Notes under the pieces: generated by a model | What the model was told of the DNA's origin: nothing | Database searches by the model: none | Seen by the model: the letters and a program-made list of their open reading frames with translations, nothing else | Program-made: the position numbers and the translations under genes | Virus record (IMG/VR): IMGVR_UViG_2541047807_000001 | Location: 1 to 39,816 of that record | Direction: 5' to 3' (one strand) | DNA from: a virus | Lineage: Duplodnaviria > Heunggongvirae > Uroviricota > Caudoviricetes | Length of the DNA: 39,816 nucleotides | In this document: piece by piece, positions 1 to 39,816 of the stretch | Position numbering within the stretch: the stretch's first letter is position 1 | How the letters are laid out: every line of letters starts with the position of its first letter

Positions 1-461
1 GTTTTTGTCCTGCTCTCCCTCTCTTGGTTAAATGACTGGTTATATGACTGGTTCTGGATCCCGTTTTTGGGATCATTCAACATCCCGTTTTTGGGATCAT
101 TCAACATCCCGTTTTTGGGTATATTCCCGTTTTCGGTAACATTACCGTTTTCGGGTTCATTACCCCCTTCCCGGTCGCCTTTAATGTTCCCGTTTTTGGT
201 TATATTAAGAGAGAAAACCCGCACTCTTTTCGTCGCTCCCTTTCTCTCTCCGGTATCTGAAATAAGCCCCATTTTCATGAGCGATATAAGTCCGGCCTGC
301 ACGGTTTTTTTATTCAGGCAAGTGTCTTTAACGAGGCGTTCTATGCTGGGGTAGCAGAGGTTATATTCATCGGCTCTGTCAGCCATCGAGAGCAGTATGA
401 GCTTTAATGACGAGCTACCTGGATCTGTCTCCCAGGCCCAATCTGTTGCATGTCTGCTCAT
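1..461 (-). CDS. Replication initiator, lambda O-like, N-terminal part (continues as 39367..39816 across the circular junction)
   Basis: Minus-strand frame from ATG at 461..459 reads MSRHATDWAWETDPGSSSLKLILLSMADRADEYNLCYPSIERLVKDTCLNKKTVQAGLISLMKMGLIS, a winged-HTH typical of phage replisome organizers. It then runs through iteron-encoded PKNGMLND repeats and joins in frame with the ORF 39367..39804. Two stops (474-479) separate it from the upstream ORF. Confidence 0.75.
   Translation of the reverse strand, partial: MSRHATDWAWETDPGSSSLKLILLSMADRADEYNLCYPSIERLVKDTCLNKKTVQAGLISLMKMGLISDTGERKGATKRVRVFSLNITKNGNIKGDREGGNEPENGNVTENGNIPKNGMLNDPKNGMLNDPKNGIQNQSYNQSFNQERESRTK
60..205. repeat. Origin-like iterons (CCCGTTTT(T/C)GG core, about 6 copies, including an exact 24-bp tandem duplication) inside the O-like gene
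   Basis: cccgtttttgggatcattcaacat occurs twice in tandem (60-107), followed by further cccgttttcgg / ccgttttcggg / cccgtttttgg copies at 18-24 bp spacing. Location inside the initiator gene matches lambdoid ori architecture. Confidence 0.6.
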
Positions 462-476
462 GATTAATCTCCGCTA

Positions 477-713
477 TCAGCTTGAATGTTGTGGGGAGGA
501 ATTAATCATGATCTGCTTAATCTCTGCCCTGATACGACGGTTTGATTCCATGGTGCACTCAACACAGTGTCCGTTGTAAACCCAGCGTTCACTGTCATGT
601 CCGTGCTTACATGTTTTTCCGGTGTAGTAGCGTTTAAGTCCGCGCTTTGCGGCATCAATACGTGTAATGATTTCCATGGTAAGCCCTGTTATTAGTATTG
701 GGATTACGGTCAT
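477..713 (-). CDS. Small zinc-ribbon protein in the cII position (function unknown)
   Basis: ORF between the Cro-like and O-like genes. Contains C-x-H-G-H ... C-V-E-C (TCKHGHDSERWVYNGHCVEC). Start uncertain: ATG at 713 or 677, or TTG at 740. Confidence 0.4.
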   Translation of the reverse strand: MTVIPILITGLTMEIITRIDAAKRGLKRYYTGKTCKHGHDSERWVYNGHCVECTMESNRRIRAEIKQIMINSSPQHSS

Positions 714-827
714 TTTGTGCTGACACAAAAAAAAGATCAACCAGATTTGGTTTTTTATTACCTTTGAGGTGCGAATAGATATGAAAAGACCGCCGGGTGG
801 CGGTCTACAGAGGGTTGTAGCTGGATA

Positions 828-1058
828 TCATGAGTAGAAGAAGTATGCCAGTTCTGCTTTTGAGCGCAGCCATTGTCTTGTTTTACAGGCTTTAAAAAGC
901 CCATTCATCAATACTTTACCTGGCATTTTGCGCTTACCTGTTAAGTGAGTCTGGATATAGTGACTCGTCGTTCCGGCTTCCTGTGCGAAGGCTTCACGCT
1001 CATCCGGAGTAAGTGCAAGCCAGTGCTTTTTGAAATCGAAATGTCCGTTATCGCTCAT
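828..1058 (-). CDS. Cro-like HTH regulator
   Basis: 76 aa with HTH segment EAFAQEAGTTSHYIQTHLTGKR. Divergent from the repressor gene across an operator cluster and first gene of the rightward O/P operon. Confidence 0.6.
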   Translation of the reverse strand: MSDNGHFDFKKHWLALTPDEREAFAQEAGTTSHYIQTHLTGKRKMPGKVLMNGLFKACKTRQWLRSKAELAYFFYS

Positions 1059-1094
1059 AGCTATTGCCTGATATTTATTTCAGATAATAAATAT

Positions 1095-1157
1095 TCACCC
1101 ATAAGGTAACAAAAATCAAGGATAGTTACCTATGAGGTGCATTTACCTGTTGGGTAA
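1095..1157. promoter_or_regulatory. OR-like operator cluster (three TTACC-N5-GGTAA-type sites) between the Cro-like and repressor genes
   Basis: TCACCcataaGGTAA (1095-1109), TTACCtatgaGGTGC (1126-1140), TTACCtgttgGGTAA (1143-1157) in the divergent intergenic region. Confidence 0.6.
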
Positions 1158-1212
1158 TATTGCTTTAAATTGAATCATCTACTGATTCATATATGAGGCG
1201 ATTTTCCAGAAA

Positions 1213-1797
1213 ATGAAAAGTATCCAGGACGTCCGCAGGCAAAATCTCAACGACTTGATCGACCGTGAATTCAATGGTGTTCAGACGCGGATGGCAGAAA
1301 AACTTGGAACTCAGGCAAATCTGGTAAACCGCTGGGCTCTTGGCAAGAAGGTTATCGGCGACCAGGTTGCGCGAAAAATTGAAGCTGCCGCCAATAAACC
1401 CCGTAACTGGCTTGATATTGATCGTTCGCTTTCTCAGGAGGGTTTTCAGCCTGTCGGCCCGAGCGATATAGGTCAGCTGGCGGCTCACAACCTGGAACGC
1501 TGGATGAGCGAAAGCCGCGACCTTTCAACACAGGGAAAACTTCACCGCGCATCCGGCGTCGCCCAGGTGACAATCAGCCGTCTGTTAAACAATGAGGTCA
1601 GCGTTTCCATTTCCACCCTGGAGAATGTTGCATCCGCATTCGGGCGTCACGGATATGAATTACTGATTCACCCGCACGACCCCGCGACTATCAACTATGA
1701 CCGCTCGCGCTACGCATTGTTACCTGAAACAGAGAAGGCAAAGATCGAAAGTTACATTGAATTTGTCATCAACCAGAACGAAAAAAGCAAACAATAA
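1213..1797 (+). CDS. CI-like immunity repressor with tandem HTH domains and no S24 peptidase domain
   Basis: N-terminal XRE-type HTH (QTRMAEKLGTQANLVNRW) and a second HTH (ASGVAQVTISRLLNNEVSVSISTLENVASAFG). No Ser/Lys autocleavage domain recognisable. Divergent from the Cro-like gene. Confidence 0.65.
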   Translation: MKSIQDVRRQNLNDLIDREFNGVQTRMAEKLGTQANLVNRWALGKKVIGDQVARKIEAAANKPRNWLDIDRSLSQEGFQPVGPSDIGQLAAHNLERWMSESRDLSTQGKLHRASGVAQVTISRLLNNEVSVSISTLENVASAFGRHGYELLIHPHDPATINYDRSRYALLPETEKAKIESYIEFVINQNEKSKQ

Positions 1798-1817
1798 AAC
1801 TATAGTTTTCAGCAAGT

Positions 1818-1842
1818 AAGCCGCCTTCTGGCGGCTTTTTTA
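1818..1842 (+). terminator. Rho-independent terminator after the repressor gene
   Basis: aagccgcc-ttct-ggcggctt hairpin followed by a T-run. Confidence 0.6.
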
Positions 1843-1854
1843 TTGCCAGACAGA

Positions 1855-1930
1855 TTACCTTATGGGTAATTTTTTTAACTCATATCTATTGACATCAAAC
1901 CAGATACGCATAATTATTACCTCAACGGTA
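1855..1930. promoter_or_regulatory. OL-like operator pair upstream of the plus-strand early operon
   Basis: TTACCttatgGGTAA (1855-1869) and TTACCtcaacGGTAA (1916-1930), followed by RBS gaggtg and the first early ORF. Confidence 0.55.
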
Positions 1931-1949
1931 ACAGACCGAGGTGACAAGT

Positions 1950-2102
1950 TATGCAGTGGAAAATCATCAACGGTTGGTACTGCGTTACTGCATGCGGATT
2001 CATGAGCTGGAAGTTCCGCACCTTACAGGAAGGCATTAAGTGGGCTTTCGTCAGCAAAGAAGCTCGCGATGTAGCCAACGATAACGAGATATGGGAGGGC
2101 TG
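1950..2102 (+). CDS. Small hypothetical protein, first gene of the early-left operon
   Basis: 50-codon ORF (MQWKIINGWYCVTACGF...) directly downstream of the operators with an RBS-like gaggtg. Below the ORF-track size cutoff. Confidence 0.3.
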
Positions 2103-2105
2103 ATA

Positions 2106-2405
2106 ATGAACGTTAATCAGCAGAAAAATCTTCAAAAAATCATGCTGGCATTCGACAAGGACTACCGCCTGTCAGAACAGCTATATGACCGACAAGTTGA
2201 ACTGATTGAGAGTATCCGGCTTCATCAACTGGCATCAACTTTCGACGCTGTAACAGTTAAAGGCGTTCGCCAGGAAGTACTGGAGGCCGCTAAAGACAGT
2301 CCAGAGTTCGAAGAACTGATGGATTCCTACCGGCGCGAGGCAATGGCAATTATCGCCCGCTGGGATCTGGCTGATCAGCTTGATGGGCAGAGGGACGCGG
2401 CATGA
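2106..2405 (+). CDS. Hypothetical protein
   Basis: ORF with RBS gggaggg 8 nt before ATG 2106; translationally coupled to the next gene. Confidence 0.5.
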   Translation: MNVNQQKNLQKIMLAFDKDYRLSEQLYDRQVELIESIRLHQLASTFDAVTVKGVRQEVLEAAKDSPEFEELMDSYRREAMAIIARWDLADQLDGQRDAA

Positions 2406-2608
2406 AACCAACACTCCTCTCATTGCTGCGAGGTGGAAAACACAGCATCCGAGATATGGCAAAGATTCTTGGTATCTCAAGATCGAAGGTTTCTTGGTTC
2501 ATCGCTGAGCTTGAACGTCGCAAATGGGTAGAGGTAACCAGGAGCGCAATATATTTCCACGATGGAACCAGATCCAACAAGCAGAACGAATACAAGGTTA
2601 AGTTATGA
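2402..2608 (+). CDS. Small HTH DNA-binding protein
   Basis: HTH-like segment IRDMAKILGISRSKVSWFIAELERRKW; start overlaps the stop of the upstream gene. Confidence 0.5.
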   Translation: MKPTLLSLLRGGKHSIRDMAKILGISRSKVSWFIAELERRKWVEVTRSAIYFHDGTRSNKQNEYKVKL

Positions 2609-3426
2609 ATACTGGCATCTATTTCGACATCAGCAATGAGGACTACCACGCCGGTGACGGCGTGAGTAAGTCGCAACTAGACATGGTTGCCAAGAATCCG
2701 GCGCTTCTTAAATGGGTTCAGGCAGCACCAGAAGACGAAGAGAAAAAGTCTGCACTGGATATGGGAACCGCATTGCACTGTCTGCTTCTGGAGCCTGGAG
2801 AATTCAACAAACGCTTCATTGTTTCACCGAAATTCGATCGTCGGACGAAACAAGGTAAAGCTGACGAAGAAGCATTTCTTCGTGATGTAGCGGATATGGG
2901 GATTACGGTACTTGATGCCGAGCAGTGGCGGAAACTGGAGCTGATGCGTGATAGCGCAATGGCTCACCCGGCGGCACGCTGGATGCTGGAAGCACCTGGT
3001 TACTGCGAAGCATCAATGTACTGGAATGATGAAGAGACTGGTGAGTTGTGCCGCATTCGTCCAGACAAATGGCTGAACGAGCACAACGTGATCGTCGACG
3101 TGAAAAAGGTTGCAGATATGGACCGTTTTGCACGCCACATCGAGGAATTCCGCTACCACGTGCAGGACGCAATGTACCGCGAAGGAGCGATGAGGGTTAC
3201 TGGTCAGTCGCATGGTTTTTTCTTTCTTGCCGTGAGCGAAAGCATTGATTGTGGTCGGTATCCGGTACGCGTGTTCGAGCTGGATGCGCCGGATGTCGAT
3301 GCCGGGCACGCCCTGTTCCGCCGGGATCTGAATACCTATCACGAATGCCGCATCAATGATGAATGGGGCGGCGTGGAAATTATTAAACGCCCTGACTGGG
3401 CACGTAAACAGGATATGTACGTATGA
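2605..3426 (+). CDS. PD-(D/E)XK exonuclease (YqaJ / lambda Exo-like recombination exonuclease)
   Basis: RPD...VIVDVKK motif (PD-x12-DVK), size about 270 aa, immediately upstream of and coupled to a RecT-like gene. Confidence 0.6.
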   Translation: MNTGIYFDISNEDYHAGDGVSKSQLDMVAKNPALLKWVQAAPEDEEKKSALDMGTALHCLLLEPGEFNKRFIVSPKFDRRTKQGKADEEAFLRDVADMGITVLDAEQWRKLELMRDSAMAHPAARWMLEAPGYCEASMYWNDEETGELCRIRPDKWLNEHNVIVDVKKVADMDRFARHIEEFRYHVQDAMYREGAMRVTGQSHGFFFLAVSESIDCGRYPVRVFELDAPDVDAGHALFRRDLNTYHECRINDEWGGVEIIKRPDWARKQDMYV

Positions 3427-4304
3427 GCAATGATATCGCAATCACATCACAACCAGGCGCAACTGTAGGTACTGCTGCGGCAATCTTCAGCCCGGAGGGC
3501 ATGAATCAACTGGTGCGTTTCGCGGAGTTGATGTCACAAAGCAAAGCGACTGTACCGAAACATCTTGAAGGCAAACCTGCCGATTGTCTGGCGGTGACCA
3601 TGCAGGCGGCACAGTGGGGAATGAACCCTTTCGCCGTGGCGCAGAAAACGCATATGGTAAACGGAACGTTAGGCTACGAAGCACAGTTGGTAAACGCGGT
3701 CGTATCCTCTTCCAGCCTGCTAGCGACACGCCTGAATTATCGCTGGAGCGGTGACTGGTCGAATGTTAACGGCAAAACAGATAAATCACCGAATCTGACG
3801 GTAACTGTGTCAGCAGTTCTTAAAGGAGAAGCAGAACCCCGTGAGCTTACCATCAGTATGGCGCAAGCCGGAGTGCGTAACTCTCCATTGTGGGAACAGG
3901 ATCCGCGCCAGCAGCTTGCCTATCTTTGCACGAAACGATGGGCTCGCCTGCACGCTCCTGATGTACTTCTCGGTGTTTACACCCCTGACGAATTACAGGA
4001 AACGGCACCGCGCGTTGAGCGAGACATTACTCCGCAAACGACTACTGCTGCGGGAATGAACAGTCTGATCAACGCTAAACCAGTGAAAAAGCCTGATGAG
4101 CAAACGCGTAAAGCGGATAGCCGTGATCCAGAAGAAATGCTGATGGCCTTTACCAGCGCAGCGATGAATTACAGCACTGTCTCCGAACTGGATAAGGCTT
4201 ACAAATACATTGCACAAAAACTTTCAGATGATGACGAACTGCTGGCAAAAGCCACCGACGTTTACAGCGTTCGTCGGGAAGAATTAAACGAAACATCTAT
4301 GTAA
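3423..4304 (+). CDS. RecT-family single-strand annealing protein
   Basis: Conserved RecT-like core (PADCLAVTMQAAQWGMNPF ... NGTLGYEAQLVNAVV); paired with the upstream exonuclease. Confidence 0.7.
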   Translation: MSNDIAITSQPGATVGTAAAIFSPEGMNQLVRFAELMSQSKATVPKHLEGKPADCLAVTMQAAQWGMNPFAVAQKTHMVNGTLGYEAQLVNAVVSSSSLLATRLNYRWSGDWSNVNGKTDKSPNLTVTVSAVLKGEAEPRELTISMAQAGVRNSPLWEQDPRQQLAYLCTKRWARLHAPDVLLGVYTPDELQETAPRVERDITPQTTTAAGMNSLINAKPVKKPDEQTRKADSRDPEEMLMAFTSAAMNYSTVSELDKAYKYIAQKLSDDDELLAKATDVYSVRREELNETSM

Positions 4305-4353
4305 CCACCACCGCGGCGCCACGCGCGCCGCACTGCAACCAAGAGAGGTATTT

Positions 4354-4602
4354 ATGAAAGGTGCATTAGGTAAGAAGGAACTCCTGGCGGTGGTGCCACT
4401 GTCATGGAGCACTATCGACCGTATGGAGCGCGCAGGGGAATTTCCTAAACGCTGGTATATCACTGACAAACGCTGCGCATGGAACCGTGACGAAGTTGAG
4501 CGTTGGCTTGATGAACGTCAGGCAGCAAGCCCGGCAGAGTTCCAGGGTAAAAAGCCTCCTGTTCAGCAACGTGTATATCGTCCTGTGAGCAACGCTGCAT
4601 GA
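4354..4602 (+). CDS. AlpA-family excisionase / transcriptional regulator
   Basis: ELLAVVPLSWSTIDRMERAGEFPKRWYITDKRCAWNRDEVERWL matches the AlpA/Xis HTH pattern. Confidence 0.65.
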   Translation: MKGALGKKELLAVVPLSWSTIDRMERAGEFPKRWYITDKRCAWNRDEVERWLDERQAASPAEFQGKKPPVQQRVYRPVSNAA

Positions 4603-4711
4603 GTGCGCTGCTAAGGCACTGGAGCAAATGGTCAGGATGGTACTTATTCCTGGCCTCTGTTTCAGCATGGCTTTATCTGCTGGCATTAATTTTCAGAGAG
4701 GGTTGGATTAA

Positions 4712-5011
4712 GTGAGAAAGTTAAGCCGACTTGAAAAATATCACATGAACAAGGTTTCAATGCGCCGTCCTTCAAAGGTTATCGCCGTTACTCCTGCGGC
4801 GATAGAGTTCGAAAAACGCGCGATTGAAAGAGAGAAAAAAGGGCAGTTCCGCATTGCCGCTCACCTTTGGCTTCAGTGTATGGATGTTGCTTCTGGTGAT
4901 GTTGAACGTGCAAGGATCGCGGTTCGCAGGGACCAATGTATCACAAAAGGTAACGGCCTTCGCCGTGGCGACTATAGCGGCATAGGATGTTGTGGGGTGG
5001 TTTATGACTAA
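4712..5011 (+). CDS. Hypothetical protein (start uncertain)
   Basis: ORF only; GTG at 4712 or ATG at 4745. Confidence 0.3.
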   Translation: MRKLSRLEKYHMNKVSMRRPSKVIAVTPAAIEFEKRAIEREKKGQFRIAAHLWLQCMDVASGDVERARIAVRRDQCITKGNGLRRGDYSGIGCCGVVYD

Positions 5012-5654
5012 GAAATACACACTAATCTATGCAGATTCACCCTGGGTATACCGGGACAAAGCCGCAGATGGTAATCGCGGTGTCGGTTTTAAATATCCGG
5101 TTATGAGTGTGCTGGATATCTGCCGCCTTCCTGTGTGGGATTTGGCCGATGAAAACTGTCTGTTGGCCATATGGTGGGTGCCAACACAACCACTCGAAGC
5201 ACTAAAAGTTGTTGAAGCCTGGGGATTCCGTCTGATGACCATGAAGGGCTTCACGTGGATAAAATGTGGTAGTCGACAACCAGATAAACTGGTTATGGGT
5301 ATGGGACACATGACTCGCGCCAATAGTGAAGATTGCCTGTTTGCGGTAAAGGGAAAACTACCTCCGCGCATTAATGCAGGTATCGTTCAGTCATTTACCG
5401 CACCGCGGCTTGAGCATTCAAGAAAACCAGATGTCGTTCGTGAAAAACTTGTGCAATTGTTAGGCGATGTTTCTCGCATTGAACTGTTCGCCCGCCAGTC
5501 GTCTCATGGCTTCGATGTTTGGGGTAATCAGTGCGAAGACCCGGCAGTGCAACTACACCCTGGATACGCGTTGGATATTGGCGGATTAACAAATGCATTC
5601 AGCAATGCTCCGCTGTCACTAACAGACAACCAGGGGCGGGAGCGTGCTGCATGA
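5004..5654 (+). CDS. Phage Dam-like / MT-A70 family DNA N6-adenine methyltransferase
   Basis: IYADSPW (DPPW-like catalytic motif) near the N-terminus and conserved C-terminal IELFARQSSHGFDVWGNQ. RBS ggggtgg before ATG 5004. Confidence 0.7.
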   Translation: MTKKYTLIYADSPWVYRDKAADGNRGVGFKYPVMSVLDICRLPVWDLADENCLLAIWWVPTQPLEALKVVEAWGFRLMTMKGFTWIKCGSRQPDKLVMGMGHMTRANSEDCLFAVKGKLPPRINAGIVQSFTAPRLEHSRKPDVVREKLVQLLGDVSRIELFARQSSHGFDVWGNQCEDPAVQLHPGYALDIGGLTNAFSNAPLSLTDNQGRERAA

Positions 5655-5845
5655 ACAGGGCATCACCAGCAGATTTAAGAAAATGCCTTGAAACTGCAAA
5701 CATGCTTGCACACAGCGGGATCAGGTTTGTTCCAATTCCCGCTGTCACTGATGCTGAATTTGCAACACTGTCAGCAATATTCGAAAACAAAATTGAATCA
5801 CTGGCAGCAGAAGCAGAGATGGAAGAAAATCAGCAGAACTATTAA
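5651..5845 (+). CDS. Small hypothetical protein
   Basis: 64-codon ORF, start coupled to the methyltransferase stop; convergent with the integrase. Confidence 0.4.
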   Translation: MNRASPADLRKCLETANMLAHSGIRFVPIPAVTDAEFATLSAIFENKIESLAAEAEMEENQQNY

Positions 5846-5848
5846 ACG

Positions 5849-7099
5849 TTATTCCCCCGCCATCCACTTCTCAAACTTCGACGGGGAGAACGGAATCAGA
5901 TCCGTATGCTCCCCGTTAATCCAGGAATCAATCATATCGGCCCACTGCTGCAACATGTAGGCGCGCTGTCTGGCGTATTCCGCTTTGTTATATACGGCGC
6001 GCACACCTTTCTGCTCATGTGCCAGAGCCTTTTCAATCCAGTCTGAAGGATAACCAGCCTCATGCAACAACGTACTGGCTGTACGGCGCATATCGTGTAC
6101 GGTGAAGCCCTGAATATGCTCACCATCTTCATTTATTATTTTCACCGTTCTGTCGATCAGAGAGTTCAGCGCGGCATTAGATAATGGCTTCCGGAAATTG
6201 TAACGACCAGGAACCAGATATTCACTTCCACCAGCGCACATCTGCAACCCAACCAATATATCCTGTGCCTGTTTAGGCAGGTAAATAACGTGCGCCCGGC
6301 TTCCCTTCATGCGGTCTGAAGGAATTGTCCATGTCCATTTTTTAAAATCTATTTCATCCCACGTTGCATTGGTGAATTCGCCTTTACGAACCATAGTGAT
6401 AAGCACCAGCTTTAAAGCCATTTTCATAGTGCCCATAGCACCAATGGCATCCAGCGTGCGGAAGAACAGGCCAATTTCTTCTGGTGTCAGTGTTCGCTCT
6501 CGTGGTTTAAATATGGCGATAGACGAAGGTTTAATGTCAGCCGCAGGATTAAACAAACCATGACCACGGTCATTGGCGTGACGGTATACGCTGCTGATGA
6601 TCTCCCTGGCCTGTACTGCTGTTGCCCGACCACCGCGTTCGACAATCCGGTCACACAAATCACGAACCATCGATGTGGTAATTTCAGCCATCATTTTGTT
6701 GCCAAGAACCGGAAGTATGTCACGGTCGATCACCGCCTGCTTCATTGCGCGGGTACTGTCAGCCAGGATGACGTGTTTCATATAACTGTCGGTATGTACC
6801 GCAAACGTCTCGGCACCACGAATCTTTTTGATACCGTCACGTTTAGCCGCAGCCGGCGACTGGCCTGCTTTAAGCAGCTTCTTTGCAGCAATCAGTTCTT
6901 CTCGCGCTTCTGCCAGGCTGATACCGTCACGCCCATACTGCCCGATTACCAGTGTTTCGCGGCGACCGTTGATACGGTAGTCATAGCGAAACGAGACCGT
7001 GCCTGACGTAAGCACAGCTACATACAGCCCGTCACGATCGGAGACCTTGTACAGTTTGTCCTGCGGCTTGAGGTTTTTTAATTTTGTATCGGTAAGCAC
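5849..7099 (-). CDS. Tyrosine recombinase, phage integrase (P4-type with N-terminal arm-binding domain)
   Basis: 416 aa. N-terminal LTDTKLKNLKPQDKLYKVSDRDGLYVAV (arm-binding type) and C-terminal catalytic region with HDMRRTASTLL and a conserved Tyr. Confidence 0.85.
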   Translation of the reverse strand: MLTDTKLKNLKPQDKLYKVSDRDGLYVAVLTSGTVSFRYDYRINGRRETLVIGQYGRDGISLAEAREELIAAKKLLKAGQSPAAAKRDGIKKIRGAETFAVHTDSYMKHVILADSTRAMKQAVIDRDILPVLGNKMMAEITTSMVRDLCDRIVERGGRATAVQAREIISSVYRHANDRGHGLFNPAADIKPSSIAIFKPRERTLTPEEIGLFFRTLDAIGAMGTMKMALKLVLITMVRKGEFTNATWDEIDFKKWTWTIPSDRMKGSRAHVIYLPKQAQDILVGLQMCAGGSEYLVPGRYNFRKPLSNAALNSLIDRTVKIINEDGEHIQGFTVHDMRRTASTLLHEAGYPSDWIEKALAHEQKGVRAVYNKAEYARQRAYMLQQWADMIDSWINGEHTDLIPFSPSKFEKWMAGE

Positions 7100-7130
7100 A
7101 ATTCACCCGTATAGAAACCATTTTCATGAC

Positions 7131-7160
7131 GGTATGAGAGTATACCTTTAAGGTAATACC
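7131..7160. promoter_or_regulatory. Operator-like palindrome cluster upstream of the integrase
   Basis: GGTATgagagtATACCtttaaGGTAATACC: overlapping inverted repeats containing a TACC-N5-GGTAA site (7143-7156). Confidence 0.45.
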
Positions 7161-7210
7161 GTCACCTGTACCGCCGAAAAATATGGTGTAGAGTGAATAG
7201 AAATGAATAC

Positions 7211-7243
7211 ATAAAAACAAAAACCCTCTGCAAAAACAGAGGG
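7211..7243 (-). terminator. Terminator of the lysis operon (minus strand)
   Basis: ccctctg-caaaaa-cagaggg hairpin with an A-run on the plus-strand 5' side (U-run for the minus transcript), downstream of Rz. Confidence 0.5.
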
Positions 7244-7416
7244 TTGAGTTGGCATCTGAATAGGAATGATTTGCTATGAGTTAGCTGTTAATCATTCCCA
7301 CTCAATTATTTACGACATGCATAACCAATTGACTGATAACAACTTTCTGCAACCTGATTTTCACCGTACCGTTTTATATACCGTCACCGGAAATCAGTAC
7401 CATGAAAAATGCCATG

Positions 7417-7899
7417 CTATCTGGTCAGGGTGTCGTACTGTTTTTCACAGACTCTTCCGGCTTCGGCTGCCCGGTCAGCATACTCTGCCAGTTGTCTGTT
7501 TCTCTCGAGAGATTTGCTGAGCACGTTGGCAAGCAAAACTCCGGTGTCTGCGGCTGACGTCCCAGCGCCGATAATGGCGTTATACTGCCTGAGCTGCTCA
7601 CGGATGGCAACGAGCTGTTGCTGCAACCGGCCAGCGCGAGCGGCAGCATCAAGAGCATCATTGCGCGCCTGGTCGATCCTCTGCTGCGCTTTGCGTTCAT
7701 TGATCGCTTTCTCCTGTTCGTAGTGCTGACGAACTTTCTCATCTTCGGCTTTTCGCTCTTCCTTCGCCTGCGCATACCCGGCGTCGTACTGACGACTGCC
7801 GTGTGCATTCCAGGCTACAACTCCTGATATGACCAGAACAGCAAGCATCGCCATGATAACCAACTGTTTCCAGTATGCTTTTGCGAATGCCCAGATCAT
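7417..7899 (-). CDS. Rz-like i-spanin
   Basis: N-terminal TM helix ([18 protein letters not shown]) followed by a charged coiled-coil region; last gene of the lysis cassette. Confidence 0.6.
7425..7661 (-). CDS. Rz1-like o-spanin (lipoprotein) embedded in the +1 frame of Rz
   Basis: Alternate-frame ORF reads [13 protein letters not shown] with lipobox LAGC, followed by a Pro/Ser-rich sequence, entirely inside the Rz gene. Confidence 0.5.
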   Translation of the reverse strand: MMLLMLPLALAGCSNSSLPSVSSSGSITPLSALGRQPQTPEFCLPTCSANLSRETDNWQSMLTGQPKPEESVKNSTTP

Positions 7900-8525
7900 A
7901 CCGCCAGCACCTTACTGGCAGTGATGTATCGCGCGCGCCGGTCATCAATGCCGTTCCGGCCACCATTGATAAGCAGAGTTACACGTGCAATATCTCCGGT
8001 ATACTTCATGCAGCCTTTGCTGGAGAAGAACCAGGCCGCGCTACGAGCCGCGTATTCGTCCTGTGCCAGCAGTTCAGGATTCTCCAGCAGGTCAACTTTC
8101 AGACCGTTTCCGCAGTCACGATAGTTATTCAAACCGGTAATCTGGATAAGCCCGCGCCCACGGTAATTCCAGCCATCGCCGGGAGCATTGTTACCCATGC
8201 GTTTGCTGTATACCAGATTTGCAATCGCGCGCTGGCGCTCAAGTGGCAATGGTGGTTCACCAACGCGGCGCCCCAGTGCATTAGCCTGTCCCTGGGTGAG
8301 GCGTCCAGTCCGGACAAAGCTTGCCAGTCCGGTAACGCTGTAGTTGAAATTCTCCTGCAACCTGGTGAACCCCCCAGACTCATGCCCAACTTGAGCAATA
8401 AACATTGCCTGATCTTCTGCTTTGCTGATACCAAACTCTTTCATCGCAGAAGTTATATGCGAGAACCAGCGAGCGGCCAGCGCCTCGCTAATACCAGCAG
8501 CTCGCTGGAATTGTTTAATCTCCAT
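7896..8525 (-). CDS. Endolysin, glycoside hydrolase family 19 (chitinase-like lysozyme)
   Basis: [12 protein letters not shown] ... [23 protein letters not shown] are GH19-type endolysin signatures. Confidence 0.75.
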
Positions 8526-8823
8526 GTTTAGACCTCGTTATTTTGAAAATCTGAACGACGTTACCGCGCGTTTTAATAACCGCAGCAAGCATGACAGCGT
8601 TGATAATGACTTCAGATAAATCCACAGCCATTGGCGTGCGTAACCAGATTGCATAGACGACACGAACTGGAATACTGGCTGCAGCAACAATCAGGAAATA
8701 AGCAAGCCACCCCCCCCATCTTCGGTGTTGTGAACCGTTACGCCGGAAAGTGACAACGCGAATTGCTATGCCAGTACAAATAACTGCATTGGTGATAAGC
8801 AAAAAAAACTCATGCGTTACCAT
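8515..8823 (-). CDS. Holin-like small membrane protein
   Basis: 102 aa with hydrophobic segments, directly upstream of the endolysin. Confidence 0.45.
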
Positions 8824-9226
8824 CGTCTTTTCTCCCCGGAATTAACTCGCGTGGGTTATCGGAACGGTGATAGAGCCAGATGCCAATTCGTACTGCGACG
8901 ATTGCTGACACAAATGCGCCAGCAGAGAAAACAATCCCTTTCTCGAAAGAGTCCTGCGTGATGGTAGGTATCAGGCTGGCTATGCCGATAAGAATTGATG
9001 CTGCTGGTTTGTAGAAAAGAAGTCCGCAGAGAAAACTAAGCATCGACAAGAGTACGCGACGACGAATTGGGTGCTCTACCGCAGAGGTAACAAAAATTAC
9101 CGCGCCAGCCAAAGCTCCCAAAGCAACCTCAGGAGGCACTCCTGCTATCACCGCCGCCAGAGAACTCATGCTAAGCCACTGATTTAATGTTTCACTGGTT
9201 AGTTGAGCTGACATATTTTCCACCAT
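8810..9226 (-). CDS. Holin-like membrane protein
   Basis: 138 aa with multiple predicted TM helices; first gene of the lysis cassette. Confidence 0.45.
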   Translation of the reverse strand: MVENMSAQLTSETLNQWLSMSSLAAVIAGVPPEVALGALAGAVIFVTSAVEHPIRRRVLLSMLSFLCGLLFYKPAASILIGIASLIPTITQDSFEKGIVFSAGAFVSAIVAVRIGIWLYHRSDNPRELIPGRKDDGNA

Positions 9227-9435
9227 TTATATGCATAACGACCCCCTAAATAGTAAAGCACCATGCATGATAAACCATTTATGGTTTTTTGTTACCCTAG
9301 CATCGTAAATCCCCTGCCTTTGATGTCGATAATAAGGCTCGCCTTTTACATAACTCTGAAGAGATTGCAGTACAGAAATTATTTAAAATATAGAGGCTTA
9401 GTTGAATTCCGCGCCATCAAATGGCGCGGTAGCAG

Positions 9436-9720
9436 TCAAATATAGAAATAAACACCAAAACAAACAGTAACAGGAACAACAAAGTCAAACAGGCTTCCAA
9501 CATCCCATACGCGCGGATCAAAACCTCCCCACCACGGCATATTCATACGCTTGCCATGCCCGAACATTTCAATCCAGCGATATTCTGCCTGGGTGTGTTC
9601 ACGCGCAATGAAGAACGTACAACCAGCTATCGCTCCGTAAGCCCAGTTTCCGGTAAAAAGGCCAATCAGTACCTGCGCAGCCACAGCACAAAACGCATGA
9701 AGGAAAGGTGTTATATCCAT
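9436..9720 (-). CDS. Small multi-pass membrane protein (function unknown)
   Basis: Strong RBS AAGGAG 5 nt before ATG 9720; 94 aa with about 3 hydrophobic helices; sits between tailspike and lysis genes. Confidence 0.45.
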   Translation of the reverse strand: MDITPFLHAFCAVAAQVLIGLFTGNWAYGAIAGCTFFIAREHTQAEYRWIEMFGHGKRMNMPWWGGFDPRVWDVGSLFDFVVPVTVCFGVYFYI

Positions 9721-9754
9721 TATCGCTCCTTTAACATAAGGATAAATAAACACT

Positions 9755-12070
9755 TCATAAAATAGATTTCGTCTTTGTAACAATAATATCTACAAAATCA
9801 CCTGTAGATATAGCTGATGGTACTGTATCTGCAAGAGTAATCTTTTCTGAAGAGATGTTTTGCACATCTAATAATTTATTTTCAACCCCATCCGTATATA
9901 CCAATTTGACATCACTGAATGGAGGGTAATAAGTGACTGTTCCTTGGTATACATATATTTCACTGCCTGAAATTGATTTCACTACATACCTGCCCCTTAC
10001 AAGATTAATTTTGAGTTCAGATAAATCGGTTTTATAACAGGTAATTCCTGAACCAATGTTAGCCATACTAATATCAGTATCACTATAATAAGTAATTGCT
10101 TTTCCTTGTTTTAAGGTGAAGTTATCTTTGCTTTTCCTTGGCAAGGATGTGCTATTTTTGTAATATCTACCAGTTAAGCATAGCCATGAAAATGCAGTAT
10201 TCGCTACATTACCACCAGAATACACAGCTAAACGAATTGCACTAACTGGAACCCCTTCATTATTAATCCTGATCTTAATGGAAGAAATGTTAGCAACAGT
10301 AGCATATCTATGGTTAGATGAATCCCATTGCATAGAAGAAGTTATTGCTTCTGTTTGTGAAGTTATGACATTCCCATCTCCATCTAATGCATACAGGTAA
10401 ATGCGAAACGATGCCGTATCTGCTGAGAATGTAAACATATCACCATTTCTTACTGGTACATCTCCAGATTCCCATAACAACCCAAAATTCCGCATAAAAG
10501 CAAACTTAGAAGAAACTAGGTGACGGATATTATATAAACCATCTACATCTGTTTGATATGCTAATACACCAACTTCTCCATTGTTGGCACTGGATATAAA
10601 TGGGGTGTTAGCATTTAAAGAAAACAATGTTACTTCATCGGATATATTTTCCTGAACATGAAATACTGCATTCCCCTTGCCATTATCAGTTACCTCTACA
10701 TAAGTGTAAGGTGATGGATTGTATGGTTCATTTGTATAGTAAGGAGAACTTAACCATGAAGCCTCAATTGAGTTATTCCACGTATATTCACCAAAGTTAA
10801 TTATCAACTGTTGGTTAGTTGGGGATGATGGATATCGTTCAAAACGAAACCCGTAGAAGTAATTGTTATCACCTCTTTGAATATCAATTTTACCTGCCCC
10901 CTCCATAGTTCCACCATAAAACTTATTGTGGTTATGATGATATGGATTATCAGCGAAAATGATATTATTCGTACGATTCAGATAAAAATAGTTTTCATTT
11001 ATCCATCCGTTCTCAACTCCAAGAAAATGAATTGTATCGACCTTTTTCAGGTTAAAGGTTGAGTATGCTATTGAATAATCCGTCGATGCCACCGAAGCAT
11101 TATAATTTGCATATAACTGTAAGTAGTCGCAACGCTCAATGTTAATATGCTGCCCTTTTGCCCCGATAATACGAATATCCGGTGTCGTTTCAGATGAAAT
11201 ACCAGAATTTCTGATAATCGTTCCGAAGTTTTGTCTTGGGTTGTTAGGGTTTGATGCATTCCCGCCAAGCAATACCCCTATTCCTGAGTGGGATATGGTA
11301 AAAACAGCATTGGTCATTTCGAGGCTGACATTACGAAGATTTAATGTCTCCGTAATAATAAAATTACCTTCCGCTCGTAATGTTCTGGATGATTCTCGTG
11401 CATATTCTGCAGCCAGGATCAATGCAGATGTATCATCTGTTATACCATCGCCTTTTGCCCCAAAATCGCGAACACTAACGGTGTCTCTCATCTTATCCTG
11501 GAACGTTCGGTATACTGCTCCAGAACCATACTGAATAAACCAACCAAAACCACCAACAACCCCGGCGATTGCAGCATCGACATAATTACGCATTGAGCGA
11601 TTATTTACAGCGTCCTGCTCAAGTGATGGATCTGCAAGGTTAGAAATTTTGTTTTGCTTTGCATCGTAATATTTTGCAAGCAAAGATGGTTTCATCAATG
11701 CACGTCTGAACCACCCAAAACATTGCTGGATCAGCATCGTCAGGTAGTCAAAAGCATCTTCATGCACTTCGGGGAAAAATTTTCCCTGATTGCGAAGATC
11801 TGTCTCCTGCACTACATCAAGCACACGATCTATCGTAATTCGCCAGCCAGCAGCAAGCGGAGACGGCAGAACCACTGAACCGCCACTATAAGTGCCCGCC
11901 CCAGTTACCGTATAACCGGTATCCAGAACCAATTCTGTTACGTTCCCGTTCAGGTCAGACACCTGAACAACCAGGTCTGATTTTCTGAAAATTCGAAAAG
12001 TATACGGAAACGATGTCGTAACGCCGTTACCTGTGTATTCGTTGTGGTCAACTTCGGTTGAGACCGTCAT
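9755..12070 (-). CDS. Tailspike / receptor-binding protein with T7 gp17-like N-terminal adaptor and pectate-lyase-like beta-helix
   Basis: N-terminus MTVSTEVDHNEYTGNGVTTSFPYTFRIF is tail-fiber-adaptor-like; VRDFGAKGDGITDDT is a beta-helix depolymerase signature. The gene is visibly AT-rich versus its neighbours. Confidence 0.8.
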   Translation of the reverse strand: MTVSTEVDHNEYTGNGVTTSFPYTFRIFRKSDLVVQVSDLNGNVTELVLDTGYTVTGAGTYSGGSVVLPSPLAAGWRITIDRVLDVVQETDLRNQGKFFPEVHEDAFDYLTMLIQQCFGWFRRALMKPSLLAKYYDAKQNKISNLADPSLEQDAVNNRSMRNYVDAAIAGVVGGFGWFIQYGSGAVYRTFQDKMRDTVSVRDFGAKGDGITDDTSALILAAEYARESSRTLRAEGNFIITETLNLRNVSLEMTNAVFTISHSGIGVLLGGNASNPNNPRQNFGTIIRNSGISSETTPDIRIIGAKGQHINIERCDYLQLYANYNASVASTDYSIAYSTFNLKKVDTIHFLGVENGWINENYFYLNRTNNIIFADNPYHHNHNKFYGGTMEGAGKIDIQRGDNNYFYGFRFERYPSSPTNQQLIINFGEYTWNNSIEASWLSSPYYTNEPYNPSPYTYVEVTDNGKGNAVFHVQENISDEVTLFSLNANTPFISSANNGEVGVLAYQTDVDGLYNIRHLVSSKFAFMRNFGLLWESGDVPVRNGDMFTFSADTASFRIYLYALDGDGNVITSQTEAITSSMQWDSSNHRYATVANISSIKIRINNEGVPVSAIRLAVYSGGNVANTAFSWLCLTGRYYKNSTSLPRKSKDNFTLKQGKAITYYSDTDISMANIGSGITCYKTDLSELKINLVRGRYVVKSISGSEIYVYQGTVTYYPPFSDVKLVYTDGVENKLLDVQNISSEKITLADTVPSAISTGDFVDIIVTKTKSIL

Positions 12071-12175
12071 GTTAAATCTCCAGATAGTCGCAGCACCCGT
12101 TGCGCCGCATATCTGGTTATTCTATTACCCATAAAACCATATATGGATAGAAAGACTGTGAATATGAATAGATAT

Positions 12176-12190
12176 TACCTTTCAGGTAAT
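12176..12190. promoter_or_regulatory. Repressor operator-type site TTACCtttcaGGTAA
   Basis: Perfect TTACC-N5-GGTAA palindrome upstream of the antirepressor-like gene. Confidence 0.5.
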
Positions 12191-12228
12191 TTGCAAAACG
12201 TGCTGGATAGCAAACAAATTATTTGCTA

Positions 12229-12244
12229 CTGTATAAATATACAG
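12229..12244. promoter_or_regulatory. LexA (SOS) box
   Basis: CTGTATAAATATACAG matches the CTGT-N8-ACAG LexA consensus, about 20 nt upstream of the ORF start. Confidence 0.65.
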
Positions 12245-12266
12245 TTATTGCATGGAGAAGATTAAG

Positions 12267-12524
12267 ATGCAGCAGTATCACTATCCACTGGAAGACGGAT
12301 TTACCGAAAGGATTCACACGCCGGGAGGCGTCAGGTCACTGGTGGAGGGATCGCACTTGATGAAATTACTCCGGGATCTCGATAAGGATGGATTTAATGT
12401 CGATGGCCCACTTGCCGAACTGACTGCACTGATTAACTACGTCACCAGCTCACAGATGTCTATGCAGGATCTGCAAACACATCTCGACTATTGTGCCGAA
12501 CAATTACGAAAGCAAACCAGATAA
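12267..12524 (+). CDS. Small antirepressor-like protein (stand-alone paralogue of the antirepressor C-terminal domain)
   Basis: HLMKLLRDLDKDGFNVDGPLAELTALINYVTSSQMSMQDLQTH parallels LLMNLLNQLQEDGHDVSGAAAELTTMFCYIVGVSKCLRDIQTH in the downstream antirepressor. Preceded by the LexA box. Confidence 0.5.
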   Translation: MQQYHYPLEDGFTERIHTPGGVRSLVEGSHLMKLLRDLDKDGFNVDGPLAELTALINYVTSSQMSMQDLQTHLDYCAEQLRKQTR

Positions 12525-12555
12525 GGTTTGCAATTACCAAGTGGAGTGCTTATAT

Positions 12556-12570
12556 TTACCTTTGCGGTAA
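12556..12570. promoter_or_regulatory. Repressor operator-type site TTACCtttgcGGTAA
   Basis: Perfect TTACC-N5-GGTAA between the two antirepressor-like genes. Confidence 0.45.
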
Positions 12571-12663
12571 ATTTACATCGCACTCCTCTTGTGCCATAGT
12601 AATCAGGCACTGGCAAAATCCAGTGCCGGGATTGGCGTCCCGGGTTACTACAGAGGCACATAT

Positions 12664-12687
12664 GCCGCATAAGCGGTTTTTTTATGT
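12664..12687 (+). terminator. Rho-independent terminator
   Basis: ccgc-ataa-gcgg hairpin followed by a run of seven T. Confidence 0.5.
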
Positions 12688-12837
12688 GTAAAGCGCACCT
12701 ATTCTATGGTGGGCTGTGTGGGGGCACCGAAAGGTGCGCCGGGTCCTTTGTAGCCGGTTACGCCAACCCTGCACAGTTCACCACCAACCGATTGGCGTCG
12801 GTAGTGGTGATTAACCTAACTACAAAGGTGATCACTA

Positions 12838-13523
12838 TGACTGCTAACGTAACCCCATCTGTTTTTCATTTTGAATCAGAAGCAACCATTCGAGCCATTG
12901 TTATTGATGGAAATCCTTGGTTTGTTGCCAAAGACGTTATTAAAGCTCTTCAACTGACAAACCCCACTATGTCAATAAAATCTCTTGATGATGATGAAAG
13001 GGCTAAATTTAACTTAGGCCGTCAAGGCGAAACCAATATTATCAACGAGTCAGGCCTCTACACACTGATCCTCCGCTGCCGCGACGCAGTGACACCAGGC
13101 ACTATCCCCTACCGCTTTCGTAAATGGGTTACAGGTGAGGTTCTTCCTCAGATCCGCCGCACCGGAAGTTACATTAAAAACTCGCTCCCGCAGGAAGAAC
13201 GCATAAAGATGGTTGCCGACCAGGTAGCCAACGCCATAGCATCAGCAGTGATGCAGGCAATGAAGATAGAGAACAAAACCTACAGTGCCCCGCTGAAGCC
13301 CGGCTACCGCAGTCTGATTCATTCGCCGTCGGGTGTTCTCGGCCTGACGGAGAACTCACTGCTGATGAATCTGCTGAACCAGTTACAGGAAGACGGGCAT
13401 GACGTATCGGGCGCGGCGGCGGAGTTGACCACCATGTTCTGCTACATCGTCGGTGTGAGCAAATGCCTGCGTGATATCCAGACCCACGCGGAGTACATCA
13501 ACGACAAGGCAGGGTTCTTCTGA
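12838..13523 (+). CDS. Antirepressor (Bro-N / AntA-type N-terminal domain)
   Basis: FHFESEATIRAIVIDGNPWFVAKDVIKALQLTNP is a Bro-N/Ant signature. RBS aaggtga before ATG 12838; the longer ORF-track start at 12684 lies in the terminator T-run. Confidence 0.7.
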
Positions 13524-13594
13524 CGGCGGCGGCACAGGGATGTGCCTTTAAATAATTCTGTACAGATTGCAGACTGTGGGTGAATAGCGTACTA

Positions 13595-13609
13595 TTACCT
13601 CAAGGGTAA
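13595..13609. promoter_or_regulatory. Repressor operator-type site TTACCtcaagGGTAA
   Basis: Perfect TTACC-N5-GGTAA upstream of the toxin-like module. Confidence 0.45.
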
Positions 13610-13669
13610 ACGGATTGGTTTCATTTTTATTAATCCGTGTAATGAACTTATGAGATATGAGGTAATGTC

Positions 13670-13849
13670 ATGCGAAACGAAAAATTGCAGATGCGTAGAG
13701 CGCAAGCTGCCGCAAGACGTTCTTTCAATGGAAGCGTAGAGTACGTAAAAGTTACTATGACAAAAGATCACGCAAGTCGCGTATCCCGCGCTTTCTTTGA
13801 TTCTCGTAACAATAAGGAAAATTATGAGTTCGTCTGCGTCGCAGAATGA
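13670..13849 (+). CDS. Small basic protein overlapping the start of the toxin-like gene (candidate partner or antitoxin)
   Basis: 59-codon ORF with RBS gagg 8 nt upstream; overlaps the next gene by 26 nt. Confidence 0.35.
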   Translation: MRNEKLQMRRAQAAARRSFNGSVEYVKVTMTKDHASRVSRAFFDSRNNKENYEFVCVAE

Positions 13850-14369
13850 TAAAAATCAAATTGTCAGATATAAGGGTCGAGTGTTGCATACGCAAAATTT
13901 CTCGGCCCTTTGTGCATCTGATCTTGAGCTGAAGAAAGTATCTGATGCCTTTACCCAGTATTGGAAAACGGGATACCATCCATCTCTTGGTAAAGATGCT
14001 GCATTTGCTCGTCCGACAGAAATGCTTAAACTAAATGTCAGGCATACTCATGTCGATAACCAAGACTATATTCCAGAAGATAGTGATAAAAAACACACTG
14101 GTAAAAAATCATCTTGGGATGCATGGAAAAATATAGCGTCTGTACAAGTAAAATGCATACCAACAAGTGATTGCTTTTTAGTTTATTCGGTAAATCACAA
14201 TCGTGATGCGCTGGTTATGTTTTTTGTTGACGCAGATGCTCACAACATAACTGAGCAAGAAGAGTTTAAAGAGGAAGCAATCACTATCAGTTATCAATTC
14301 TTTGAGAAAACAAAAACAGAACCAATGCCTTTAGAAGAAGATCTTTTTTCTGATAAATGGAAGGAATAG
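13824..14369 (+). CDS. YafO-like toxin family protein (candidate ribosome-dependent mRNA interferase)
   Basis: Three blocks in YafO order: YWKTGYHPSLGKDAAF, LNVRHTHV, CFLVYSVNHNRDALVMFFVDADAH, matching my recollection of E. coli YafO (...FGRDALY.., ..ERVAHIHL.., ..AHLVYCQGAFDEQAWLLIAILKPEPH). RBS aaggaaaa before ATG 13824. Confidence 0.5.
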   Translation: MSSSASQNDKNQIVRYKGRVLHTQNFSALCASDLELKKVSDAFTQYWKTGYHPSLGKDAAFARPTEMLKLNVRHTHVDNQDYIPEDSDKKHTGKKSSWDAWKNIASVQVKCIPTSDCFLVYSVNHNRDALVMFFVDADAHNITEQEEFKEEAITISYQFFEKTKTEPMPLEEDLFSDKWKE

Positions 14370-14390
14370 CCCGCAGCGCGGGCTTTTTTG
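14368..14390 (+). terminator. Rho-independent terminator
   Basis: agcccgc-agc-gcgggct hairpin followed by six T. Confidence 0.55.
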
Positions 14391-14460
14391 TGGACGAAAC
14401 AAAAGTCAGTGCTACACTCATTGACGCCACATTGAGGTGGCTTATAGATGGAAATTTCAC

Positions 14461-14623
14461 AATGAAAAAAGCATTTGCTGCACTGTTCGTTTTGTTGTCT
14501 CTGGTAGCTTCAACTCAGGCCTTTGCCGGTCGTTGTCAGCACGACAGCGATACTGCTGCTGACGGCTCCCGCTGCGGTGGGCGTTCTGCGGATTCCCGTC
14601 CGGGCGGCGGTGGCATTCGTTAA
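14461..14623 (+). CDS. Small secreted peptide with signal peptide, Cys-containing and Gly-rich
   Basis: MKKAFAALFVLLSLVASTQAFA signal peptide, then a 31-aa mature part. Own sigma70-like promoter TTGACG-16-TATAGA just upstream. Confidence 0.45.
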
Positions 14624-14659
14624 AAACAAGGCCGCGAAAGCGGCCTGTGACATGTCACG

Positions 14660-15109
14660 CTACTTGCGAAATCTTTCTTTACCCTTCCAGCCAGTAGATG
14701 TTAGTTCAGGATGAATGGTTCCCAATATAAAGCCAACCATAGCGGAGCGAGGATCTTCTATTTTATCCGTTAATTCTTCGGCATAACTCACAGGCAACCA
14801 AGCAACAAGATCACCAATCCTCAGCTTTGGTCCTTTGCTGTAAGATGAATCGGCAATAACAAAAAATCCACCATCAGCTGAGCACACCTTCAGCATTGCC
14901 CTTTGTCTTCCAGAATCTAGCAAAACTGGCTGTTCCCCACTGGGACCAGGTATGATGATGGCTGGCATTGGTTTATTGGCTGAAAGGCTTGTGTCAAGAT
15001 ACTTACACGCATACTCAAAAGCTGAAAAGTTATCCTTAAAGATAAGAGGTTGAATTTTATTGCTAACCTCCTTACCACCGATTAATCTGTTGATCATCTT
15101 CTTGAACAT
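14660..15109 (-). CDS. Hypothetical protein (AT-rich accessory gene)
   Basis: ATG at 15109 with RBS aggtga; about 150 aa; opposite orientation to flanking accessory genes. Confidence 0.5.
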   Translation of the reverse strand: MFKKMINRLIGGKEVSNKIQPLIFKDNFSAFEYACKYLDTSLSANKPMPAIIIPGPSGEQPVLLDSGRQRAMLKVCSADGGFFVIADSSYSKGPKLRIGDLVAWLPVSYAEELTDKIEDPRSAMVGFILGTIHPELTSTGWKGKERFRK

Positions 15110-15121
15110 AAAGGTCACCTA

Positions 15122-15562
15122 ATGATTAAGCCGATGCACGCTATTACAGCTACCGTTTTGTTTATCCTACCAATTTTTTCGTTTGCAAACGACATATGTT
15201 TTAAGAATTTAATAAATGAGGATATGTGTGCACATGCAAACAAAATCGCATCAGAAGCAGGAAAGTCACTTCCCATAAAATTGAATGATAATATGTCTAT
15301 TGTTTCAATAAATGCAATACTAAACAAACTTTTAGTTGTAGCGCATCTTAATTACAACAACAGCTATTTATCAAAAGTTTATAATGGTGATATAACCTTA
15401 GAAAATAAATTAAAGAGTGTGATGCGAAATTATTCAAAATCGAGCATTTGCTCCAACAGGCAAATGAAAGCATTTATTCACCTTGGCGGAGAGATTGAGT
15501 ATAGGTATGTATTTAGTGATGGCAATATATTTGATACATACGCCATCACTAATTGTGAATAG
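15122..15562 (+). CDS. Hypothetical periplasmic or exported protein (AT-rich accessory gene)
   Basis: N-terminal hydrophobic signal-like segment ITATVLFILPIFSFA, four Cys, low-GC composition. Confidence 0.5.
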   Translation: MIKPMHAITATVLFILPIFSFANDICFKNLINEDMCAHANKIASEAGKSLPIKLNDNMSIVSINAILNKLLVVAHLNYNNSYLSKVYNGDITLENKLKSVMRNYSKSSICSNRQMKAFIHLGGEIEYRYVFSDGNIFDTYAITNCE

Positions 15563-18500
15563 CTATTTCATCTGCTCTTCAACTTTATTTAGTAACGGTG
15601 ATATCGCCCACAGGTTCTGAAAAGGTAGCATTTTACGGACCGCGTGGGTTTGCTGGCTGTCAAATTCTCCGTTAAGTACACCATTCGCAACCGTCGCGGC
15701 ATCACCGCCAAGATCAAAGGTAGGACCAAGTAAAGCACCAATAGCATTACGACTCTGAAACCTTGATACCGGAGGCGCACCAAACATCGCGCCAAGACCA
15801 AACCTACCGCCGCTTATGTTCTCAACGGTATTCAGCGGCTCAGAGAGCCAGCCAAGCATTCCGCCCCGGTCGATCCCCTCTTTCACAAGGTTATTCCAGC
15901 TGTAGTCGATATCGCGACCGCTTAACTTCTGTTTCATCATATATACCATTGAGCCAAGCGCAATCGTGCCAAGCGCACCAAGATAGAATGCAGCATCGCC
16001 CTGCTGGATACCAGATACCAGCACCCTGTTATGCTGTGCGAAGATAAACGTTTTGAACTGCGTGATCATCTTCCAGCCTTCTTTACTAAAAAACAGCGGT
16101 GTATCACCTACGCCAGGCGTTACAATCACTGAGTCTACATCTTTCAGCACTGCAGACTGGAAAATCTCTCTAGCGAAACGGTCATCCCACAGATGACTAT
16201 GCCCGGTTAACAGCCCGTCCATATCCTCTCCGTGCTTCCCGAATTGCTCCCCGATTCGGCGCAGAACATCTTCATTGATGCCGACCTGTGCCATCTTCCG
16301 CATTTCACTTTTGGAGAGCGTGCCACCAGCAGAAACTTGGCGAGCCGCGTCAAGTATCCTCGACTGCACTATCATCCCGGACCATGATTTAAGTGCGCTG
16401 TTCCACTGATTCATCAGCGTCCAGTTACCGAATTTCTGCGTCATCCAGTTCAGACCTCGCTCAGCGGCGCTTCTCCGGCTATAGGGGTCAGTAAGATCCG
16501 CTATAGCCTTTGTACGCGTAGACAGGACATAATCAAGCCCAACGGCCATTTCTCGCAAATCCCTAGTTGCAATTTTCACTGAGTCCATATTTTTAAGCAT
16601 GCTTACCATTGGTCCGAGAGATTTTCTCAGGCCATGCTGCATCATCGGTCGCATCAGATCAGTTGCAGCGGAGACAGTCATTCCACCAAGCAAACGGAGG
16701 AAGTTAATATTCCTAGCAACTCGCCCGGCACGAACAAAGAAACTGCGTGGATCTTGAGGTGCGCCGTAAGTACCAAGCAGTCGATCACGCATAGCCGTAA
16801 TATCCCTAATATCAGCCTCCCGTTGCTTCTCAAGAACTGCACGTCGTTTAGGTGTTTTAGCCTCTTTTATTAGCCGGGTATATTCCTCACTAACCTGACG
16901 GATTTGCTCCCCCATATCTTTACGGCCAAACTGCGCAGTCAGCTCAATTTCTGGTGCCACCTGCCGGAGATAACTTTCCATGATGTAGTTAACATCTGAT
17001 TCAAGAAAATCTTCTATACGCTCATCAGGAATAAGCAGCGTTCTGCTTTTAGTGAAACCAGCCCGACCAACGAGTCTCTCTGGGATAATATCGGCTGGTA
17101 CAAGCCCGGAAGGTGCGCCTATTATTTTATTCACGATCTCGTCAGCAGCGTCCTCTGCTTCCTCTCGGGATAGAGGCTCCATCTGCTTCAGTGCTCGTTC
17201 GCGGCTTGCATTCAGCCTTGTGGTTGAATTTGCCCGTTTTTGCAGTCGGCGAAGCTCAGAACGATATTTCCGTGGATTATCCAGCAACTCCATATGGCGC
17301 TGATAGACAGGAAGCTCACTCTTTGCCTGCGCTATATCATCAAGGCGTGTTTTAAGGTCAGAGCTTTCTTTCATCATTCTTGCCTGAAGTTTTTCTGATG
17401 AAGTCTCGGCCAACTCTTTTTCTATTCTTGTAAGACGCGCCTGTGTGTCAGTCTCCTGAGATATAAGCTTATTTCGTTTATCCAGTTCTTCCATGAGTAG
17501 AATTTTTTTACCAGACCATTTCTCCGCTTCAGCGATTTCACTAGCGAGAGCATCAGCGCGCGGTGCCGATTCCTCTGCAGTTTTTAGCAATGAATTTATC
17601 CTTTCAATTCGCTGACCTGCTTTGTCAGCACCTTTGGCACTAATCCCTTGTATCCAGTTGGCAATTCGCCCTCTGAATTCAGTGCGGTCGGAAAGTATCT
17701 TATCGAACTTATAAATGCGGGGAAGATAACTTTTCGCCGTCACGACATCGATATCCTCAGGAAGGATCCCCAGTTCCTGCATACGGGCTTTTGTGGTCTC
17801 GAAAATGGGGCGGATTCTGGCGGCTGCTTGTGAAACCTCAGGAATATCACTCTGATCACCACGGCGCATAGCCATGCCAACAGCTTCATTGAAATCAATA
17901 AAGTTCATCCTCTTCACGCCGCGGGCGCTAACAGATTTGCTGTACTGCTGGTAAGCATCACGAGTGGCTTCCATCTGCTTATAAAGCATGGCGTCGTATT
18001 GCTTAATCTTAGTCTCGACTGCCGTAAACGTAGCCAACCCCTCATCATTTTTGGCGAAGAAATAGTTATTTTCGGCAAGCTGCTGGTTAATCTGACGGGA
18101 GACAAGAGATGGTGATTGAGCCAAGCGGCCAGCAGGAGTGACACTCAACGTTTTGTTAGCAAGTCCAAGTCCAGCGAGCTGTTCCTGATCGAGTGTGGTA
18201 TTGAAAACCTGAGCTGCACCAATGCTTTGAGGAGAATCCATACCTCGCAAATGATTACCTACTGAGTTAACCACTGCCTCGCGCGCGCTAGGTCCAGCAA
18301 GTAGCTGTGCACCAGCACCAAGGATCCCACCAACGAGAGCATCAACAACAACGTTCGATACGCTCTCCATCGGTGAGCGAGCTTCCTGAGTGGCCTGTAA
18401 TGCGGCTTCTGATACTCCCCCACCAGCAGCATTCGCCAGGGCAAAACGCCCTGCCGTCTCAGCAATACTTCCTCCACGCGCTACCGCCCCTACAGGGATA

Positions 18501-18952
18501 AACATTGCAGCCACATTAACCGGGTCTATCATTCCCATTGCTAAGCTTGAAATAGTACCAGCACCACCCATTTCAGATAGATATTCTCTATCTGTTCTTT
18601 GCTTATCGATTCGATGTTTAATTGCCATTGTTTCTTCATGCGAACCGGAGTTGATAAACGAATCTGCAAAATCTTCATAGCCTTTAATATCTGCTGCATC
18701 GTTATCAAATGGGTTATATCCTTCAACCCTGTCAAACTGACTGAAAGGAGCACTGGCAATAAAGCTACCCAGCGTGTTATCTATACGAAATGCTGCTTGT
18801 CTAGACCTTTGAACGCGTTGATCACTGGTAAATGGGTTCACAGCAGAAAGCAAAGAAGGTGTTTCCATATAGAAATTACTGTCATCAGGTGCTGCTATTT
18901 GCTGAATATCCTCGCCAAGCAACTCTTTAGGATCCTGTTCATATATCGGCAT
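15563..18952 (-). CDS. Large internal virion / DNA-ejection protein (T7 gp16-like position)
   Basis: 1129 aa with a long coiled-coil central region, upstream of the tailspike in the structural operon. Confidence 0.55.
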   Translation of the reverse strand: MPIYEQDPKELLGEDIQQIAAPDDSNFYMETPSLLSAVNPFTSDQRVQRSRQAAFRIDNTLGSFIASAPFSQFDRVEGYNPFDNDAADIKGYEDFADSFINSGSHEETMAIKHRIDKQRTDREYLSEMGGAGTISSLAMGMIDPVNVAAMFIPVGAVARGGSIAETAGRFALANAAGGGVSEAALQATQEARSPMESVSNVVVDALVGGILGAGAQLLAGPSAREAVVNSVGNHLRGMDSPQSIGAAQVFNTTLDQEQLAGLGLANKTLSVTPAGRLAQSPSLVSRQINQQLAENNYFFAKNDEGLATFTAVETKIKQYDAMLYKQMEATRDAYQQYSKSVSARGVKRMNFIDFNEAVGMAMRRGDQSDIPEVSQAAARIRPIFETTKARMQELGILPEDIDVVTAKSYLPRIYKFDKILSDRTEFRGRIANWIQGISAKGADKAGQRIERINSLLKTAEESAPRADALASEIAEAEKWSGKKILLMEELDKRNKLISQETDTQARLTRIEKELAETSSEKLQARMMKESSDLKTRLDDIAQAKSELPVYQRHMELLDNPRKYRSELRRLQKRANSTTRLNASRERALKQMEPLSREEAEDAADEIVNKIIGAPSGLVPADIIPERLVGRAGFTKSRTLLIPDERIEDFLESDVNYIMESYLRQVAPEIELTAQFGRKDMGEQIRQVSEEYTRLIKEAKTPKRRAVLEKQREADIRDITAMRDRLLGTYGAPQDPRSFFVRAGRVARNINFLRLLGGMTVSAATDLMRPMMQHGLRKSLGPMVSMLKNMDSVKIATRDLREMAVGLDYVLSTRTKAIADLTDPYSRRSAAERGLNWMTQKFGNWTLMNQWNSALKSWSGMIVQSRILDAARQVSAGGTLSKSEMRKMAQVGINEDVLRRIGEQFGKHGEDMDGLLTGHSHLWDDRFAREIFQSAVLKDVDSVIVTPGVGDTPLFFSKEGWKMITQFKTFIFAQHNRVLVSGIQQGDAAFYLGALGTIALGSMVYMMKQKLSGRDIDYSWNNLVKEGIDRGGMLGWLSEPLNTVENISGGRFGLGAMFGAPPVSRFQSRNAIGALLGPTFDLGGDAATVANGVLNGEFDSQQTHAVRKMLPFQNLWAISPLLNKVEEQMK

Positions 18953-21699
18953 TATTTGCCCCCTGCGTATATATTGCTCGGAAGGTAATTGGCTGAACCA
19001 TAACCGAATGGTTTGGTCAGATCTGGAGGAGTATATCCATCTTTATTGCTGAACTGCGGCAGCGGATTGCCTTCTCTCCGCACTCTAGCCTCATCAACAC
19101 GTTGTTGCTGGAACTGAATGGTTTGCCTGTACATTGGAGATGTCAGCTGATCCGGCTTGAAACGAACAGGGAGACCATTTTCTCCAATATAATTTCTCGG
19201 TTCTATCGCTCCGTTTGCGTCAGGCTGTAAAACCATAACAGCATAACTCCTATCCCTTGCCGTAAGGCCATCAGAAACAAGTATTAAGTCCGTATCACTG
19301 CGAGGACCGCCAAAGGATTTTGATTTAAGCTCGCGTTTTTCCTGCTCCCACTGCCCCTGTATCCAGTTACCAGCACCATTATTTACTCCGTACAATGCCT
19401 CAGGTGCATACTTCATAACCTCTGCTTTGCCATTAACCGTAGAAACTCCCCAGGTGGTTCTGATCATGGCATTGGTCATTTTCTCAGCCTGTTCTGCATC
19501 GCCACCTGTCTGTACAAAGTTAGCATCGTAAATTGTCTGGTAATCTCGCTGATAGGCCGCATTTGATTTTCCTGGATCGGTAATATCCGGAGACCACGAA
19601 CCAAAGGAAGTCAGACTGCTGGCGTTATTTTGTGCAGCAGTTGCCCTCGCCGCGACATATTTTTTGTCTCGCATGGCAGTGGAAAGCATCTGTTTCATTC
19701 GGTCATCCTGTTGGAACACCTGGCTGTAAGCCATATCAACAGCCTTATCCTCCGGCACGCCAGCGCGGGAATAATCGTAAACCTTGCCGTAAAATGCCAT
19801 CGTACTTTTATCAAGTGTTGCCGCTGCCGCCGGATTATTATCGAATAACTGACCGTAGAATTTTGCCATCGGGACAACCAGCGCAGGATCTCTTGATGTT
19901 GCTCCACTGTTAAGCATTGTTTTAACCTGAGTTGGTATCATGCCGCTTTTAGTTGTGACGGTGACCAGTGTATTGATGCTCTGCGGATCAGATATGGAAA
20001 ACGAAGGCGCGATATCCTGCGCGAAATAACGGTCTACCGCTGCCTGATTGTTTTTGTCGTTCGGGTCCAGCGGGAAGTTATTTTGCATTGAAGACACGAA
20101 CCTGTTTCTTCCCTGCTGAATCTCCCACTCCCTATCCATCTCTTTAAATTTGGCCTGCATTTTCTCCCAGCGTTGCTGGTTAGCTGCAAATCCAGGAGCG
20201 TTTGGATCCTGTGGACGTAAACGTTCAAGAATGTCTTGTCGTCCTTCTGGAGTGAGGTCTTTAGCGGCACCAATGACACCTCCATATTGTATCTGCGCCT
20301 GCATATCCTTCCACTTCATAGCGCCAATGCGCGGACCATTGGCCCGGATAAAATCGTCCTCAGAAGGTAACTTCTCAGGTTTCAATCCTTCATCAAGGGC
20401 TGAATATGCATCTTTAACTACGGTGCTAAGCTGGTCCGCATACTGCTGGCGGTACTGATTTCTCAGCTCATTAGCCTGCCTCAATGCCTGTATTTGCATT
20501 TGAGGGCTCATAGCATCAAATGCCGCATTGCCCGTATAACGCTTAGGTGAATCAAGGTTAGTTAGACCAAGGGCTGCCGAGATACCAGTTTCAAGCTGTT
20601 CGGTGCTATAAGGCATACTGCCATTTTCGTGTTTAATAATCCCAGCACATAAAGCAGCTAGTGTCTTTGGGTTAGAGATATCAAGCTGATCATTCTCCCC
20701 AACACCAAGCTCACCACACAATGCCCTAATATAAGCATCAGTATTATTACCATCACTAGCCGGAGCATAGCGATTAACAATCTCGCTAACGGTGTCATAG
20801 CCTTGACGCTGGTAAGACAACATATTTTTACCCAACGCGCGGATTCCATGCTCAGGGGTAGCAAACGTTGCAAAACGTCCATCGCTACCGATCTGACCTT
20901 CCCACGGGTTAGATTTGCTCGCTTCAATATTACCAGGGTTATTATTACGTAAACCACGAGCATCCAATGAATTACCATGTGATATTGCACGACTCACACC
21001 ATCAAGATCCCCTGGCTCTCCATTAACCTGAAGAAACTCGTTGTATTTTTGAGCGATATTTCCTATCCATGCTTGCTGCCCCATTTGTTCCTTGAGCTGA
21101 GTTTTCTGCTGAACACGCCACTCATCAGGAAGCCCATGCGCATCAGCGTATTGATCAATAGATTCAAATCGCTGCTTGGCTAAATCGACAAATGCTTGGT
21201 TATCGCTATATAGCCCCGCAGACTGAGTGACAGCCAATGCATTTCCTGACAAATACGTTTGATCTTGGAATTGCTGAAACTGCCCAACTTCATATCGACG
21301 TGCCTGATTGTAATAAGACTGCATAGACTGCTGGAGTTGAAAGGATAATTTATTCCTTTCCTCACTTTCAGGAATTGAGCCTAATAATGCCTGAGCCCTT
21401 TCCTGCATATTTTTCATAACAGCGTCACTCTGACCAAGAGCGTTTTTACCCTGTTTAGAAATCAGCCCACTTTCAGGGTTGTTAATCTGGTCATCTGCAA
21501 ATTGGTTAAATTGCAGTAACGCCTCCTGGGCCATAGCAACATTCGCTTTCTGCCTGGCTTCACCATATGCCACCGCATACTGATCTGCGACATTCGCCAG
21601 CACCTGACCTGCTTGAGGAACATCGAAGATCTGAAAACCACCGGTTTGCACACCACGACTTTGCACCTGGCGTCCGGATGTAGTAGGAACAACAGGCAT
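18952..21699 (-). CDS. Internal virion / core protein (T7 gp15-like position)
   Basis: 915 aa structural-operon gene; contains a RGLRNNNPGNIEAS...W.G segment that may be a cell-wall-interacting domain. Confidence 0.55.
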   Translation of the reverse strand: MPVVPTTSGRQVQSRGVQTGGFQIFDVPQAGQVLANVADQYAVAYGEARQKANVAMAQEALLQFNQFADDQINNPESGLISKQGKNALGQSDAVMKNMQERAQALLGSIPESEERNKLSFQLQQSMQSYYNQARRYEVGQFQQFQDQTYLSGNALAVTQSAGLYSDNQAFVDLAKQRFESIDQYADAHGLPDEWRVQQKTQLKEQMGQQAWIGNIAQKYNEFLQVNGEPGDLDGVSRAISHGNSLDARGLRNNNPGNIEASKSNPWEGQIGSDGRFATFATPEHGIRALGKNMLSYQRQGYDTVSEIVNRYAPASDGNNTDAYIRALCGELGVGENDQLDISNPKTLAALCAGIIKHENGSMPYSTEQLETGISAALGLTNLDSPKRYTGNAAFDAMSPQMQIQALRQANELRNQYRQQYADQLSTVVKDAYSALDEGLKPEKLPSEDDFIRANGPRIGAMKWKDMQAQIQYGGVIGAAKDLTPEGRQDILERLRPQDPNAPGFAANQQRWEKMQAKFKEMDREWEIQQGRNRFVSSMQNNFPLDPNDKNNQAAVDRYFAQDIAPSFSISDPQSINTLVTVTTKSGMIPTQVKTMLNSGATSRDPALVVPMAKFYGQLFDNNPAAAATLDKSTMAFYGKVYDYSRAGVPEDKAVDMAYSQVFQQDDRMKQMLSTAMRDKKYVAARATAAQNNASSLTSFGSWSPDITDPGKSNAAYQRDYQTIYDANFVQTGGDAEQAEKMTNAMIRTTWGVSTVNGKAEVMKYAPEALYGVNNGAGNWIQGQWEQEKRELKSKSFGGPRSDTDLILVSDGLTARDRSYAVMVLQPDANGAIEPRNYIGENGLPVRFKPDQLTSPMYRQTIQFQQQRVDEARVRREGNPLPQFSNKDGYTPPDLTKPFGYGSANYLPSNIYAGGK

Positions 21700-22274
21700 C
21701 AGTAACCTCCTATTTTGAATCGGGAGTCAGAATTCATAAAACCTGAGTTAGATAACATTGGCGTCCCACCACTAGATGTACTTCCTTTAGAGAACGGACT
21801 CCACGTCCCACCAAACATCTGGTACGCACCGTATGCCTTCAGAGGCGCAGTGAGTAAAGTTGTTGCTGCTCCCACATTCCCCTGTTTACGGGCTGAACTG
21901 GCTTCTGCTTTATAGTTGGCAGCCTGAACCTGATAACCGTAAGCCTCGCGTTGCGCGTTATTCACCGTCGTCAGAGAATCAAGAGCGCCAAACTGGGCAG
22001 TGTCGCCAAATATATCCAGCGCGTTACCTGTAGATAAATCAGCGCCGGTAGCCCCCATTGTCGCCGCCTGTGTACCAAGCCGCTGTCGGGTCTCTCTGCG
22101 TCGTTGCTCAGCTTCAGCGTTACCTCTGTTTATTGCATCATTTGCCTGAGCTGTGGCTATATCTGCGTTCGCTTCTGCAACCTTCGAGGCATACTTTCCC
22201 TGTTGGTACTGGGTGTATGCCTGAATGCCACTCATGGCGAGCATTGCGCCACCAGCAATAACCGGATCGCACAT
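21699..22274 (-). CDS. Internal virion protein (gp14-like position)
   Basis: 191 aa, Ala/Gln-rich; start overlaps the upstream gene stop. Confidence 0.45.
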   Translation of the reverse strand: MCDPVIAGGAMLAMSGIQAYTQYQQGKYASKVAEANADIATAQANDAINRGNAEAEQRRRETRQRLGTQAATMGATGADLSTGNALDIFGDTAQFGALDSLTTVNNAQREAYGYQVQAANYKAEASSARKQGNVGAATTLLTAPLKAYGAYQMFGGTWSPFSKGSTSSGGTPMLSNSGFMNSDSRFKIGGY

Positions 22275-22738
22275 TATTTTCTCTCCATGTGAAATCTGTG
22301 GAAATTAAGACCAAGAGCACCATAAGGCGCGGCTTCTTCAAGCCTGAATCCAAGCCAGTGGAGCCATGCTTTGGCAACATGGTTTCGCTCGTCGACGTAG
22401 TTTTCCAGGCGCGGATAAACTGCCAGCATCTGCCGCAATACAGGGTGGCAGTGGCGAAGAAATGTCTTCTGATATTTTTCAATACGGCTGGTCCCGACCA
22501 GCCAGGGCGTACCATTGCCACCGATCATTGACGCCGGAGATACACCAAACATGGTTACCAGTTCTCCGTTCGCGAACCCTGACCAGGCCATAGTCGCAGT
22601 GCGCAGACCAACACGCAGCGCATCTTCGGTAGTCATCAGCGATACCGCATACAGTTCGTCAATATCAGCCTGACGAACATCCGGCAAAATCATCTGAAGA
22701 TGCTCTTCGGTAGCGGGAATAATTTGAACATCGATCAT
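22274..22738 (-). CDS. Virion-associated protein (gp13-like position)
   Basis: 154 aa, coupled within the structural operon. Confidence 0.4.
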   Translation of the reverse strand: MIDVQIIPATEEHLQMILPDVRQADIDELYAVSLMTTEDALRVGLRTATMAWSGFANGELVTMFGVSPASMIGGNGTPWLVGTSRIEKYQKTFLRHCHPVLRQMLAVYPRLENYVDERNHVAKAWLHWLGFRLEEAAPYGALGLNFHRFHMERK

Positions 22739-25209
22739 CAGAATCCCCCAACAGTAAGGCGAGGAATAACGGCAAGAACAGACAGCGGCAACGGGTCAAG
22801 CTGACGGATTTTTACACGCCCGTTTTTGCCCCAGTTACTGTCCAGTTTCACTTCTACTTTTCCGGTAGCATCATCAACAGGATCATCGTAGAACTCGAAT
22901 TCACGCTGTGGATATTCGTACCATTTACCGCCGGGCGTAGTCGCCCAGATGCCGCGACTGGCATTCACAACCAGAGTAACGGACGGGATCACCTGTTTTT
23001 TGTCCAGCAGCGTTTCCTGTCCGTTAATGTTGATATCCAGTGTTTCGAATTCAGCAGTTATTGGCAGGCCGATGTGCACAACAGCCCCCGGTGATTCCAG
23101 CGTGACGGCACCTCCGGAAACCACTTTTTGTGGTTCCACGTTCGCATCAGAGAGGATGTTTACGGTCTGGCCTTCAAGATGAGACAAGCCGCCAAATGTC
23201 CGGCGCGCCATCTGCCAGTTCGTGGTGGCCACATTCCTGAGGGATGGCGGGACGTTCCTGTTAGCACGAACCACTACTGCGGTATTGCTGGTTACAGAAA
23301 TAATGTCGCAACGTAATTCTTTTGACACTTCATAGCCAGTATCAGGATTAGCTCCGGTATAAGGGAACTGTAGTTGCGCACCAACATCACTACTGGTGAA
23401 GTACGCACCACCAGAAACACTGATTGTATATTCCGCGCGGTAATCCCATTCGCCAGAACCACCAGTGATGGTCATCGTTCTGTCAGACGTGTTTCTTCCA
23501 TCATAGCTAAGGCCAGAATCAACAAAGAAAGCATCTTCATCGCTGGTAAATAAACGGCTGGACAGTCGCTCGATGTATCTCACTGTTTGCCCGTTAACGG
23601 TTCGGTTAACGACGAAATACACCGCATCTTCATTTCCTTCGCTGATACTGCATGTGCTTTCATATTTTCCGGTACTGGATTGTGGTGCCCATGCAAAAAC
23701 CTGCTGATCACGCAAATAGGTCATCACCAGTAATTTACCGTCATCACGAATGCAGAAGGCGCTGGAGTAAGGGACAATAGAGAAGCACCAGTCAACAATG
23801 CTGTGCTTCTGAAAAAGATGATTGGCAAGGATGGTCAGGTCGTTCCCCTGATAGCCGTCAACATCGAATGAGTAGGCCAGATCACGGACAACACTGCCTT
23901 TCTCCTGGACGAACAGAGCAATATTCGCCACGGCAATTGGTGGGACGTTGCTTGAGCCATTTGATCCCTGAGAGCTGAATGCAAATGATGATGGGGTTAA
24001 CACTTTGTTCTGGTCGCCGGTGATGACGTACTCACCTCCGGAAGTCAGTGCCACCAGCGAACCGACATCAATCAGGTGGCGGATCTCATTAACCTGACGC
24101 CCGGCATAGGTGTAGATAATTCTGTCGTCATCCTGCGTAGGATTGCTTTTGCCAAAATCCTTATAATCCACAGTACGGCTGGCCCAGATAGTCTGAGGGA
24201 ACGCTGTCGATGCGGCGAAGTAAAGACGTTGTTGATAATAAACAACCGTGCCAGGATAACCGTTAACACTGTTCCAGGCATATTTAGCCCATTTATAGCT
24301 GGCATTATCCTCGCCAACGACCTGCGAAGGGATATAGGAAATCACCTCAGCAGTTGCAGTAGTGCCATTTGCAGCAGTGATACGGGCAATGCCAAAACCA
24401 CTGTGCAGATACTCCCACTCAATGCCAGTATCATCATCACCGGATCCGCCCCAGCCATCCCATGATGTGCCTTCTGTATGCGAAGGGCGCAAAGTACCTG
24501 TTTTGCCTGCTGTAACGGCGCGATAGTAGTTACTGTCTGCACGGCGAATATCGCCAATCGACGTACTCTTACTGGTTTCCCATACCGGCACAGAATCCAC
24601 TGCAGGCTGTTCCAGATAGAACAATTTGCCTACCTGCTCCGCGCCAAAAATAGAGGCGCTTGCCGTTAACGTAATTGTCCCGGTGCTGGCGCTGGCATAA
24701 ACCGTCACTGACTCGTCAATATTGATATCTTCAAATGGCCCGTTCTTCGTTACCACATCAACCAGTTGCCAGTTGTCATGAGCATATCTGCGCAGCTCTT
24801 TCGGCGGGTATGCCGGGTGAACCAGCGTAAGCACGTCGGCGCTTTGCGTGAATTTAATTCGGAACAGATCGGCTTCAGTATATGGCGTGGCAATTTCATA
24901 AATAACATTGCTGCTGTTCAGCACCAACGCACCATCTTTGATAACGCGCATGTACTGGTGTCCGAACTCCAGAGCATAGGTCTGAACCGTCGAGAACTGG
25001 AACGGGATCAGGCGGCATTTCCGATTTGGGTATTTGGCGGCACCGACAAAACGCGTACCAGGTCGATTCTCAACGCCGCCATACTGCCGCACGATAAAGT
25101 TATCGCACTTGCGCAATGCCACCTGGTACTTCGCCATGTCGATACGACCGTACAACGACGGTCCAATCTCACCACCGGCAAAGCTGGGCTGTATCCAACT
25201 GATAGCCAT
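22738..25209 (-). CDS. Tail tubular protein B-like (nozzle)
   Basis: 823 aa, comparable in size and position to T7 gp12; immediately downstream of a ~200-aa adaptor-like gene. Confidence 0.55.
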   Translation of the reverse strand: MAISWIQPSFAGGEIGPSLYGRIDMAKYQVALRKCDNFIVRQYGGVENRPGTRFVGAAKYPNRKCRLIPFQFSTVQTYALEFGHQYMRVIKDGALVLNSSNVIYEIATPYTEADLFRIKFTQSADVLTLVHPAYPPKELRRYAHDNWQLVDVVTKNGPFEDINIDESVTVYASASTGTITLTASASIFGAEQVGKLFYLEQPAVDSVPVWETSKSTSIGDIRRADSNYYRAVTAGKTGTLRPSHTEGTSWDGWGGSGDDDTGIEWEYLHSGFGIARITAANGTTATAEVISYIPSQVVGEDNASYKWAKYAWNSVNGYPGTVVYYQQRLYFAASTAFPQTIWASRTVDYKDFGKSNPTQDDDRIIYTYAGRQVNEIRHLIDVGSLVALTSGGEYVITGDQNKVLTPSSFAFSSQGSNGSSNVPPIAVANIALFVQEKGSVVRDLAYSFDVDGYQGNDLTILANHLFQKHSIVDWCFSIVPYSSAFCIRDDGKLLVMTYLRDQQVFAWAPQSSTGKYESTCSISEGNEDAVYFVVNRTVNGQTVRYIERLSSRLFTSDEDAFFVDSGLSYDGRNTSDRTMTITGGSGEWDYRAEYTISVSGGAYFTSSDVGAQLQFPYTGANPDTGYEVSKELRCDIISVTSNTAVVVRANRNVPPSLRNVATTNWQMARRTFGGLSHLEGQTVNILSDANVEPQKVVSGGAVTLESPGAVVHIGLPITAEFETLDININGQETLLDKKQVIPSVTLVVNASRGIWATTPGGKWYEYPQREFEFYDDPVDDATGKVEVKLDSNWGKNGRVKIRQLDPLPLSVLAVIPRLTVGGF

Positions 25210-25817
25210 CAGGACAACCTCGCAATGGTAAACTCGTCAACCGGTGGCTGTGGTTCCTGTGATTCATTCTGGCTATGCGAGCCAGCACTAAGAATCACGC
25301 GATTGTACATATTGAGGGCAAACGTACCGAGGTCTGCATTCCCAGTCAGCGCCATGTTAATAGCTGCCGCAAGACGCCAGGCCAACGCCTCCATAAAAAT
25401 GGCATCAAACATGTTCACATCTGTAACGCGAGAGACATACTTGAGCCATGCCTGAGGCTGGTCTGTGTAGATCAACTTTCCTGTTCCGTTGGTGTCTACA
25501 CCTACTTCGTACTGAACGCGCATTGCTGCTGTTGGATTGCGTACACCAGGAAGCATAATTTCAGTAATGCGCAGACAATCGGACGGGTACTGATACGCAT
25601 ATTCCCAGTCAGGCGGTGGATTGCTCGTATCTGCAAGCGCCACGCGTTTGGTAGCAAAGTTCCAGTCAAAATCAGAAAGCACAGCATCACGGCAGGCCTC
25701 AAAGTGCAGCGAACATTCCCCCGCTTCCTTGCTGGCTTCCGTCAGGCTGTTAATGCTGCGGCTGTTGCCAATATTGGACAGCGCACGATTACAGATCTCT
25801 ACTACAGAGGCCATCAC
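25209..25817 (-). CDS. Tail tubular protein A-like (adaptor)
   Basis: 202 aa, comparable in size and position to T7 gp11. Confidence 0.45.
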   Translation of the reverse strand: MMASVVEICNRALSNIGNSRSINSLTEASKEAGECSLHFEACRDAVLSDFDWNFATKRVALADTSNPPPDWEYAYQYPSDCLRITEIMLPGVRNPTAAMRVQYEVGVDTNGTGKLIYTDQPQAWLKYVSRVTDVNMFDAIFMEALAWRLAAAINMALTGNADLGTFALNMYNRVILSAGSHSQNESQEPQPPVDEFTIARLS

Positions 25818-26143
25818 TCACCTCCGTTACCGTACAGAGTTTCAGCCGCTGATTTTTCTACATCCCCGGAAACAGGAGCGATCGCCATATCAGTGATCTG
25901 CAGATCGGCGCTGCGATTAACACCATCGTCAGTTTCTCTGGCAGACAGGCCTCGAATAACAGCTTTTGCAGTTATCATCACTTCTGTTCCGACGCCCTGA
26001 GGTTGCGCCTTCAGCTTATTCAATGTGTCGTTATTAAGAGTGATGCACAGCCCCCACGGGTATTCATCGCGAGTTCTGGTTTCTCCGCTCTCATCCTGGT
26101 AGCTGTCAGTGCCGGTTTTGAGGTTTACGAGTTCCATATACAC
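25814..26143 (-). CDS. Small structural-operon protein
   Basis: 109-aa ORF coupled to the downstream gene. Confidence 0.4.
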   Translation of the reverse strand: MYMELVNLKTGTDSYQDESGETRTRDEYPWGLCITLNNDTLNKLKAQPQGVGTEVMITAKAVIRGLSARETDDGVNRSADLQITDMAIAPVSGDVEKSAAETLYGNGGE

Positions 26144-26187
26144 TCCTGCAATAAAGGGGCTGAAGCCCCTTGTCGGATTCGCGAGGC

Positions 26188-26532
26188 TTACACGCCTAGT
26201 TCTTTACGCTTATCTGCGATCTTCTCGCGGAGCGTTTCGGCTTTAGCGTTATGGTGTGGCTTCTCGTTAAAGAGCAATTCGTACTCTTCACGGAGCTTAT
26301 CCAGTTCACCATCATCTGACACATCGTTGATGATTTTGGTGCTGGTTGCTGCCATTGACACCTTTCCTGCAACTTTTGCTTTTGCCTGTCTGGCTGCATC
26401 GTTAACAGGTTCCAGTGCGCTACCAGGCTCACCTTCGTATTCGATTTCTGCCCCCTCCGGCCACAGAGTGTTATGGATATGAGAGAGGCGCAGAACGCGG
26501 TATCTTGGTTTCTCACCTGACATCGATATCAC
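26188..26532 (-). CDS. Small structural-operon protein
   Basis: 114-aa ORF between the decoration-like and adaptor-like genes. Confidence 0.4.
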   Translation of the reverse strand: MISMSGEKPRYRVLRLSHIHNTLWPEGAEIEYEGEPGSALEPVNDAARQAKAKVAGKVSMAATSTKIINDVSDDGELDKLREEYELLFNEKPHHNAKAETLREKIADKRKELGV

Positions 26533-26533
26533 C

Positions 26534-26971
26534 TTAACCAGTTACTTTTGAGCGGATCGGATACGGCGTATTGGCATCAACATCAAGACTGATACCAGCA
26601 GTGAATTCGCCAGCCGTTAGTGGGCCAGTTGCGACGGAGTAGTTAACACGCAGATATCGCTGAACACCGGCAGGCACCTTTGCAGAAATAACTCGTTTAC
26701 CTGCTGTCAGGGTGGTCTTTGCCAGTGCACCACTATCATAAATAGTGGTCCATGAGCTGTTATCCTCACTCGTCTGCAACTGGATGTTTACAGTTGCATC
26801 ACCGCTTGCTGCGGCGGCTGTGTTAACCAGCGCCCAAAACTCAAGCGGGTAACCCACGCCGATATCACGACGTTTTCCGTCAATTGGACCGAGATCGATT
26901 ACGTCAGTAGAAGCCGCGGTATCAGTTACCGCCTGTGCTTCGGAGAACATCAACAGTTTGTCGGTGATCAT
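26534..26971 (-). CDS. Putative capsid decoration / Ig-like surface protein
   Basis: 145 aa, Thr/Ala/Gly-rich beta-type sequence directly downstream of the major capsid gene. Confidence 0.4.
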   Translation of the reverse strand: MITDKLLMFSEAQAVTDTAASTDVIDLGPIDGKRRDIGVGYPLEFWALVNTAAAASGDATVNIQLQTSEDNSSWTTIYDSGALAKTTLTAGKRVISAKVPAGVQRYLRVNYSVATGPLTAGEFTAGISLDVDANTPYPIRSKVTG

Positions 26972-27022
26972 CTTCTTTCTCCATTAGTGGGTCTGTTACG
27001 ACCCACAGGTTAATAACAGGCG

Positions 27023-28015
27023 TTACACCACGCGGGCTTCTGTTTCCAGAAGCGCATCAGTTTCACGGATTGGTACACCACGGAATGAAGTCCACCACTC
27101 GCCTTCTGTCTCTTTTACGCTGATCGCCAGAGATGTTTTCTCCAGAGATTGCAGATCAAGAGCCTGGCCTACAGTGCGGTTCATGTAGAACACCGGGCGA
27201 CCCATGCCACGATTTGGAATGCGATGCAGTGCTTTAACCATCAACTTCGCAATATTTGCGGCAGAGGAAGGTTCTGAAAGATTGCTGACATCGATGTTTG
27301 CAATGCGAACAACATAACGCCAGTCACGCAGAGCAAGTCCGTTATCCCATTTGTAATGGGTGCGATAGCCTTCGTACTTGCCGCCATTAGCATCTTCCAG
27401 TGTCACCTGGCCTTTATCTTCCATTTGGATGCCAGCCTTCTGCCCTTTCGGGAAGATGCCATGCACGGTGTTTTCGCCCCACACCACTAACCAGATTGAG
27501 GTGTTATCTGTACCCGTGCCACCAGCATCAATGATGTTCTGAGCATTACCCGCAGACAGGCTGGAATAGCGGGAGGACAGTCCCATAAACTGCTGAGGGT
27601 TAACGCTGGAATCACCATAAAACAGCGTCTGCGCCATCTGCTGATTCATCGCTTCAATAAATGCGCGGTCTTCAGACAGGCGGAATTCGGCGGTATTGCC
27701 GTTCAGATCAGCCAGTGACTTATCGACTTCCGCATAGGTTTCCAGCATGCCAACGGAATCGGTTACCTGTACTGTGGTTGATTTGCTTGGCTGTACGCCA
27801 TAGTTCAGCAAACGCCAGGTAGCTGAAGGTAAACCAGAACGAATGGTGGTTCGGTGTCCGGTAGGAAGGTTCCCTTCGACAAAAGGCATATCCTGAAGGA
27901 TCGGGTTAGTTTGACCGAGAAGCTCGATAATCTTATCGACTTTCCCGTTTGGATCGACGCGCTTACCCCAGTCAGCCAGCGTTAGCGCAGTTAAGCCTTT
28001 AACAGCCATTGTCAT
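27023..28015 (-). CDS. Major capsid protein (HK97 fold inferred)
   Basis: 330 aa, downstream of the scaffold gene; size and position typical of a major capsid protein. Confidence 0.7.
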   Translation of the reverse strand: MTMAVKGLTALTLADWGKRVDPNGKVDKIIELLGQTNPILQDMPFVEGNLPTGHRTTIRSGLPSATWRLLNYGVQPSKSTTVQVTDSVGMLETYAEVDKSLADLNGNTAEFRLSEDRAFIEAMNQQMAQTLFYGDSSVNPQQFMGLSSRYSSLSAGNAQNIIDAGGTGTDNTSIWLVVWGENTVHGIFPKGQKAGIQMEDKGQVTLEDANGGKYEGYRTHYKWDNGLALRDWRYVVRIANIDVSNLSEPSSAANIAKLMVKALHRIPNRGMGRPVFYMNRTVGQALDLQSLEKTSLAISVKETEGEWWTSFRGVPIRETDALLETEARVV

Positions 28016-28023
28016 TTCCTCTC

Positions 28024-28719
28024 TTATTTGCCATAGAGCACTTCGGCCGCACTACGCTGGCCTTCATTACCACCGGTGACCATGCCATCTTCAGACATCG
28101 CCTTTCCGATTTTCACGAACGTTTTGACCAGATCAGGGTGATTACCCAGTCCGGTGGTGTTCAGATATTCTTTGAGTTCAGGTGTCCCGAACTGGTCAAG
28201 CGCACGCTGTGCGGCGCTAAGGTTAGAAATCAACTTGTCGCCACCGATTTCTTTGTCAGCTTTTACATCCGCAGCCCACTGCTCGGTTGTTTTCTGCCAG
28301 GCTTCTGCCTGGCGCTGCTGAACACCTGCCAGAATCTTCGGATAAGCATCAACCAGCTTTTGCGCTTGCTCGTTGGTCAGGTTAAGTTCTCGCGCCACCG
28401 GCTCGAATTCCTTCAACGCTTCTGTATCCAGCTCTACGCCTTCGGCAGCCTGAAACTCGTACTTCTCAGGCGCACCCTCTGGTTTATCGCCGTCCTTTTT
28501 TTCATCCTGCTTATCGTTTTCAGGCTTTTTGTCATCAGCAGGTTTATCGCCATCAGCAACAGGTTGTGGCTTATCACCTTCCAGTTGTGATGGATCACCA
28601 ACTGGAGCAGGGTTATCACCTGCAGGCGCTGACGGTTCTGACGCAGCCGGAGCTGCTCCGCCATCAACTGGTTGCTCATTGCAAAGACGGCGATACAGCA
28701 AACGCTCAAATAAATTCAT
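28024..28719 (-). CDS. Scaffolding protein
   Basis: Acidic, Pro/Asp/Lys-rich low-complexity N-terminal half and helical C-terminal half, between portal and capsid. RBS GGAG before ATG 28719. Confidence 0.6.
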   Translation of the reverse strand: MNLFERLLYRRLCNEQPVDGGAAPAASEPSAPAGDNPAPVGDPSQLEGDKPQPVADGDKPADDKKPENDKQDEKKDGDKPEGAPEKYEFQAAEGVELDTEALKEFEPVARELNLTNEQAQKLVDAYPKILAGVQQRQAEAWQKTTEQWAADVKADKEIGGDKLISNLSAAQRALDQFGTPELKEYLNTTGLGNHPDLVKTFVKIGKAMSEDGMVTGGNEGQRSAAEVLYGK

Positions 28720-28721
28720 AA

Positions 28722-29018
28722 TCACTCCTGTTCACTGGCCTCTTTGGCCATCTTCAAATACTGTTCAGGGCAATGCGCCATAACGCGCTGAAACAGTTCA
28801 AGCGCCAGATTGCGTTGCCCCTCATTAAATGCCATTGCCATAGCGTCCATCGGTGAGATAGCGGAAAACACACGGCCTTTCTCCAGCACCGACCAGACAA
28901 CGCGCCGCCCCTGTTCACTGCTCATGACAAAGCGAATGTCATCAATTTCACGCTGCGCCATGTCACGTTGCTTACGGGCGTTTTCTTCTTTCAGTTGATC
29001 GTCTTCGTAATCTGTCAT
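28722..29018 (-). CDS. Hypothetical protein
   Basis: 98-aa ORF coupled between the portal and scaffold genes. Confidence 0.45.
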   Translation of the reverse strand: MTDYEDDQLKEENARKQRDMAQREIDDIRFVMSSEQGRRVVWSVLEKGRVFSAISPMDAMAMAFNEGQRNLALELFQRVMAHCPEQYLKMAKEASEQE

Positions 29019-30694
29019 TGTGATTGCCCACCCTGACCACTAACTGCATTCGCCATAGCTGACAAAACACTCGGATCCGAAGTTTTAGCTTCGCTTAGCG
29101 TCTTGGCGCCCTGTGCCGCCGCCATCCCCATCGCCATCATTTGTTGCTGCTGTTGCTGCTGTGCCCGTTGCTGGCGAGCCTGCTCAACCTGTTCCTGCGG
29201 AACAATGACGGTTGGAGACACTCCGGACATATCAGCGAATGCATCGATCGCCTGATCAACGTTGAGTTTGTCGAGAGCTTCTGGTTTCGCTTGCGCAAGT
29301 TGACCAATGAAGTTGACCGTGGATGCCAGACTGGACAGGCCGATAGACTTCTGCGCCTGAGCCATGACGGAAATGTATTCGACCTTCAGGGGCATACCTT
29401 CCATCACGTCTGGCGGTGGCGGCAGCATGTTTTTACGCACCATCATCGAGAAAGAGCGATCAATGAGAGGATTAAGACATTCGTCGTTCAGGCGCTCCAG
29501 AACCGGCCCCAACATCAGAAGTTTTTCTTCTTTCATTTCGATCACCGCTTCAACAGGCATCGAGCGGGTATTGATGTTCTGCAACATCATGAACAGATCG
29601 ACAAAGTAGGCGCTGTTAATGATTTGACGAGTGTCCTGAATGTCTGCTACCAAATCTGCTGTACTGGGGTTAACCAGATAAGCAGGCCTGAAGCCATCCT
29701 GACCAGTAATCTGATCGATATACGTGATGTCGCCAGGAAGAAGGGAGGCGCGCTGATTCTTGAGGGAAGTCGGAGCAACCATCGGCGGATTGGTTGCTTT
29801 ATCAATCAACTGCGACTTGCGCTTCTGGAGAAGCTGCAATGCCTTAACAGGTCCAAGCGCCAGCATACCCGGGCATGATGATCCATAAACATCTTCGCCG
29901 TTAACTTCCCAGCGCGGAGCCATAATTGGAAACTCATCGAATCCGGACTCACGCAACAACTTGTCGTTATCGCCACCAACCTCGTAATAAACCGATTTGA
30001 ATGGCTTGTTCTTGCTATCCAGCTTCGATGTATCGCGGTCAATGTTCGGGTAAACCGAATGCATCACTTCAATCCACTTCTCGTAGGTGCCGCTTTCCCA
30101 CATGCTTTTTACGGATTCGCTGACGTTATTTAGCCCGAACTCCTGAACAAGCTGACGAACAGTCATAGAGAACTTGCGAAAACAGGTGTCCACACTGCCA
30201 CGAGGTGAGTTAGCCAGGTAGTAACTGCCTATCGGGAATGGCATTGTGCGAATGATGTCCTCGTCATCCTCCAGCACTGCCATTGCACCAGTGCTGTATG
30301 TGCCGAGGCTTCCGTATAACTGCGGCAGCGACTGATAGAGATTCGACTTATTGAACATATCGTTCATGCGGTTCTGCACGGCCTCAAGCCACAACTTAAC
30401 AGGGCCATAATCCATCATTTCAGGATCTGGCGTAGCCAGGCGAAACCACGGACGCGCGGGGCTTGTGATGCCTGACATCATGCCGCTGGCGAGAGTGCGC
30501 GCCGCCATAGTCCCGGTCGAATCAATAATGCGTGTATTGCGTCGATCGTTACGGTTGACCTCAGAAGTCAGAAAGCGGGAACCACGCGGGTTGATGTAAT
30601 CACTCAACTCGCGCCAGTGCGGCTCGAACGACTGACGCTCGCTTTCAAGTTGTGCGAACTGTTTGTTCAATCGCTCTTTAGTTGTTTCCGCCAT
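29015..30694 (-). CDS. Portal protein (podovirus head-to-tail connector type)
   Basis: 559 aa, N-terminus MAETTKERLNKQFAQLESERQSFEPHWRELSDYINP, Gln-rich C-terminal tail; size and position fit a portal. Confidence 0.8.
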   Translation of the reverse strand: MAETTKERLNKQFAQLESERQSFEPHWRELSDYINPRGSRFLTSEVNRNDRRNTRIIDSTGTMAARTLASGMMSGITSPARPWFRLATPDPEMMDYGPVKLWLEAVQNRMNDMFNKSNLYQSLPQLYGSLGTYSTGAMAVLEDDEDIIRTMPFPIGSYYLANSPRGSVDTCFRKFSMTVRQLVQEFGLNNVSESVKSMWESGTYEKWIEVMHSVYPNIDRDTSKLDSKNKPFKSVYYEVGGDNDKLLRESGFDEFPIMAPRWEVNGEDVYGSSCPGMLALGPVKALQLLQKRKSQLIDKATNPPMVAPTSLKNQRASLLPGDITYIDQITGQDGFRPAYLVNPSTADLVADIQDTRQIINSAYFVDLFMMLQNINTRSMPVEAVIEMKEEKLLMLGPVLERLNDECLNPLIDRSFSMMVRKNMLPPPPDVMEGMPLKVEYISVMAQAQKSIGLSSLASTVNFIGQLAQAKPEALDKLNVDQAIDAFADMSGVSPTVIVPQEQVEQARQQRAQQQQQQQMMAMGMAAAQGAKTLSEAKTSDPSVLSAMANAVSGQGGQSQ

Positions 30695-30708
30695 TTCAAT
30701 GACTCCGG

Positions 30709-30915
30709 TTACTGACCAAGTAGCGTTTTACCGCTGGTATTAGCGGTTGATGTGTCGCCCTGAGAACCGGTAAGCAGCGTAGAACTACGACCAGCAGCAG
30801 CGCGACGGCGACGTGTTTCTTCGTCGCGGGCATCAACAACAGCGGCATCCTGCTCCTGTGGTGCTGCCTGAACTTCTGGTGTTGCAGGCACTGATGGTGA
30901 GCTACCCATGCACAT
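30709..30915 (-). CDS. Small hypothetical protein upstream of the portal
   Basis: 68-aa low-complexity ORF with SD GGAG about 9 nt upstream. Confidence 0.3.
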   Translation of the reverse strand: MCMGSSPSVPATPEVQAAPQEQDAAVVDARDEETRRRRAAAGRSSTLLTGSQGDTSTANTSGKTLLGQ

Positions 30916-30983
30916 ATCAATGACTCCGTACGCAATTAAATTATTACCAATTTAACCACATATGATTTATTTATCGTAGATAG

Positions 30984-31020
30984 TTGACATTTAACGCACG
31001 AATTATTACCTTTCAGGTAA
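30984..31020 (+). promoter_or_regulatory. Promoter-like element with overlapping repressor operator
   Basis: TTGACA (30984-30989), 17-nt spacer, weak -10 TACCTT overlapping TTACCtttcaGGTAA (31006-31020). Reads toward the leader, tRNA and moron gene. Confidence 0.4.
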
Positions 31021-31342
31021 GCAAAGAGTTCATTCCGGTTATTAACCTGACTGGCTTGTCGTTAAATTGAACAGGTGGAGTGAGCTTTTATTTTGAGCAG
31101 TACGGCGTATGGCACATGCGCCGATAGCGGTCTGGATACGTTTAAGGGGCACCCTCCCTTGCTCGGGCAAACGAACCAGGTAGCCGGAATGTGCAAGTCG
31201 AGCGGTTTTATTCCGCGCACGGGGATTCACCATCCCGGCGATTCGGTGTGACGCCTCGGAAGAGACGAGGGTACAACGATGAGAGCATTTATGGAGCCGC
31301 GACAAAGTGTGGCGCCTTAACAGGCTAAGTGCTCTCAGCGTT

Positions 31343-31419
31343 GTGGCATTAGCTCAGTTGGACAGAGCAACCGCCTTCTAAGCGGTTGGTTGCAGGTTCG
31401 AATCCTGCATGCCACGCCA
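31343..31419 (+). tRNA. tRNA-Arg (anticodon TCT)
   Basis: Hand-folded cloverleaf: acceptor GTGGCAT/ATGCCAC, D-stem GCTC/GAGC, anticodon stem ACCGC/GCGGT with loop CTTCTAA, T-stem GCAGG/CCTGC with loop TTCGAAT, 3' GCCA. 77 nt. Confidence 0.85.
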
Positions 31420-31462
31420 GAATCACGCCTAAGGACCGTGATGCCAGAAGTTCCAGGTGCTT

Positions 31463-31506
31463 GGCGGTGATGGTTTCCCTTGAAGGACTATCACCGCCCT
31501 TTTTAC
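31463..31506 (+). terminator. Terminator-like hairpin after the tRNA
   Basis: ggcggtgatggtttcccttgaaggactatcaccgcc stem-loop followed by ctttttac. Confidence 0.45.
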
Positions 31507-31582
31507 AGCAGGACGCCATTGCGATGACTTCATGCTGTAAACCAGTACAGCCACGGAAGGCATAACTCATTGCTTCCAGTTC

Positions 31583-31606
31583 GCCCGGTTCGCCGGGCAT
31601 TTTTTT
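31583..31606 (+). terminator. Intrinsic terminator / attenuator-like hairpin immediately upstream of the moron RBS
   Basis: gcccgg-ttcg-ccgggc hairpin followed by at plus seven T, ending about 11 nt before ATG 31618 with only the RBS aaggtgag between. Confidence 0.5.
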
Positions 31607-31617
31607 AAGGTGAGATC

Positions 31618-32037
31618 ATGAAGACAATTGATATGTTGGCTAAGTATCTAAATGAATGGCCATTAAAATATTCTCGTATCGTTCAGGCTGAAGACTGCAT
31701 TTTTTATGGCGTTTTTGCTGGTAATGAAATGCATTACGAAGTAATTCAGAGTGAGGGACTGGCCGGGTTAACTCTTAGCGAAGACCATGGTACTAGCGTT
31801 ACGTTCCATGACTGGATAACAGCACAACGTTATGAAATGGAAAAAGGCGATGTGTTTGATATTTCTCGATCTGTTTACGCTAAAGCAAAAAGTGATAATG
31901 ATTACATGAGCGAACACTTATACAACATGAAGTTACAATGCCTGCATGCGGCGCTTATTCAGAATGGGCACTTCGATAAAACAAGTGCCATCAATATTGC
32001 GGAAGCCATCAACGCTGGATTTAATGCCATTAAGTAA
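31618..32037 (+). CDS. Hypothetical moron protein (AT-rich, opposite orientation inside the late operon)
   Basis: 139-aa ORF with RBS aaggtgag; AT-rich; followed by a palindrome and terminator. Confidence 0.55.
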   Translation: MKTIDMLAKYLNEWPLKYSRIVQAEDCIFYGVFAGNEMHYEVIQSEGLAGLTLSEDHGTSVTFHDWITAQRYEMEKGDVFDISRSVYAKAKSDNDYMSEHLYNMKLQCLHAALIQNGHFDKTSAINIAEAINAGFNAIK

Positions 32038-32057
32038 CACCGTGACATGTCACAAAC

Positions 32058-32084
32058 AGCCAGCCGATGAGCTGGCTTTGTTTT
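32058..32084. terminator. Bidirectional rho-independent terminator between the moron and large terminase
   Basis: agccagc-cgatga-gctggct hairpin flanked by AAA on one side and TTTGTTTT on the other. Confidence 0.55.
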
Positions 32085-32127
32085 ATCCTCATCAGAGGAT
32101 ATCAACGACATTATCCCCACCAGCGGA

Positions 32128-33603
32128 TTAAGCATAGGGATCGTAATCTGTGATGGCCTTGCCTTGCTGGTTCTGCTGCCCGGGAATTCGCAGACGCTTC
32201 GACACAGGGAACGCAAACGTCAGCAGTAGCGCATCGCCTTTACCCGGCGAACGCCCAAGCCGCTCCTTGATATCTTCCTTCGGTTCGATAACGATTTTAC
32301 CGTCCACGCGAACTTTGTACTCTGCCGCCGACAGGTCGTCTGCTGTTTCCTGGTCATCCAGCATGCCGCCCAGCCTCAGCCATGTCTTGCATGAATTGAA
32401 CATCTCCCCACGCTTGTTAAGCATCTGCGGGTCAGTAGACGCGCCACCGAACGGAACAAGTTGCCATGTACGACCCCAGCCATCACCGATTGACTTCAGA
32501 CCAGTTCCGTAACCGAAGTCGATGAACACTGCGTCAGCCTGGTACTGGTCTTCAAAGTCAGCGATACGCTTCGCCATAATCAGATCGTCGGTAGTCTTGT
32601 TGCCAGTCCACAGCACCTTACTGTGTAGCCCCTGCCGTAGGTATATCACCGCGTCATCAACGCCTGAATATGCCGGGTCAACACCGATTATCACCGGAGC
32701 ATGCGCCACCTGCGCAGCGGTTACCACCCGTTTCATTGCCTCATCAGTAAGACCGGTAGGGATAAACTGCAATTCAGATGCATCAGGGAATATGCCGCGC
32801 ACACGGATTTTAACGAAGTCGCTGTCTTCCCCGTAGTCATCAACCCATTTCTGCAACTGCTGTTTGTTAGTGCCTTCCACCGTCCGGCTGTCAATCTGCG
32901 CAGTTTTCCAGCGGTGTTTATATTTGCGGAAACATTCGCGGAAACGCCCGGTGTTACGTGTAGGGTTTCCGAACGCCACCCAGATAATCTCAGTGTCTTC
33001 GTCCGTAAGCGCACCCTCAGCAACTTCCCACACCAGATCCGCAATGTTCGACGCTTCATCGAATACCACGATGATGCGTTTGCGCTCGTTGTGTAGTCCG
33101 GCAAATGCCTCAGTGTTGTGCTCAGACCAGGGGATTGCGTCAGCTCGCCAACGCTTGTCGTGCCCAGGGTCATTGCTGTACATCGCGGTAGCGGTACAGG
33201 TAAACCAGTCTTTCGTGATAGCAAGGTTCGACCACTTGATAATTTCCGGCCAGGTCTTCGTTCGTAGCTGGTTGTCGGTGTTGGCAGTCACCACGACCTT
33301 ACAATCCTCGCAAGTGGACATGCCCCAGTTGATCAACATTGAGATGAATGCTGATTTACCAATACCGTGACCCGAAGCACGTGCCAGCATAAGCGGCTGA
33401 TAGCGCGTCTCGGGATTCTGCAGGTGATCACGTATCTCTCGGAACGCATCAGCCTGCCACTGACGTGGGCCGGTAGCATGTGCCAGTTCAGTCCCCTCTT
33501 CCCCCCACGGGAACGCATAGAGGGAATAGCCAAGCGGATCGTGAGTGAACCCTGCAATATCCTCGATCAATTGCTCTTCAGGAGATAACGCTGTATCTGT
33601 CAC
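32128..33603 (-). CDS. Terminase large subunit
   Basis: 491 aa. Walker A-like GHGIGKS near the N-terminus with VVFDEASNI (Walker B-like), and a C-terminal nuclease-like region. Follows the small terminase with overlapping start. Confidence 0.85.
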   Translation of the reverse strand: MTDTALSPEEQLIEDIAGFTHDPLGYSLYAFPWGEEGTELAHATGPRQWQADAFREIRDHLQNPETRYQPLMLARASGHGIGKSAFISMLINWGMSTCEDCKVVVTANTDNQLRTKTWPEIIKWSNLAITKDWFTCTATAMYSNDPGHDKRWRADAIPWSEHNTEAFAGLHNERKRIIVVFDEASNIADLVWEVAEGALTDEDTEIIWVAFGNPTRNTGRFRECFRKYKHRWKTAQIDSRTVEGTNKQQLQKWVDDYGEDSDFVKIRVRGIFPDASELQFIPTGLTDEAMKRVVTAAQVAHAPVIIGVDPAYSGVDDAVIYLRQGLHSKVLWTGNKTTDDLIMAKRIADFEDQYQADAVFIDFGYGTGLKSIGDGWGRTWQLVPFGGASTDPQMLNKRGEMFNSCKTWLRLGGMLDDQETADDLSAAEYKVRVDGKIVIEPKEDIKERLGRSPGKGDALLLTFAFPVSKRLRIPGQQNQQGKAITDYDPYA

Positions 33604-34196
33604 TGATTGCCATCCTGACGTTCTTTCAGTCTCTTCCTGGCTGCCGCTATGCGATCAGCAATTGTCACATTCACATTAACATCCAGGCGTTCTTTGAATG
33701 CATTGACATCGACGTGCTTACCAATCAGCTCAAGGTTCTTCACCTTGTCAGGCCATTTAATTTTTTTGAGGATTGTCTCTATCGAATCCTCGTTCATGTT
33801 CATGATGGTCGATGACAGATCAAAGCCGCTAAGCGTAGTGCGCCAGATTTTCGGCCACTCGCGGATTGGCTTAAGGCTCCCATCGTCGTTGAGGATGTCG
33901 ATCACGTCCATCTGGTCGATCTCCACCAGGCGCATGAGAACGTAATCAGCACTGACGCGCATTCGTTTGTTGCGCTCCTCCATCAACTCGGCAATCCGTT
34001 TTTGAATGCGTTCATCGCGCATCATGACACTGGCTTTAACTGCCGCTGTATTTGGGGAGAATCCTGCATTAATCGCTGCCTGAGTCTGGTTTTCAGGCGT
34101 TTTGATGTATGACTGGCAATAAGCCTCCTGCATTGCTGTTAGTGGCTTAAATTGCGTTGATTTGCGTTTATAGGTTTTAGGTTCAGCAGGCATCAT
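33600..34196 (-). CDS. Terminase small subunit
   Basis: MPAEPKTYKRKSTQFKPLTAMQEAYCQSYIKTPENQTQAAINAGFSPNTAAVKAS is a small-terminase N-terminal pattern. Start ATG at 34196 or 34193; the longer ORF-track start includes 5' UTR repeats. Confidence 0.65.
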   Translation of the reverse strand: MMPAEPKTYKRKSTQFKPLTAMQEAYCQSYIKTPENQTQAAINAGFSPNTAAVKASVMMRDERIQKRIAELMEERNKRMRVSADYVLMRLVEIDQMDVIDILNDDGSLKPIREWPKIWRTTLSGFDLSSTIMNMNEDSIETILKKIKWPDKVKNLELIGKHVDVNAFKERLDVNVNVTIADRIAAARKRLKERQDGNQ

Positions 34197-34313
34197 AACC
34201 ACCGTGGTAATAGTTACCGTTGTGGTAATAGTACCATGCAAAATAAAGCCGCCATAGTTGGCGGCAGTATTCAAAACCATCAAATTCATCATGCATAATC
34301 TACTCGTGACATG

Positions 34314-34655
34314 TCACACTATTAATTTCGTTTCATGCCAGCCTTTAGTCACCCAGCATTGCGAGTCACCATTACACGGGCATGAATTAACGGGAACTCT
34401 CTCGCCGCACTTACCGCAACATTTTCTGCTGATCGATTTTATACGCCCGCGCACGCGTGCATCATCCTGGCGGATCAGTAACGCTATATACTCACCAAAT
34501 TCGTAAGGCGCACGCCCGGGGCGACGCGTGGCACAGTTACGCTCCAGCATTTCAATTTCCTGAGCATCAAGCACAATTTCCAGCTTACGCACACCAGATG
34601 CAGCTTGTCTGGCTCTCTGAGCGGCTTTGCGCTCTGCTGCTGATTTAGCCATCAA
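34314..34655 (-). CDS. Hypothetical protein with Cys-rich C-terminus
   Basis: 113 aa ending in CCGKCGERVPVNSCPCNGDSQC; last gene before the late operon. Confidence 0.45.
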   Translation of the reverse strand: MMAKSAAERKAAQRARQAASGVRKLEIVLDAQEIEMLERNCATRRPGRAPYEFGEYIALLIRQDDARVRGRIKSISRKCCGKCGERVPVNSCPCNGDSQCWVTKGWHETKLIV

Positions 34656-34926
34656 TATTCACCTTTATCGCGAATACCTTTACCGGTTTATCGCCGAAGT
34701 GCGGATGTGTGATTGTCTTGATTTCATATCCGTCATACGGAACATCAATTCTACGGCTGGAATCGTCGCGCTTCGGATATCCCTTTGTGATAATCAGGCG
34801 GTCATACTCCCGGAACATAATTCGCTTATTCCAGTAGTCATTACACAGGCGATACTCTTCCGTTTTCTCTCCGCGAATCATGGCATCGAAGTATTCACCT
34901 TTGACGGCAAGTTGCAGGTTAGCCAC
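34645..34926 (-). CDS. ASCH-domain-like protein
   Basis: N-terminal GEKTEEYR matches the ASCH GxKxxExR signature; 93 aa. Confidence 0.45.
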   Translation of the reverse strand: MANLQLAVKGEYFDAMIRGEKTEEYRLCNDYWNKRIMFREYDRLIITKGYPKRDDSSRRIDVPYDGYEIKTITHPHFGDKPVKVFAIKVNIDG

Positions 34927-35512
34927 GGTTAACCTCCTGCGGCGGTTCTGGTAGCGGCATCCAGTGGGTTACCTCTTTGAGATACAGGTCTTCGCCACCA
35001 CCGTCATCCCAAGTGGGATTGCCATCATTAAACCAGTCGCCATATACGCCGACCTGAGTGTTGGGGATGTTTGGTGGGTAGTTGTTTTTAAAGTCAGCCG
35101 CTAACACATAGCATTGTCGCTCTCCCATTTCTGGCATTAGCTCACTACAGCTTATCCAACCATCCGGAGTTACCGGAGAGTTGCCATTTATATCGAAGTT
35201 TGGTTCTGCGTCCTGAACCAGGAGGATGTAACCATTCTTGGCAGTATCAAGTTCTAACGCCTCGGTGACGGTACCGAAATAGCGATTACCTAAATCCGCA
35301 TCACAAGTGCTTACATCAATGGAAACCTCCATGCCTTCGATTAATTCTGGCAAGTTGTAAGTTTGGCTTACAGGCTCTGCTTCCAGCGATACCAGTGCAA
35401 TTCGTGCCAGTTCTTCCGCTTCTTCTGCTGGCAGTACAACGTTGCTATCAGGTCCGTATGTTTCGCGCCACTGCTTGATTGTCAGCAGTCGCTCTTTGGT
35501 AATAGTGATCAT
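34919..35512 (-). CDS. DUF551-like early protein; N-terminal module shared with the gene at 36026..36439
   Basis: First ~45 aa (MITITKERLLTIKQWRETYGPDSNVVLPAEEAEELARIAL) nearly identical to the paralogue; C-terminal PDGWISCSELMPE segment. Confidence 0.5.
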   Translation of the reverse strand: MITITKERLLTIKQWRETYGPDSNVVLPAEEAEELARIALVSLEAEPVSQTYNLPELIEGMEVSIDVSTCDADLGNRYFGTVTEALELDTAKNGYILLVQDAEPNFDINGNSPVTPDGWISCSELMPEMGERQCYVLAADFKNNYPPNIPNTQVGVYGDWFNDGNPTWDDGGGEDLYLKEVTHWMPLPEPPQEVNRG

Positions 35513-36024
35513 GCCGCGTTTCCTTCTTTCTTATTAACAATTACACCGTCATATATTTCATTAAGGTGCCCTCTCAACTCCATGCGCCTTAATGCAGATA
35601 ACATGTAATCGCATTCAACCTGCTTATTCCCAATAAAAGGTTTATCTTCAGGGTTACCCCAACAGCAATTACCCTTGGGCCACCCATGTACTTTCCGTAC
35701 TCTTCCGTTAACAACGTGAAGTAATCCCCAGCCAGGTGGTAAATCCTCAATTGAAATAATTCCCGGCTCACTAATAAAGAATCGCCAGTCGCCCATTCCA
35801 AGAGACGGATTTTTACGAAAACGCTTTTTTCTATCTGCCAACAAGTCAGCACGAGAACACTTCGCCTCTATCAGGCATGATGCTGAATTTCTGAATCCCA
35901 TAGCATCTGGCTGTTCTCCGGTACTGGTTACAGCAACAAAGCGGTCATGAAAGCAAACCTTGAACCCGTTGCGCTTAAGGAACTTGTACGCAATCTGACA
36001 GAGTTCGTGGTGTGTTAACGCCAT
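35509..36024 (-). CDS. Putative PD-(D/E)XK-fold nuclease-like protein
   Basis: GEQPDAMGF...CLIEAKCS fits a PD-x(n)-E-x-K arrangement. Strong RBS AAGGAG before ATG 36024. Confidence 0.4.
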   Translation of the reverse strand: MALTHHELCQIAYKFLKRNGFKVCFHDRFVAVTSTGEQPDAMGFRNSASCLIEAKCSRADLLADRKKRFRKNPSLGMGDWRFFISEPGIISIEDLPPGWGLLHVVNGRVRKVHGWPKGNCCWGNPEDKPFIGNKQVECDYMLSALRRMELRGHLNEIYDGVIVNKKEGNAA

Positions 36025-36025
36025 A

Positions 36026-36439
36026 TCACTCTCCTTTACCCTGAAGCATGGCGGCGCGGCAGGCGTTCCATATTTCGGCAGCAATATCGCGCTCGCTATC
36101 GGTTAATTTGTACGTTGAAACATAGCCAGAGAGCATTTCTACGTTTTCCGGAGTTGCTTCTTCAGGCACTACCGGTGCTGGAGGGGCGGCGTAAATGCCC
36201 TCTATCACTAAATGTTTGCGCTCAAAATCATCTGGCTCTCGATGATATACGTAACTCCAATCACCAAGGTTATCATTGCGCCTGCAACGGAAACCTATCG
36301 GCTCGACTTCCAGCGCTGCCAGAGCAATCCGCGCCAGTTCTTCCGCTTCTTCTGCTGGCAGTACAACGTTGCTACCAGGTCCGTATGTTTCGCGCCACTG
36401 CTTGATTGTCAGCAGTCGTTCTCTGGTAATAGTTGTCAT
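36026..36439 (-). CDS. Hypothetical early protein; N-terminal module shared with the gene at 34919..35512
   Basis: MTTITRERLLTIKQWRETYGPGSNVVLPAEEAEELARIALAAL, then a divergent C-terminus. Confidence 0.5.
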   Translation of the reverse strand: MTTITRERLLTIKQWRETYGPGSNVVLPAEEAEELARIALAALEVEPIGFRCRRNDNLGDWSYVYHREPDDFERKHLVIEGIYAAPPAPVVPEEATPENVEMLSGYVSTYKLTDSERDIAAEIWNACRAAMLQGKGE

Positions 36440-36449
36440 TTGTTATGCC

Positions 36450-36647
36450 TCAATACACAAAATCTGTTTTAAATTCATGGTTACATTCTGGACAGCATGT
36501 TTCGTAACCTTTTATTTCTTCACATGCCTGTTTAGCTCCAGAAAACTCCCAGAAATCTGGATCACAAAGCAGATCGAAATTGTGACCACATTTGGGACAT
36601 TCGGTATCAAGTGACAGACTCCAGTAGGCAGTGATGTTTTTATCCAT
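36450..36647 (-). CDS. Small zinc-ribbon protein
   Basis: CPKCGH ... CCPECNH pairs of Cys motifs. Same 17-nt translation initiation region as the nuclease-like gene. Confidence 0.45.
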   Translation of the reverse strand: MDKNITAYWSLSLDTECPKCGHNFDLLCDPDFWEFSGAKQACEEIKGYETCCPECNHEFKTDFVY

Positions 36648-36648
36648 A

Positions 36649-37251
36649 TCACTCTCCTTTGATGCGAATGCCAGCGGCGCGGATAGATTTCCATTGTTCC
36701 CACATTCGGTTGAAGTCTGTGCCTGATAAGGTTGCGTTACGGTATCCAGTTTCGGTACGCAATCCTTCAAGCGTCGATTTGGAGATACAAATTGAATGCA
36801 TTACCCATGATTCAAACAAATCACGCTCCCGAGCTTCGCAACTTTGCTTACTCATATATTCGATACGATCAGCCATCGCAGCGCACTCTTCAAAGTTGCT
36901 AAATGCCTTTCGCTCCCATTCAGCGCATTGTTTTCTAAGCTCTGCAATCAGCTTGTCTTTGCCTTCCAGCTCAACTCGTAGCTTCCCAACCGTTAGCGCA
37001 ATATCCTCGTTCTCCTGGTCGCGGCGTTTGATGTATTGCTGGTTTCTTTCCCGTTCATCCAGTAGTGCCAGCACGGTTTCTGGTCCGGTCAGAAATTTGA
37101 AGGCGTTGAGCGCATCAATATCCACACCGTAATCTTTAAGTTCCTGTTCACTTAACAAATCATCATCAGCTGGCAACATTAACAGGAGTTCCATTGCTGG
37201 AATTGCACGTTCCGCCGCCTCACGCAGTGCCTGGTAATTAATTTCGCTCAC
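36649..37251 (-). CDS. Hypothetical early protein
   Basis: GTG start at 37251 with strong SD GGAGG 7 nt upstream, overlapping the stop of the previous gene. Confidence 0.45.
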   Translation of the reverse strand: MSEINYQALREAAERAIPAMELLLMLPADDDLLSEQELKDYGVDIDALNAFKFLTGPETVLALLDERERNQQYIKRRDQENEDIALTVGKLRVELEGKDKLIAELRKQCAEWERKAFSNFEECAAMADRIEYMSKQSCEARERDLFESWVMHSICISKSTLEGLRTETGYRNATLSGTDFNRMWEQWKSIRAAGIRIKGE

Positions 37252-37552
37252 TGGTTGCCTCCTTTGCTGGGCTTTCGAACTTCTGAGTGGTTGTATCAAA
37301 CTCAAACAACTTAACCACGTCATCAAACAGGACATAATCGCCATCAGAATCTTCAGTCATGTCAGCGCCACAATCCTGACCGCACGAGTCACAACCACCC
37401 ATATCAAGCTCGTATCGCTTCAGGTTTGCGATATTTGATAAATTCAGCGCCAGTACAGCCAGGTCATAAACCTCTTCGGCAGTGACATCGCTGTTCAGTC
37501 CCATTTCATGGCGATATATGATTTTTTCTACTTGTTGTTTTGTGATTGTCAT
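37238..37552 (-). CDS. Hypothetical early protein
   Basis: 104-aa ORF, acidic, coupled within the early-right operon. Confidence 0.45.
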   Translation of the reverse strand: MTITKQQVEKIIYRHEMGLNSDVTAEEVYDLAVLALNLSNIANLKRYELDMGGCDSCGQDCGADMTEDSDGDYVLFDDVVKLFEFDTTTQKFESPAKEATSERN

Positions 37553-38061
37553 TTTTGCTCACCTCCCTGTTCTTCCAGAAAAATACGCATAGCCTCAAGC
37601 ATCTCTTCGGTGTCATATGGTGACAACTTGTCACGCAGGATGTGTTCAATGCTGTTAATGAACTTGCGGATTGCTTTGCGTTCAATTTCAGCCAGGAAAG
37701 CATCTGTAGCCAGGGTTTGCGGCATACCTCCGTCTGTTGCGCAGATATACGCATCAGATATTTCATCCTGCTCGCCATTAAACACATAGCAACTCTGTAC
37801 GATAAATTTATTCAGCTCCGCATTCTCCGCCGCCAGCGCCGAAAACTTCTCGTGTGCCAACTTAACAGCCGCATCAGCCTGCTTAATTGACTCAATCGCT
37901 CTCTGGTGGTCTTCGGCCAGCTCATTAGCACGCACCAACTGAACTTCCAGTTGCGCTGCCAAACAGCGAACAAGCACGGATGGTGCGCCTGTCATGTCGT
38001 CAGCTAACGCATGCCCTGATGCCACTAAATCTTTGATCATACCTTCAGCCATACTTTCCAT
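37549..38061 (-). CDS. Hypothetical early protein
   Basis: 170-aa ORF coupled to the downstream gene. Confidence 0.5.
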   Translation of the reverse strand: MESMAEGMIKDLVASGHALADDMTGAPSVLVRCLAAQLEVQLVRANELAEDHQRAIESIKQADAAVKLAHEKFSALAAENAELNKFIVQSCYVFNGEQDEISDAYICATDGGMPQTLATDAFLAEIERKAIRKFINSIEHILRDKLSPYDTEEMLEAMRIFLEEQGGEQK

Positions 38062-38122
38062 CTTTACCCTCGCTTATCCACATAACTTATTGATTACATT
38101 GATAACTAAAAAGATCGTCGAT

Positions 38123-38467
38123 TCAGAACTCTTCGATTTTCCAGCCACCACCTGCTTTCTTTGGCTTAACAGTTACCCCGATGATTCGGAACGGATATTG
38201 ATCTGCGGCGACTTTGGTTTTCACCCTGGCGTCGTCGGTCCAGAAACCTTTCACTTCGTGCAGTTCCATCTCTCCGGTGGCGAGCATCACAGCGAAATCT
38301 GGCGTATAGAACGTGTTATCAGCTAACCGCAGCTTGATACCCTCGAATCGATACCAGGCGATTTCCCCTGCACGTTTACGCAGCTCAAGGTGCTGGCAAT
38401 ACGCAGATTCTGTTTTGTTCATCTGGCCTGTTTTGAGTCGACCAAGAGCCTGTATCTGTTTTCTCAT
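38123..38467 (-). CDS. Small PD-(D/E)XK-like protein (DUF1064-like)
   Basis: YTPDFAVMLATGEMELHEVKG fits PD-x(n)-E-x-K; 114 aa. Confidence 0.4.
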   Translation of the reverse strand: MRKQIQALGRLKTGQMNKTESAYCQHLELRKRAGEIAWYRFEGIKLRLADNTFYTPDFAVMLATGEMELHEVKGFWTDDARVKTKVAADQYPFRIIGVTVKPKKAGGGWKIEEF

Positions 38468-38470
38468 GAT

Positions 38471-38537
38471 TTACCCCTGAGGTAATTAAAAACCACATAA
38501 GACACGAAATCAATAGAGTTTAGAATATTTTATTACC
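38471..38537. promoter_or_regulatory. Operator pair between the P-like gene and the next early gene
   Basis: TTACCcctgaGGTAA (38471-38485) and TTACCcagcaGGTAA (38523-38537). Confidence 0.45.
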
Positions 38538-38584
38538 CAGCAGGTAATTATCAAGACGTAAAAAAATGCGCTATCGCGCTGGTA

Positions 38585-39385
38585 TTACTTGATAAATCCT
38601 GCCGCCTTTCCCCGCCTGTATTCCTCCATCAGCCACTGCGCCGGTGTTATTCCCCCCAAGGTAGCGGCGTTAGGCATACACCCGAAACTTCGCCCTGGTG
38701 GATGGTAAACGTCTCTCCCTGTGTCCGGAGGCGTACTCATGGGTTCTGGCTTTGCCTGTATGCTGATCACCGGATCGGGTATCTGCTGTCCGGAAGCCAC
38801 CTTTTTCGCCCAATCATCAAGCAGCCTGCGCGCATGTTTCTCAACCTCAATCTCGCTAAGCTGGCGCTGATACATTGCACGGCGGGTATCACATACGACC
38901 CAGTACATAACCGGATGCCGCCACGGGAATCTTTCGGGACCACCAGGATATAAACTTTTTTCCTTGCTGTACCGGTGAAACTCCGCCATCACATCGTCAA
39001 TGGTGACGCCAAGAACCATCTTGCTGTCTTTACACCACTTGATAAATTGCCCTGGCGACGGCCAGAACGGAGATTCACTGGCGCGGGCGTGGCGCATACC
39101 AGCAGAAACCTGTTCACGGGTTCGGATCCCCCCTTCGGCAAACGCAGCAATCCACTGCTGTTTTGCAGCAACTTCCTGCTCTGGCGTCTTCAGGTTGGTT
39201 ACCACTGCCGCCGGAAACAGTTGTTTCAGCTGTTTGAAAAGGACATCAACAAGCCTCTCTGCTGACATGTTCACCACATTGTCATTGTTGACGTACTGAT
39301 GCTCATAACCTGACATGCGAGAAAGGGCTTCTCCGTCACGGTTTTGTATCGCGGTAAAAACGTTGTTCACAAGAAATCCTCCCAC
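38585..39385 (-). CDS. Replication protein P-like helicase loader
   Basis: QQWIAAFAEGGIRTREQVSAGMRHARASESPFWPSPGQFIKWCKDSK parallels lambda P (RRQWVLAFRENGITTMEQVNAGMRVARRQNRPFLPSPGQFVAWCRE) as I recall it. Overlaps the O-like stop; start codon uncertain. Confidence 0.7.
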   Translation of the reverse strand: MGGFLVNNVFTAIQNRDGEALSRMSGYEHQYVNNDNVVNMSAERLVDVLFKQLKQLFPAAVVTNLKTPEQEVAAKQQWIAAFAEGGIRTREQVSAGMRHARASESPFWPSPGQFIKWCKDSKMVLGVTIDDVMAEFHRYSKEKSLYPGGPERFPWRHPVMYWVVCDTRRAMYQRQLSEIEVEKHARRLLDDWAKKVASGQQIPDPVISIQAKPEPMSTPPDTGRDVYHPPGRSFGCMPNAATLGGITPAQWLMEEYRRGKAAGFIK

Positions 39386-39816
39386 GCTTCAGGGCTGTTC
39401 CAGTGCGGAACGTTGTTATCAGGTAATGTTGATTGCTTCTGTCTGCTAATCTGCAGCCGCCTTGCCAGCTTCTGCTCCCACTGTGCCTGATGGTATGCCT
39501 TACCCTCAGCCATCCAGTAAATTCTGAACTCTGCAAGTTCCTGTGCCGTTGGCAGACTGTCCAGGTAGATCCCCTGCAATGAGCTTTTCCGAAGAAAGTC
39601 ATCTGATGGCTGCCATTGTTCATGCATGACAAATTTGCCTAATTGCCCTGGCCCACCAGGAGGAACAAAGTTATTCATCACGGCGTTGTTTGCGCCGGGG
39701 TCATGAGGCACAGAATCCCCGGTTTTTGTCCTGCTCTCCCTCTCTTGGTTAAATGACTGGTTATATGACTGGTTCTGGATCCCGTTTTTGGGATCATTCA
39801 ACATCCCGTTTTTGGG
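39367..39816 (-). CDS. Replication initiator O-like, C-terminal part (N-terminal part is 1..461 across the circular junction)
   Basis: In-frame continuation of the iteron-encoded repeats (MLNDPKNG...); C-terminal domain directly upstream of the P-like gene, as in lambdoid O-P pairs. Confidence 0.75.
   Translation of the reverse strand, partial: PKNGMLNDPKNGIQNQSYNQSFNQERESRTKTGDSVPHDPGANNAVMNNFVPPGGPGQLGKFVMHEQWQPSDDFLRKSSLQGIYLDSLPTAQELAEFRIYWMAEGKAYHQAQWEQKLARRLQISRQKQSTLPDNNVPHWNSPEAWEDFL
39722..39816. repeat. Terminal overlap, identical to nt 1-95
   Basis: Exact identity of the last 95 nt with the first 95 nt. Confidence 0.9.

Follow-up and report, generated by a model that had tools for sequence, protein, structure and literature searches.

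Dispersed palindromes in a phiV10-type podovirus genome as probable operators of its immunity repressor

A 15-bp palindrome, TTACCNNNNNGGTAA (TTACC-N5-GGTAA), is scattered over the window, i.e., the whole stretch of 39,816 nucleotides that was analysed, and its copies are very probably operators of the ε15/SPC32H-type repressor (Rep) encoded at 1213–1797, through which nearly every promoter of the phage would be silenced in parallel. The window is the complete, circularly permuted genome of an ε15/phiV10-like podovirus (Uetakevirus), an E. coli phiV10-type member. Dispersed repressor sites are already known and not new, as they are annotated in the public ε15 record. The preliminary description of this DNA had proposed that the immunity repressor has operators at many transcription units, and we infer the same from promoter overlap, synteny, Rep homology and the ε15 annotation.

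Abundance and conservation of the palindrome

The exact palindrome was found 10 times in the window (Table 1), against 0.02 expected from dinucleotide shuffles. This agrees with the preliminary description, in which the chance expectation was put well below one and similar counts in shuffled sequence were named as grounds for rejecting the proposed regulon. When one mismatch was allowed, 15 matches were obtained (0.77 expected), and about 15 copies in total are credible once conserved degenerate ones are added. The proposed weight-matrix scan with shuffled controls was run with a matrix whose training sites came solely from other phages (ε15, Tyrion and BUCT711): 12 window sites scored at least 15 bits, against 0.06 in 300 shuffles, and 16 scored at least 7 bits, against 1.4. 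Each of the 15 credible sites falls between genes, in a window that is 93% coding and 7.1% non-coding (P about 3e-12 for the 10 exact sites), and a site is present in 11 of the 16 non-coding gaps of at least 40 bp. The one-mismatch matches at 8321 and 9076, inside endolysin and membrane-protein genes, were rejected as probably the roughly one chance match expected. The extended consensus is ATTACC-N5-GGTAAT, with a preference for A/T at the centre and half-site centres 10 bp apart, typical of HTH dimers. Over nine genomes or loci the distances between sites are quantised, at 62/63 bp (15 times), 17/18 bp (14 times) and 30/31 bp (6 times).

The extended motif lies at syntenic positions in phiV10, ε15, SPC32H, Tyrion and BUCT711, where the sites stand as conserved islands within diverged intergenic DNA, and it is the top 5-N-5 palindrome of three more distant Rep-bearing prophages. 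It accompanies the Rep gene in phages of five host genera (E. coli, Salmonella, Enterobacter, Klebsiella and Serratia), and in every relative found neither the motif nor Rep's DNA-binding domain varies. In the RefSeq record of Salmonella phage ε15 (NC_004775), "protein_bind: repressor; lysogeny" features precede terS, the structural operon and the tailspike gene; others mark the PL side and the replication-gene junction. All seven annotated sites read ATTACC-N5-GGTAAT, and their window counterparts are 34214 (ε15 12–27), 31006 (2931–2947), 12175 (19895–19911), 1855/1917 and 38533 (35906–35922). That record marks neither the OR-region sites nor the second site of the 62-bp pair, and the phiV10 record has no operators annotated. 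The ε15 repressor-binding sites were reportedly described by Kropinski et al. in 2007.

Table 1. Putative operators and associated features of the window (mismatches relative to TTACC-N5-GGTAA).
Feature	Position	Strand	Details
Degenerate operator	758–772	.	2 mismatches, 9.5 bits; after cro-like terminator (806–787), upstream of p42-like and replication genes
cro-like gene (ε15 gp39/phiV10 p41 homolog)	828–1058	-	Divergent from rep; 100% identical to phiV10 p41
Putative OR-region operator	1095–1109	.	1 mismatch (TCACC...GGTAA), 15.4 bits; conserved in all relatives
Putative OR-region operator	1126–1140	.	2 mismatches (TTACC...GGTGC); 17 bp from next site
Putative OR-region operator	1143–1157	.	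Exact, 21.4 bits; overlaps conserved TAATAT/TTAAAT −10 candidates of rep promoter
rep, immunity repressor	1213–1797	+	Full-length homolog of SPC32H Rep (PDB 5D50_A, E 3.5e-42)
Putative upstream operator, early-left (PL-like) promoter	1855–1869	.	Exact; 19 bp before −35
Putative early-left promoter, TTGACA-16-TAATTA	1889–1916	+	−35 CTATTGAC and −10 conserved in six genomes
Putative downstream operator, early-left promoter	1917–1931	.	Exact; begins directly after −10
Degenerate site, ATACC-N5-GGTAA	7142–7156	.	16.3 bits; 43 bp upstream of int (5849–7099, minus strand)
Putative operator	12175–12189	.	Exact, best in window (26.1 bits); about 45 bp upstream of ant −10
Perfect LexA box, TACTGTATAAATATACAGTT	12227–12246	+	Overlaps ant −10; CTGT-N8-ACAG at 12229–12244
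ant, small antirepressor	12267–12524	+	PDB 5D50_E (SPC32H Ant), E 4.4e-47
Putative operator	12556–12570	.	Exact; directly after −10 of rightward promoter (TTTGCA 12527–12532, TATATT 12551–12556)
isrK-like RNA	12607–12683		Rfam, 74.7 bits
C4 antisense RNA	12702–12788		Rfam, 79.5 bits
Bro-N::Ant-like gene	about 12837–13523		C-terminus 42% identical to Ant
Putative operator	13595–13609	.	Exact; overlaps −10 TACTAT 13590–13595 (−35 ATTGCA 13566–13571) of accessory-cassette promoter
Putative operator	31006–31020	.	Exact; overlaps −10 position of rightward TTGACA promoter (30984–30989)
Putative tandem operators	34196–34228	.	34214–34228 exact, 34196–34210 one mismatch; 18 bp apart
Putative downstream operator, P/DUF1064 junction	38471–38485	.	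Exact; directly after −10-like TTTAAT (38490–38485, minus strand)
Putative upstream operator, P/DUF1064 junction	38533–38547	.	Exact; 62 bp from 38471

Rep and the promoters associated with the sites

Residues 1–190 of Rep align with residues 2–197 of 5D50_A. Pfam places a YdaS-like HTH at residues 21–61 and HTH_3 at 106–147, and gave no Peptidase_S24 match. The protein has an N-terminal HTH DNA-binding domain, an HTH_3-like middle dimerisation domain and a C-terminal tetramerisation/Ant-binding domain, following the three-domain description of Rep (PMC9986798). It is 99.5% identical to the phiV10 and ZX5 repressors and about 43% identical overall to ε15/SPC32H Rep, the C-terminal half being much more diverged. 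The predicted recognition helix NL[V/I][N/S]RW is nearly invariant, with only conservative variation, in an alignment of about 80 full-length homologs. The form of Rep that binds palindromic DNA sites is a tetramer, which Ant disassembles (PMC9638917; PMC9986798); reportedly it contacts DNA via two pairs of DNA-binding domains. The Rep of the window is predicted to bind each site in this way, and bridging by tetramers may occur.

The sites overlap σ70-like promoter hexamers or directly follow a −10, at the starts of transcription units, in recurrent geometries. Sites 1917, 12556, 13595, 31006, 34214 and 38471 lie directly after or over the −10; sites 1095, 12175 and 38533 fill the −35/−10 spacer; and a second site may either form a 17/18-bp tandem or, exactly 62 bp upstream, enclose the promoter between two sites. 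The hexamers of the candidate promoters of terS, int, p42 and rep are weak.

Between the Cro-like and repressor genes, all three palindromes listed previously are present, only 1143 being exact. Site 1095 overlaps the −35/spacer of a putative leftward cro-like promoter (TTGTTA 1112–1107 or TTGATT 1119–1114, with −10 TATTAT 1089–1084), and the counterpart of 1126 is exact in ε15, SPC32H and BUCT711. Both sites reported after the repressor are exact, the one placed at 1916 beginning at 1917, and their 62-bp spacing is kept in all relatives. Absent from the earlier list were the tandem pair 34196/34214 upstream of terS and the two-mismatch, syntenically conserved site 758, whose counterparts in phiV10 (33112) and Tyrion (35365) each have a single mismatch. 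A site was also recovered upstream of integrase, at 7142 instead of 7143, with one mismatch and an uncertain operator function. This mismatch, identical in phiV10, ε15, SPC32H, Tyrion and BUCT711, makes a −10-like TATACT on the int strand; the site is within a larger hairpin (inverted repeat with an 8-bp stem), and the ε15 record marks this position with integrase and RNase III sites rather than repressor.

Exact sites had been listed at 12176 (correctly 12175) and 12556 and assigned to two antirepressor-like genes. This assignment fits 12556, whose rightward promoter would drive the isrK-like RNA, the C4 antisense RNA and the Bro-N::Ant-like gene, a cassette also found in phiV10 and Tyrion. 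In contrast, 12175 more likely serves the putative divergent tailspike promoter than ant, because it fills the spacer of that leftward promoter (TTGCAA 12196–12191, TATCTA 12174–12169), off the ant core promoter, and ant has its own LexA box. Ant is 97.6% identical to phiV10 p24. The site listed before the toxin-like cassette is confirmed at 13595, and this accessory cassette (13670–14623) includes a YafO-toxin-like ORF.

In the late region, site 31006 was correctly placed at a putative TTGACA promoter reading toward tRNA-Arg(tct) (31343–31419). It also precedes the leftward structural operon by about 90 bp (gp3-like start 30915), and TTGAC plus operator are conserved in six genomes. The terS tandem lies between an extended −10-like TGGTACTAT (34236–34228, minus strand) and the terS start codon (34193), with a terminator (34265–34248) just upstream. 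Two sites had been reported between the P-like gene and the next early gene. The first, 38471, overlaps the ribosome-binding site of the DUF1064 gene (start 38467); the second is at 38533 rather than 38523, just after the P-gene terminator (38579–38560), and fills the spacer of TTGATA(38554–38549)-16-TAAAAT(38532–38527) on the minus strand. As the lysis cassette has no site in the window, control would not be complete.

Alternative readings of the motif

The motif might be read mainly by the Cro-like protein, or by it jointly with Rep as in lambda, the dispersed sites then serving lytic-phase down-regulation. Three sites do lie between its gene and rep. The protein has no Pfam match; an HTH-like block AGTTSHYIQTHLTG is kept in all relatives, and the protein, 58–84% identical across phages sharing the motif, is as conserved as Rep. 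Recognition may be shared, but this reading is unlikely, since the ε15 annotation and the SPC32H literature give palindromic operator binding to Rep, and overexpression of the repressor alone shuts off late transcripts in phage ZX5, where holin and endolysin mRNA were cut by more than 99.9% and free phage was abolished (PMC9782041). Less probable still is that some sites (38471, 34196, 758 and the third PL-side site of ε15) act like stoperators, halting elongation or terminator read-through, or interfere with translation initiation. Such roles have a precedent in mycobacteriophage stoperators (PMC9283540) and would suit 38471 and 34196, which abut or overlap ribosome-binding sites and start codons, as well as several sites immediately after terminators; however, the sites are palindromic without orientation bias, none is within a long operon and nearly all adjoin a −10-like element.

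That the copies work in transcripts as RNA hairpins, whether attenuators, processing sites or weak terminators, rather than as protein-binding DNA is very improbable. Each copy can fold a 5–8 bp stem (−3.3 to −5.8 kcal/mol), and the int-proximal copy, in its larger hairpin, was called an RNase III site by the ε15 annotators. Yet the stems are weak, the U-tract is inconsistent, and only stem bases are conserved, with zero compensatory changes in more than 100 copies; several sites, being in promoter spacers, would not be transcribed from that promoter, and the half-site spacing noted above is typical of HTH dimers. A host factor as the binding protein, or a role of the motif in packaging or replication, is equally improbable. 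Sites do flank terS and the P-like gene, but the motif is also present at nine other unrelated junctions and travels with the Rep gene over the five host genera; besides, we know of no enterobacterial regulator with the consensus ATTACC-N5-GGTAAT, which counts against a host factor.

Comparison with known switches and the proposed circuit

Operators of Rep would match the ε15/SPC32H switch in motif, identical at syntenic positions, in homologous Rep and Ant with the same Rep domain order, and in the LexA box at the promoter of ant, which adjoins the tailspike gene as in the Uetakevirus switch. The Rep-Ant switch of SPC32H was reportedly worked out by Kim and Ryu in 2013 and Kim et al. in 2016 (PDB 5D4Z/5D50). 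Compared with ε15, the window adds putative Rep-operated units, namely the isrK/C4 RNA and Bro-Ant operon and the YafO-like cassette.

The preliminary description had likened the sites to OR/OL. Indeed, sites flank rep as in lambda and P22, with three between divergent rep and cro-like genes and more at the early-left promoter, but the analogy is loose: the window repressor lacks the S24 autocleavage domain and would be inactivated by Ant, the spacings (17/18, 30/31 and 62 bp) differ, and putative operators are also found at late, tailspike, accessory and second early-right promoters. A lambda-type CI/Cro switch was rejected on the missing Peptidase_S24 and on the 10 of 15 sites outside the rep-flanking regions.

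In phage P1, operators of the C1 repressor are scattered over the genome and include Op51 before the c4-icd-ant immI operon. As in P1, one immunity repressor would act at many dispersed promoters, one of them driving a C4 antisense RNA and antirepressor operon. The window has this immI-like order (operator promoter 12527–12570, isrK/C4 RNA, then Bro-N::Ant-like ORF), a resemblance in organisation only. C1 is presumably unrelated in sequence, P1 operators are asymmetric 17-mers whereas those of the window are palindromes, and the induction logic of P1 (Coi, Lxc) is unlike LexA-Ant. Repressor sites are likewise distributed across the genomes of mycobacteriophages L5, Bxb1 and TipsytheTRex, whose repressor acts beyond one early promoter pair through many stoperators (PMC9283540). 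Those elements are asymmetric and transcription-oriented, lie within operons and stop elongation with a monomeric repressor, whereas the window has palindromes at unit-start promoters, a Rep reported to be tetrameric, and, in the window scan, no site inside the long structural operon.

The arrangement suggests that terminators split the genome into many short units, almost every one opening with its own σ70-like, operator-bearing promoter. These units would comprise the cro-like gene, the p42/replication genes, the early-left recombination genes, the second early-right operon, terS-terL, the tRNA and structural-operon region, the tailspike gene, the Bro-Ant antirepressor operon, the accessory toxin-like cassette and possibly int. 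During lysogeny, every operator-bearing promoter would be covered by Rep in parallel, instead of being silenced through a lambda-style cascade. Upon DNA damage, LexA would be removed from the box over the ant promoter, and the Ant produced would bind Rep, which would then leave all operators simultaneously. Derepression of the Rep-controlled Bro-Ant gene may in turn reinforce the switch.

Distribution of the palindrome and genome identity

The palindrome TTACC-N5-GGTAA had been proposed in the preliminary description to be dispersed over the genome as the target of an immunity repressor. The exact motif (TTACCNNNNNGGTAA) was found 10 times in the window for 0.02 expected from dinucleotide shuffles, bearing out the dispersal, and 15 matches were obtained for 0.77 expected when at most one mismatch was allowed. 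A 21-bp weight matrix trained solely on sites of ε15, Tyrion and BUCT711 was run on the window. Ten sites (named hereafter by their start coordinate) scored 19.7-26.1 bits, two (1095 and 7142) 15-16 bits and four (758, 1126, 34196 and 9076) 7.8-9.6 bits. This control led to the same outcome, with 12 sites at ≥15 bits against a shuffle background of 0.06, and of 1.4 at ≥7 bits. The initial site list was essentially correct, except that 1095 and 7142 carry one mismatch and 1126 two, that "38523" corresponds to 38533, and that the pair 34196/34214 before terS and site 758 had been omitted.

Coding regions were masked by phiV10 protein homology, a greedy ORF set having been dropped because it contained spurious antisense ORFs. 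Non-coding DNA makes up 7.1% of the window, yet all 15 credible sites lie between genes, and 11 of the 16 gaps of at least 40 bp hold a site. The one-mismatch matches 8321 and 9076 are intragenic, in a number that fits chance expectation.

Using megablast, the first 8 kb of the window matched phiV10, O157 typing phages 9 and 10, ZX5 and other Uetakevirus at 96-98% identity, and ε15-like phages of Salmonella, Enterobacter and Klebsiella at lower identity. The window is colinear with phiV10 in the opposite orientation (tblastn, all phiV10 proteins), and a DnaT-like replication gene is divided between both window ends, about 35 residues (123-157) being encoded twice. Therefore, the window is a complete, circularly permuted genome of a phiV10-type ε15-like podovirus. 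Although P-like and Cro-like labels were used, the phage is not lambdoid. Positions 1-110 and 39712-39816 are redundant, which indicates a circular assembly with an overlap of ~105 bp. Positions 68-87, 92-111 and 39789-39808 each hold a 20-bp hairpin unit (TGGGATCATTCAACATCCCG) with T-runs after it; the origin may lie at the iteron-like repeats within the replication gene.

Promoters and transcription units

Terminators cut the genome into many short units, the starts of which are marked by the sites. Three geometries recur: the operator follows or overlaps the -10, fills the -35/-10 spacer, or is joined by a second operator at a fixed distance (Table).

Table. Promoters, predicted operators and associated features of the window.
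Feature	Position	Elements and arrangement
Early-left promoter (PL)	1889-1916	TTGACA(1889)-16-TAATTA(1911-1916), then site 1917; operator directly after -10
Bro operon promoter	12527	TTTGCA(12527)-18-TATATT, then site 12556 (12556-12570); operator after -10
Accessory cassette promoter	13566	ATTGCA(13566)-18-TACTAT; site 13595 overlaps -10
tRNA-ward promoter	30984	TTGACA(30984); site 31006 occupies -10 position
terS	34236-34228 (-)	extended -10-like TGGTACTAT, then sites 34214, 34196, then ATG 34193
DUF1064 gene promoter	minus strand	TTGATT-17-TTTAAT, then site 38471, also covering ribosome-binding site
Spacer-filling operator	38533	TTGATA-a-[38533 site]-TAAAAT
Spacer-filling operator	12175	TTGCAA-a-[12175 site]-TATCTA, directed toward tailspike gene
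Spacer-filling operator	1095	lies over cro-like promoter
rep (repressor)	1213-1797
ant (antirepressor)	12267-12524
LexA box	12227-12246	perfect, TACTGTATAAATATACAGTT; overlaps ant -10
LexA box	12156-12171	one mismatch; tailspike-promoter side
Bro-Ant unit	12527-13523	Rep-operated (predicted)
isrK Hfq-binding RNA	12607-12683	downstream of operator 12556
C4 antisense RNA	12702-12788	in Bro-Ant unit
Ant-like C-terminus of Bro-N ORF	13281-13508	after isrK and C4 RNAs
Accessory cassette	13670-14623	behind operator 13595
YafO-like ORF	13797-14369	in accessory cassette
attP core	7290-7306 (-)	ATTGAGTGGGAATGATT; 191 bp upstream of int
tRNA-Arg(tct)	31343-31419 (+)	overlaps phiV10 p04 homolog (31352-31600)

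Site 12175 was present as first described upstream of the antirepressor gene, but is better placed for the tailspike promoter than for ant, which is under separate control by LexA. Site 7142, close to int, is a conserved variant whose mismatch makes a -10-like TATACT. Its role is uncertain because it lies inside a larger inverted repeat called an RNase III site by the ε15 annotators. It is also flanked by an 8-bp inverted repeat (GACGGTAT...ATACCGTC) within 7100-7260, and the attP core reported for ZX5 lies nearby. Upstream of the lysis cassette, the search for a site in this window returned a half-site only; a one-mismatch site occurs there in relatives.

Several features were noted around terS and the gp3-like gene. 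The 3' end of the p55-like "transcriptional regulator" gene carries a perfect 12-bp palindrome, GTGACATGTCAC (34306-34317), immediately ahead of the terminator and the terS operators. This palindrome is shared by phiV10, Tyrion, ε15 and SPC32H and may be related to pac or serve a late regulator. In the phiV10 record, terS is annotated to start at position 41, upstream of this terminator and the operators, whereas in ε15, SPC32H and Tyrion the start is downstream of both. Ahead of the gp3-like gene, a block of ~60 bp (~30925-30985, minus strand), which reads CTACG.TAAATAAATCATATGTGGTTAAATTGGTAATAATTTAATTGCGTACGGAG and includes both a GGTAAT half-site and an extended -10-like TGGTTAAAT, is nearly invariant across six otherwise diverged genomes, making it a candidate for a late promoter or leader. 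Besides, tRNA-Arg(tct) overlaps the p04 homolog, whose annotation is on the other strand, which points to a spurious ORF call for p04 in the phiV10 record.

In the Bro-Ant unit, Rfam models detected the isrK (74.7 bits) and C4 (79.5 bits) RNAs, followed by a Bro-N ORF whose C-terminus is 42% identical to Ant. phiV10 and Tyrion share this isrK/C4 cassette, which ε15 lacks. The layout of the unit resembles the P1 immI module, here with a putative second, fused antirepressor. With its scattered sites, the window's operator set would be functionally nearer to that of P1 C1 than to that of lambda, and the parallel would extend to a Rep-operated promoter leading to C4 and isrK-like RNAs and then to a Bro-N protein with an Ant-like C-terminus. 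The accessory cassette is absent from phiV10, and one of its ORFs weakly matches the YafO-toxin Pfam family (26.1 bits for a cut-off of 25).

The repressor Rep as predicted binder

The product of rep aligns over its full length with SPC32H Rep (5D50_A, E 3.5e-42), and that of ant is Ant (5D50_E, E 4.4e-47). According to two citing papers, Rep comprises an N-terminal DNA-binding, a middle dimerisation and a C-terminal tetramerisation/Ant-binding domain, palindromic DNA is bound by the Rep tetramer through DNA-binding domain pairs from different dimers, and tetrameric Ant takes this tetramer apart (PMC9638917; PMC9986798). The most direct pointer to Rep as the binder is the ε15 RefSeq record, in which seven ATTACC-N5-GGTAAT sites are labelled "protein_bind: repressor; lysogeny" (one each before terS, before the structural operon, between ant and the tailspike gene and at the junction of the replication gene with the next gene, plus three on the PL side). 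Moreover, overexpression of the ZX5 repressor, 99.5% identical to the window's Rep, eliminated free phage and lowered holin and endolysin transcripts by >99.9%, the operators being undefined in that paper (PMC9782041). The earlier assignment of the motif to the repressor is thus sustained at the level of sequence by the ε15 labels, the Rep homology and a conserved recognition helix, and the dispersed palindromes are quite probably Rep operators, binding being predicted.

Recognition of the motif by the Cro-like protein, alone or jointly with Rep, is unlikely, even though this protein is as strongly conserved as Rep. At sites covering ribosome-binding sites, a stoperator-like roadblock is possible; however, the sites are palindromic and missing from operon interiors, unlike mycobacteriophage stoperators (PMC9283540). 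It is hardly conceivable that the palindromes work as RNA hairpins, considering their weak energies (-3.3 to -5.8 kcal/mol) and the location of several sites in untranscribed spacers. LexA boxes were also considered as a source of the dispersed motif and rejected, their overall count being that expected by chance and the ant box alone being convincing.

With Rep as the binder, most prophage promoters would be shut in parallel. Inactivation of LexA would then allow Ant synthesis, and Ant would strip Rep from all operators, freeing the whole lytic programme at once.

Conservation and spacing of the predicted operators

The exact palindrome, with the extended consensus ATTACC-N5-GGTAAT, occurs in 8-11 copies in each of phiV10, ε15, SPC32H, Tyrion and BUCT711, at shared junctions. 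In alignments of the PL, OR (rep/cro-like intergenic), terS, structural-operon and P/next-gene regions, half-sites and nearby promoter hexamers form conserved islands, whereas the five central bases and the flanks are variable. A search returned 86 Rep homologs, and across the aligned DNA-binding domains of the ~80 full-length ones the recognition helix changed only from N to S and from V to I. TTACC-N5-GGTAA was the top palindrome in each of three divergent rep loci, motif and helix being unchanged even in a Serratia prophage with a 54%-identical Rep. This comparison, made to see whether the motif follows changes in the helix, widens the conservation and is neutral as to which protein reads the motif. 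Likewise, the Rep proteins of six phages are 43-78% identical overall but share the invariant stretch ANLVNRW..G.K.IG..AR.IE. With operators at ≥10 loci per genome, operator specificity and the recognition helix seem frozen in phages from at least five host genera. The Ant-binding half of Rep, on the other hand, has diverged as far as ~40% identity. Between the window and SPC32H, this C-terminal half looks far more diverged than Ant (roughly 85-90% identity estimated by eye, for 43% over the whole of Rep), an asymmetry that is puzzling for an obligately interacting protein pair.

Distances between neighbouring sites in nine genomes or loci are quantised, with 62/63 bp observed 15 times, 17/18 bp 14 times, 30/31 bp six times, 48 bp three times and 72-76 bp six times. 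In every genome, two promoters, the early-left and the second early-right (P/DUF1064 junction), carry a 62-bp pair arranged as operator, ~19 bp, -35, 17 bp, -10, operator, the register of the pair relative to other promoter features differing between these two promoters. No partner above 0 bits was found at ±17/18 or ±62 bp of sites 7142, 12175, 12556, 13595 and 31006. Paired operators could plausibly be held by one tetramer, in tandem at 17/18 bp or bridged at 62 bp (~six helical turns), and the 62-bp layout at both promoters points to a six-turn micro-loop in which a single Rep tetramer would hold the RNA polymerase site clamped on either side. These 17/18 and 62 bp spacings provide a concrete, testable prediction of an engagement with DNA that, according to a 2023 paper, has "not been extensively characterized" (PMC9986798).

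ε15 and SPC32H carry the same system, of which the window is therefore a further member, and the dispersed operator set is already known, having been predicted and deposited for ε15. The main value of this analysis lies in annotation, as records of phiV10-type phages lack operator features and transfer of the ε15 map places nearly all promoters and operators on the genome. Such a map would explain how a single Ant protein triggers the entire lytic programme. Phages of the phiV10 type infecting E. coli serve as O157 typing and reporter phages; for their engineering, the tRNA, the YafO-like cassette and the Bro-Ant operon would be the units silent in lysogens. Two points may be new, namely the invariant spacing of 62 bp that sandwiches a promoter and the apparent freezing of operator specificity among phages of different host genera. 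Taken jointly, the tetramer clamp and frozen operators with immunity diversifying at the Rep-Ant interface form a tentative proposal that could well prove wrong. If true, homoimmunity at the level of DNA would extend to all ε15-like phages, and the diversification of immunity would have moved to the Rep-Ant interface.

What the first reader, a model, noticed from the sequence alone, without database searches (positions are those of the whole stretch)
9436..12070. AT-rich tailspike with depolymerase-type beta-helix followed by a small membrane protein: host-range and possible surface-conversion module
The tailspike combines a conserved T7 gp17-like N-terminal adaptor with an AT-rich beta-helix body, the usual signature of receptor-specificity swapping. 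The adjacent 94-aa three-helix membrane protein with a strong RBS sits where temperate podoviruses sometimes encode O-antigen-modifying or exclusion factors.
Basis: partly seen in the sequence, partly recalled or inferred. Interest (0 to 1): 0.5.

Follow-up and report, generated by a model that had tools for sequence, protein, structure and literature searches.

The report
Swappable tailspike plus orphan membrane gene
This is the host-recognition end of a temperate E. coli phage: an ordinary modular tailspike with an imported, AT-rich sugar-cutting body, followed by a very common small membrane-protein gene of unknown function that sits where sister phages carry O-antigen-modifying genes but resembles none of them.

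Summary
On the minus strand, 9755..12070 encodes a 771-aa tailspike. It has a conserved ~205-aa epsilon15/phiV10-type anchor and a 36% GC body, the lowest-GC stretch of a 48% GC window. The body models as a parallel beta-helix like phage depolymerases. The same body, 91-99% identical as protein, is fused to three different anchors, and 34-45% relatives carry two more. This is textbook receptor-binding cassette swapping.

9436..9720 encodes a 94-aa three-helix membrane protein with a strong ribosome-binding site. In sister phages the slot between tailspike and holin holds an O-acetyltransferase or a Wzy-like polymerase, so the positional argument holds.

The small protein, however, matches no known conversion, holin, defence or exclusion family. 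It belongs to phrog_1443 (function unknown). It follows tail-fibre genes of at least 19 types in podo-, sipho- and myoviruses, and occurs in 35% of complete E. coli genomes. It is under purifying selection (dN/dS about 0.1). It is a pseudogene behind tail-fibre genes of two virulent phage lineages.

It is therefore not specific to this tailspike. My best guess is a temperate-phage accessory inner-membrane factor, possibly for exclusion, and this is unproven. The tailspike is ordinary; the small gene is a worthwhile experimental target.

The parts
9755..12070 (-). Tailspike / receptor-binding protein gene, 771 aa
   Evidence: ORF. Full-length match to phrog_18162 'tail fiber protein', 1263.5 bits. 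99.9% identical copy in the E. coli AST20 prophage.
11462..12070 (-). N-terminal virion anchor (residues 1 to about 203), conserved among epsilon15/phiV10-like (Uetakevirus-type) phages
   Evidence: PHROG N-terminal hits. PDB sequence hit to Dpo31/Dpo36 tailspikes over 1-179, E 3.9e-35. Homology to phiv142-3, TL-2011b and an epsilon15-like phage resumes at 11430 / 11724 / 11723. 45.8% GC. PF03906 only 16.2 bits.
10661..11482 (-). Right-handed parallel beta-helix of the receptor-binding body (approximately residues 197-470; boundaries taken from the model's strands)
   Evidence: AF2 pLDDT mostly above 90 here. Foldseek top hits are tailspike depolymerases, probability 1.0. 'DFGAKGDGxTDDT' start motif matches PF12708 at 198-221. 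Invariant E190/E221/E242 in body numbering.
9758..10660 (-). C-terminal beta-sandwich domains of the tailspike body (approximately residues 471-771)
   Evidence: All-beta, pLDDT mostly 80-95. Co-inherited with the helix in every anchor context.
9721..9754 (-). 34-nt intergenic spacer with Shine-Dalgarno AAGGAG at 9731..9726, 5 nt before the ATG
   Evidence: Sequence read. Homology to the lambdoid copies of the small gene starts at 9732, so the block covers the SD but no promoter.
9436..9720 (-). 94-aa three-helix inner-membrane protein, family phrog_1443 (function unknown)
   Evidence: phrog_1443 E 6.9e-55 over 1-94 of 97. AF2 pLDDT 94.8. 558 homologues, all 'hypothetical'. 443 clusters at 50% identity, all 60-150 aa. 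dN/dS 0.105.
9409..9429 (-). GC-rich 9-bp hairpin 6 nt after the small gene's stop codon, with no U tract
   Evidence: Fold -16.6 kcal/mol, z -3.7, 0 of 200 shuffles as good. Not called by the terminator scan.

Best explanation
This is the distal, exchangeable end of the late operon of a temperate epsilon15/phiV10-like E. coli podophage.

Tailspike: a conserved ~205-aa anchor docks it on the tail. The low-GC body, a parallel beta-helix plus C-terminal beta domains, is a horizontally acquired glycan-binding and probably glycan-cleaving receptor-binding cassette that sets host range.

Small gene: it is translationally independent (own SD) but transcriptionally dependent on the tailspike. It encodes a small inner-membrane protein of a large uncharacterised family. 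This gene travels at the 3' end of tail-fibre modules in many temperate phages. Its conserved DNA also acts as the downstream homology arm for cassette exchange.

Inferred function: it is an accessory, non-structural factor useful to temperate phages. It most likely acts at the cytoplasmic face of the inner membrane on a conserved host component, giving envelope-level protection such as superinfection exclusion. It is unlikely to be an O-antigen-specific converting enzyme.

Shown: the gene structure, mosaic boundaries, fold, synteny, selection and decay in virulent phages.
Inferred: the topology, the time of expression and the exclusion function.
For: Cassette:
- GC 36.2% against 48.5% for the rest of the window.
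- Breakpoints at 9718/11429 against phiv142-3 and 9481/11461 against P22-like prophages.
- The same body at 91-99% identity sits on epsilon15-type, Head_binding and Tail_spike_N anchors. It sits at 45% on a P2-type collar fibre in Aeromonas and at 33-35% in Pasteurellaceae.
- Beta-helix depolymerase fold.

Slot: O-acetyltransferase, acyltransferase or Wzy-like gene in sister phages.

Small protein:
- It lies 0-2 genes downstream of the receptor-binding gene in epsilon15-like, P22-like, lambdoid, GpJ-type and P2/HP1-like phages.
- 19 upstream body clusters in 80 IMG/VR loci.
- Present in 1904 of 5426 E. coli genomes.
- dN/dS 0.105.
- Pseudogenised directly behind intact tail-fibre genes in the virulent Kuttervirus KFSST3 and in HC6-type siphophages.
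- The body works without it in other contexts.
- K+R count is 5.3 in loop 40-73 against 0 in the TM1-TM2 turn.
- Invariant R40, E41 and W72, near-invariant H8, Q44, A45, E46 and P83.
Against: - No experiment bears on the small protein's function.
- It has no similarity to any known exclusion protein (PHROG and PADLOC).
- The conserved block begins 12 nt upstream of the ATG. In other phages its start overlaps or lies about 10 nt after the upstream late gene. It therefore looks late-transcribed rather than prophage-expressed, unlike classical morons.
- Intact divergent homologues exist away from tail-fibre genes in Aeromonas jumbo phages and phage 62AhydR11PP.
- In the closest studied relative, phiv142-3, orf5 was not among the serum-induced genes and was not tested.
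- The topology is only a positive-inside inference. The phage 21 annotators predicted two TM segments.
- The tailspike's receptor is unknown. The body occurs in O166, O99 and O17-family genomes.
Confidence: 0.5

Rival explanations
1. The 94-aa protein is a surface-conversion factor. It alters O-antigen, LPS or another Und-P-dependent glycan, for example by inhibiting a polymerase, chain-length regulator or initiating transferase. Lysogens or infected cells would then stop displaying the receptor.
For: It occupies exactly the slot that holds an O-acetyltransferase or Wzy-like gene in sister Uetakevirus-type phages. It also occupies the post-tailspike conversion position at the end of a P22-like prophage. 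No other conversion gene is present in the window. From memory, not tested here: there is precedent for very small membrane inhibitors of O-antigen polymerase (phage D3 Iap, epsilon15).
Against: No homology to GtrA/B, acyltransferase_3 or Wzy. The protein is over 80% identical behind at least 19 unrelated fibre bodies, including lambda-type Stf. It is present in an O99 host whose O-antigen is ABC-transporter dependent, so a Wzy inhibitor would be pointless there. The conserved motif is predicted to be cytoplasmic.
Confidence: 0.15
2. It is a small membrane-embedded enzyme, or a modulator of host physiology (a fitness moron), unrelated to phage resistance. It might, for example, act on a lipid or lipid carrier at the inner leaflet.
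For: The pattern of invariant polar residues looks like an active site: H8 in TM1, and R40-E41, Q44 and E46 at the membrane interface, conserved down to 30% identity. The family is very prevalent in E. coli genomes. Prophage phiv142-3 affects serum fitness.
Against: There is no fold or sequence relative among known enzymes. The protein is only 94 aa. No phenotype has been attached to it.
Confidence: 0.15
3. It is a late lytic-cycle protein tied to lysis, such as an antiholin or holin modulator, or a lysis-timing factor, because here it lies directly upstream of two holin genes in the same operon.
For: Position 9436..9720 lies immediately before the holins at 8810..9226 and 8515..8823. It has an SD but no promoter of its own. 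A similar position before small genes is seen in a Comamonas prophage.
Against: Profile comparison with both holins is negative: probability 0.9% and 0.2%. In P22-like, lambdoid and P2-like phages it is nowhere near the lysis genes. It decays in virulent phages that still lyse.
Confidence: 0.08
4. It is a tail-fibre maturation, assembly or virion component needed by the upstream receptor-binding protein.
For: Tight synteny and start/stop coupling with tail-fibre or tail-fibre-assembly genes.
Against: It is a polytopic membrane protein. The same tailspike body occurs without it. It is a pseudogene behind intact tail-fibre genes in virulent phages. It is indifferent to fibre type.
Confidence: 0.07

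Closest known systems
Tailspikes (RBPs) of Uetakeviruses: phiV10, epsilon15, TL-2011b, phiv142-3
   Same: Same ~205-aa N-terminal anchor. Same genome position, between the antirepressor region and the holin-endolysin-spanin cassette. Same anchor-plus-beta-helix architecture (PMC10408124).
   Different: The body differs from all named phages in the phage collection: no phage record covers more than 41% of the region. It is known only from prophages, in 15 of 5426 E. coli genomes. Its receptor is undefined and is not tied to one O serogroup.
P22-like (Lederbergvirus) tailspikes with the Head_binding domain, and Tail_spike_N (TSP1/Gp66-type) tailspikes
   Same: They carry the same receptor-binding body at 91-98% identity. 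This is the classical cross-genus exchange of receptor-binding domains.
   Different: The anchor domain is different. Only some of them also carry the small gene.
O-antigen conversion genes placed behind the RBP: Oac acyltransferases of TL-2011b/Sf6-type phages, and the epsilon15 Wzy-like polymerase
   Same: Same slot between RBP and holin, or at the prophage end. All are membrane proteins.
   Different: No sequence or domain similarity. 94 aa against 300-390 aa. It is not linked to a particular receptor type. The conserved face is predicted to be cytoplasmic.
Exclusion genes next to tail or receptor-binding genes: cor (phi80/N15/HK022), llp (T5), Z/fun in the P2 TO region; inner-membrane exclusion proteins SieA (P22) and Imm (T4). 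All recalled from general knowledge.
   Same: A small envelope protein encoded at the end of the tail-fibre module. In phiHAP-1 the homologue sits exactly between the tail-fibre assembly gene and the sheath gene, the P2 'TO' position.
   Different: No homology was detected to any annotated exclusion family. Cor and Llp are receptor-specific outer-membrane lipoproteins, whereas this protein is receptor-agnostic and sits in the inner membrane. Exclusion activity is untested.
phrog_1443 / phage 21 CPT_21_24 'putative membrane protein'
   Same: True family membership: E 6.9e-55 over the full length, 82% identity to the phage 21 protein.
   Different: Nothing is known about the family's function, so membership explains nothing mechanistically.

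Membership tests
Uetakevirus-type (epsilon15/phiV10) tailspike | Conserved N-terminal anchor (about the first 205 aa of the phiV10 RBP) | tested here: met
   PHROG tail families match residues 1-166..227, E 1e-97 to 1e-145. 75-94% nt identity to epsilon15-like, TL-2011b and phiv142-3 over 11430/11723..12524. The anchor definition comes from PMC10408124.
Uetakevirus-type (epsilon15/phiV10) tailspike | Right-handed parallel beta-helix receptor-binding body | tested here: met
   AF2 pLDDT 87. Foldseek top 26 hits at E<=1e-3 are almost all tailspike depolymerases, most with probability 0.99-1.0. Global TM is only 0.25-0.31.
Uetakevirus-type (epsilon15/phiV10) tailspike | Synteny: RBP followed by a variable slot, then two holins, GH19 endolysin and Rz, next to att/int | tested here: met
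Uetakevirus-type (epsilon15/phiV10) tailspike | Trimeric enzyme that cleaves or deacetylates a defined surface polysaccharide | not testable with these tools
   Only conserved acidic residues (E190/E221/E242 in body numbering) were seen. Host genomes carry O166, O99 or O17-family clusters.
T7 gp17 N-terminal domain (Pfam PF03906 Phage_T7_tail) | Score above the Pfam gathering threshold over the domain | tested here: inconclusive
   16.2 bits against a cut-off of 25.2, E 0.0086. Only profile positions 123-149 align, though in register. BLASTP against a recalled T7 gp17 sequence gives E 0.045 for the same motif.
O-antigen-modifying conversion proteins (Acyl_transf_3 Oac, Wzy/O-antigen ligase family, GtrA/GtrB) | Sequence or domain homology of the 94-aa protein to one of these families | tested here: not met
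   No Pfam hit for the protein, nor for 56 distant relatives at E<=1. tblastn of the TL-2011b Oac and the epsilon15-like Wzy against the window gave no hit better than E 0.37.
O-antigen-modifying conversion proteins | Genomic position directly behind the RBP gene of a temperate podophage | tested here: met
   The same slot holds Oac, acyltransferase or Wzy-like genes in TL-2011b, AST205 and VB_ST_E15. It is the last gene of a P22-like prophage.
Moron (independent transcription unit expressed from the prophage) | Own promoter upstream and terminator downstream | tested here: inconclusive
   The conserved block starts 12 nt before the ATG. No promoter-like site lies in the 34-nt spacer, and scan counts are at chance level. 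Starts overlap or abut the upstream late genes in other phages. A stable hairpin without a U tract follows the gene. Expression was not measured.
Holins / antiholins | Homology to a holin family | tested here: not met
   hhalign probability 0.9% and 0.2% against the two neighbouring holins. One of 56 relatives gave a chance-level PF16931 hit.
Known anti-phage defence or exclusion proteins | Match to PADLOC models or to an annotated PHROG exclusion family | tested here: not met
   No PADLOC hit at E<=0.1. The only PHROGs are 1443 and 34165, both 'unknown function'.
phrog_1443 (uncharacterised small phage membrane proteins) | Full-length profile match and the conserved H8...RE(H)xQAEYRW...MPWWGGF...W motif | tested here: met
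   E 6.9e-55, residues 1-94 of a 97-position profile. Motif conserved across 88 and 56 sequence sets.

The most novel reading that the evidence does not exclude
phrog_1443 could be a new class of very small (about 95 aa) inner-membrane effector. Temperate phages of many morphotypes would carry it as the last gene of their tail-fibre cassette. Through its invariant H/R-E/Q/E site at the cytoplasmic membrane face, it would inhibit or modify a conserved host envelope or DNA-entry component. That would give receptor-independent superinfection immunity, or envelope remodelling, in about a third of E. coli strains.
Probability: 0.3. Interest if true: 0.65.

Novelty: new member of a known kind. Interest (0 to 1): 0.4.

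Why it matters
The tailspike adds one more receptor-binding cassette to the known exchange network between Uetake-, Lederberg-, Kutter-like and P2-like phages. It is useful for host-range engineering. It is also a caution for serotype prediction, because the same body occurs in O166, O99 and O17-family hosts.

The small gene matters more. It is among the commonest prophage genes in E. coli: 35% of complete genomes, up to 7 copies. It is conserved from Escherichia to Aeromonas, Comamonas and Halomonas phages, and it is selected in temperate phages but decaying in virulent ones. It still has no name, domain or function. A simple knockout and expression study could reveal a new exclusion or envelope-modifying mechanism. 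It could also explain why tail-fibre cassettes are exchanged with this gene attached.

Tried and rejected
- Pfam, NCBIfam and PADLOC on the small protein, and Pfam on 56 distant relatives: nothing.
- PDB sequence profile search: nothing.
- An exhaustive profile search found only stand-alone proteins of 60-150 aa and no fusion to a known domain.
- The holin-paralogue idea was rejected by hhalign.
- A lipoprotein reading of 'IAGC' at residues 31-34 was rejected. There is no charged n-region, the 'signal' would be 33 aa long, and the cysteine is not conserved in the wider family.
- The hypothesis that the tailspike is specific for O166 was rejected. Three of 15 carriers are O166, an enrichment with p = 1.4e-5. 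However, E-1246 is O99 and PS_131_S11 is O17/O44/O73/O77/O106-family.
- A literature search for accession numbers or family ids of the small protein found no paper.
- The phiv142-3 study did not test orf5.
- The search for related loci with the most divergent alignment failed. The closer alignment returned only E. coli-type loci.
Full report
**What is there.** The finding lies on the minus strand. ORF 9755..12070 encodes a 771-aa protein. The 94-aa start is the right one for three reasons:
- RefSeq calls the same 285-nt gene in a 99.9% identical prophage of E. coli AST20.
- All homologues start at 'MD(I/L)(T/S)P'.
- AAGGAG lies at 9731..9726, 5 nt upstream of the ATG.

Downstream on the same strand come two holins (PF16931, PF05449), a GH19 endolysin and a DUF2514 Rz-type spanin. 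The attachment region follows near 7290, and a tyrosine integrase lies at 5849..7099. In integrated relatives the element sits between yfgI and guaA. The window is therefore a temperate epsilon15/phiV10-like (Uetakevirus-type) podophage genome.

**The tailspike.**
- The body 9755..11461 is 36.2% GC (GC3 27.6%).
- The anchor part is 45.8% and the rest of the window 48.5%.
- The body is the lowest-GC 1.7-kb stretch of the window, about 3.6 sd below the mean.

Residues 1 to about 205 are the conserved anchor of this phage group. A solved relative exists, the Dpo31/Dpo36 tailspikes, E 3.9e-35 over residues 1-179. The resemblance to the T7 gp17 N-terminal domain is only sub-threshold: PF03906 scores 16.2 bits against a cut-off of 25.2.

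An AF2 model of residues 170-771 has pLDDT 87 and is all-beta. Its best PDB matches are phage tailspike depolymerases with a parallel beta-helix: DpK2, Depo32, Det7, CBA120 TSP4, K2-2 TSP, Sf6, phiAB6 and HK620. Foldseek probability is about 1.0, but global TM is only 0.25-0.31, as expected for a monomer model of a multidomain trimer. 'Depolymerase-type beta-helix' is thus supported at the fold level. Catalysis is not shown.

**Cassette swapping is directly visible.**
- Against phiv142-3, homology runs 7290..9717 and 11430..12811. The replaced segment is 9718..11429.
- Against a P22-like prophage, homology is 9481..11461. This covers the body, the spacer and most of the small gene, fused there to a Head_binding domain.
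- The same body at 91-99% protein identity is found on three anchors: the epsilon15 type, P22 Head_binding and Tail_spike_N.
- A 45% identical body sits on a P2-type collar fibre in Aeromonas salmonicida, and 33-35% relatives occur in Pasteurellaceae.
- Only 15 of 5426 complete E. coli genomes carry the body. Two of them carry it twice, on two different prophage types.

This is the known pattern of RBP modularity (PMC10408124). One point departs from the usual expectation. The carriers are not one serogroup:
- Three are O166, an enrichment with p = 1.4e-5.
- E-1246 is O99, with an ABC-transporter-type O-antigen.
- PS_131_S11 is of the O17/O44/O73/O77/O106 family.

The receptor is therefore undefined. 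It may not be the O-antigen repeat itself.

**The slot.** In sister phages the segment between the RBP and the first holin holds one of the following:
- a 369-aa O-acetyltransferase (TL-2011b);
- a 303-aa acyltransferase (the AST205 prophage);
- a Wzy-like O-antigen-ligase-family protein (epsilon15-like VB_ST_E15).

In this window the slot holds only the 94-aa gene. No Oac or Wzy homologue and no large polytopic membrane ORF exists anywhere in the window.

**The small protein.** It matches phrog_1443 (function unknown) over its full length and nothing else:
- No Pfam, NCBIfam or PADLOC hit.
- No Pfam family for 56 relatives down to 30% identity.
- No PDB sequence relative.
- No meaningful structural neighbour in the PDB or BFVD.

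The AF2 model is very confident (pLDDT 94.8), with helices at 4-23, 26-53 and 74-93. The family has 558 word-index hits and 443 clusters at 50% identity. All members are stand-alone proteins, mostly 90-120 aa. They come from Escherichia, Shigella, Salmonella, Citrobacter, Enterobacter, Leclercia, Aeromonas, Comamonas and a Halomonas phage.

Across the divergent set, R40, E41 and W72 are invariant. H8, Q44, A45, E46 and P83 are nearly invariant. Together they form the motif H...(A/G)RE.xQAEYRW...MPW..GF.PR.W. The loop 40-73 carries on average 5.3 Lys+Arg, against about 0 in the TM1-TM2 turn. The positive-inside rule therefore places the conserved motif at the cytoplasmic face, with topology N-in and C-out. 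This is an inference; the phage 21 annotators predicted two TM segments.

**Context of the small gene.** It is the last gene of tail-fibre modules in very different phages:

| Phage type | Position of the small gene |
|---|---|
| epsilon15-like podophages | after the tailspike |
| P22-like prophages | after the tailspike, as the last prophage gene |
| Phage 21 and many lambdoid prophages | after Stf, a 93-aa protein and often a 234- or 346-aa S74-domain protein |
| GpJ-type siphoviruses | after GpJ and fibre genes |
| P2/HP1-like myoviruses of Aeromonas and Leclercia | after the collar or S74 fibre |
| phiHAP-1 | between the tail-fibre assembly gene and the sheath gene |

In 80 IMG/VR loci the upstream fibre bodies fall into 19 clusters, with at least four anchor types. 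The gene is present in 1904 of 5426 complete E. coli genomes, as 3731 copies, and is always annotated 'hypothetical protein'. Pairwise dN/dS among 51 distinct E. coli alleles has a median of 0.105, so it is a functional protein under purifying selection.

The conserved DNA block begins only 12 nt before the ATG. In other phages the start overlaps or abuts the preceding late gene. The gene therefore has its own SD but no conserved promoter. A stable hairpin without a U tract follows it.

**What it is not.**
- It is not needed by this tailspike body. The body occurs without the gene in some P22-like prophages and in a Tail_spike_N phage.
- It is not a holin paralogue.
- Two virulent lineages carry only decayed copies directly behind intact RBP genes. 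Kuttervirus KFSST3 has an in-frame stop and truncation. HC6-type siphophages have a frameshift plus a stop. Truncated family members are also catalogued as phrog_34165, and one appears as the only near-hit in the BFVD search.

This decay indicates that the gene hitch-hikes with RBP cassettes and is dispensable for a purely lytic life cycle. That argues against an assembly or lysis role and for a function useful to temperate phages or lysogens.

Caveats: intact divergent homologues exist away from RBP genes in Aeromonas jumbo phages and in phage 62AhydR11PP. The number of independent decay events is small.

**Most likely mechanism.** The cassette sets host range. The anchor docks on the tail, and the beta-helix binds and probably cleaves a surface glycan.

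The small gene is co-transcribed behind it and inserts into the inner membrane. I consider an envelope-level protective role most likely, meaning superinfection exclusion acting on a conserved host component at the cytoplasmic membrane face, at roughly 35-40% of the probability. A general glycan-pathway or conversion role and an unrelated small membrane enzyme each get about 15%. Lysis and assembly roles are below 10% each.

The gene's high nucleotide conservation (about 90% across lambdoid, P22-like and epsilon15-like phages) also makes it the downstream homology arm for cassette exchange. The observed breakpoints at 9717 and 9481 fit this.

**Comparison and novelty.** The tailspike is a new member of a well-known kind. 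The small protein belongs to a catalogued but uncharacterised family. It occupies the conversion/exclusion slot yet fails every homology test for known converters, holins and defence proteins. No paper mentions it by accession or family. In the only studied close relative, phiv142-3, the neighbouring tail-fibre gene orf6 was reported to affect serum growth, but orf5 was not examined.

Interest is moderate. Nothing here would surprise a specialist about the tailspike. The ubiquity, conservation and unknown role of the small gene make it a cheap and potentially rewarding experimental target.

Noticed in passing
window 7425..7808 (-), inside Rz 7417..7899: An out-of-frame ORF embedded in the Rz spanin gene carries a lipoprotein signal with the lipobox 'LALAGC'. 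It looks like an embedded Rz1 o-spanin.
   Followed up: no
window 12252..12524 (+) and 12684..13523 (+): A 90-aa ORF (phrog_450) duplicates the C-terminal domain of the neighbouring 279-aa Bro-N/Ant-like antirepressor, which matches phrog_450 and phrog_15539 over residues 196-279.
   Followed up: no
window 9409..9429 (-): A 9-bp GC-rich hairpin lies 6 nt after the small gene's stop codon: -16.6 kcal/mol, z -3.7, no U tract. It could be a terminator-like or RNA-stabilising element between the tail and lysis genes.
   Followed up: partly
E. coli AST20 (NZ_AP043617.1) and PS_131_S11 (NZ_CP145099.1): Each genome carries two copies of the same tailspike body. In PS_131_S11 one copy is in an epsilon15-type prophage and one in a P22-type prophage.
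   Followed up: partly
L103 (E-1246), L104 (PS_131_S11), L101 (JNE070796): The same tailspike body (97.7-99.4% nt identity to the window's) occurs in hosts with O99 (ABC-transporter type), O17/O44/O73/O77/O106-family and O166 O-antigen clusters. The receptor may not be the O-antigen repeat.
   Followed up: partly
L098 4001..4156 (Kuttervirus KFSST3); L099 3445..3605 (phage HC6): Decayed copies of the small membrane-protein gene lie in the intergenic space right after tailspike or fibre genes of virulent phages. They look like scars of receptor-binding cassette transfer from temperate phages.
   Followed up: yes
L024, L025, L035 and similar lambdoid prophage loci, positions about 1600..5290: A recurrent lambdoid fibre module: Stf (about 800 aa, phage_tail_N), then a 93-aa protein (phrog_1361, unknown), then a 234- or 346-aa protein with a Peptidase_S74 chaperone domain, then the small membrane protein.
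   Followed up: partly
L004 (Aeromonas salmonicida) 3377..6300: A P2-type collar fibre whose body is 45% identical to this tailspike body is followed, with a 4-nt overlap, by a 65% identical homologue of the small protein. The pair is thus conserved across genera and phage morphotypes.
   Followed up: partly
window 15122..15562 (+): A 146-aa ORF with two hydrophobic segments on the strand opposite the tail genes. It may be another accessory membrane protein.
   Followed up: no
L105 (AST205) 11226..11708: The Uetakevirus-like prophage between yfgI and guaA in AST205 is degraded. A truncated replication protein P abuts the tail-fibre gene and most structural genes are missing. It nonetheless keeps the tail fibre, the acyltransferase and the lysis cassette.
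   Followed up: no

What the first reader, a model, noticed from the sequence alone, without database searches (positions are those of the whole stretch)
12176..13523. SOS-linked antirepressor module: LexA box plus two antirepressor-like genes, paired with a repressor lacking an autocleavage domain
The CI-like repressor (1213..1797) has two HTH domains and no recognisable S24 peptidase domain, so RecA-stimulated self-cleavage is unlikely. A near-consensus LexA box (12229-12244) precedes a small protein that is a stand-alone paralogue of the C-terminal domain of the downstream Bro-N antirepressor. Both genes are also flanked by repressor operators. This suggests induction by LexA-derepressed antirepression, with an unusual split of the antirepressor into a full-length and a C-domain-only copy.
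Basis: partly seen in the sequence, partly recalled or inferred. Interest (0 to 1): 0.65.

Follow-up and report, generated by a model that had tools for sequence, protein, structure and literature searches.

The report
LexA-gated and RNA-gated twin antirepressors

Summary
A perfect CTGT-N8-ACAG LexA box (12229-12244) precedes an 85-aa gene (12267-12524). That protein is 42% identical to the C-terminal 80 residues of the downstream Bro-N protein, whose true start is 12837. The repressor (1213-1797) has HTH domains only and no S24 peptidase. TTACC-N5-GGTAA operators flank both genes.

The core is already known. The small protein is 88% identical to Ant of Salmonella phage SPC32H (PDB 5D50). The repressor is the SPC32H Rep homologue (43% identity). 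The literature describes LexA-derepressed antirepression for that phage.

It consists of a Rep-operator-flanked promoter, an isrK RNA (12607-12683, ending in its own terminator) and a C4 antisense RNA (12702-12788). The C4 loops pair with the Shine-Dalgarno region of the Bro-N gene. Across eight related loci, C4 and both of its targets change together.

So the second antirepressor is a separately gated cassette of the P1 immI / Gifsy-1 isrK-anrP type, not half of a split gene. Overexpressing its near-identical homologue in phage ZX5 promotes lysis.

The whole module occurs in 285 of 5,426 complete E. coli genomes. Verdict: a new member of known kinds, of modest interest.

The parts
1213..1797 (+). 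rep: master repressor, homologue of SPC32H Rep. It has HTH domains and a C-terminal tetramerisation/Ant-binding region, and no S24 peptidase.
   Evidence: PDB 5d50_A E=3.5e-42. 43% identity to SPC32H Rep. Pfam finds HTH matches only.
1095..1157 (.). Operators in the rep / cro-like divergent intergenic region: 1095-1109 (1 mismatch), 1126-1140 (2 mismatches) and 1143-1157 (perfect).
   Evidence: SPC32H has three such sites at the syntenic place.
1855..1931 (.). Two perfect operators (1855-1869 and 1917-1931) downstream of rep and ahead of the rightward early genes.
12175..12189 (.). Rep-type operator TTACCTTTCAGGTAA upstream of the ant promoter.
   Evidence: Present in all 11 loci examined, with variable spacers and, in the phiV10-type loci, a one-base variant right half-site GGTGA.
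12204..12232 (+). Probable ant promoter, TGGATA-N17-TACTGT. This is inferred. The -10 hexamer overlaps the left half of the LexA box.
   Evidence: Read from the sequence. GCTGGATAG and TACTGT are invariant in the four-phage alignment. The consensus scan did not report it, because it matches only 8 of 12 positions.
12229..12244 (.). LexA (SOS) box CTGTATAAATATACAG.
12267..12524 (+). ant: 85-aa antirepressor, orthologue of SPC32H Ant.
   Evidence: PDB 5d50_E E=4.4e-47. 88% identity to SPC32H Ant. phrog_450.
12556..12570 (.). Rep-type operator TTACCTTTGCGGTAA, ending one base before the -35 hexamer of the isrK promoter.
   Evidence: The half-sites are invariant and the spacer varies across 8 loci.
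12572..12600 (+). isrK/C4/Bro-N promoter: TTTACA-N17-CATAGT with a TG extension. The predicted start is about 12607.
   Evidence: TTGTGCCATAGT is invariant in 8 loci.
12607..12683 (+). isrK RNA. It carries the C4 target copies a1 (12632-12638) and b1 (12648-12656) and ends in an intrinsic terminator (stem 12664-12677 plus a T-run).
   Evidence: Rfam RF01394, 74.7 bits against a gathering score of 50. RF03163 c4-a1b1 also matches at 42.6 bits, below its gathering score of 46.7. Terminator. Pairing.
12702..12788 (+). C4 antisense RNA, with loop sequences b' (12745-12753, CCUUUGUAG) and a' (12760-12766, ACGCCAA).
   Evidence: Rfam RF01695, 79.5 bits against a gathering score of 45. Pairing.
12792..12828 (+). 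Downstream C4 targets: a2 (12792-12798, UUGGCGU) and b2 (12820-12828, CUACAAAGG). b2 covers the Shine-Dalgarno sequence of the Bro-N gene.
   Evidence: Covariation in 8 loci: 93.6% of cells paired, 6 pairs changed on both sides, 0 of 500 shuffles reach the score.
12837..13523 (+). Second antirepressor, 228 aa: a Bro-N domain (residues 18-104) fused to an Ant-like domain (residues about 143-228, nt about 13263-13520).
   Evidence: 82% identical overall to vB_EcoP_ZX5 ORF4, and identical but for one residue from residue 71 to the end. Overexpressing ZX5 ORF4 lowers lysogeny (PMC9782041).
13595..13609 (.). Rep-type operator TTACCTCAAGGGTAA downstream of the module and ahead of the YafO-like gene pair.

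Best explanation
This is the anti-immunity region of a Uetakevirus (phiV10/epsilon15-like phage). It holds two antirepressor genes in tandem. They share one Rep-binding fold but are gated by different signals.

Gate 1 (shown for the SPC32H counterparts, inferred here): in a lysogen LexA sits on the SOS box inside the ant core promoter. DNA damage makes LexA cleave itself. The 85-aa Ant is then made, and as a tetramer it grips the C-terminal domains of Rep, splits the Rep tetramer into dimers and takes it off its TTACC-N5-GGTAA operators. Rep has no peptidase domain, so this is its route to SOS induction.

Gate 2 (RNA parts and base-pairing shown here by covariance models and covariation; function inferred from P1 and Gifsy-1): a second promoter, abutted by a Rep operator, transcribes isrK. 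Most transcripts stop at the isrK terminator. Read-through gives C4 RNA and then the Bro-N::Ant-like mRNA. The C4 loops a' and b' pair with a2 and b2, masking the Shine-Dalgarno sequence, so the second antirepressor is not translated while C4 is in excess. isrK carries decoy copies (a1, b1) of the same targets.

Link between the gates (inferred): once Ant has removed Rep, this promoter opens, IsrK titrates C4, and the Bro-N::Ant-like protein adds a second wave of antirepressor that locks in the lytic decision. The same cassette would also act on infection, as P1 and P22 immI do. A superinfecting relative with a different C4 specificity would escape the resident C4.

The stated confidence is for the overall picture. 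By part, I put gate 1 at about 0.9, the C4/isrK translational gate at about 0.85, and the feed-forward link between the two at about 0.4.
For: - Ant and Rep homology to the crystallised SPC32H pair.
- SOS box and operator conserved with SPC32H and six other loci.
- Published mechanism: PMC7380047, PMC9638917, PMC9986798.
- No S24 domain in Rep.
- isrK and C4 score above their Rfam gathering scores. They are present in all eight dual loci analysed in detail and in ZX5.
- b' pairs with the Shine-Dalgarno region of the Bro-N gene.
- Three-way compensatory change across eight loci: four a-types and three b-types, each matched in a1, a', a2 or in b1, b', b2.
- Pairing statistics: C4 with a2/b2 is 93.6% paired; a1/b1 with C4 is 99.2% paired. 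No shuffle of 500 reaches either covariation score, and sliding the partner drops pairing to 22-53%.
- The promoter and terminator fit the 5' and 3' ends of isrK. The operator half-sites next to that promoter are invariant in 8 loci while the spacer varies.
- The Ant-like C-domain spans the whole Ant fold.
- ZX5 ORF4, identical to this protein but for one residue from residue 71 to the end, when overexpressed cut prophage titre from 1e9 to 1e6 and rep mRNA by 75% (PMC9782041).
- In Gifsy-1, IsrK supplied in trans switches on translation of the downstream antirepressor AnrP, and AnrP induces the prophage (PMC4825925).
Against: - Nothing was measured in this phage.
- Rep is only 43% identical to SPC32H Rep while Ant is 88% identical, so Ant-Rep binding here is an extrapolation.
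- The operator at 12175 lies 14 bp upstream of the inferred -35. It is therefore unclear whether Rep represses ant at all.
- The residues shared by Ant and the Bro-N C-domain could serve tetramerisation rather than Rep binding. The AlphaFold model of that domain is unreliable (pLDDT about 40).
- phiV10 carries a frameshift inside the Ant-like domain, and SPC32H and epsilon15 lack the cassette, so the second antirepressor is dispensable.
- The ZX5 result comes from overexpression of a GST fusion only.
- The feed-forward link between the two gates is pure inference.
Confidence: 0.72

Rival explanations
1. One reading: one LexA-controlled operon encodes a split antirepressor, and both proteins are made together on SOS induction.
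For: The two genes are on the same strand and 312 bp apart. No terminator lies between the ant stop codon and isrK, so some ant transcripts must enter the cassette. Their paralogy is real.
Against: - An intrinsic terminator (12664-12683) and a separate, conserved promoter with its own operator lie between the genes.
- C4 masks the Shine-Dalgarno sequence of the second gene.
- SPC32H and epsilon15 carry the small gene alone.
- The two domains are old paralogues at 35-40% identity, not pieces of one gene.
Confidence: 0.1
2. The Bro-N protein does not act on the resident Rep. Its Ant-like domain is only an oligomerisation module for a tetrameric Bro-N DNA-binding protein, or it targets repressors of other prophages (cross-talk) or a host factor.
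For: - SPC32H Ant is a tetramer (PMC9638917), so conserved residues may reflect assembly.
- Bro-N domains are thought to bind DNA (PMC9782041).
- The N-terminal Bro-N part is mosaic between close relatives while the C-terminal part stays the same.
- phiV10 tolerates a frameshift in the domain.
- In Gifsy-1 the measured outcome of AnrP was a rise in antQ expression.
Against: - In every locus examined the fusion sits immediately downstream of the small ant in a Uetakevirus-type context.
- In the phage collection, extra Ant-like matches occur only in records that also have the small Ant.
- ZX5 ORF4 overexpression cut lysogeny 1000-fold and lowered rep mRNA.
- The promoter carries a Rep operator, which fits membership of the Rep circuit.
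Confidence: 0.2
3. The isrK and C4 matches are remnants or chance structures, and the Bro-N gene is expressed constitutively or only under Rep control.
For: None beyond the absence of direct RNA data for this phage.
Against: - Both RNAs score 25-35 bits above their gathering scores.
- They are conserved in eight loci from five genera, with three-way compensatory changes.
- The fold is more stable than shuffled sequence, z = -5.2.
- The homologous RNAs have been detected and shown to function in Gifsy-1 (PMC4825925).
Confidence: 0.03
4. Rep is inactivated by RecA-stimulated self-cleavage as in lambda, and the antirepressors are accessory.
For: None found.
Against: - No S24 peptidase match at E<=0.1.
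- Rep is homologous along its full length to SPC32H Rep, whose C-terminal part is a tetramerisation/Ant-binding domain.
- The literature describes antirepression, not cleavage, for this family.
Confidence: 0.02

Closest known systems
Salmonella phage SPC32H Rep-Ant-LexA antirepression system (Kim & Ryu 2013, J Virol 87:11775; Kim et al. 2016, PNAS 113:E2480; PDB 5D4Z and 5D50)
   Same: - Same genus and the same position next to the tailspike gene.
- Ant is 88% identical and Rep 43% identical over the full length.
- The SOS box and the upstream TTACC-N5-GGTAA operator are conserved.
- The same operator motif is scattered at syntenic sites across both genomes.
   Different: SPC32H has only the small ant. 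It has no isrK, no C4 and no Bro-N fusion. Rep has diverged much more than Ant.
Phage P1/P7 immI region (c4 antisense RNA, icd, ant; C1 operator Op51). Details of P1 are from my own knowledge of Citron & Schuster 1990 and the Heinrich/Schuster papers.
   Same: - A C4-family RNA whose a' and b' loops pair with one upstream (a1, b1) and one downstream (a2, b2) target set.
- b2 lies over a ribosome-binding site ahead of an antirepressor gene.
- The master repressor's operator sits at the promoter.
- The a/b sequences differ between relatives, as between P1 and P7.
   Different: - There is no icd-like coupled ORF; b2 masks the antirepressor's own Shine-Dalgarno sequence.
- The antirepressor is a Bro-N::Ant-like fusion, not P1 Ant1/2.
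- The cassette sits behind a LexA-controlled paralogue.
Gifsy-1 isrK-orf45(STnc1160)-anrP locus (Hershko-Shalev et al. 2016, PMC4825925)
   Same: - An isrK RNA with its own promoter and a leaky terminator.
- A stable processed RNA downstream of isrK that shares complementarity with it.
- An antirepressor-like gene that is transcribed but translationally silent.
- IsrK in trans activates it, and AnrP induces the prophage.
- From my own knowledge (Lemire et al. 2011), Gifsy-1 also has a separate LexA-controlled antirepressor, so it is a precedent for dual control.
   Different: - No conserved 45-codon ORF here: the conserved ATG in C4 opens only 14-35 codons.
- In this phage the two antirepressors are adjacent and share a homologous domain.
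- Similarity of this protein to AnrP was not tested.
Escherichia phage vB_EcoP_ZX5 ORF4 anti-repressor (Li et al. 2022, PMC9782041)
   Same: 82% identical overall, and identical but for one residue from residue 71 to the end. The same isrK/C4 cassette lies upstream. Overexpression promoted the lytic cycle.
   Different: In the passages read, that paper's account of the lysogeny-related genes covers only ORF4, ORF12 and ORF21 and does not bring in the small Ant homologue (annotated 'hypothetical protein' in the record). 'LexA' does not occur in its text. The record annotates the C4 region as an 'ash family protein' CDS.
Coliphage 186 Tum and Gifsy/Fels-2 LexA-controlled antirepressors
   Same: The logic is the same: a repressor that does not cleave itself, and a small antirepressor under a LexA box (PMC7380047).
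   Different: I found no sequence relationship. Ant belongs to a narrow family of its own: 136 clusters at 90% identity, no Pfam or NCBIfam model, and PHROG 450 labelled 'unknown function'.

Membership tests
SPC32H-type Rep/Ant antirepression system | Small Ant protein homologous over the whole crystallised chain | tested here: met
   5d50_E E=4.4e-47, query residues 7-89 of the 90-aa ORF (translated from the upstream ATG at 12252) aligned to chain residues 3-85. 88% identity to SPC32H Ant.
SPC32H-type Rep/Ant antirepression system | Rep with an N-terminal HTH DNA-binding domain plus a C-terminal tetramerisation/Ant-binding domain | tested here: met
   5d50_A E=3.5e-42 over residues 1-190; 5d4z_A (Rep C-terminal domain) E=3.6e-20 over residues 89-190. 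43% identity to SPC32H Rep.
SPC32H-type Rep/Ant antirepression system | LexA box in the ant promoter | tested here: met
   Perfect CTGT-N8-ACAG at 12229-12244, aligned with the SPC32H box.
SPC32H-type Rep/Ant antirepression system | LexA binds the box; Ant binds Rep and releases it from DNA | not testable with these tools
   Needs EMSA or footprinting and protein-binding assays. Known only for SPC32H, through secondary sources.
C4 antisense RNA (Rfam RF01695) / P1 immI-type control | Covariance-model score above the gathering threshold | tested here: met
   79.5 bits against 45, full-length match 1-87.
C4 antisense RNA (Rfam RF01695) / P1 immI-type control | Loops a' and b' complementary to an upstream (a1, b1) and a downstream (a2, b2) target set, with b2 over a ribosome-binding site | tested here: met
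   Exact 7- and 9-nt complementarities. Compensatory changes in 8 loci; 0 of 500 shuffles reach the score.
C4 antisense RNA (Rfam RF01695) / P1 immI-type control | Upstream coupled ORF (icd in P1, orf45 in Gifsy-1) through which the antirepressor is translated | tested here: not met
   The conserved ATG inside C4 opens only 14-35 codons, with variable length and frame. b2 lies directly on the Shine-Dalgarno sequence of the Bro-N gene.
C4 antisense RNA (Rfam RF01695) / P1 immI-type control | Master-repressor operator at the cassette promoter (the analogue of Op51) | tested here: met
   TTACC-N5-GGTAA at 12556-12570, abutting the -35 hexamer. The half-sites are invariant in 8 loci. Occupancy by Rep is inferred.
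isrK RNA (Rfam RF01394) | Covariance-model score above the gathering threshold, with its own promoter and an intrinsic terminator | tested here: met
   74.7 bits against 50. Promoter-like site ending at 12600 and terminator stem at 12664-12677.
Bro-N domain proteins (Pfam PF02498) | Pfam score above the gathering cut-off | tested here: met
   72.7 bits against 25.6, residues 18-104. That domain is confident in the AlphaFold model, pLDDT about 76-88 over residues 11-100.
Lambda CI / LexA-type self-cleaving repressors | C-terminal S24 peptidase domain | tested here: not met
   No S24 match at E<=0.1 in Pfam. The C-terminal region is homologous to the SPC32H Rep tetramerisation domain instead.

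The most novel reading that the evidence does not exclude
The two antirepressors form a two-stage latch on one repressor. SOS-released Ant strips Rep. That opens the Rep-controlled isrK promoter, IsrK titrates C4, and a second protein carrying the same Rep-binding fold is made. Separately, the diversified C4 specificities (at least four a-types and three b-types among close relatives) would define a second, RNA-based immunity layer in Uetakeviruses. Because Ant is far more conserved than Rep, relatives that are heteroimmune at rep or at C4 could induce each other's prophages.
Probability: 0.3. Interest if true: 0.5.

Novelty: new member of a known kind. Interest (0 to 1): 0.3.

Why it matters
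There are three practical consequences.
- About 5% of complete E. coli genomes carry this module, yet the small gene is annotated 'hypothetical protein'. The C4 RNA is sometimes miscalled as a CDS: an 'ash family protein' in ZX5, or a 279-aa over-extended Bro-N ORF. Homology to PDB 5D50 lets both proteins be named.
- The finding gives a concrete structural hypothesis for a widespread class of Bro-N 'anti-repressors': the variable C-terminal domain is the repressor-binding module, here an Ant fold.
- It offers a compact natural system in which protein-level (LexA), repressor-level (Rep operator) and RNA-level (IsrK/C4) controls converge on one repressor.

None of this overturns current understanding.

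Tried and rejected
- Operator spacing: the motif with a 6-base spacer (TTACC-N6-GGTAA) gave only chance-level hits. The correct spacer is 5 bases.
- Primary papers: the two SPC32H papers (PMC3807360, PMC4983836, and by DOI) are not held. The published mechanism is therefore cited from secondary sources and from the PDB molecule names.
- Structure prediction: the AlphaFold2 model of the Bro-N fusion was confident for the Bro-N domain only. The Ant-like domain came out at pLDDT about 40, so I ran no fold search and relied on sequence and profile homology instead.
- orf45/icd-like ORF: I looked for a coupled ORF inside C4 and found none conserved. My first impression that such an ORF ran in frame into the Bro-N gene came from a one-base indexing slip.
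- Third Ant-like copy: TL-2011b and HEMP4 have three matches, but the window has none.
- Other LexA boxes: the other two CTGT-N8-ACAG matches (26993, 31535) lack the AT-rich centre and are within chance expectation.
- Curated families: NCBIfam and Pfam have no model for the small Ant.
Full report
**What the window is.** The window is a complete Uetakevirus (phiV10/epsilon15-like podophage) genome in its non-integrated arrangement.
- 81% of its first 25 kb aligns at 97% identity with Escherichia phage EC.W1-9, and 54% aligns at about 96% with phiV10.
- The 17-bp attP core published for phiV10 and ZX5 occurs once, in the interior, at 7290-7306 next to int.
- The finding lies between the leftward tailspike gene (9755-12070) and the leftward virion genes (from 15563).

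**Checking the observation.**
- *LexA box.* CTGTATAAATATACAG lies at 12229-12244. The loose pattern CTGT-N8-ACAG is not rare (3 hits against 0.48 expected). The stricter CTGTAT-N4-ATACAG is unique, against 0.05 expected. The box keeps its position in SPC32H, phiV10, TL-2011b, Tyrion, and Salmonella and E. coli prophages.
- *Small gene.* It is 12267-12524, 85 aa.
Residues 18-104 are a Bro-N domain.
- *Paralogy.* Residues 143-220 of the Bro-N protein are 42% identical to the small protein, E=7e-17.
- *Repressor.* The 1213-1797 product matches only HTH families and no S24 peptidase.
- *Operators.* TTACC-N5-GGTAA occurs 15 times with up to 1 mismatch, against 0.77 expected. Sites lie at 12175, 12556 and 13595 around the two genes and cluster on both sides of rep.

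**The core is an already characterised system.**
- The small protein hits one PDB sequence, 5d50_E 'Anti-repressor protein', at E=4.4e-47 over the whole chain. It is 88% identical to the annotated ant of Salmonella phage SPC32H.
- The repressor hits 5d50_A and 5d4z_A 'Repressor' and is 43% identical to SPC32H Rep.
- I could not obtain the primary papers. Secondary sources say three things. In this phage, LexA self-cleavage leads to synthesis of Ant, which inactivates the repressor by protein-protein contact (PMC7380047). Rep binds DNA as a tetramer, and tetrameric Ant binds two Rep dimers and breaks the tetramer (PMC9638917). The Rep C-terminal domain both tetramerises and contacts Ant (PMC9986798).
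- The ant upstream region aligns with that of SPC32H, including the operator, a conserved GCTGGATAG block and the SOS box.
- I read TGGATA-N17-TACTGT (12204-12232) as the likely promoter, with LexA over the -10. An alternative reading, TTGCTA-N17-TATTGC, places the box in the spacer. Either way the box lies in the core promoter. This promoter assignment is inference.
- SPC32H carries the same TTACC-N5-GGTAA motif 18 times (0.5 expected): three copies between rep and its divergent neighbour, three downstream of rep, one at ant, and others at syntenic sites. This supports the motif being the Rep operator, although that identification rests on position alone.

The 312 bp between the two genes is not a spacer. 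Rfam finds an isrK RNA (12607-12683, 74.7 bits against 50) and a C4 antisense RNA (12702-12788, 79.5 bits against 45). The isrK region also matches the 'a1, b1 targets of C4' model, just below its gathering score.
- A sigma-70-like promoter (TTTACA-N17-TG-n-CATAGT, 12572-12600) ends seven bases before the isrK 5' end. The operator at 12556-12570 abuts its -35 hexamer.
- isrK ends in the only plus-strand intrinsic terminator of the region.
- The C4 loop sequence CCUUUGUAG (12745-12753) is exactly complementary to CUACAAAGG (12820-12828), which contains the Shine-Dalgarno sequence of the Bro-N gene. With one G-U pair it also matches CUACAGAGG in isrK (12648-12656).
- ACGCCAA (12760-12766) is complementary to UUGGCGU both at 12792-12798 and in isrK at 12632-12638.
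- This is the a1/b1, a'/b', a2/b2 geometry of the P1/P7 immI region. The P1 details are from my own knowledge.

**Covariation test.** I compared eight loci that have the same layout: the window, phiV10, TL-2011b, Enterobacter phage Tyrion, a Klebsiella phage, and Salmonella, K. michiganensis and E. coli prophages.
- The a element occurs as ACGCCAA, AGACCAA, GUGCAAA or GUCUCAA. The b element occurs as CCUUUGUAG, CCUUUUAG or CCACUUAG. In every locus both target copies carry the matching complement.
- Scored formally, C4 with a2/b2 is 93.6% paired, with six pairs changed on both sides. a1/b1 with C4 is 99.2% paired, with seven such pairs.
- No shuffle of 500 reaches either covariation score. Sliding the partner by 1-3 columns drops pairing to 22-53%.
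- The few unpaired cells come mostly from an alignment offset in one locus.
- I conclude that the RNA switch is real and under selection, and that its specificity diversifies between relatives.
- Unlike P1 (icd) and Gifsy-1 (orf45), there is no conserved coupled ORF. The conserved ATG in C4 opens only 14-35 codons. C4 therefore appears to mask the antirepressor's own ribosome-binding site.

**The second antirepressor.**
- A profile of 26 Bro-N homologues hits only 5d50_E in the PDB, over residues 145-223, E=1.7e-19. The C-domain therefore spans the whole Ant fold.
- The small Ants and the fused domains form two separate clades, 35-40% identical to each other and 51-86% within each clade. This is an old duplication and fusion, not a split.
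- The fusion is common in Enterobacteriaceae prophages. In every locus I examined it lies just downstream of a small ant.
- In the phage collection, extra Ant-like matches are seen only in records that also have the small gene. The SPC32H and epsilon15 group has the small gene alone.
- There is direct, if crude, functional evidence. ZX5 ORF4 is 82% identical overall and identical but for one residue from residue 71 to the end, and has the same isrK/C4 upstream. When overexpressed, it reduced prophage titre from 1e9 to 1e6 and rep mRNA by 75% (PMC9782041). In the passages I read, that paper treats only ORF4, ORF12 and ORF21 as lysogeny-related genes and does not bring in the small Ant homologue; 'LexA' does not occur in its text.
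- The closest studied RNA homologue is the Gifsy-1 isrK-orf45(STnc1160)-anrP locus. There the long transcript is translationally silent, IsrK in trans switches on the antirepressor AnrP, and AnrP induces the prophage (PMC4825925).

**Most likely mechanism.**
- *Shown for the SPC32H counterparts:* LexA cleavage leads to Ant synthesis, and Ant disassembles Rep.
- *Shown here computationally:* the RNA parts and their base-pairing.
- *Inferred:* Rep at 12556 represses the isrK promoter. Removal of Rep by Ant raises IsrK, which titrates C4 and allows translation of the Bro-N::Ant-like protein, reinforcing the switch. The cassette also works during infection and superinfection as an immI-type anti-immunity function, with the C4 type setting specificity.

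**Weak points.**
- The operator at 12175 lies upstream of the inferred -35, so its effect on ant is unclear.
- Ant is far more conserved than Rep (88% against 43%).
- The C-domain could serve only for oligomerisation. Its AlphaFold model is unreliable.
- phiV10 has a frameshift in that domain, so the second gene is dispensable.

**Novelty and interest.**
- The module, at 80% coverage or more, is present in 285 of 5,426 complete E. coli genomes. There the small gene is annotated 'hypothetical protein'.
- The small-Ant family is narrow: 136 clusters, all in enteric bacteria apart from one probable contaminant record, with no Pfam or NCBIfam model and a PHROG labelled 'unknown function'.
- All the components belong to described kinds. 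The modestly new points are three: the Bro-N antirepressor carries an Ant fold; the two copies are gated by LexA and by IsrK/C4 respectively; and the C4 specificities have diversified within the genus.
- I rate it a new member of known kinds, interest 0.3.

Noticed in passing
window 1095-1157, 1855-1931, 7142-7156, 12175, 12556, 13595, 31006-31020, 34196-34228, 38471-38547: TTACC-N5-GGTAA sites are scattered over at least eight loci, almost all intergenic: upstream of int, near the tRNA, and ahead of the leftward operon at 38467. SPC32H has the same pattern (18 sites). This resembles the many dispersed C1 operators of phage P1 rather than a lambda-like two-operator switch. The 31006 site is identical in sequence to the ant operator.
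   Followed up: partly
window 13670-14369: Just after the operator at 13595 lie a 59-aa ORF (phrog_6685) and an overlapping 190-aa protein with a YafO-toxin Pfam match just above the cut-off (26.1 bits against 25). This may be a toxin-antitoxin-like pair under Rep control. The same pair follows the Bro-N gene in TL-2011b and in several E. coli and Klebsiella prophages.
   Followed up: partly
window 12684-13523; L014 2150-2263: Gene callers often extend the Bro-N ORF to a 279-aa product starting at ATG 12684; many database entries are 279 aa. This extension runs across the C4 RNA and has no Shine-Dalgarno sequence. In ZX5 the C4 region is annotated as an 'ash family protein' CDS. Both look like annotation artefacts over an RNA gene.
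   Followed up: partly
L001 (phiV10) 3766-4445: The phiV10 Bro-N gene is frameshifted inside the Ant-like domain: 194 aa plus a 29-aa leftover ORF. In that reference phage the second antirepressor is probably inactive.
   Followed up: partly
L008 6733-8926 and L009 6814-8770 (Klebsiella prophage contigs): Some relatives carry a third anti-immunity cassette in the same hotspot: Arc/Mnt-like ribbon-helix-helix genes next to a KilA-N or P22_AR_N antirepressor, as in P22 immI. P22 immI also sits beside the tailspike gene.
   Followed up: no
L005, L007-L009 upstream of the small ant: In the Klebsiella loci the SOS box reads ATGTATATATATACAG, with the left CTGT replaced by ATGT. LexA control may be weaker or lost there. 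The Klebsiella small Ants also share the DGHDVSGAAAEL motif with the fused C-domains.
   Followed up: no
window 1213-1797 versus 12267-12524: Between this phage and SPC32H the antirepressor is much more conserved (88%) than the repressor it is presumed to target (43%). This would fit cross-induction between heteroimmune relatives.
   Followed up: partly
window 31343-31419 and 7290-7306: A tRNA-Arg (anticodon tct) is encoded by the phage. The attP core ATTGAGTGGGAATGATT occurs once beside int, so the window is a free phage genome rather than an integrated prophage.
   Followed up: yes
L005 (Klebsiella phage ST512-KPC3phi13.3) 3346-3603: An 85-aa ORF lies between the small ant and isrK in this Klebsiella phage. 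It is unrelated in sequence to Ant and its function is unknown.
   Followed up: no

Follow-up and report, generated by a model that had tools for sequence, protein, structure and literature searches.

A mobile cassette of a long-form YafO-family protein and an overlapping 59-aa partner in a phiV10-like phage of Escherichia coli: a candidate toxin-antitoxin module behind a phage-wide operator motif

The stretch of DNA analyzed here (39,816 nt; hereafter the window) belongs to the phiV10/epsilon15-like phages (Uetakevirus) and represents a temperate phage or prophage of E. coli. Its bases 641-25000 matched phage EC.W1-9 with 97% identity at 81% query coverage, and phiV10 matched approximately 54% of the first 25 kb at 95.7% identity. 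The cassette described in this work comprises two overlapping genes preceded by a promoter with a palindromic operator and followed by an intrinsic terminator. The following features were assigned:

1213-1797: phage repressor gene, encoding a 194-aa protein with two HTH
9755-12070: tailspike gene, on one side of the cassette
13567..13595, + strand: sigma-70-like promoter, read from the sequence, with -35 TTGCAG (13567-13572), a 17-nt spacer and -10 TACTAT (13590-13595)
13594..13609, not assigned to a strand: operator palindrome ATTACC-N5-GGTAA, overlapping the -10 region and the expected transcription start; half-sites unchanged in 12 of the 13 diverse loci compared
13611..14367, + strand: exchangeable cargo of the Uetakevirus slot (leader and both genes), delimited by comparison with phages phiv142-3 and EC.W1-9
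13659-13663, + strand: Shine-Dalgarno sequence GAGGT of the small gene
13670-13849, + strand: gene for a basic 59-aa protein, candidate antitoxin and/or regulator, ATG start, PHROG 6685 ('unknown function')
13814-13818, + strand: Shine-Dalgarno sequence AAGGA of the toxin gene, located within the small gene and ending 5 nt before the ATG
13824..14369, + strand: gene for a 181-aa long-form YafO-family protein of RelE/HigB fold, putative mRNA endoribonuclease toxin, ATG start at 13824, PHROG 1651
14368..14390, + strand: intrinsic terminator AGCCCGC-AGC-GCGGGCT (14368-14384) with a T-run, detected by scan and beginning in the toxin stop codon
15563 onward: internal virion protein genes, on the other side of the cassette

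The initial annotation had located the cassette among tail genes. Its neighbors are indeed the tailspike and internal virion protein genes, but the region between them is an accessory, antirepressor region and does not belong to the tail genes proper. In phage TL-2011b, gp45 and gp44 correspond to the cassette with 99.7% identity; RefSeq lists gp44 as 'type II toxin-antitoxin system YafO family toxin' and gp45 as 'hypothetical protein'. The toxin is likewise named YafO family toxin on E. coli chromosomes in RefSeq, where it is the only gene annotated over the cassette and the small gene is left out. Thus, the module is uncharacterized, as had been suggested, to the extent that our literature search found no paper characterizing the long-form YafO subgroup or its 59-aa partner, but a name for the toxin already existed.

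As checks on a YafO-like toxin at 13824..14369, profile searches and structure prediction had been named in the initial annotation. The Pfam profile YafO_toxin (PF13957) matched residues 46-152 of the 181-aa protein with 26.3 bits (E 8e-6; profile positions 3-92 of 101), which exceeds the gathering cut-off of 25 bits by 1.3 bits and is marginal taken alone. However, PF13957 was matched at E<0.01 by all 23 close family members. Moreover, a search of 1.84e9 representative proteins with a profile of this 23-member family found 70 proteins and recovered canonical YafO proteins of 131-134 aa (E 4e-6 to 9e-4), which themselves score 83-93 bits on PF13957. A single-sequence hhalign comparison of the family with K-12 YafO gave a weak result (probability 6%) and was replaced by this library-wide search. 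No hits were obtained with NCBIfam, and neither cassette protein matched any of the PADLOC-DB 2.0 defence models at E up to 1.

The three blocks of YafO that had been seen in the product, F..YW..G...GKD...RP, RH.H and TSD..L.Y...AH, align in this order with canonical YafO including that of E. coli K-12. In a joint alignment of 22 sequences containing K-12 YafO, F43, G56 and H76 were invariant, G50, P64, Y121 and H140 were conserved to at least 90%, and the short forms graded into the long forms. The AlphaFold2 model calculated with a 52-sequence alignment reached a pLDDT of 92.4 (a run with just 23 close homologues gave 57 and was dropped), but in Foldseek searches of the PDB the top-ranked HigB2 and HigB were non-significant (best E 0.46). 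HigB2 of Vibrio cholerae (5mje/8a0x) and HigB1 of Mycobacterium tuberculosis (7nbu), both ribosome-dependent mRNases, share 8-9% identity with the phage protein. Foldseek disclosed no significant match in the viral BFVD, and a PDB sequence search found a solved relative for neither the 181-aa nor the 59-aa protein. In sum, the profile matches and the AlphaFold2 model support the assignment of the 181-aa product to the YafO family with a RelE/HigB (BECR) fold; RNase activity and toxicity would be expected from this homology.

Compared with canonical YafO, the protein carries approximately 19 additional N-terminal residues and an acidic C-terminal extension (~164-181) with the motif MPLxEDLFSDKW, which is conserved in the long-form family and missing from canonical YafO. 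Besides these two extensions, which had already been noticed, about 30 residues are inserted at roughly 80-112, among which W98 is invariant. The 181-aa protein, which has a pI of 5.8, does therefore not conform to the compact single-domain layout of ~130 aa that is characteristic of the YafO family. Its long-form subgroup comprises about 70 clusters at 50% identity. The large insertions and extensions, the acidic character and the marginal Pfam score may be taken as signs of a catalytically silent YafO-like protein, which would serve a non-toxic use such as binding to ribosomes or RNA, while the small ORF would be unrelated co-transcribed cargo. We regard this as very unlikely, since H76, Y121, H140 and the T/S-S/N-D motif show little or no variation in roughly 70 diverse relatives, since selection on the toxin gene is strongly purifying (dN/dS 0.10) and since this gene is strictly paired with the small gene in every context.

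The YafN-YafO system of E. coli contains a homologous toxin, which has in common with the phage protein the blocks F..Y..G...G(R/K)D...RP, H.H, (T/S)(S/N)D..L.Y and AH, and HMM matches with the phage family were obtained in both directions. In a recent RelE/ParE survey, YafO is a small family of about 1K members, and the order recorded for its modules, antitoxin upstream and toxin downstream (PMC11980606, Table 1), is the same as in the phage cassette. On the other hand, K-12 YafO consists of only 132 aa and shows merely about 19% identity to the phage protein. YafN is a Phd/YefM-type protein, whereas the phage partner is a 59-aa basic orphan. Unlike yafN and yafO, the phage genes overlap by 26 nt, and they are phage cargo, while YafN-YafO is encoded in the chromosomal dinB operon.

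The upstream ORF of 59 codons at 13670..13849 is present as previously described, overlapping the toxin gene by 26 nt in a different frame and encoding a basic product (pI 10.0) with many Arg and Ala residues in its N-terminal half. Calculated for 13 diverse loci, its dN/dS was 0.27 in its own frame but 0.95-1.06 in the two shifted frames. The low value, confined to its own frame, shows the small ORF to be a real gene under purifying selection. The protein has a length of 59-60 aa throughout 13 protein clusters and contains the conserved motif VTMTKEHAxRVSRAFYDS; around the start of its gene, the sequence ATGAGGTG/A-ATGTC-ATG is kept in all 13 aligned loci. The arrangement is also constant: in 52 of 52 loci, the toxin gene is preceded by an ORF of 55-67 codons, which runs 8-26 nt into it. 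The 26-nt overlap seen here suggests that translation of the two genes may be coupled.

The ORF had been considered the only candidate partner and dissimilar to YafN/Phd-type antitoxins. Both statements held. A Pfam search with the 59-aa protein and its family matched no family and revealed no recognizable DNA-binding or antitoxin domain, hhalign against YafN gave a probability of 0.1% and thus no similarity, and no similarity to the two-HTH repressor of the phage was found. A resemblance of 18 residues (RMTITKEKLKRIS versus KVTMTKEHASRVS) between the family and an ORF in upstream position on an Acinetobacter plasmid was weak (hhalign E 0.0015, probability 17%). Rfam detected no RNA family over 13300-14800, so nothing points to an RNA antitoxin of type I or type III in this region. 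In higBA the toxin gene comes first and an HTH antitoxin follows downstream, whereas the conserved partner lies upstream here. As the genes downstream of the toxin gene differ from context to context and none of them is conserved, a HigBA-like reversed arrangement is excluded. The overlapping upstream gene is the only conserved partner of the toxin gene.

The palindrome TTACCtcaagGGTAA at 13595-13609 was confirmed directly 3' of the -10-like hexamer. Although the promoter matches the consensus at 7 of 12 positions and falls under the threshold of the scanner, its layout (TTGnnn-17-TAnnAT) is kept in 13 diverse loci with otherwise unalignable upstream DNA. The -35/-10 regions, ATTACC-N5-GGTAA and the Shine-Dalgarno region were the only upstream elements that could be aligned across these loci, and the palindrome, being one of these three and invariant in 12 of the 13 loci, must be under selection. 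A leader hairpin pairing 13594-13602 with the Shine-Dalgarno region (13658-13666) was considered as a riboregulator and rejected because it was non-significant (z = -1.86) and because the likely transcription start is located 3' of its left arm.

The initial annotation had attributed to the cassette an operator and a terminator of its own. Both elements exist, but they are not private. TTACC-N5-GGTAA occurs in the window in 10 exact copies, and in 15 copies if up to one mismatch is allowed, compared with 0.77 expected; this number was reached in none of 100 shuffles. Each copy is situated just downstream of a -10-like element. Copies flank the 194-aa repressor gene on both sides and are also found upstream of the orf at 12252-12524 and of the Bro-N antirepressor gene, and Uetakeviruses lacking the cassette possess the same operator sites. 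The binder of this operator is, in the phage studied here, most plausibly the prophage repressor. A scan for distant homologues of the repressor returned 99-100% identical copies only. For phage ZX5, overexpression of the repressor showed its role as master regulator, and the repressor sequences of ZX5 and phiV10 were reported to be the same (PMC9782041). Since the operator is common to about 10 other promoters of the phage, expression of the cassette may follow the lytic switch rather than lysogeny.

The situation differs in the lambdoid phage L146. There, the cassette is only 54-62% identical at the protein level but has a perfect operator, and no further copy of the palindrome occurs in 20.6 kb. 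L146 possesses a cI of the S24 type and a cII, and its cro position is occupied by a Cro-like gene. Given this type of cI and the single operator copy, the resident repressor of L146 probably does not gate the cassette.

Comparison with sister phages defined the boundaries of the cargo. Across promoter and operator, the sequence of phage phiv142-3 equals that of the window, and the two part immediately 3' of GGTAAA (~13611). Exactly at the terminator stem, both phiv142-3 and EC.W1-9 become identical to the window again, and between these points the two phages contain other genes in place of the cassette. Most related loci have a GCCCGC-loop-GCGGGC-T6 stem located directly 3' of the stop codon. 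The GC content of the cassette is 34-41%, while that of the flanks is 45-55%. Since promoter, operator and terminator are shared by sister phages with other cargo, these elements are, by sequence comparison, the frame of an exchangeable slot that would belong to the regulon of the operator's binder. Most Uetakeviruses are devoid of the cassette, and the cargo is thus dispensable.

A unit reaching from promoter to terminator, with atypical composition and present in some but not in other near-identical phages, has the properties of a moron or exchangeable slot. Phage moron cassettes and the P22 immI-type accessory region resemble the cassette in that they are self-contained transcription units of low GC content whose presence varies among near-identical phages; they also lie between tailspike and ejection/internal-protein genes, beside antirepressor genes. 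Classical morons are expressed from a repressed prophage, whereas the promoter of the cassette includes the phage operator motif and may hence be repressed in the lysogen.

The two genes move together. In E. coli, Salmonella, Serratia and Cedecea, the pair occupies the Uetakevirus slot between the Bro-N antirepressor gene and the genes for internal virion proteins. It is located between lysis and HNH/terminase genes in two lambdoid prophages and adjoins a P4-type primase in Pectobacterium, and copies with 45-50% identity reside within a siphovirus tail module, where the partner has 63 aa. Thus, at least four unrelated genomic contexts hold the pair. Distant relatives (22-28% identity) were found on small Rep3/Mob plasmids near BrnTA and a reverse transcriptase, each preceded by a small ORF of its own which does not overlap. 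The L146 cassette including the promoter forms a block of 1.13 kb, in place of which a close relative has 272 bp. Its homology to a Kosakonia copy starts at the -35 region. Among 5426 complete E. coli genomes, 61 (about 1%) harbor the cassette, which is also present in prophages of Salmonella, Serratia, Citrobacter, Hafnia, Klebsiella and Pectobacterium. For a yafO-like gene of the Salmonella prophage mTmII (PMC9836087) membership in the family could not be established; the Salmonella copies found here sit in epsilon15-like prophages.

These data bear on the question whether the 181-aa protein is a structural or tail-associated component of the virion. Its gene lies between tailspike and internal virion protein genes and its divergent copies in a siphovirus tail module would suit such a role. 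Nevertheless, the RelE/HigB fold, the promoter and terminator of the cassette, its absence from most sister phages and its occurrence on plasmids and in non-structural regions make this reading extremely improbable, and nothing was found to indicate a virion component.

A small, co-inherited adjacent partner in a bicistronic operon corresponds to what is expected of a type II toxin-antitoxin system. We consider it probable, on the comparative evidence given above, that the cassette is a mobile cargo module of two genes that constitutes a type II-like toxin-antitoxin pair, the antitoxin representing a new family. It is a familiar observation that known toxin folds are joined to new antitoxin families. 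According to this model, the toxin would by homology arrest translation through cleavage of mRNA, probably on the ribosome, and the 59-aa protein, translated from the same mRNA, would bind and neutralize it. Transcription would run from the sigma-70-type promoter with TTACC-N5-GGTAA over the -10/+1 region to the terminator abutting the toxin stop codon. As the palindrome is the same as the operator at the other regulated promoters of the phage, the prophage repressor most likely holds the cassette down, and release would take place on induction, infection or inactivation of the repressor. A contribution of the cassette's own small protein to regulation is possible. The biological pay-off of such a module may be defence or addiction.

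Some observations count against a toxin-antitoxin system. A basic partner (pI 10) together with an acidic toxin (pI 5.8) is the reverse of the charges usual for RNase toxins and their antitoxins. The partner lacks a known domain, there is no PADLOC model, the Foldseek results for the PDB were non-significant, the Pfam score is marginal and the operator is shared.

The shared operator may also be read in a different way. The cassette could encode a repressor-gated RNase of the lytic phase, silent in the lysogen and expressed early after induction or infection, which would remodel host or phage mRNA, i.e. bring about host shut-off or inactivation of early mRNAs. The arginine-rich 59-aa protein would then tune or time the nuclease and not act as an addiction antidote. 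T4 RegB, a RelE/YoeB-like endoribonuclease cleaving early mRNAs, is a precedent for this and is likewise a phage-encoded nuclease of the RelE superfamily with a possible lytic-phase role. RegB has no small overlapping partner and comes from a virulent phage; it did not match the 181-aa protein by sequence or structure in PDB-based searches. A lytic-phase role would agree with the distribution of the operator over about 10 promoters, among them promoters that flank the repressor gene or precede the antirepressor gene, with the same promoter and operator in a sister phage carrying other cargo, and with the position of the cassette in the late region of lambdoid hosts. We nonetheless judge it unlikely, because a lytic role makes no sense for the pairs located on small plasmids and next to a primase, because in L146 the sole operator copy coincides with an S24-type cI, so that the resident repressor is probably not the gating factor, and because of the dispensability of the cargo.

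It is rather improbable that the 59-aa protein is merely a regulator binding TTACC-N5-GGTAA and that the nuclease is a self-inhibited effector, which would be checked in cis by its acidic tail EEDLFSDKWKE and activated by a trigger. This tail resembles the C-terminus of YafN (DDDFNDFKE), but the likeness extends over ~9 residues and was judged by eye. The extension M-P-L-x-E-x-x-L-F-x-x-K-W is conserved in the long forms, not in canonical YafO, and was modelled with a pLDDT of ~92-96. Movement of the operator with the cassette into hosts having no other copy and a partner charge opposite to that of a typical antitoxin would also be in line with self-inhibition. However, a DNA-binding fold was not detected in the small protein, and tight translational overlap and strict co-occurrence fit a stoichiometric partner.

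A more speculative proposal, to which we give little credence, concerns the small protein. If the arginine-rich 59-aa protein recognizes TTACC-N5-GGTAA, the operator of about 10 promoters in phiV10/epsilon15-like phages, the cassette would be a portable 'operator-mimicking' unit in which the RelE-fold RNase is held as an abortive-infection effector. Inside a Uetakevirus, the cassette would be cross-wired to the lysis-lysogeny switch. Expressed from a lambdoid prophage or another element, the small protein could silence the early promoters of an incoming Uetakevirus and so confer immunity in trans. In either setting, the RNase would be kept in reserve until titration of the small protein onto the many operators of the invader releases it.

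Irrespective of the mechanism, the analysis defines a long-form branch (about 70 clusters at 50% identity) within the small YafO family. In the toxin-antitoxin reading that we prefer, this branch is paired with an antitoxin candidate of no known family, which the NCBI pipeline leaves unannotated in E. coli chromosomes. The unusual part of the finding is the shared operator. A promoter with the phage-wide operator motif suggests that in this phage the putative nuclease is coupled to the lysis-lysogeny switch. The cassette would thus be a concrete case of temperate phages deploying toxin-antitoxin cargo for defence, addiction or shut-off, and, being carried by about 1% of the complete E. coli genomes, it is common enough to matter in studies on phage-host interactions.

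In the window, where 0.77 copies of the palindrome TTACC-N5-GGTAA would be expected, 10 exact copies and a further five with a single mismatch were found. A -10-like hexamer immediately precedes each exact copy, and several copies flank the gene of the two-HTH repressor (1213-1797). The palindrome is a phage-wide operator-like element, whose distribution looks like a regulon map of the phiV10-type repressor. No description of this regulon was found in the literature searched.

Positions of the TTACC-N5-GGTAA sites in the window
1095-1157
1855-1931
12175-12189
12556-12570
13595-13609, cassette copy
31006-31020
34196-34228
38471-38547

Beside this constant operator, each cassette lineage contains a second palindrome in the -35/spacer region, which differs between the lineages (TTGACG-N4-CGTCAA, CTCAAATTTGAG, ATCAC-N6-GTGAT). 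Among the compared loci, second palindromes are situated at approximately 3745-3760 in L010, at the -35 region in L011, L012, L047 and L053, and in the promoter spacer of L043. They may be lineage-specific operators co-varying with the small protein. In the window, the left half-site of the operator and the SD region of the small gene are connected by a perfect 9-nt inverted repeat (13594-13602/13658-13666; GAGGTAAT). Folding of this repeat was not significant (z = -1.86), and transcription probably starts downstream of its left arm.

The sister phages harbor different cargo in the slot (13611-14367 in the window) within an identical frame of promoter/operator and terminator:

EC.W1-9 (L003), 13808-14609, overlapping gene pair encoding 108 aa and 167 aa (transmembrane)
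phiv142-3 (L002), 2624-3100, two ORFs of ~55 aa each

While the stem of the terminator (14368-14384) is identical in the three phages, its loop reads AGC in the window and GCT, the reverse complement, in phiv142-3 and EC.W1-9. This hairpin may serve as a recombination joint in cargo exchange.

The genes adjoining the cassette downstream are the following:

14462-14623, 53-aa 'membrane associated protein' by PHROG annotation (PHROG 14503), the N-terminus of which resembles a signal peptide
14660-15118, minus strand, low-GC gene of unknown function (PHROG 9944)
15122-15562, plus strand, low-GC gene of unknown function (PHROG 8772)

The 53-aa protein is 100% conserved among E. coli Uetakeviruses, whatever cargo lies upstream. 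The latter two genes (GC 31-36%) are replaced by an Arc-like repressor and Ant in TL-2011b and by other genes in EC.W1-9, marking 14660-15562 as a second variable cargo site. The 90-aa ORF 12252-12524 and the Bro-N antirepressor (13260-13523) share a C-terminal module, both being matched by PHROG 450/15539 and alignable by eye (...LLRDLDKDGFNVDGPLAELT... and ...LLNQLQEDGHDVSGAAAELT..., respectively). The ORF thus resembles the antirepressor C-terminal domain encoded separately, with its own operator-controlled promoter.

The toxin itself ends with a conserved acidic tail, EEDLFSDKWKE (residues 167-181; 14322-14366), which by eye is similar to the C-terminal end of YafN (DDDFNDFKE), an E. coli antitoxin, and may be an antitoxin-like segment that acts in cis. 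Distant long-form YafO homologues reside on Acinetobacter-type Rep3/Mob plasmids (L062, 180-2829; L057, 1-3513). Since they adjoin BrnT/BrnA and a reverse-transcriptase gene there, these neighbourhoods suggest 'defence/addiction islands' on small plasmids.

Follow-up and report, generated by a model that had tools for sequence, protein, structure and literature searches.

A mobile phage cassette encoding a predicted exported peptide of a widespread C-x12-C mini-domain family

The peptide gene and its surroundings

The window (the whole stretch of DNA analyzed, 39,816 nt; IMG/VR record IMGVR_UViG_2541047807_000001) is a Uetakevirus (phiV10/epsilon15-like) genome, in which a small peptide gene sits in an accessory island with the tailspike on one side and the internal virion proteins on the other. 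The genes at this locus and the predicted segments of the precursor are as follows.

13797-14369, + strand: upstream neighbor, a YafO-family toxin-like gene (Pfam YafO_toxin, E = 9e-6; TL-2011b RefSeq annotation), outside the cassette
14462-14623, + strand: peptide ORF, ATG start, 53 codons plus stop
14462-14527, + strand: codons of the predicted 22-aa signal peptide, MKKAFAALFVLLSLVASTQAFA; across 30 diverse homologues the A/S/V-x-A site is retained and the h-region varies
14528-14623, + strand: predicted mature 31-aa peptide, GRCQHDSDTAADGSRCGGRSADSRPGGGGIR, plus the stop codon
14534-14608, + strand: core C-x12-C mini-domain, C25 to G49, CQHDSDTAADGSRCGGRSADSRPGG
14534-14536 and 14573-14575, + strand: codons of C25 and C38
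14660-15118, - strand: convergent downstream neighbor, 152 aa, PHROG 9944, outside the cassette

The N terminus of the precursor consists of MKK, a 13-residue hydrophobic core, AFAALFVLLSLVA, and then STQAFA/G. As read from the sequence, its n-region, h-core length, small residues at -3 and -1 and lack of a lipobox are those expected of a Sec substrate of signal peptidase I. A lipobox is excluded because R or N stands at -1 of the cysteine, and a lipoprotein reading was dropped, the enterobacterial clade being without a lipobox. The n/h/c organization of the signal is conserved in 30 diverse homologues, with the A-x-A site 1-4 residues ahead of the first cysteine. The mature segment contains eight glycines in 31 residues (26%) and two cysteines, C25 and C38. 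The original prediction of a 53-codon ORF with a canonical signal peptide and a 31-aa, Gly-rich mature part with two cysteines is thus borne out, with the ORF at 14462-14623 and a conserved AFA/G site.

An uncleaved signal anchor that tethers the loop to the inner membrane, for instance to bring about superinfection exclusion where DNA enters the cell, would agree with the names “transmembrane anchored protein” and “membrane associated protein” under which homologues appear in NCBI and PHROG, and also with longer relatives, in which the domain is usually tethered by a transmembrane segment or a lipid anchor. These names, however, are unreviewed propagated annotations; the entries so named, PHROG 14503 among them, belong to the same family as the window peptide and supply a name only, with no Pfam or NCBIfam model. 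Moreover, nearly all homologues preserve the small-x-small pattern (-3, -1) and the G after it, the h-region drifts as it does in cleaved signals, and its length of ~13 residues is short for a stable transmembrane helix. We therefore regard an anchored protein as unlikely and favor a cleaved signal peptide.

Coding conservation

Homologues of the 53-aa precursor fall into 57 clusters. The precursor matches PHROG 14503 over residues 1-53 of 53 (E = 2.3e-40), and gp43 of phage TL-2011b (YP_007001994.1) is 100% identical to the window peptide in amino acids. All 25 residues of the C25 to G49 core are identical in E. coli, Pectobacterium, and Dickeya at pS values of 0.67-0.78, at which synonymous sites are saturated; pN is 0.12-0.31 in the signal peptide versus 0-0.11 in the core. 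The reading frame is intact in 35 peptide variants, and within the mobile-element clade H27, D30, and D34 are conserved in at least 90% of sequences, with H27 near-invariant. The unchanged core at saturated synonymous sites indicates that the ORF is conserved as coding, a point on which the original prediction had been made to depend.

A chance ORF over a noncoding element, in which DNA or RNA (terminators, junction sequences) is conserved rather than protein, would be in keeping with the hairpins and palindrome that bound the cassette, which are conserved and are also present in ORF-less phiV10. It is at odds with a core that is invariant across genera at saturated synonymous sites, with a frame preserved throughout the variants, and with a protein profile that recovers 182 further clusters, multi-domain proteins among them; an Rfam search over 13500-15600 returned nothing relevant. 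The substitution pattern, the protein profile, and the preserved frame already refute this reading, to which we assign next to no probability.

Other gene models were likewise set aside. An 88-aa in-frame extension from the ATG at 14357 crosses the upstream terminator and is unconserved outside E. coli, and longer gene calls (P0007, for instance) have a wrongly placed start. The overlapping ORFs at 14437-14562 (+), 14523-14714 (+), and 14510-14653 (-) were dropped because the substitutions fit the 14462 frame alone, and a five-codon upstream ORF (ATG 14449 to TGA 14466, overlapping the start codon) was dropped because relatives are without it.

Transcription signals

The signals that surround the ORF are listed below.

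14368-14390, + strand: intrinsic terminator AGCCCGC-AGC-GCGGGCT plus T-run (stem-loop 14368-14384; terminator scan)
14391-14396, + strand: weak, putative -35-like TGGACG (4/6), 16 nt 5' of the conserved -10
14410-14418, + strand: candidate extended -10 TGcTACACT, hexamer 14413-14418, conserved in leaders
14421-14426 and 14443-14448, + strand: TTGACG and TATAGA, 16 nt apart, the promoter proposed in the original prediction
14426-14441, + strand: 5'-leader hairpin GCCAC-N6-GTGGC (fold and covariation)
14629-14646, - strand: GC-rich hairpin AGGCCGC-GAAA-GCGGCCT, with a T-run at 14619-14628 on the minus strand
14647-14658, no strand: perfect palindrome GTGACATGTCAC, right edge of the cassette, directly beyond which the flanking genes diverge

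Both hexamers of the proposed TTGACG-16-TATAGA promoter are present, but the pair is not called by the promoter scan, neither hexamer is conserved in the Klebsiella, Cronobacter, Pectobacterium, and Rahnella relatives, and TATAGA has no T at position 6 of a -10 element, where T is near-invariant. A start from TATAGA would yield a leader of ~7 nt without a Shine-Dalgarno sequence, and in the alignment TATAGA falls on a conserved leader box, CTACACATGG, that has no -7 T. This pair is probably not a promoter. The candidate -10 hexamer TACACT lies farther upstream at a site where T1, A2, and T6 are invariant in 15 leaders from at least five genera, the variants being TACACT, TACAAT, TATGAT, TAAAAT, TACGCT, and TACTTT, and at the homologous site in Cronobacter the scan calls TTGTGA-16-TAAAAT. 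The score of the TACACT promoter (8/12) falls under the scan threshold and its -35 is weak, with TGGATG or TGGCTG at the -35-like site in relatives. On this pattern of conservation, we consider it likely that TACACT rather than TATAGA is the promoter -10; the gene would have its own sigma-70 promoter with a transcription start near 14425.

In the alignment of the leader hairpin, 90.8% of cells are paired and three of six pairs show compensatory changes; slid pairings reach 21-59%, and the covariation score was attained in 0 of 500 shuffles. The hairpin begins ~7 nt after the -10 and is therefore predicted to lie at the extreme 5' end of the mRNA, where this small, conserved structure would probably act as a stabilizer. 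The Shine-Dalgarno sequence of the peptide gene is poor in the window.

The upstream terminator closes the YafO-like gene and marks the left edge of the conserved cassette; in E. coli phages it is kept ahead of the peptide gene behind at least seven different upstream genes. Judged from its T-run, the downstream hairpin (14629-14646) serves the convergent gene 14660-15118 as intrinsic terminator; on the + strand it is a strong hairpin with no U-tract. It has a compensatory variant, GGCCCGC/GCGGGCC, in Cronobacter and is labeled “terminator” in ORF-less phiV10. The expectation of terminators on both sides therefore holds upstream, where the stem-loop lies on the + strand, but downstream the T-run is on the minus strand only. 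Terminators on the + strand do follow the gene in three other loci (L002, L004, and L093).

A mobile cassette

The conserved unit is a cassette of ~295 bp (about 14365-14659). GC content is 59% over 14480-14639 versus 35-41% upstream and 42-46% downstream. Across 251 loci, the cassette has 29 upstream and 19 downstream neighbor families, and homology to the window ends 65-120 nt upstream in 63 of 80 IMG/VR loci and 40-55 nt downstream in 67 of the 80. Exact copies of the palindrome occur at 14647, 32042, and 34306 in the window. At the same position, what phiV10 and the O157 typing phages have is limited to the final ~22 nt of the ORF, the hairpin, and the palindrome; the ORF is carried by TL-2011b, phiv142-3, HEMP4, and EC.W1-9. 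In Pectobacterium and Dickeya the cassette lies in another prophage type, and in a Rahnella prophage the peptide gene is found between Q and the lysis genes. Lambdoid prophages also carry it, and it is the sole cargo of mobilizable (MOB) plasmids of 3.1-3.4 kb, among them a 3.4-kb plasmid of Klebsiella (NZ_CP138754). The gene is present in 422 of 5426 complete E. coli genomes (~8%), a frozen 31-residue, predicted exported peptide in about one of every twelve, and in many Klebsiella, Cronobacter, Pectobacterium, and Rahnella genomes, in prophages or plasmids.

The cassette stays constant amid changing neighbors and recurs in lambdoid prophages and plasmids, which supports the reading of the gene as a moron. 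This part of the original prediction has held up, given phiV10 without the gene, the shuffled neighbors, the GC deviation, and the several element types. The gene has in common with known phage morons (lambda bor/lom, HK97 gp15, and rexAB after cI) that it is an extra gene with deviant GC, that it is present or absent in close relatives, and that it lies at a module junction or in an immunity operon; a promoter of its own and flanking terminators may be further points of likeness. It differs in that the peptide is unrelated to any characterized moron protein, and its expression from the prophage is a prediction. From the sequence comparisons, we hold with high confidence that this is a real exported-peptide gene on an autonomous cassette. 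Even if its function were trivial or undetectable, the locus would stand as a clean textbook moron cassette with defined boundaries.

Probable expression in lysogens

In one lambdoid prophage (locus L093), cI, a Rap1a gene, and the peptide gene are consecutive cistrons in this order. Eight nucleotides separate Rap1a from the peptide gene, the Rap1a stop codon lies within the Shine-Dalgarno region of the peptide gene, and the peptide gene is followed by an intrinsic terminator. This placement is the position of rexAB in lambda. Residence in a cI operon argues for expression in lysogens, and the gene is selectable enough both for that place and to be the only cargo of 3-kb plasmids. A moron of benefit to the host and expressed in lysogens is the probable reading. 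For two carriers of the gene, whole-prophage phenotypes are described in the accessible part of one report (PMC9782041): lysogeny by vB_EcoP_ZX5 caused no detectable change in growth, stress survival, biofilm, antibiotic sensitivity, adhesion, or virulence; prophage phiv142-3 is reported to increase stress resistance and colonization, an effect unmapped to the peptide gene.

The C-x12-C mini-domain family

A profile of the mobile-element peptides recovers 182 cluster representatives at E ≤ 1e-3. We define the family by G-x-C-x12-C-G-x-R-[SA]-[AS]-x3-x-G-G with C3, C16, R19, and G26 invariant, placed after a signal peptide or membrane anchor; the four positions are invariant in the family logo of 142 copies. 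The consensus, G-N-C-x-x-P-x-D-x-A-A-D-G-S-R-C-G-x-R-S/A-A-x-x-R-P-G-G, covers ~27 residues and is found either on its own, in tiny secreted peptides, or as the C-terminal tail of an envelope protein. The window peptide has every invariant residue. By this residue pattern, the mature peptide is nothing but a single, free-standing copy of a mini-domain that is widespread and previously undescribed.

Family members are found in diderms only: Enterobacterales, Rhizobiales, Burkholderia, Vibrio, cyanobacteria (which include lipobox versions), Bacteriovorax, and Polyangiaceae. The domains that co-occur in longer members (SH3_3, PG_binding_1/2, NucA/NucB, T2SS-T3SS_pil_N, and DUF4124) are all extracytoplasmic. 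Some longer members, P0066 and P0075 among them, have a signal peptide and a second hydrophobic segment before the domain, so that a naive topology places the domain in the cytoplasm. The synteny around 45 non-enterobacterial loci revealed no recurrent neighbor beyond pairs of related genomes. Distant family members are mostly metagenomic proteins without names.

Database and structure searches

Pfam and NCBIfam contain no family for the module, as searched with the precursor, 18 mature peptides, and 10 long relatives; in Pfam, the precursor matched no family at E ≤ 1 and the 18 mature peptides none at E ≤ 10. No PDB sequence was matched by the profile at E ≤ 10. AF2 modeling of the 53-aa precursor with 21 sequences is confident for the signal-peptide helix alone (mature part, pLDDT < 60), and modeling from a 50-sequence domain alignment yields a closed loop with a pLDDT of 74 (~80 for residues 1-20). 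A Foldseek search of PDB with this domain model returned noise (best E, 3.5). PADLOC found no family for the peptide and nine neighbors, a literature search by database name and core sequence found no paper on the peptide, and the gene is undiscussed in the TL-2011b and phiV10 literature.

Possible functions of the peptide

In the mechanism that we consider the best single explanation, Sec would export the 53-aa precursor and signal peptidase I would cleave it behind AFA22, which would release a hydrophilic 31-aa (~3.1 kDa) peptide into the periplasm. There, DsbA would most likely join C25 and C38 by a disulfide and so close an Asp-rich loop of 12 residues. No partner gene is needed and the sequence is frozen across hosts and element types, from which we infer that the target would be a conserved component of the diderm cell envelope and not a phage-specific one. 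The carrier cell would benefit in the lysogenic or plasmid-bearing state, for example through inhibition of peptidoglycan-degrading enzymes from superinfecting virions or from competitors' secretion systems. We give this account of expression, export, disulfide loop, envelope binding, and carrier benefit, taken as one whole, about an even chance.

As to the activity itself, our preferred guess, which has a rather low probability and draws on analogy, is a protective periplasmic binder or inhibitor. In weak support of this idea, the gene that adjoins the peptide gene in L093, Rap1a, is a periplasmic T6SS-amidase immunity gene, and the internal virion proteins of the window phage carry transglycosylase/endolysin-type domains, one of these proteins being a 915-aa product (18952-21699) with a transglycosylase domain. 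Two further parallels come from T4 Spackle and Ivy. T4 Spackle (Sp) is a helical periplasmic protein of ~75 aa that mediates superinfection exclusion by inhibiting the tail lysozyme gp5; the likeness would be one of function only, in that both are small Sec-exported periplasmic phage proteins (predicted for the peptide), and no similarity of sequence or fold to Spackle was detected. Ivy inhibitors of lysozyme or lytic transglycosylase have a disulfide-closed CKPHDC loop in the periplasm, and the predicted counterpart of this His-Asp loop in the peptide is CQHD. Ivy, however, has ~130 aa and a four-residue loop, versus 31 aa and a 12-residue loop in the peptide, with no Pfam match between them, and H27 of the peptide is unconserved in the wider mini-domain family. 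Similarity to known inhibitor or defense proteins was absent from Pfam, NCBIfam, PADLOC, PDB, and Foldseek results, and Ivy/PliC/MliC, T4 Spackle, MgrB, and heat-stable enterotoxins gave no Pfam, NCBIfam, PHROG, PDB, or Foldseek similarity.

The peptide might instead be a periplasmic metal binder, with C25-x-H27, D28, D30, D34, and C38 as a Zn, Cu, or Ca site, acting as an envelope metal buffer or chaperone in metal tolerance or acquisition. Domain position 5 is C or H in 43 of 142 copies (Y, S, F, N, and T are also common), and, together with the near-invariant H27 of the mobile-element clade, this suits a metal site no less than a disulfide loop. Three cysteines are present in a “CxCPY” subfamily, H27, D30, and D34 are the conserved residues of the mobile-element clade described above, and carriage as the only cargo gene of small plasmids would suit a trait that can be selected directly. 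The segment D-x-A-A-D-G-S-R-C also resembles, without gaps, the DxDxDGxxC calcium loop of Excalibur (PF05901), likewise a short, Cys-bracketed extracytoplasmic module with an Asp-rich D-G-x-x-C segment. The Excalibur domain also occurs fused to secreted nucleases, and one longer member of the present family has a NucA/NucB DNase domain. Nevertheless, neither Excalibur nor any metal-binding family was matched in Pfam even at E ≤ 10, Ala replaces the central Asp of DxDxDG (D-x-A-A-D-G-S-R-C-G versus DxDxDGxxCE), and the cysteines are spaced by 12 rather than ~30 residues. The His/Cys at position 5 is unconserved in the wider family, and two cysteines in the oxidizing periplasm are normally disulfide-bonded. 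The ZX5 lysogen, moreover, is without a stress phenotype in the accessible part of PMC9782041. We consider metal binding improbable.

The constancy of the sequence over hosts and element types, which points to a conserved host target, could also reflect a modulator that docks on the periplasmic domain of an envelope sensor or enzyme (a histidine kinase, protease, or PBP) in the style of MgrB-PhoQ or MzrA-EnvZ and rewires lysogen physiology. Small size, two periplasmic cysteines, and the lack of a partner gene are features of small regulatory envelope proteins. MgrB, for example, is a small membrane protein that inhibits PhoQ and depends for its function on two periplasmic cysteines ~10-12 residues apart, and it shares with the precursor a length of ~50 aa and an N-terminal hydrophobic segment. 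MgrB, however, keeps its transmembrane anchor, as known modulators do, whereas the conserved signal peptidase I site of the peptide predicts release, and the two have no sequence similarity. The family reaches Rhizobiales, cyanobacteria, Bacteriovorax, and Polyangiaceae, so that a modulator target would have to be almost universal in diderms. The stress resistance and colonization reported for phiv142-3 would favor a modulator if they mapped to the gene, and the absence of a phenotype in the ZX5 lysogen speaks against one, both as given in the accessible part of PMC9782041. We consider a modulator unlikely.

A Sec signal and a short, Cys-containing mature peptide on mobile elements superficially recall the STa/STb enterotoxin precursors, and a sole cargo of small mobilizable plasmids might be a toxin, bacteriocin, or signaling peptide exported to act on other cells. 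However, the vicinity contains no gene for immunity, a receptor, maturation, or export through the outer membrane, synteny is not conserved, and it is not obvious how a hydrophilic 3-kDa peptide would cross the outer membrane. In most longer proteins the module forms a tethered C-terminal tail, which excludes a diffusible signal as its ancestral role, and a host-directed enterotoxin is at odds with its presence in Rhizobiales and cyanobacteria that live freely. We consider an action on other cells very unlikely.

In its broadest form, the protective reading would make the peptide the minimal mobile form of an undescribed diderm family, acting alone on a universal envelope component, and hence perhaps a new class of single-gene periplasmic immunity or inhibitor peptide, for example against peptidoglycan hydrolases from phages or secretion systems, a proposal that we regard as possible but speculative. 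If it is true, prophages and small plasmids would spread the peptide because the carrier cell is protected. The lack of a partner gene and a size within reach of chemical synthesis should make the function unusually easy to test, and a ligand found for the phage peptide would allow hundreds of proteobacterial and cyanobacterial envelope proteins and tiny secreted peptides to be annotated.

The peptide gene and its product

The window holds the genome of a Uetakevirus (phiV10/epsilon15-like), either phage or prophage.

Peptide gene, as read from the sequence, and other gene products of the window, identified by PHROG matches
14462–14623, plus: peptide gene, ATG start
5849–7099, minus: integrase
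8810–9226, minus: holin
9755–12070, minus: tailspike/tail fibre
15563–18952, minus: large internal virion protein, endolysin/transglycosylase-type domain
18952–21699, minus: second large internal virion protein, endolysin/transglycosylase-type domain
22738–25209, minus: tail protein
27023–28015, minus: major head protein
29015–30694, minus: head-tail adaptor
32128–33603, minus: large terminase

The original prediction described the ORF at 14462–14623 correctly as a signal peptide followed by a 31-residue, Gly-rich mature part (8 Gly) with two Cys. The product is MKKAFAALFVLLSLVASTQAFA followed by GRCQHDSDTAADGSRCGGRSADSRPGGGGIR, with the predicted SPase-I cleavage at the junction. The N-terminus looks like a textbook Sec/SPase-I signal: the sequence itself shows a pair of Lys, 13 residues of hydrophobic core, and A-F-A preceding Gly, and it has no lipobox. 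An in-frame 88-residue extension (14357–14623, plus) was rejected, as its start lies within the YafO-like gene and it spans the terminator; long starts of this type are used by several automatic gene calls, such as the cluster representative P0007 (85 residues, 269 members), and are probably mis-annotations.

Escherichia phage TL-2011b encodes the identical protein as gp43, under the annotation "putative transmembrane anchored protein", and the product matches PHROG 14503 over its full length (E = 2e-40). The family is already catalogued, in PHROG and at NCBI as "transmembrane anchored protein", and a literature search found no paper on it. The database name suggests a rival reading, in which the product is an uncleaved membrane anchor; the signal-peptide cleavage site is conserved. 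New here are a revised, predicted transcription unit, the single-gene cassette common to several phage types and small plasmids, and the membership of the mature part in a broad C-x12-C mini-domain family with no entry in Pfam or NCBIfam.

The 57 homologue clusters come from Escherichia, Shigella, Klebsiella, Citrobacter, Cronobacter, Franconibacter, Salmonella, Pectobacterium, and Dickeya. Aligning them shows a drifting signal peptide and an almost invariant core, C25-Q-H-D-x-D-T-A-A-D-G-S-R-C38-G-G-R-S-A-D-S-R-P-G-G. These 25 residues are identical across E. coli, Pectobacterium, and Dickeya despite a codon-level pS of 0.67–0.78; apparent pN is 0–0.11 in the core, mostly from Ser codon-family switches, and 0.12–0.31 in the signal peptide. 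This pattern rules out a chance ORF and overlapping frames and places the mature peptide under selection. The original prediction hinged in part on the ORF being conserved as coding; it is coding, with a core conserved at saturated pS across genera.

A minimal copy of an envelope mini-domain

The peptide has no match in Pfam, NCBIfam, a PDB sequence search, or PADLOC. Searching 1.84 billion cluster representatives with a 31-position profile built from the mature peptides retrieved 182 proteins at E ≤ 1e-3. Among the 150 matches listed, 139 of the 146 newly retrieved proteins carry a fixed-length module, G-N-C-x-[Y/C/H]-P-x-D-x-A-[A/S]-D-G-S-R-C-G-x-R-[S/A]-A-x-x-R-P-G-G, in 142 copies (two in a few proteins), with C3, C16, R19, and G26 invariant. 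Among these listed matches, the module lies at most three residues from the C-terminus in 94 proteins and follows a hydrophobic segment in 122. Co-occurring domains (T2SS-T3SS_pil_N, SH3_3/SH3_4, PG_binding_1/2, NucA/NucB DNase, DUF4124, and a zinc ribbon at the N-terminus ahead of a TM segment) are all extracytoplasmic or compatible with an N-in/C-out topology.

When one genome from each species was scanned, precursors of 46–60 residues, consisting of a signal peptide plus the module, turned up in Enterobacterales, Rhizobiales, Rhodoferax, Vibrio, Burkholderia, cyanobacteria (many of them with a lipobox), Bacteriovorax, and Polyangiaceae; every taxon recovered is a diderm. No recurrent neighbour gene was found around module loci. 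An AF2 model built from a 50-sequence alignment folds residues 1–20 (pLDDT about 80) into a closed loop bridged from residue 9 to residue 15, for which Foldseek returned no similar solved structure. The phage peptide is thus this module standing alone, the minimal form of a previously undescribed mini-domain of the envelope. The C-x-H motif, the several Asp residues, and the presence of C or H at module position 5 (43 of 142 copies among the matches listed) would fit the rival reading of a metal-binding peptide.

Tandem-repeat proteins also belong to the wider family (P0059, P0067, P0094, P0117, P0176, and other representatives), as does a G-N-C-P-C-P-Y subfamily, which has a third Cys; besides the signal peptide, some members have another hydrophobic stretch ahead of the domain.

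A single-gene cassette in many settings

Cassette boundaries were mapped by comparing the window with 80 IMG/VR loci encoding the identical peptide. Homology ends 65–120 nt before the ATG, at the upstream terminator, in 63 of the 80, and 40–55 nt past the stop codon, just beyond the palindrome GTGACATGTCAC, in 67. Neighbouring genes fall into 29 families upstream and 19 downstream across 251 loci. In phiV10 and the O157 typing phages the ORF is absent and the downstream hairpin and palindrome are kept. The peptide gene is present in about 422 of 5426 complete E. coli genomes, and the GC content of the ORF is 59% versus 35–46% in its flanks.

In Pectobacterium and Dickeya the gene occupies a different prophage type, beside MuF_C polymorphic-toxin and tail-tip genes; in a further E. 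coli element it comes after lysis genes and a RelB/YafQ pair. It also lies between the Q antiterminator and lysis genes in a Rahnella megaplasmid prophage, and is found on a 150-kb IncF plasmid. In mobilizable plasmids of 3.1–3.4 kb from Salmonella and Klebsiella, a homologue is the only annotated non-mobilisation gene; two such small MOBP plasmids, L095 (NZ_CP138754, 3360 bp) and L091 (a 3115-bp Salmonella contig), encode homologues 72–74% identical. The boundaries, shuffled neighbours, presence and absence, and GC content agree well with the predicted moron, and by sequence comparison the peptide gene is an ordinary, very clean one as a genetic element.

In the lambdoid prophage L093 (4927–6195), cI (HTH plus Peptidase_S24) is followed by Rap1a (T6SS amidase immunity family), the peptide gene, and a canonical terminator; the gap between Rap1a and the peptide gene is 8 nt, with the Shine-Dalgarno sequence overlapping the Rap1a stop. 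This is the position relative to cI held by rexAB in lambda, and as the third gene of the row the peptide gene is implied to be transcribed in lysogens. The L093 Rap1a gene is an orphan T6SS immunity gene in this rexAB-like position.

The perfect 12-bp palindrome has three exact copies in the window (14647–14658, 32042–32053, and 34306–34317), two of which share a layout at a gene 3′ end: stop codon, palindrome, GC hairpin, T-run. Uetakeviruses of E. coli, Klebsiella, and Cronobacter conserve it at the cassette boundary. Possible roles are a site for a regulator or a nuclease, or a sequence marking module junctions.

A proposed transcription unit

The hexamers first proposed as the promoter, TTGACG (14421–14426) and TATAGA (14443–14448) with a 16-nt spacer, are present. 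This assignment is not upheld: TATAGA lacks T at position 6, a consensus scan made no call, the leader would be only about 7 nt, and other genera conserve neither hexamer. When aligned, 15 non-redundant leaders from elements of E. coli, Klebsiella-type, Cronobacter, Pectobacterium, and Rahnella origin share an invariant T-A-n-n-n-T at window positions 14413–14418, which reads TACACT in the window and TACAAT, TATGAT, TAAAAT, TACGCT, or TACTTT elsewhere. In the window, TG at 14410–14411 makes it an extended −10, with a weak −35, TGGACG, at 14391–14396; at the homologous Cronobacter site the consensus scan calls TTGTGA-16-TAAAAT.

Seven nucleotides past the candidate −10 begins a 5-bp hairpin (14426–14430 with 14437–14441), with 90.8% of alignment cells paired and compensatory changes at three pairs; slid positions are 21–59% paired, and 0 of 500 shuffles reach its covariation score. 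We infer from the aligned leaders that transcription starts near 14425 and that the mRNA would open with a 5′-terminal stem-loop, a feature that stabilises mRNAs such as ompA. TATAGA corresponds to part of a leader box, CTACACATGG, conserved across genera between this hairpin and the start codon (window 14441–14451, CTTATAGATGG). The window box creates a 5-codon uORF (ATG 14449 to TGA 14466) that overlaps the main ATG and is not conserved in other leaders.

Terminators had been predicted on both sides. The upstream one (14368–14384 plus T-run) was confirmed by scan, but the T-run of the downstream hairpin (14629–14646) lies on the minus strand, where the hairpin serves as terminator of the convergent gene 14660–15118; on the plus strand it is stable without a U-tract. 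Plus-strand terminators are present in the related loci L002, L004, and L093.

Possible function

The precursor would very probably be exported by Sec, cleaved by SPase-I after A22, and located in the periplasm, where, from general knowledge, DsbA may form a C25–C38 disulfide. Expression is likewise probably independent of the late operon and would occur in lysogens. The lack of a partner gene, a sequence frozen across phages, plasmids, and hosts, and a diderm-only family suggest a conserved envelope component as the target, rather than a phage protein.

Our preferred reading, tentative and itself rather unlikely, is a protective periplasmic binder or inhibitor; it might, for example, inhibit peptidoglycan hydrolases that superinfecting virions or a T6SS inject. 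We count weakly toward it the Rap1a adjacency in the cI operon, the lytic domains of the virion internal proteins, and parallels with T4 Spackle and with Ivy, whose His-Asp loop is closed by a disulfide. That the peptide founds a new class of single-gene periplasmic immunity peptides is similarly doubtful, and would be considerably more interesting if true. Two rivals are an MgrB-like modulator of a host sensor and an exported toxin or signal; membership tests placed the peptide in none of Excalibur, Ivy and other lysozyme inhibitors, Spackle, MgrB, enterotoxins, or known defence proteins.

Two phages with described lysogens carry the gene: vB_EcoP_ZX5, in which it is split across the ends of the deposited record, and phiv142-3. 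Lysogeny by vB_EcoP_ZX5 brought no detectable change in growth, stress survival, biofilm, antibiotic sensitivity, adhesion, or virulence, and phiv142-3 is reported to increase stress resistance and colonisation; these were the only phenotypes found, and both belong to whole prophages, unmapped to the peptide gene (PMC9782041).

The accessory island

The cassette lies in an accessory island of mosaic GC (about 12.1–15.56 kb), between the internal virion protein genes and the tailspike. Besides the peptide gene, the island contains a Bro-N antirepressor, a YafO-like toxin pair, and two further small genes. A 59-residue ORF (13670–13849, plus; PHROG 6685) overlaps the YafO-family toxin-like gene (13797–14369, plus; Pfam YafO_toxin, E = 9e-6), and the two are likely a toxin-antitoxin pair, directly upstream of the cassette. 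A type II pair precedes the peptide gene in two other elements, RelB/YafQ in L090 and Gp49/HI1420 in the Rhizobium locus L256.

Wedged amid minus-strand genes, a 146-residue ORF (15122–15562, plus) of low GC (24–36%) encodes its own signal peptide (MIKPMHAITATVLFILPIFSFA, followed by ND) and matches PHROG 8772 (unknown function), with no match in Pfam or PADLOC; it looks like a second exported moron of the same island. The gene at 12252–12524 (plus; 90 residues, PHROG 450), a homologue of phiV10 p24 and epsilon15 gp19, is the first gene of the plus-strand block facing the tailspike in every Uetakevirus locus examined, and in Cronobacter the peptide gene directly follows its homologue.

What the first reader, a model, noticed from the sequence alone, without database searches (positions are those of the whole stretch)
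14647..34317. Perfect 12-bp palindrome GTGACATGTCAC present three times, each at a gene or module boundary
Exact copies at 14647-14658, 32042-32053 and 34306-34317. Each lies within a few nt of a stop codon at a junction: end of the accessory island, end of the tRNA/moron island, and the boundary between early genes and the terminase operon (overlapping the stop of 34314..34655). Three exact copies of a 12-mer in 40 kb are far beyond chance. The spacing (GTGA-N4-TCAC) does not fit CRP. Candidates are a site for a phage DNA-binding protein, a modular recombination linker that delimits morons, or a structured RNA element at 3' ends.
Basis: seen in the sequence. Interest (0 to 1): 0.65.

Follow-up and report, generated by a model that had tools for sequence, protein, structure and literature searches.

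The report
Phage regulator's conserved 12-bp binding sites
The three identical 12-bp palindromes are real and are almost certainly docking sites for a small, uncharacterised DNA-binding protein whose gene ends inside one of them; the same protein-plus-site pair recurs in several unrelated families of temperate phages.

Summary
GTGACATGTCAC occurs exactly three times (14647, 32042, 34306), against 0.02 expected. The window is an epsilon15/phiV10-like (Uetakevirus) E. coli phage.

The 12-mer is invariant at the same three syntenic positions in relatives from E. coli, Salmonella and Enterobacter, while the flanks diverge.

Site A contains the TGA stop of a 112-aa ORF (34314-34652, minus strand; PHROG 536). 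The predicted fold is ribbon-helix-helix plus a Cys4 knuckle. Homologues at 30-40% identity occur in N15-like, P2-like Yersinia and Vibrio phages and in 78 Enterobacterales prophages. They carry GTGAC-N2-GTCAC at or beside their own stop codon, plus one to four dispersed copies. Across 4.26 Mb of related loci there are 435 N2 sites, against 13 or fewer for any other spacing. This ORF is the only window ORF shared by all these phage types.

The sites are therefore best read as operators of this protein. That is inferred, not shown.

In this phage each site lies 1-40 nt upstream of an intrinsic terminator at a boundary of the late operon, so I favour control of transcription across those boundaries. 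An architectural matS/parS-like role is a close rival. The site is one base shorter than E. coli matS, so it does not match the matS or CRP consensus. An RNA element is unlikely.

The parts
34306..34317 (.). Site A: GTGACATGTCAC. It contains the TGA stop of the regulator gene and lies 40 nt upstream of terminator tA and the terS leader.
   Evidence: In 78 diverse prophages the site is on or beside the homologue's stop: 37 overlap it exactly and 57 lie within -30..+300 nt. It overlaps the stop in 49/49 N15-like loci.
32042..32053 (.). Site B: GTGACATGTCAC. It lies between the stop of moron ORF 31618..32037(+) and the terminator that follows terL.
   Evidence: It is present in about 50 of 80 close relatives; some others carry single-base variants.
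14647..14658 (.). Site C: GTGACATGTCAC at the 3' end of the structural-gene operon, 0-1 nt upstream of terminator tC (the scan extends the tC stem to 14646, directly abutting the site at 14647).
   Evidence: Site plus terminator form a conserved island of about 60 nt between variable flanks.
34314..34652 (-). Gene for a 112-aa protein (PHROG 536, 'transcriptional regulator'). It has an N-terminal basic helix, a predicted ribbon-helix-helix and a C-terminal CxxC-x8-C-x7-C knuckle. It is the proposed binder of the sites.
34240..34265 (-). Intrinsic terminator tA (GCCGCCAACTATGGCGGC followed by TTTATTTT), between the regulator gene and terS.
   Evidence: A terminator at this position is conserved in Tyrion, VB_ST_E15 and the Uetakevirus-like group whose tail protein is 57-62% identical.
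32058..32085 (+). Terminator tB. Its T-run is strong on the + strand. On the - strand it follows the terL stop and has only a weak T-run.
14621..14646 (-). Intrinsic terminator tC (AGGCCGCTTTCGCGGCCT followed by TGTTTTT) at the end of the late structural operon.
   Evidence: It is annotated as a terminator in phiV10.
34288..34317 (-). Weak sigma-70-like match (GTGACA, 18-nt spacer, CATGAT) whose -35 hexamer is the first half of site A.
   Evidence: This is a consensus match only (9 of 12 positions) and its function is not shown.
33600..34196 (-). terS (Terminase_2), the first late gene downstream of site A and tA. Its likely start is ATGATGCCT at 34196.
   Evidence: Tyrion annotation.

Best explanation
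The three 12-mers are the cognate DNA sites (operators) of the phage's own 112-aa ribbon-helix-helix/Zn-knuckle protein, encoded at 34314-34652(-).

The protein is expected to bind double-stranded DNA as a dimer or a pair of dimers. It would read the two invariant GTGAC arms, which are 7 bp apart centre to centre. The variable central dinucleotide differs between clades.

Gene and site travel together as a unit, with one site fused to the gene's stop codon. A few further identical copies are kept elsewhere in each genome.

In this phage every copy lies 1-40 nt upstream, in the terminator's own direction, of an intrinsic terminator. These terminators mark three boundaries: the early/late junction (tA, before terS), the terL/moron junction (tB) and the end of the structural operon (tC). 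I therefore propose that the bound protein controls whether RNA polymerase crosses these boundaries. It could do so as a Q-like factor that is tethered to DNA and handed to polymerase at the terminator. Alternatively it could act as a roadblock or insulator that reinforces the boundary and, at its own stop codon, limits its own synthesis.

Shown: the repeats, their conservation, the gene-site linkage, the strict N2 spacing, the adjacency to terminators and the RHH-like model.
Inferred: binding itself, the stoichiometry, and any effect on transcription or its sign.

I put binding by this protein at about 0.8, and a transcription-boundary role given binding at about 0.5. The stated confidence of 0.42 is for the whole statement, including the transcriptional role.
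For: 1. The 12-mer is invariant at three syntenic positions in E. coli, Enterobacter and Salmonella Uetakeviruses despite divergent flanks. Klebsiella BUCT711 keeps sites A and C but lacks B and has a coding-region copy instead.
2. GTGAC-N2-GTCAC sits on or next to the stop codon of the homologue in four settings: the P2-like Yersinia phage, N15, 49/49 N15-like contigs and 57/78 diverse Enterobacterales prophages. In those three sets of fetched loci, observed versus expected site counts are 110 vs 0.87, 95 vs 1.37 and 173 vs 1.47.
3. Spacing is strict: 435 N2 sites against 13 or fewer for N0, N1 and N3-N10.
4. The ORF is the only window ORF with homologues in all the site-bearing phage types. 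Tail-protein-anchored, and so independently chosen, Uetakevirus-like loci almost all encode it with an adjacent site. The most distant locus has neither.
5. Site columns show zero variation while the flanks vary, including wobble positions inside N15 repA.
7. Terminators lie next to all three sites. Family-wide, 24.7% of 332 non-redundant sites lie within 60 nt 5' of a terminator-like hairpin, against 2.7% of random positions. Only 5.7% lie 3' of one.
8. Tandem sites 22 bp apart, followed by a terminator and the terS leader, occur in a sister lineage.
Against: - No binding experiment exists, and no paper mentions these sequences.
- Conserved sites inside coding regions or mid-operon fit poorly with a pure boundary or roadblock role. 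Examples are N15 repA, a Klebsiella-type virion gene, and an intergenic site inside the structural operon of the group whose tail protein is 57-62% identical.
- In the late direction, site B lies after its terminator hairpin rather than before it.
- In N15, P2-like and lambdoid hosts other late regulators (Q, Ogr) exist, and the gene is not always next to late genes.
- Sites are related by descent, so the terminator statistics rest on few independent events.
- An Aeromonas homologue has no such site.
Confidence: 0.42

Rival explanations
1. Same protein and same sites, but the role is architectural rather than transcriptional. A few identical high-affinity 'address' sites would be bridged or clustered by the protein, in the manner of MatP-matS, ParB-parS or KorB-OB. 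This would organise, pair or position phage DNA, or set topological domain borders.
For: - The sites are identical to each other rather than graded in affinity. The number per genome (2-5) is kept while positions turn over. For example, Klebsiella phage BUCT711 lacks site B but has a conserved copy inside a virion gene.
- Copies inside coding DNA are under DNA-level selection.
- One copy lies at the binder's own gene, as is common for parS (own knowledge).
- The arms are identical to those of matS.
- MatP is among the structural neighbours, with the longest alignment.
- The orientation of N15's asymmetric centre does not track the direction of transcription.
Against: - There is no detectable homology to MatP (hhalign E 0.42).
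- No partner ATPase is annotated in phiV10, TL-2011b or Tyrion.
- Nothing shows a bridging or oligomerisation domain.
- The strong 5'-of-terminator bias and the tandem arrays at the gene-proximal locus look regulatory.
- The benefit of such a role to an integrating phage is unclear.
Confidence: 0.28
2. The palindromes are conserved 'linker' sequences at module junctions. They would serve as short homologies or protein-stimulated hotspots for exchanging morons and modules between phages.
For: All three sites lie beside variable DNA: the accessory island, the moron/tRNA island and the nin-like region. Homology with relatives often breaks within about 25 nt of them. Different morons, such as a umuD-like gene with a LexA box, are inserted directly after site A in relatives.
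Against: - Breakpoints are equally frequent at many other gene boundaries.
- 12 bp is too short for efficient homologous exchange (own knowledge).
- Sites inside coding regions and in N15 repA are not junctions.
- The family-wide coupling to one protein's stop codon is not explained by this model.
Confidence: 0.08
3. The sites are bound by a host factor: MatP tolerating a 12-bp site, or a CRP/FNR-type protein.
For: The arms are identical to matS. The phages that carry the site infect Enterobacterales and Vibrio, which have MatP (own knowledge). Vibrio phage K308 also has one site matching the matS consensus.
Against: - The spacer is strictly N2. N3, the matS spacing, occurs once against 435 N2 sites.
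- Prophages avoid matS (PMC3603311).
- CRP needs TGTGA-N6-TCACA.
- A host-factor site would not be expected to co-migrate with one phage gene across unrelated phage backbones.
Confidence: 0.06
4. Site A is a packaging (pac) recognition or cleavage site for the P1-PacB-like terminase, and sites B and C are secondary copies.
For: Site A lies just upstream of terS here, and a copy lies 18 nt upstream of terS in Vibrio K308. The phiV10 and Tyrion database records are opened inside site A, and Tyrion's record is opened exactly at the dyad.
Against: The same site family occurs in the cos phages N15 and P2-like phages, far from cos. Three cleavage sites per genome would fragment it. Record starts may be a convention. 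The terminase is not shared across the site-bearing phages.
Confidence: 0.04
5. The element acts as RNA: a small hairpin in 3' UTRs just before terminator hairpins, serving for processing, stability or protein binding.
For: The sites lie preferentially between a stop codon and a terminator, so they are transcribed. The protein has a Zn knuckle, a motif that can bind RNA (own knowledge).
Against: - The hairpin is worth only -1.2 kcal/mol and is no better than shuffles.
- The invariant C5 and G8 cannot pair across a 2-nt loop, while the centre is the variable part. That is the pattern of a double-stranded DNA site.
- Some sites are in coding DNA.
- Orientation is irrelevant.
Confidence: 0.03

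Closest known systems
MatP-matS of E. coli and Vibrio (Ter macrodomain organiser)
   Different: The spacer is 2 nt rather than 3, and strictly so. There is no detectable sequence homology to MatP. The phage protein lacks MatP's four-helix bundle and coiled coil and has a Cys4 knuckle instead. The sites are on phage genomes, and one is fused to the binder's own gene.
Lambda-type Q / QBE / tR' late antitermination module
   Same: A small DNA-binding protein that probably binds Zn is encoded as the last early gene. Its DNA site comes immediately after the gene, followed by a strong intrinsic terminator and then the late genes. This comparison rests on my own knowledge of lambda Q.
   Different: - There is no homology to Q families.
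- The promoter at the site is only a weak consensus match.
- Further copies lie at other terminators and inside genes.
- The same family coexists with genuine Q (N15 gp40) or Ogr in other phages.
Omega repressor of pSM19035 and other RHH operator systems (Arc, Mnt, CopG)
   Same: In these systems RHH dimers read short subsites about 7 bp apart that contain TCAC/GTGA cores (omega heptad WATCACW; own knowledge). Tandem, helically phased arrays occur at the main locus.
   Different: Omega, Arc and Mnt sites lie in promoters upstream of the regulated genes and vary between copies. Here the sites are identical, lie downstream of the gene, and often lie just before terminators. The protein also has an extra Zn knuckle.
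LacI-O3 operator at the 3' end of lacI
   Same: In both cases an operator overlaps the 3' end of the binder's own gene. A roadblocked polymerase would then yield transcripts without a stop codon, giving negative feedback (own knowledge: Abo et al. 2000).
   Different: The protein family is unrelated. The effect is untested here. In this family the overlap is conserved across many phage lineages.
KorB-OB (RK2) and ParB-parS
   Same: A mobile element carries a handful of identical palindromes bound by its own protein. Some are at promoters, some are far from any promoter, and one is near the binder's gene (own knowledge).
   Different: There is no ParB/KorB homology. No CTPase or ParA partner is annotated in phiV10, TL-2011b or Tyrion. 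The protein is much smaller.

Membership tests
matS (MatP binding site) | 13-bp consensus GTGAC[AG]N[TC]GTCAC | tested here: not met
   The site is 12 bp, GTGAC-AT-GTCAC. The consensus was taken from PMC3603311 and PMC8669397. Across 4.26 Mb of related loci the N3 spacing occurs once, against 435 N2 sites.
matS (MatP binding site) | Bound by MatP or by a MatP homologue | tested here: inconclusive
CRP/FNR-type site | TGTGA-N6-TCACA (or TTGAT-N4-ATCAA) geometry, which places GTGA and TCAC 6 nt apart | tested here: not met
   GTGA and TCAC are 4 nt apart in all three copies.
Ribbon-helix-helix (MetJ/Arc/CopG) DNA-binding proteins (for the proposed binder) | Strand-helix-helix fold forming an antiparallel beta-ribbon dimer | tested here: inconclusive
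Ribbon-helix-helix (MetJ/Arc/CopG) DNA-binding proteins (for the proposed binder) | Significant match to an RHH sequence family | tested here: not met
   Only sub-threshold hits were found: PF10723 RepB-RCR_reg at E 0.034 in one Vibrio homologue and NCBIfam 'LexA regulated protein' at E 0.052. Pfam returned nothing significant for the window protein.
Lambda-type Q antitermination module | Regulator gene, then its DNA site, then a terminator, then late genes, in that order | tested here: met
   The order here is 34652-34314 (gene), 34317-34306 (site), 34265-34240 (terminator) and terS from 34196. The same order is found in Tyrion, VB_ST_E15 and a sister lineage.
Lambda-type Q antitermination module | Site embedded in an active late promoter with a promoter-proximal pause; protein homologous to a Q family | tested here: not met
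   Only a 9/12 consensus promoter match was found. There is no Q-family hit. Promoter activity and pausing cannot be tested with these tools.
Intrinsic terminator | GC-rich hairpin followed by a T-run | tested here: not met
   This was tested for the palindrome itself, whose RNA hairpin is worth -1.2 kcal/mol with z about 0 and has no T-run. The neighbouring elements do meet the definition.
Plasmid/phage partition centromere with an RHH centromere-binding protein (type Ib/II) | Adjacent ParA/ParM-type NTPase gene; centromere made of repeated sites next to the operon | tested here: not met
   No partition ATPase is annotated in phiV10, TL-2011b or Tyrion. The sites are single and dispersed. N15 has its own SopAB system, and Vibrio K308 has a ParA-like gene 1.6 kb from one site.
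Module-boundary 'linker' sequences of mosaic phages | Homology breakpoints concentrated at the element compared with other boundaries | tested here: inconclusive
   Breakpoints involve 24-46 subject loci at sites A, B and C, but up to 98 at other gene boundaries. Conserved copies inside genes argue against membership.

The most novel reading that the evidence does not exclude
The pair is a phage-borne counterpart of MatP-matS. A small RHH protein would recognise 'matS minus one base' tags scattered on the phage chromosome and bridge or position that DNA, or shield it from host Ter-macrodomain machinery such as MatP, MukBEF and ZapB. The 1-bp shorter spacer would keep the tags invisible to host MatP. 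This would explain four things: the identical arms, the strict N2 spacing, the avoidance of true matS in prophages, and the restriction to phages of Enterobacterales and Vibrio.
Probability: 0.12. Interest if true: 0.85.

Novelty: new variant of a known kind. Interest (0 to 1): 0.6.

Why it matters
If binding is confirmed, this defines a previously undescribed regulator-operator pair: PHROG 536 with GTGAC-N2-GTCAC. The pair is shared by epsilon15-like podophages, N15/phiKO2-like phage-plasmids, P2-like Yersinia myophages, Vibrio phages and many Enterobacterales prophages.

It would give a function to a widespread 'hypothetical' gene. It would also point to the still unknown control of late-operon transcription in Uetakeviruses. 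It supplies a compact, orthogonal 12-bp operator with a 112-aa binder for engineering. Finally, it raises a testable question about why its site is one base away from the host's matS.

The conserved fusion of an operator to the binder's own stop codon is unusual in itself. It suggests either feedback through roadblocked transcripts or selection for inseparable linkage in mosaic genomes.

Tried and rejected
- **Chance:** rejected.
- **CRP:** rejected on spacing.
- **matS identity:** rejected on length and on family-wide spacing statistics.
- **MatP homology:** hhalign was negative.
- **Family assignment of the protein by sequence:** Pfam, NCBIfam, PDB hmmsearch and PADLOC gave nothing significant.
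- **Fold searches:** Foldseek against the PDB and BFVD was uninformative. The afdb50 library was unavailable.
- **Literature:** none of the 12-mers appears in any held paper in a phage or bacterial context; two of the variants turn up only in two unrelated mammalian-biology papers. The epsilon15 and phiKO2 genome papers are not held. The ZX5 paper concerns the repressor and antirepressor only.
they have no homologues in the other site-bearing phages.
- **Late activator at a promoter downstream of each site:** plausible only for site A, because B and C have no sensible downstream promoter.
- **RNA hairpin:** too weak.
- **Covariation between the beta-strand and the central dinucleotide:** a pattern exists, but it is confounded with phylogeny.


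Full report
**1. The observation**

GTGACATGTCAC occurs exactly three times in the window, at 14647-14658, 32042-32053 and 34306-34317. Dinucleotide-preserving shuffles give a mean of 0.02 copies and never three. Allowing two mismatches adds one chance-level match. It is the only palindrome of 10 or 12 nt that is repeated in the window.

**2. Context**

The window is an epsilon15/phiV10-like (Uetakevirus) temperate podophage of E. coli. Its first 25-95 nt repeat at 39746-39816, so it is a circular genome with a small overlap.

Late genes run on the minus strand, in this order (synteny with phiV10):
- the last early-right gene (34652-34314);
- site A;
- terminator tA (34265-34240);
- terS and terL;
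- terminator tB and site B;
- a moron/tRNA island;
- portal and structural genes;
- ORF 15118-14660;
- site C;
- terminator tC (14646-14621);
- an opposite-strand accessory island;
- tailspike and lysis genes.

A consensus scan finds an intrinsic terminator beside each site. In every case the palindrome lies on the 5' side of the terminator in the direction in which that terminator has its T-run. The gaps are 40 nt at A, 4 nt at B (plus strand) and 0-1 nt at C.

**3. Conservation**

The same 12-mer sits at the same three syntenic places in HEMP4, Enterobacter phage Tyrion and Salmonella phage VB_ST_E15. Their flanks are about 80% identical or unalignable. phiV10 has B and C, plus A with one mismatch split across its record ends. 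TL-2011b has A and C.

In 80 close IMG/VR relatives, site A is present in 75 and B in about 50. Some others have single-base variants of B.

In tail-protein-anchored loci, which were chosen without reference to the site, positions turn over:
- Klebsiella-type genomes often lack B but keep an invariant copy inside an internal-virion-protein gene.
- A lineage whose tail protein is 57-62% identical has a tandem pair 22 bp apart after the regulator gene, plus a copy in a 26-nt intergenic gap inside the structural operon.

Terminator or junction placement therefore holds in this phage but is not universal.

**4. The link to one protein**

Site A contains the stop codon of a 112-aa ORF. PHROG 536 calls it a 'transcriptional regulator', and it has no Pfam family. 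tblastn finds homologues at 30-41% identity in P2-like Yersinia phages, N15 (gp46), phiKO2 (gp45), many Vibrio phages and Aeromonas phages.

- In the Yersinia phage and in N15, a GTGAC-N2-GTCAC palindrome again overlaps the homologue's TGA as G|TGA|C. The centres are GC and TG respectively. N15 has two more copies with the same centre.
- All 49 N15-like IMG/VR contigs show the stop-codon copy, a copy inside repA and often a third: 110 sites against 0.87 expected.
- Inside repA, the 12 columns are invariant in 18 distinct sequences while the neighbouring wobble positions vary.
- Vibrio phage K308 has three N2 sites, one of them 18 nt before terS.
- In 78 prophages from one-genome-per-species Enterobacterales, the site overlaps the stop in 37 and lies within -30..+300 nt of it in 57: 95 sites against 1.37 expected.
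- Over all 213 loci (4.26 Mb), N2 spacing occurs 435 times in 209 loci. No other spacing from N0 to N10 exceeds 13, and the reversed arm order is essentially absent, with 0-5 occurrences at each spacing.
- This ORF is the only window ORF with homologues in all the other site-bearing phage types.

This phylogenetic-profile and linkage evidence is the basis for assigning the sites to this protein. Binding itself is an inference.

**5. The protein**

The alignment shows an invariant basic N-terminal segment (R8, K9, Q12, R13), a strand-helix-helix pattern, and four invariant cysteines in the pattern CxxC-x8-C-x7-C.

Sequence methods do not reach significance, and Foldseek found nothing. RHH is therefore likely but not established.

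The family is small, with 152 clusters at 50% identity among 1.84 billion representatives. It is found in phages and phage-plasmids of Enterobacterales and Vibrio. The central dinucleotide follows the clade, and hence the beta-strand sequence: AT, GC and TG. This is confounded with phylogeny.

**6. What the site is not**

- It is not matS. The consensus is the 13-bp GTGAC[AG]N[TC]GTCAC (PMC3603311, PMC8669397), while this family is strictly N2. The protein shows no detectable homology to MatP.
- It is not a CRP site, on spacing.
- It is not a meaningful RNA hairpin (-1.2 kcal/mol, z about 0). Moreover, the invariant inner arm bases could not pair across a 2-nt loop, whereas arms-invariant with centre-variable is the signature of a double-stranded DNA site.
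- It matches no model in the PADLOC defence-system library.

**7. Mechanism**

I commit to the following: the 12-mers are operators of the RHH/Zn-knuckle protein (about 0.8).

For the downstream role I favour control of transcription across operon boundaries (about 0.5 given binding), for four reasons:
- In this phage all three copies sit just upstream of terminators.
- Family-wide, 24.7% of 332 non-redundant sites lie within 60 nt 5' of a terminator-like hairpin, against 2.7% of random positions. Only 5.7% lie 3' of one. The bias also holds for sites far from the gene, at 53 versus 13 of 189.
- The main locus has the layout gene, then site(s), then terminator, then late genes, which recalls lambda Q-QBE-tR'.
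- Tandem, helically phased sites occur there in a sister lineage.

Whether the protein promotes read-through or reinforces the boundary cannot be decided here. In the first case it would be handed from DNA to polymerase at the terminator. In the second it would act as a roadblock or insulator, with feedback at its own stop codon as for LacI-O3.

Four points weigh against a purely transcriptional role: copies inside genes and mid-operon, turnover of positions with a conserved copy number, the sites being identical to each other, and the coexistence of the family with Q or Ogr in other phages. These features fit the architectural, matS/parS/OB-like rival, to which I give 0.28.

The recombination-linker idea has weak support, because breakpoints occur at the sites but also at many other boundaries. 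A pac-site role is unlikely given the cos phages in the family. However, the Tyrion record is opened exactly at the dyad of site A, which deserves a PhageTerm check.

**8. Novelty**

I found no description of these sequences or of this protein's function. The kind of system, a phage-encoded sequence-specific binder with dispersed palindromic operators, is well known. The new elements are:
- this particular pair;
- its RHH-plus-Cys4 architecture;
- the conserved fusion of one operator to the binder's stop codon;
- its spread across unrelated phage backbones;
- its one-base distance from matS.

I rate it a new variant of a known kind and moderately interesting (0.6). The decisive experiments are simple.

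Noticed in passing
window 34206-34235 (- strand): There are two direct copies of a near-palindromic 12-mer, GGTA(C/A)TATTACC, 5 nt apart, between terminator tA and the terS start. They are conserved in phiV10, Tyrion and VB_ST_E15. In a sister lineage the equivalent arms flank the terS Shine-Dalgarno sequence. This may be a second operator, a TerS/pac element or a translational hairpin.
   Followed up: partly
window 1-210 and 39746-39816: Window 25-95 is repeated at 39746-39816, so the window is a circular genome with an overlap. At 58-210 there is an iteron-like array of six 24/18-nt repeats (ATCCCGTTTTTGGGATCATTCAAC), preceded by TGGTTAWATGAC twice. This is a candidate origin or operator region.
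   Followed up: partly
window 31343-31419 (+): A tRNA-Arg(tct) gene lies in the island between terL and the portal gene. It is overlapped by the mechanical ORF call 31349..31600(-).
   Followed up: no
window 13797-14369 (+): This ORF has a YafO-toxin domain (Pfam E 9e-6) and lies in the accessory island next to site C.
   Followed up: no
L141 (Klebsiella phage BUCT711) about 360-430; L215; L228, L231, L232 just after the homologue's stop: A umuD-like moron with its own promoter and a perfect LexA box (CTGT-N8-ACAG) is inserted directly after site A in some relatives. In Serratia and Symbiopectobacterium prophages a LexA box directly follows the homologue's stop in place of the palindrome.
   Followed up: no
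L088 (Vibrio phage K308) 19491: Besides three N2 sites, this phage has one site that fits the true matS consensus (GTGACACCGTCAC). It is the only N3 site in 4.26 Mb of related loci.
   Followed up: no
L089 (Aeromonas phage 14AhydR10PP) 25963, 29348, 29628: The most divergent homologue-bearing phage has no GTGAC-N2-GTCAC site, but it has GGTGATCACC three times. This may be a diverged cognate site.
   Followed up: no
L190, L191, L194 about 790-830; L088 33268: An extra half-site within 'GTCACACAG' recurs a few nt to 29 nt downstream of the gene-proximal site. It appears both in the Uetakevirus-like group whose tail protein is 57-62% identical and in Vibrio K308.
   Followed up: no
L004 (Tyrion) record ends; L001 (phiV10) record ends: The Tyrion record is opened exactly at the dyad of site A (GTGACA|TGTCAC), and the phiV10 record is opened 4 nt into it, where the site carries one mismatch. 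This may be an annotation convention or a physical DNA end. It was not resolved.
   Followed up: partly
window 37620: There is a single GTGAC-N5-GTCAC match. Across all related loci only 4 sites have this spacing, equal to the chance expectation of about 4, so it is probably chance.
   Followed up: no
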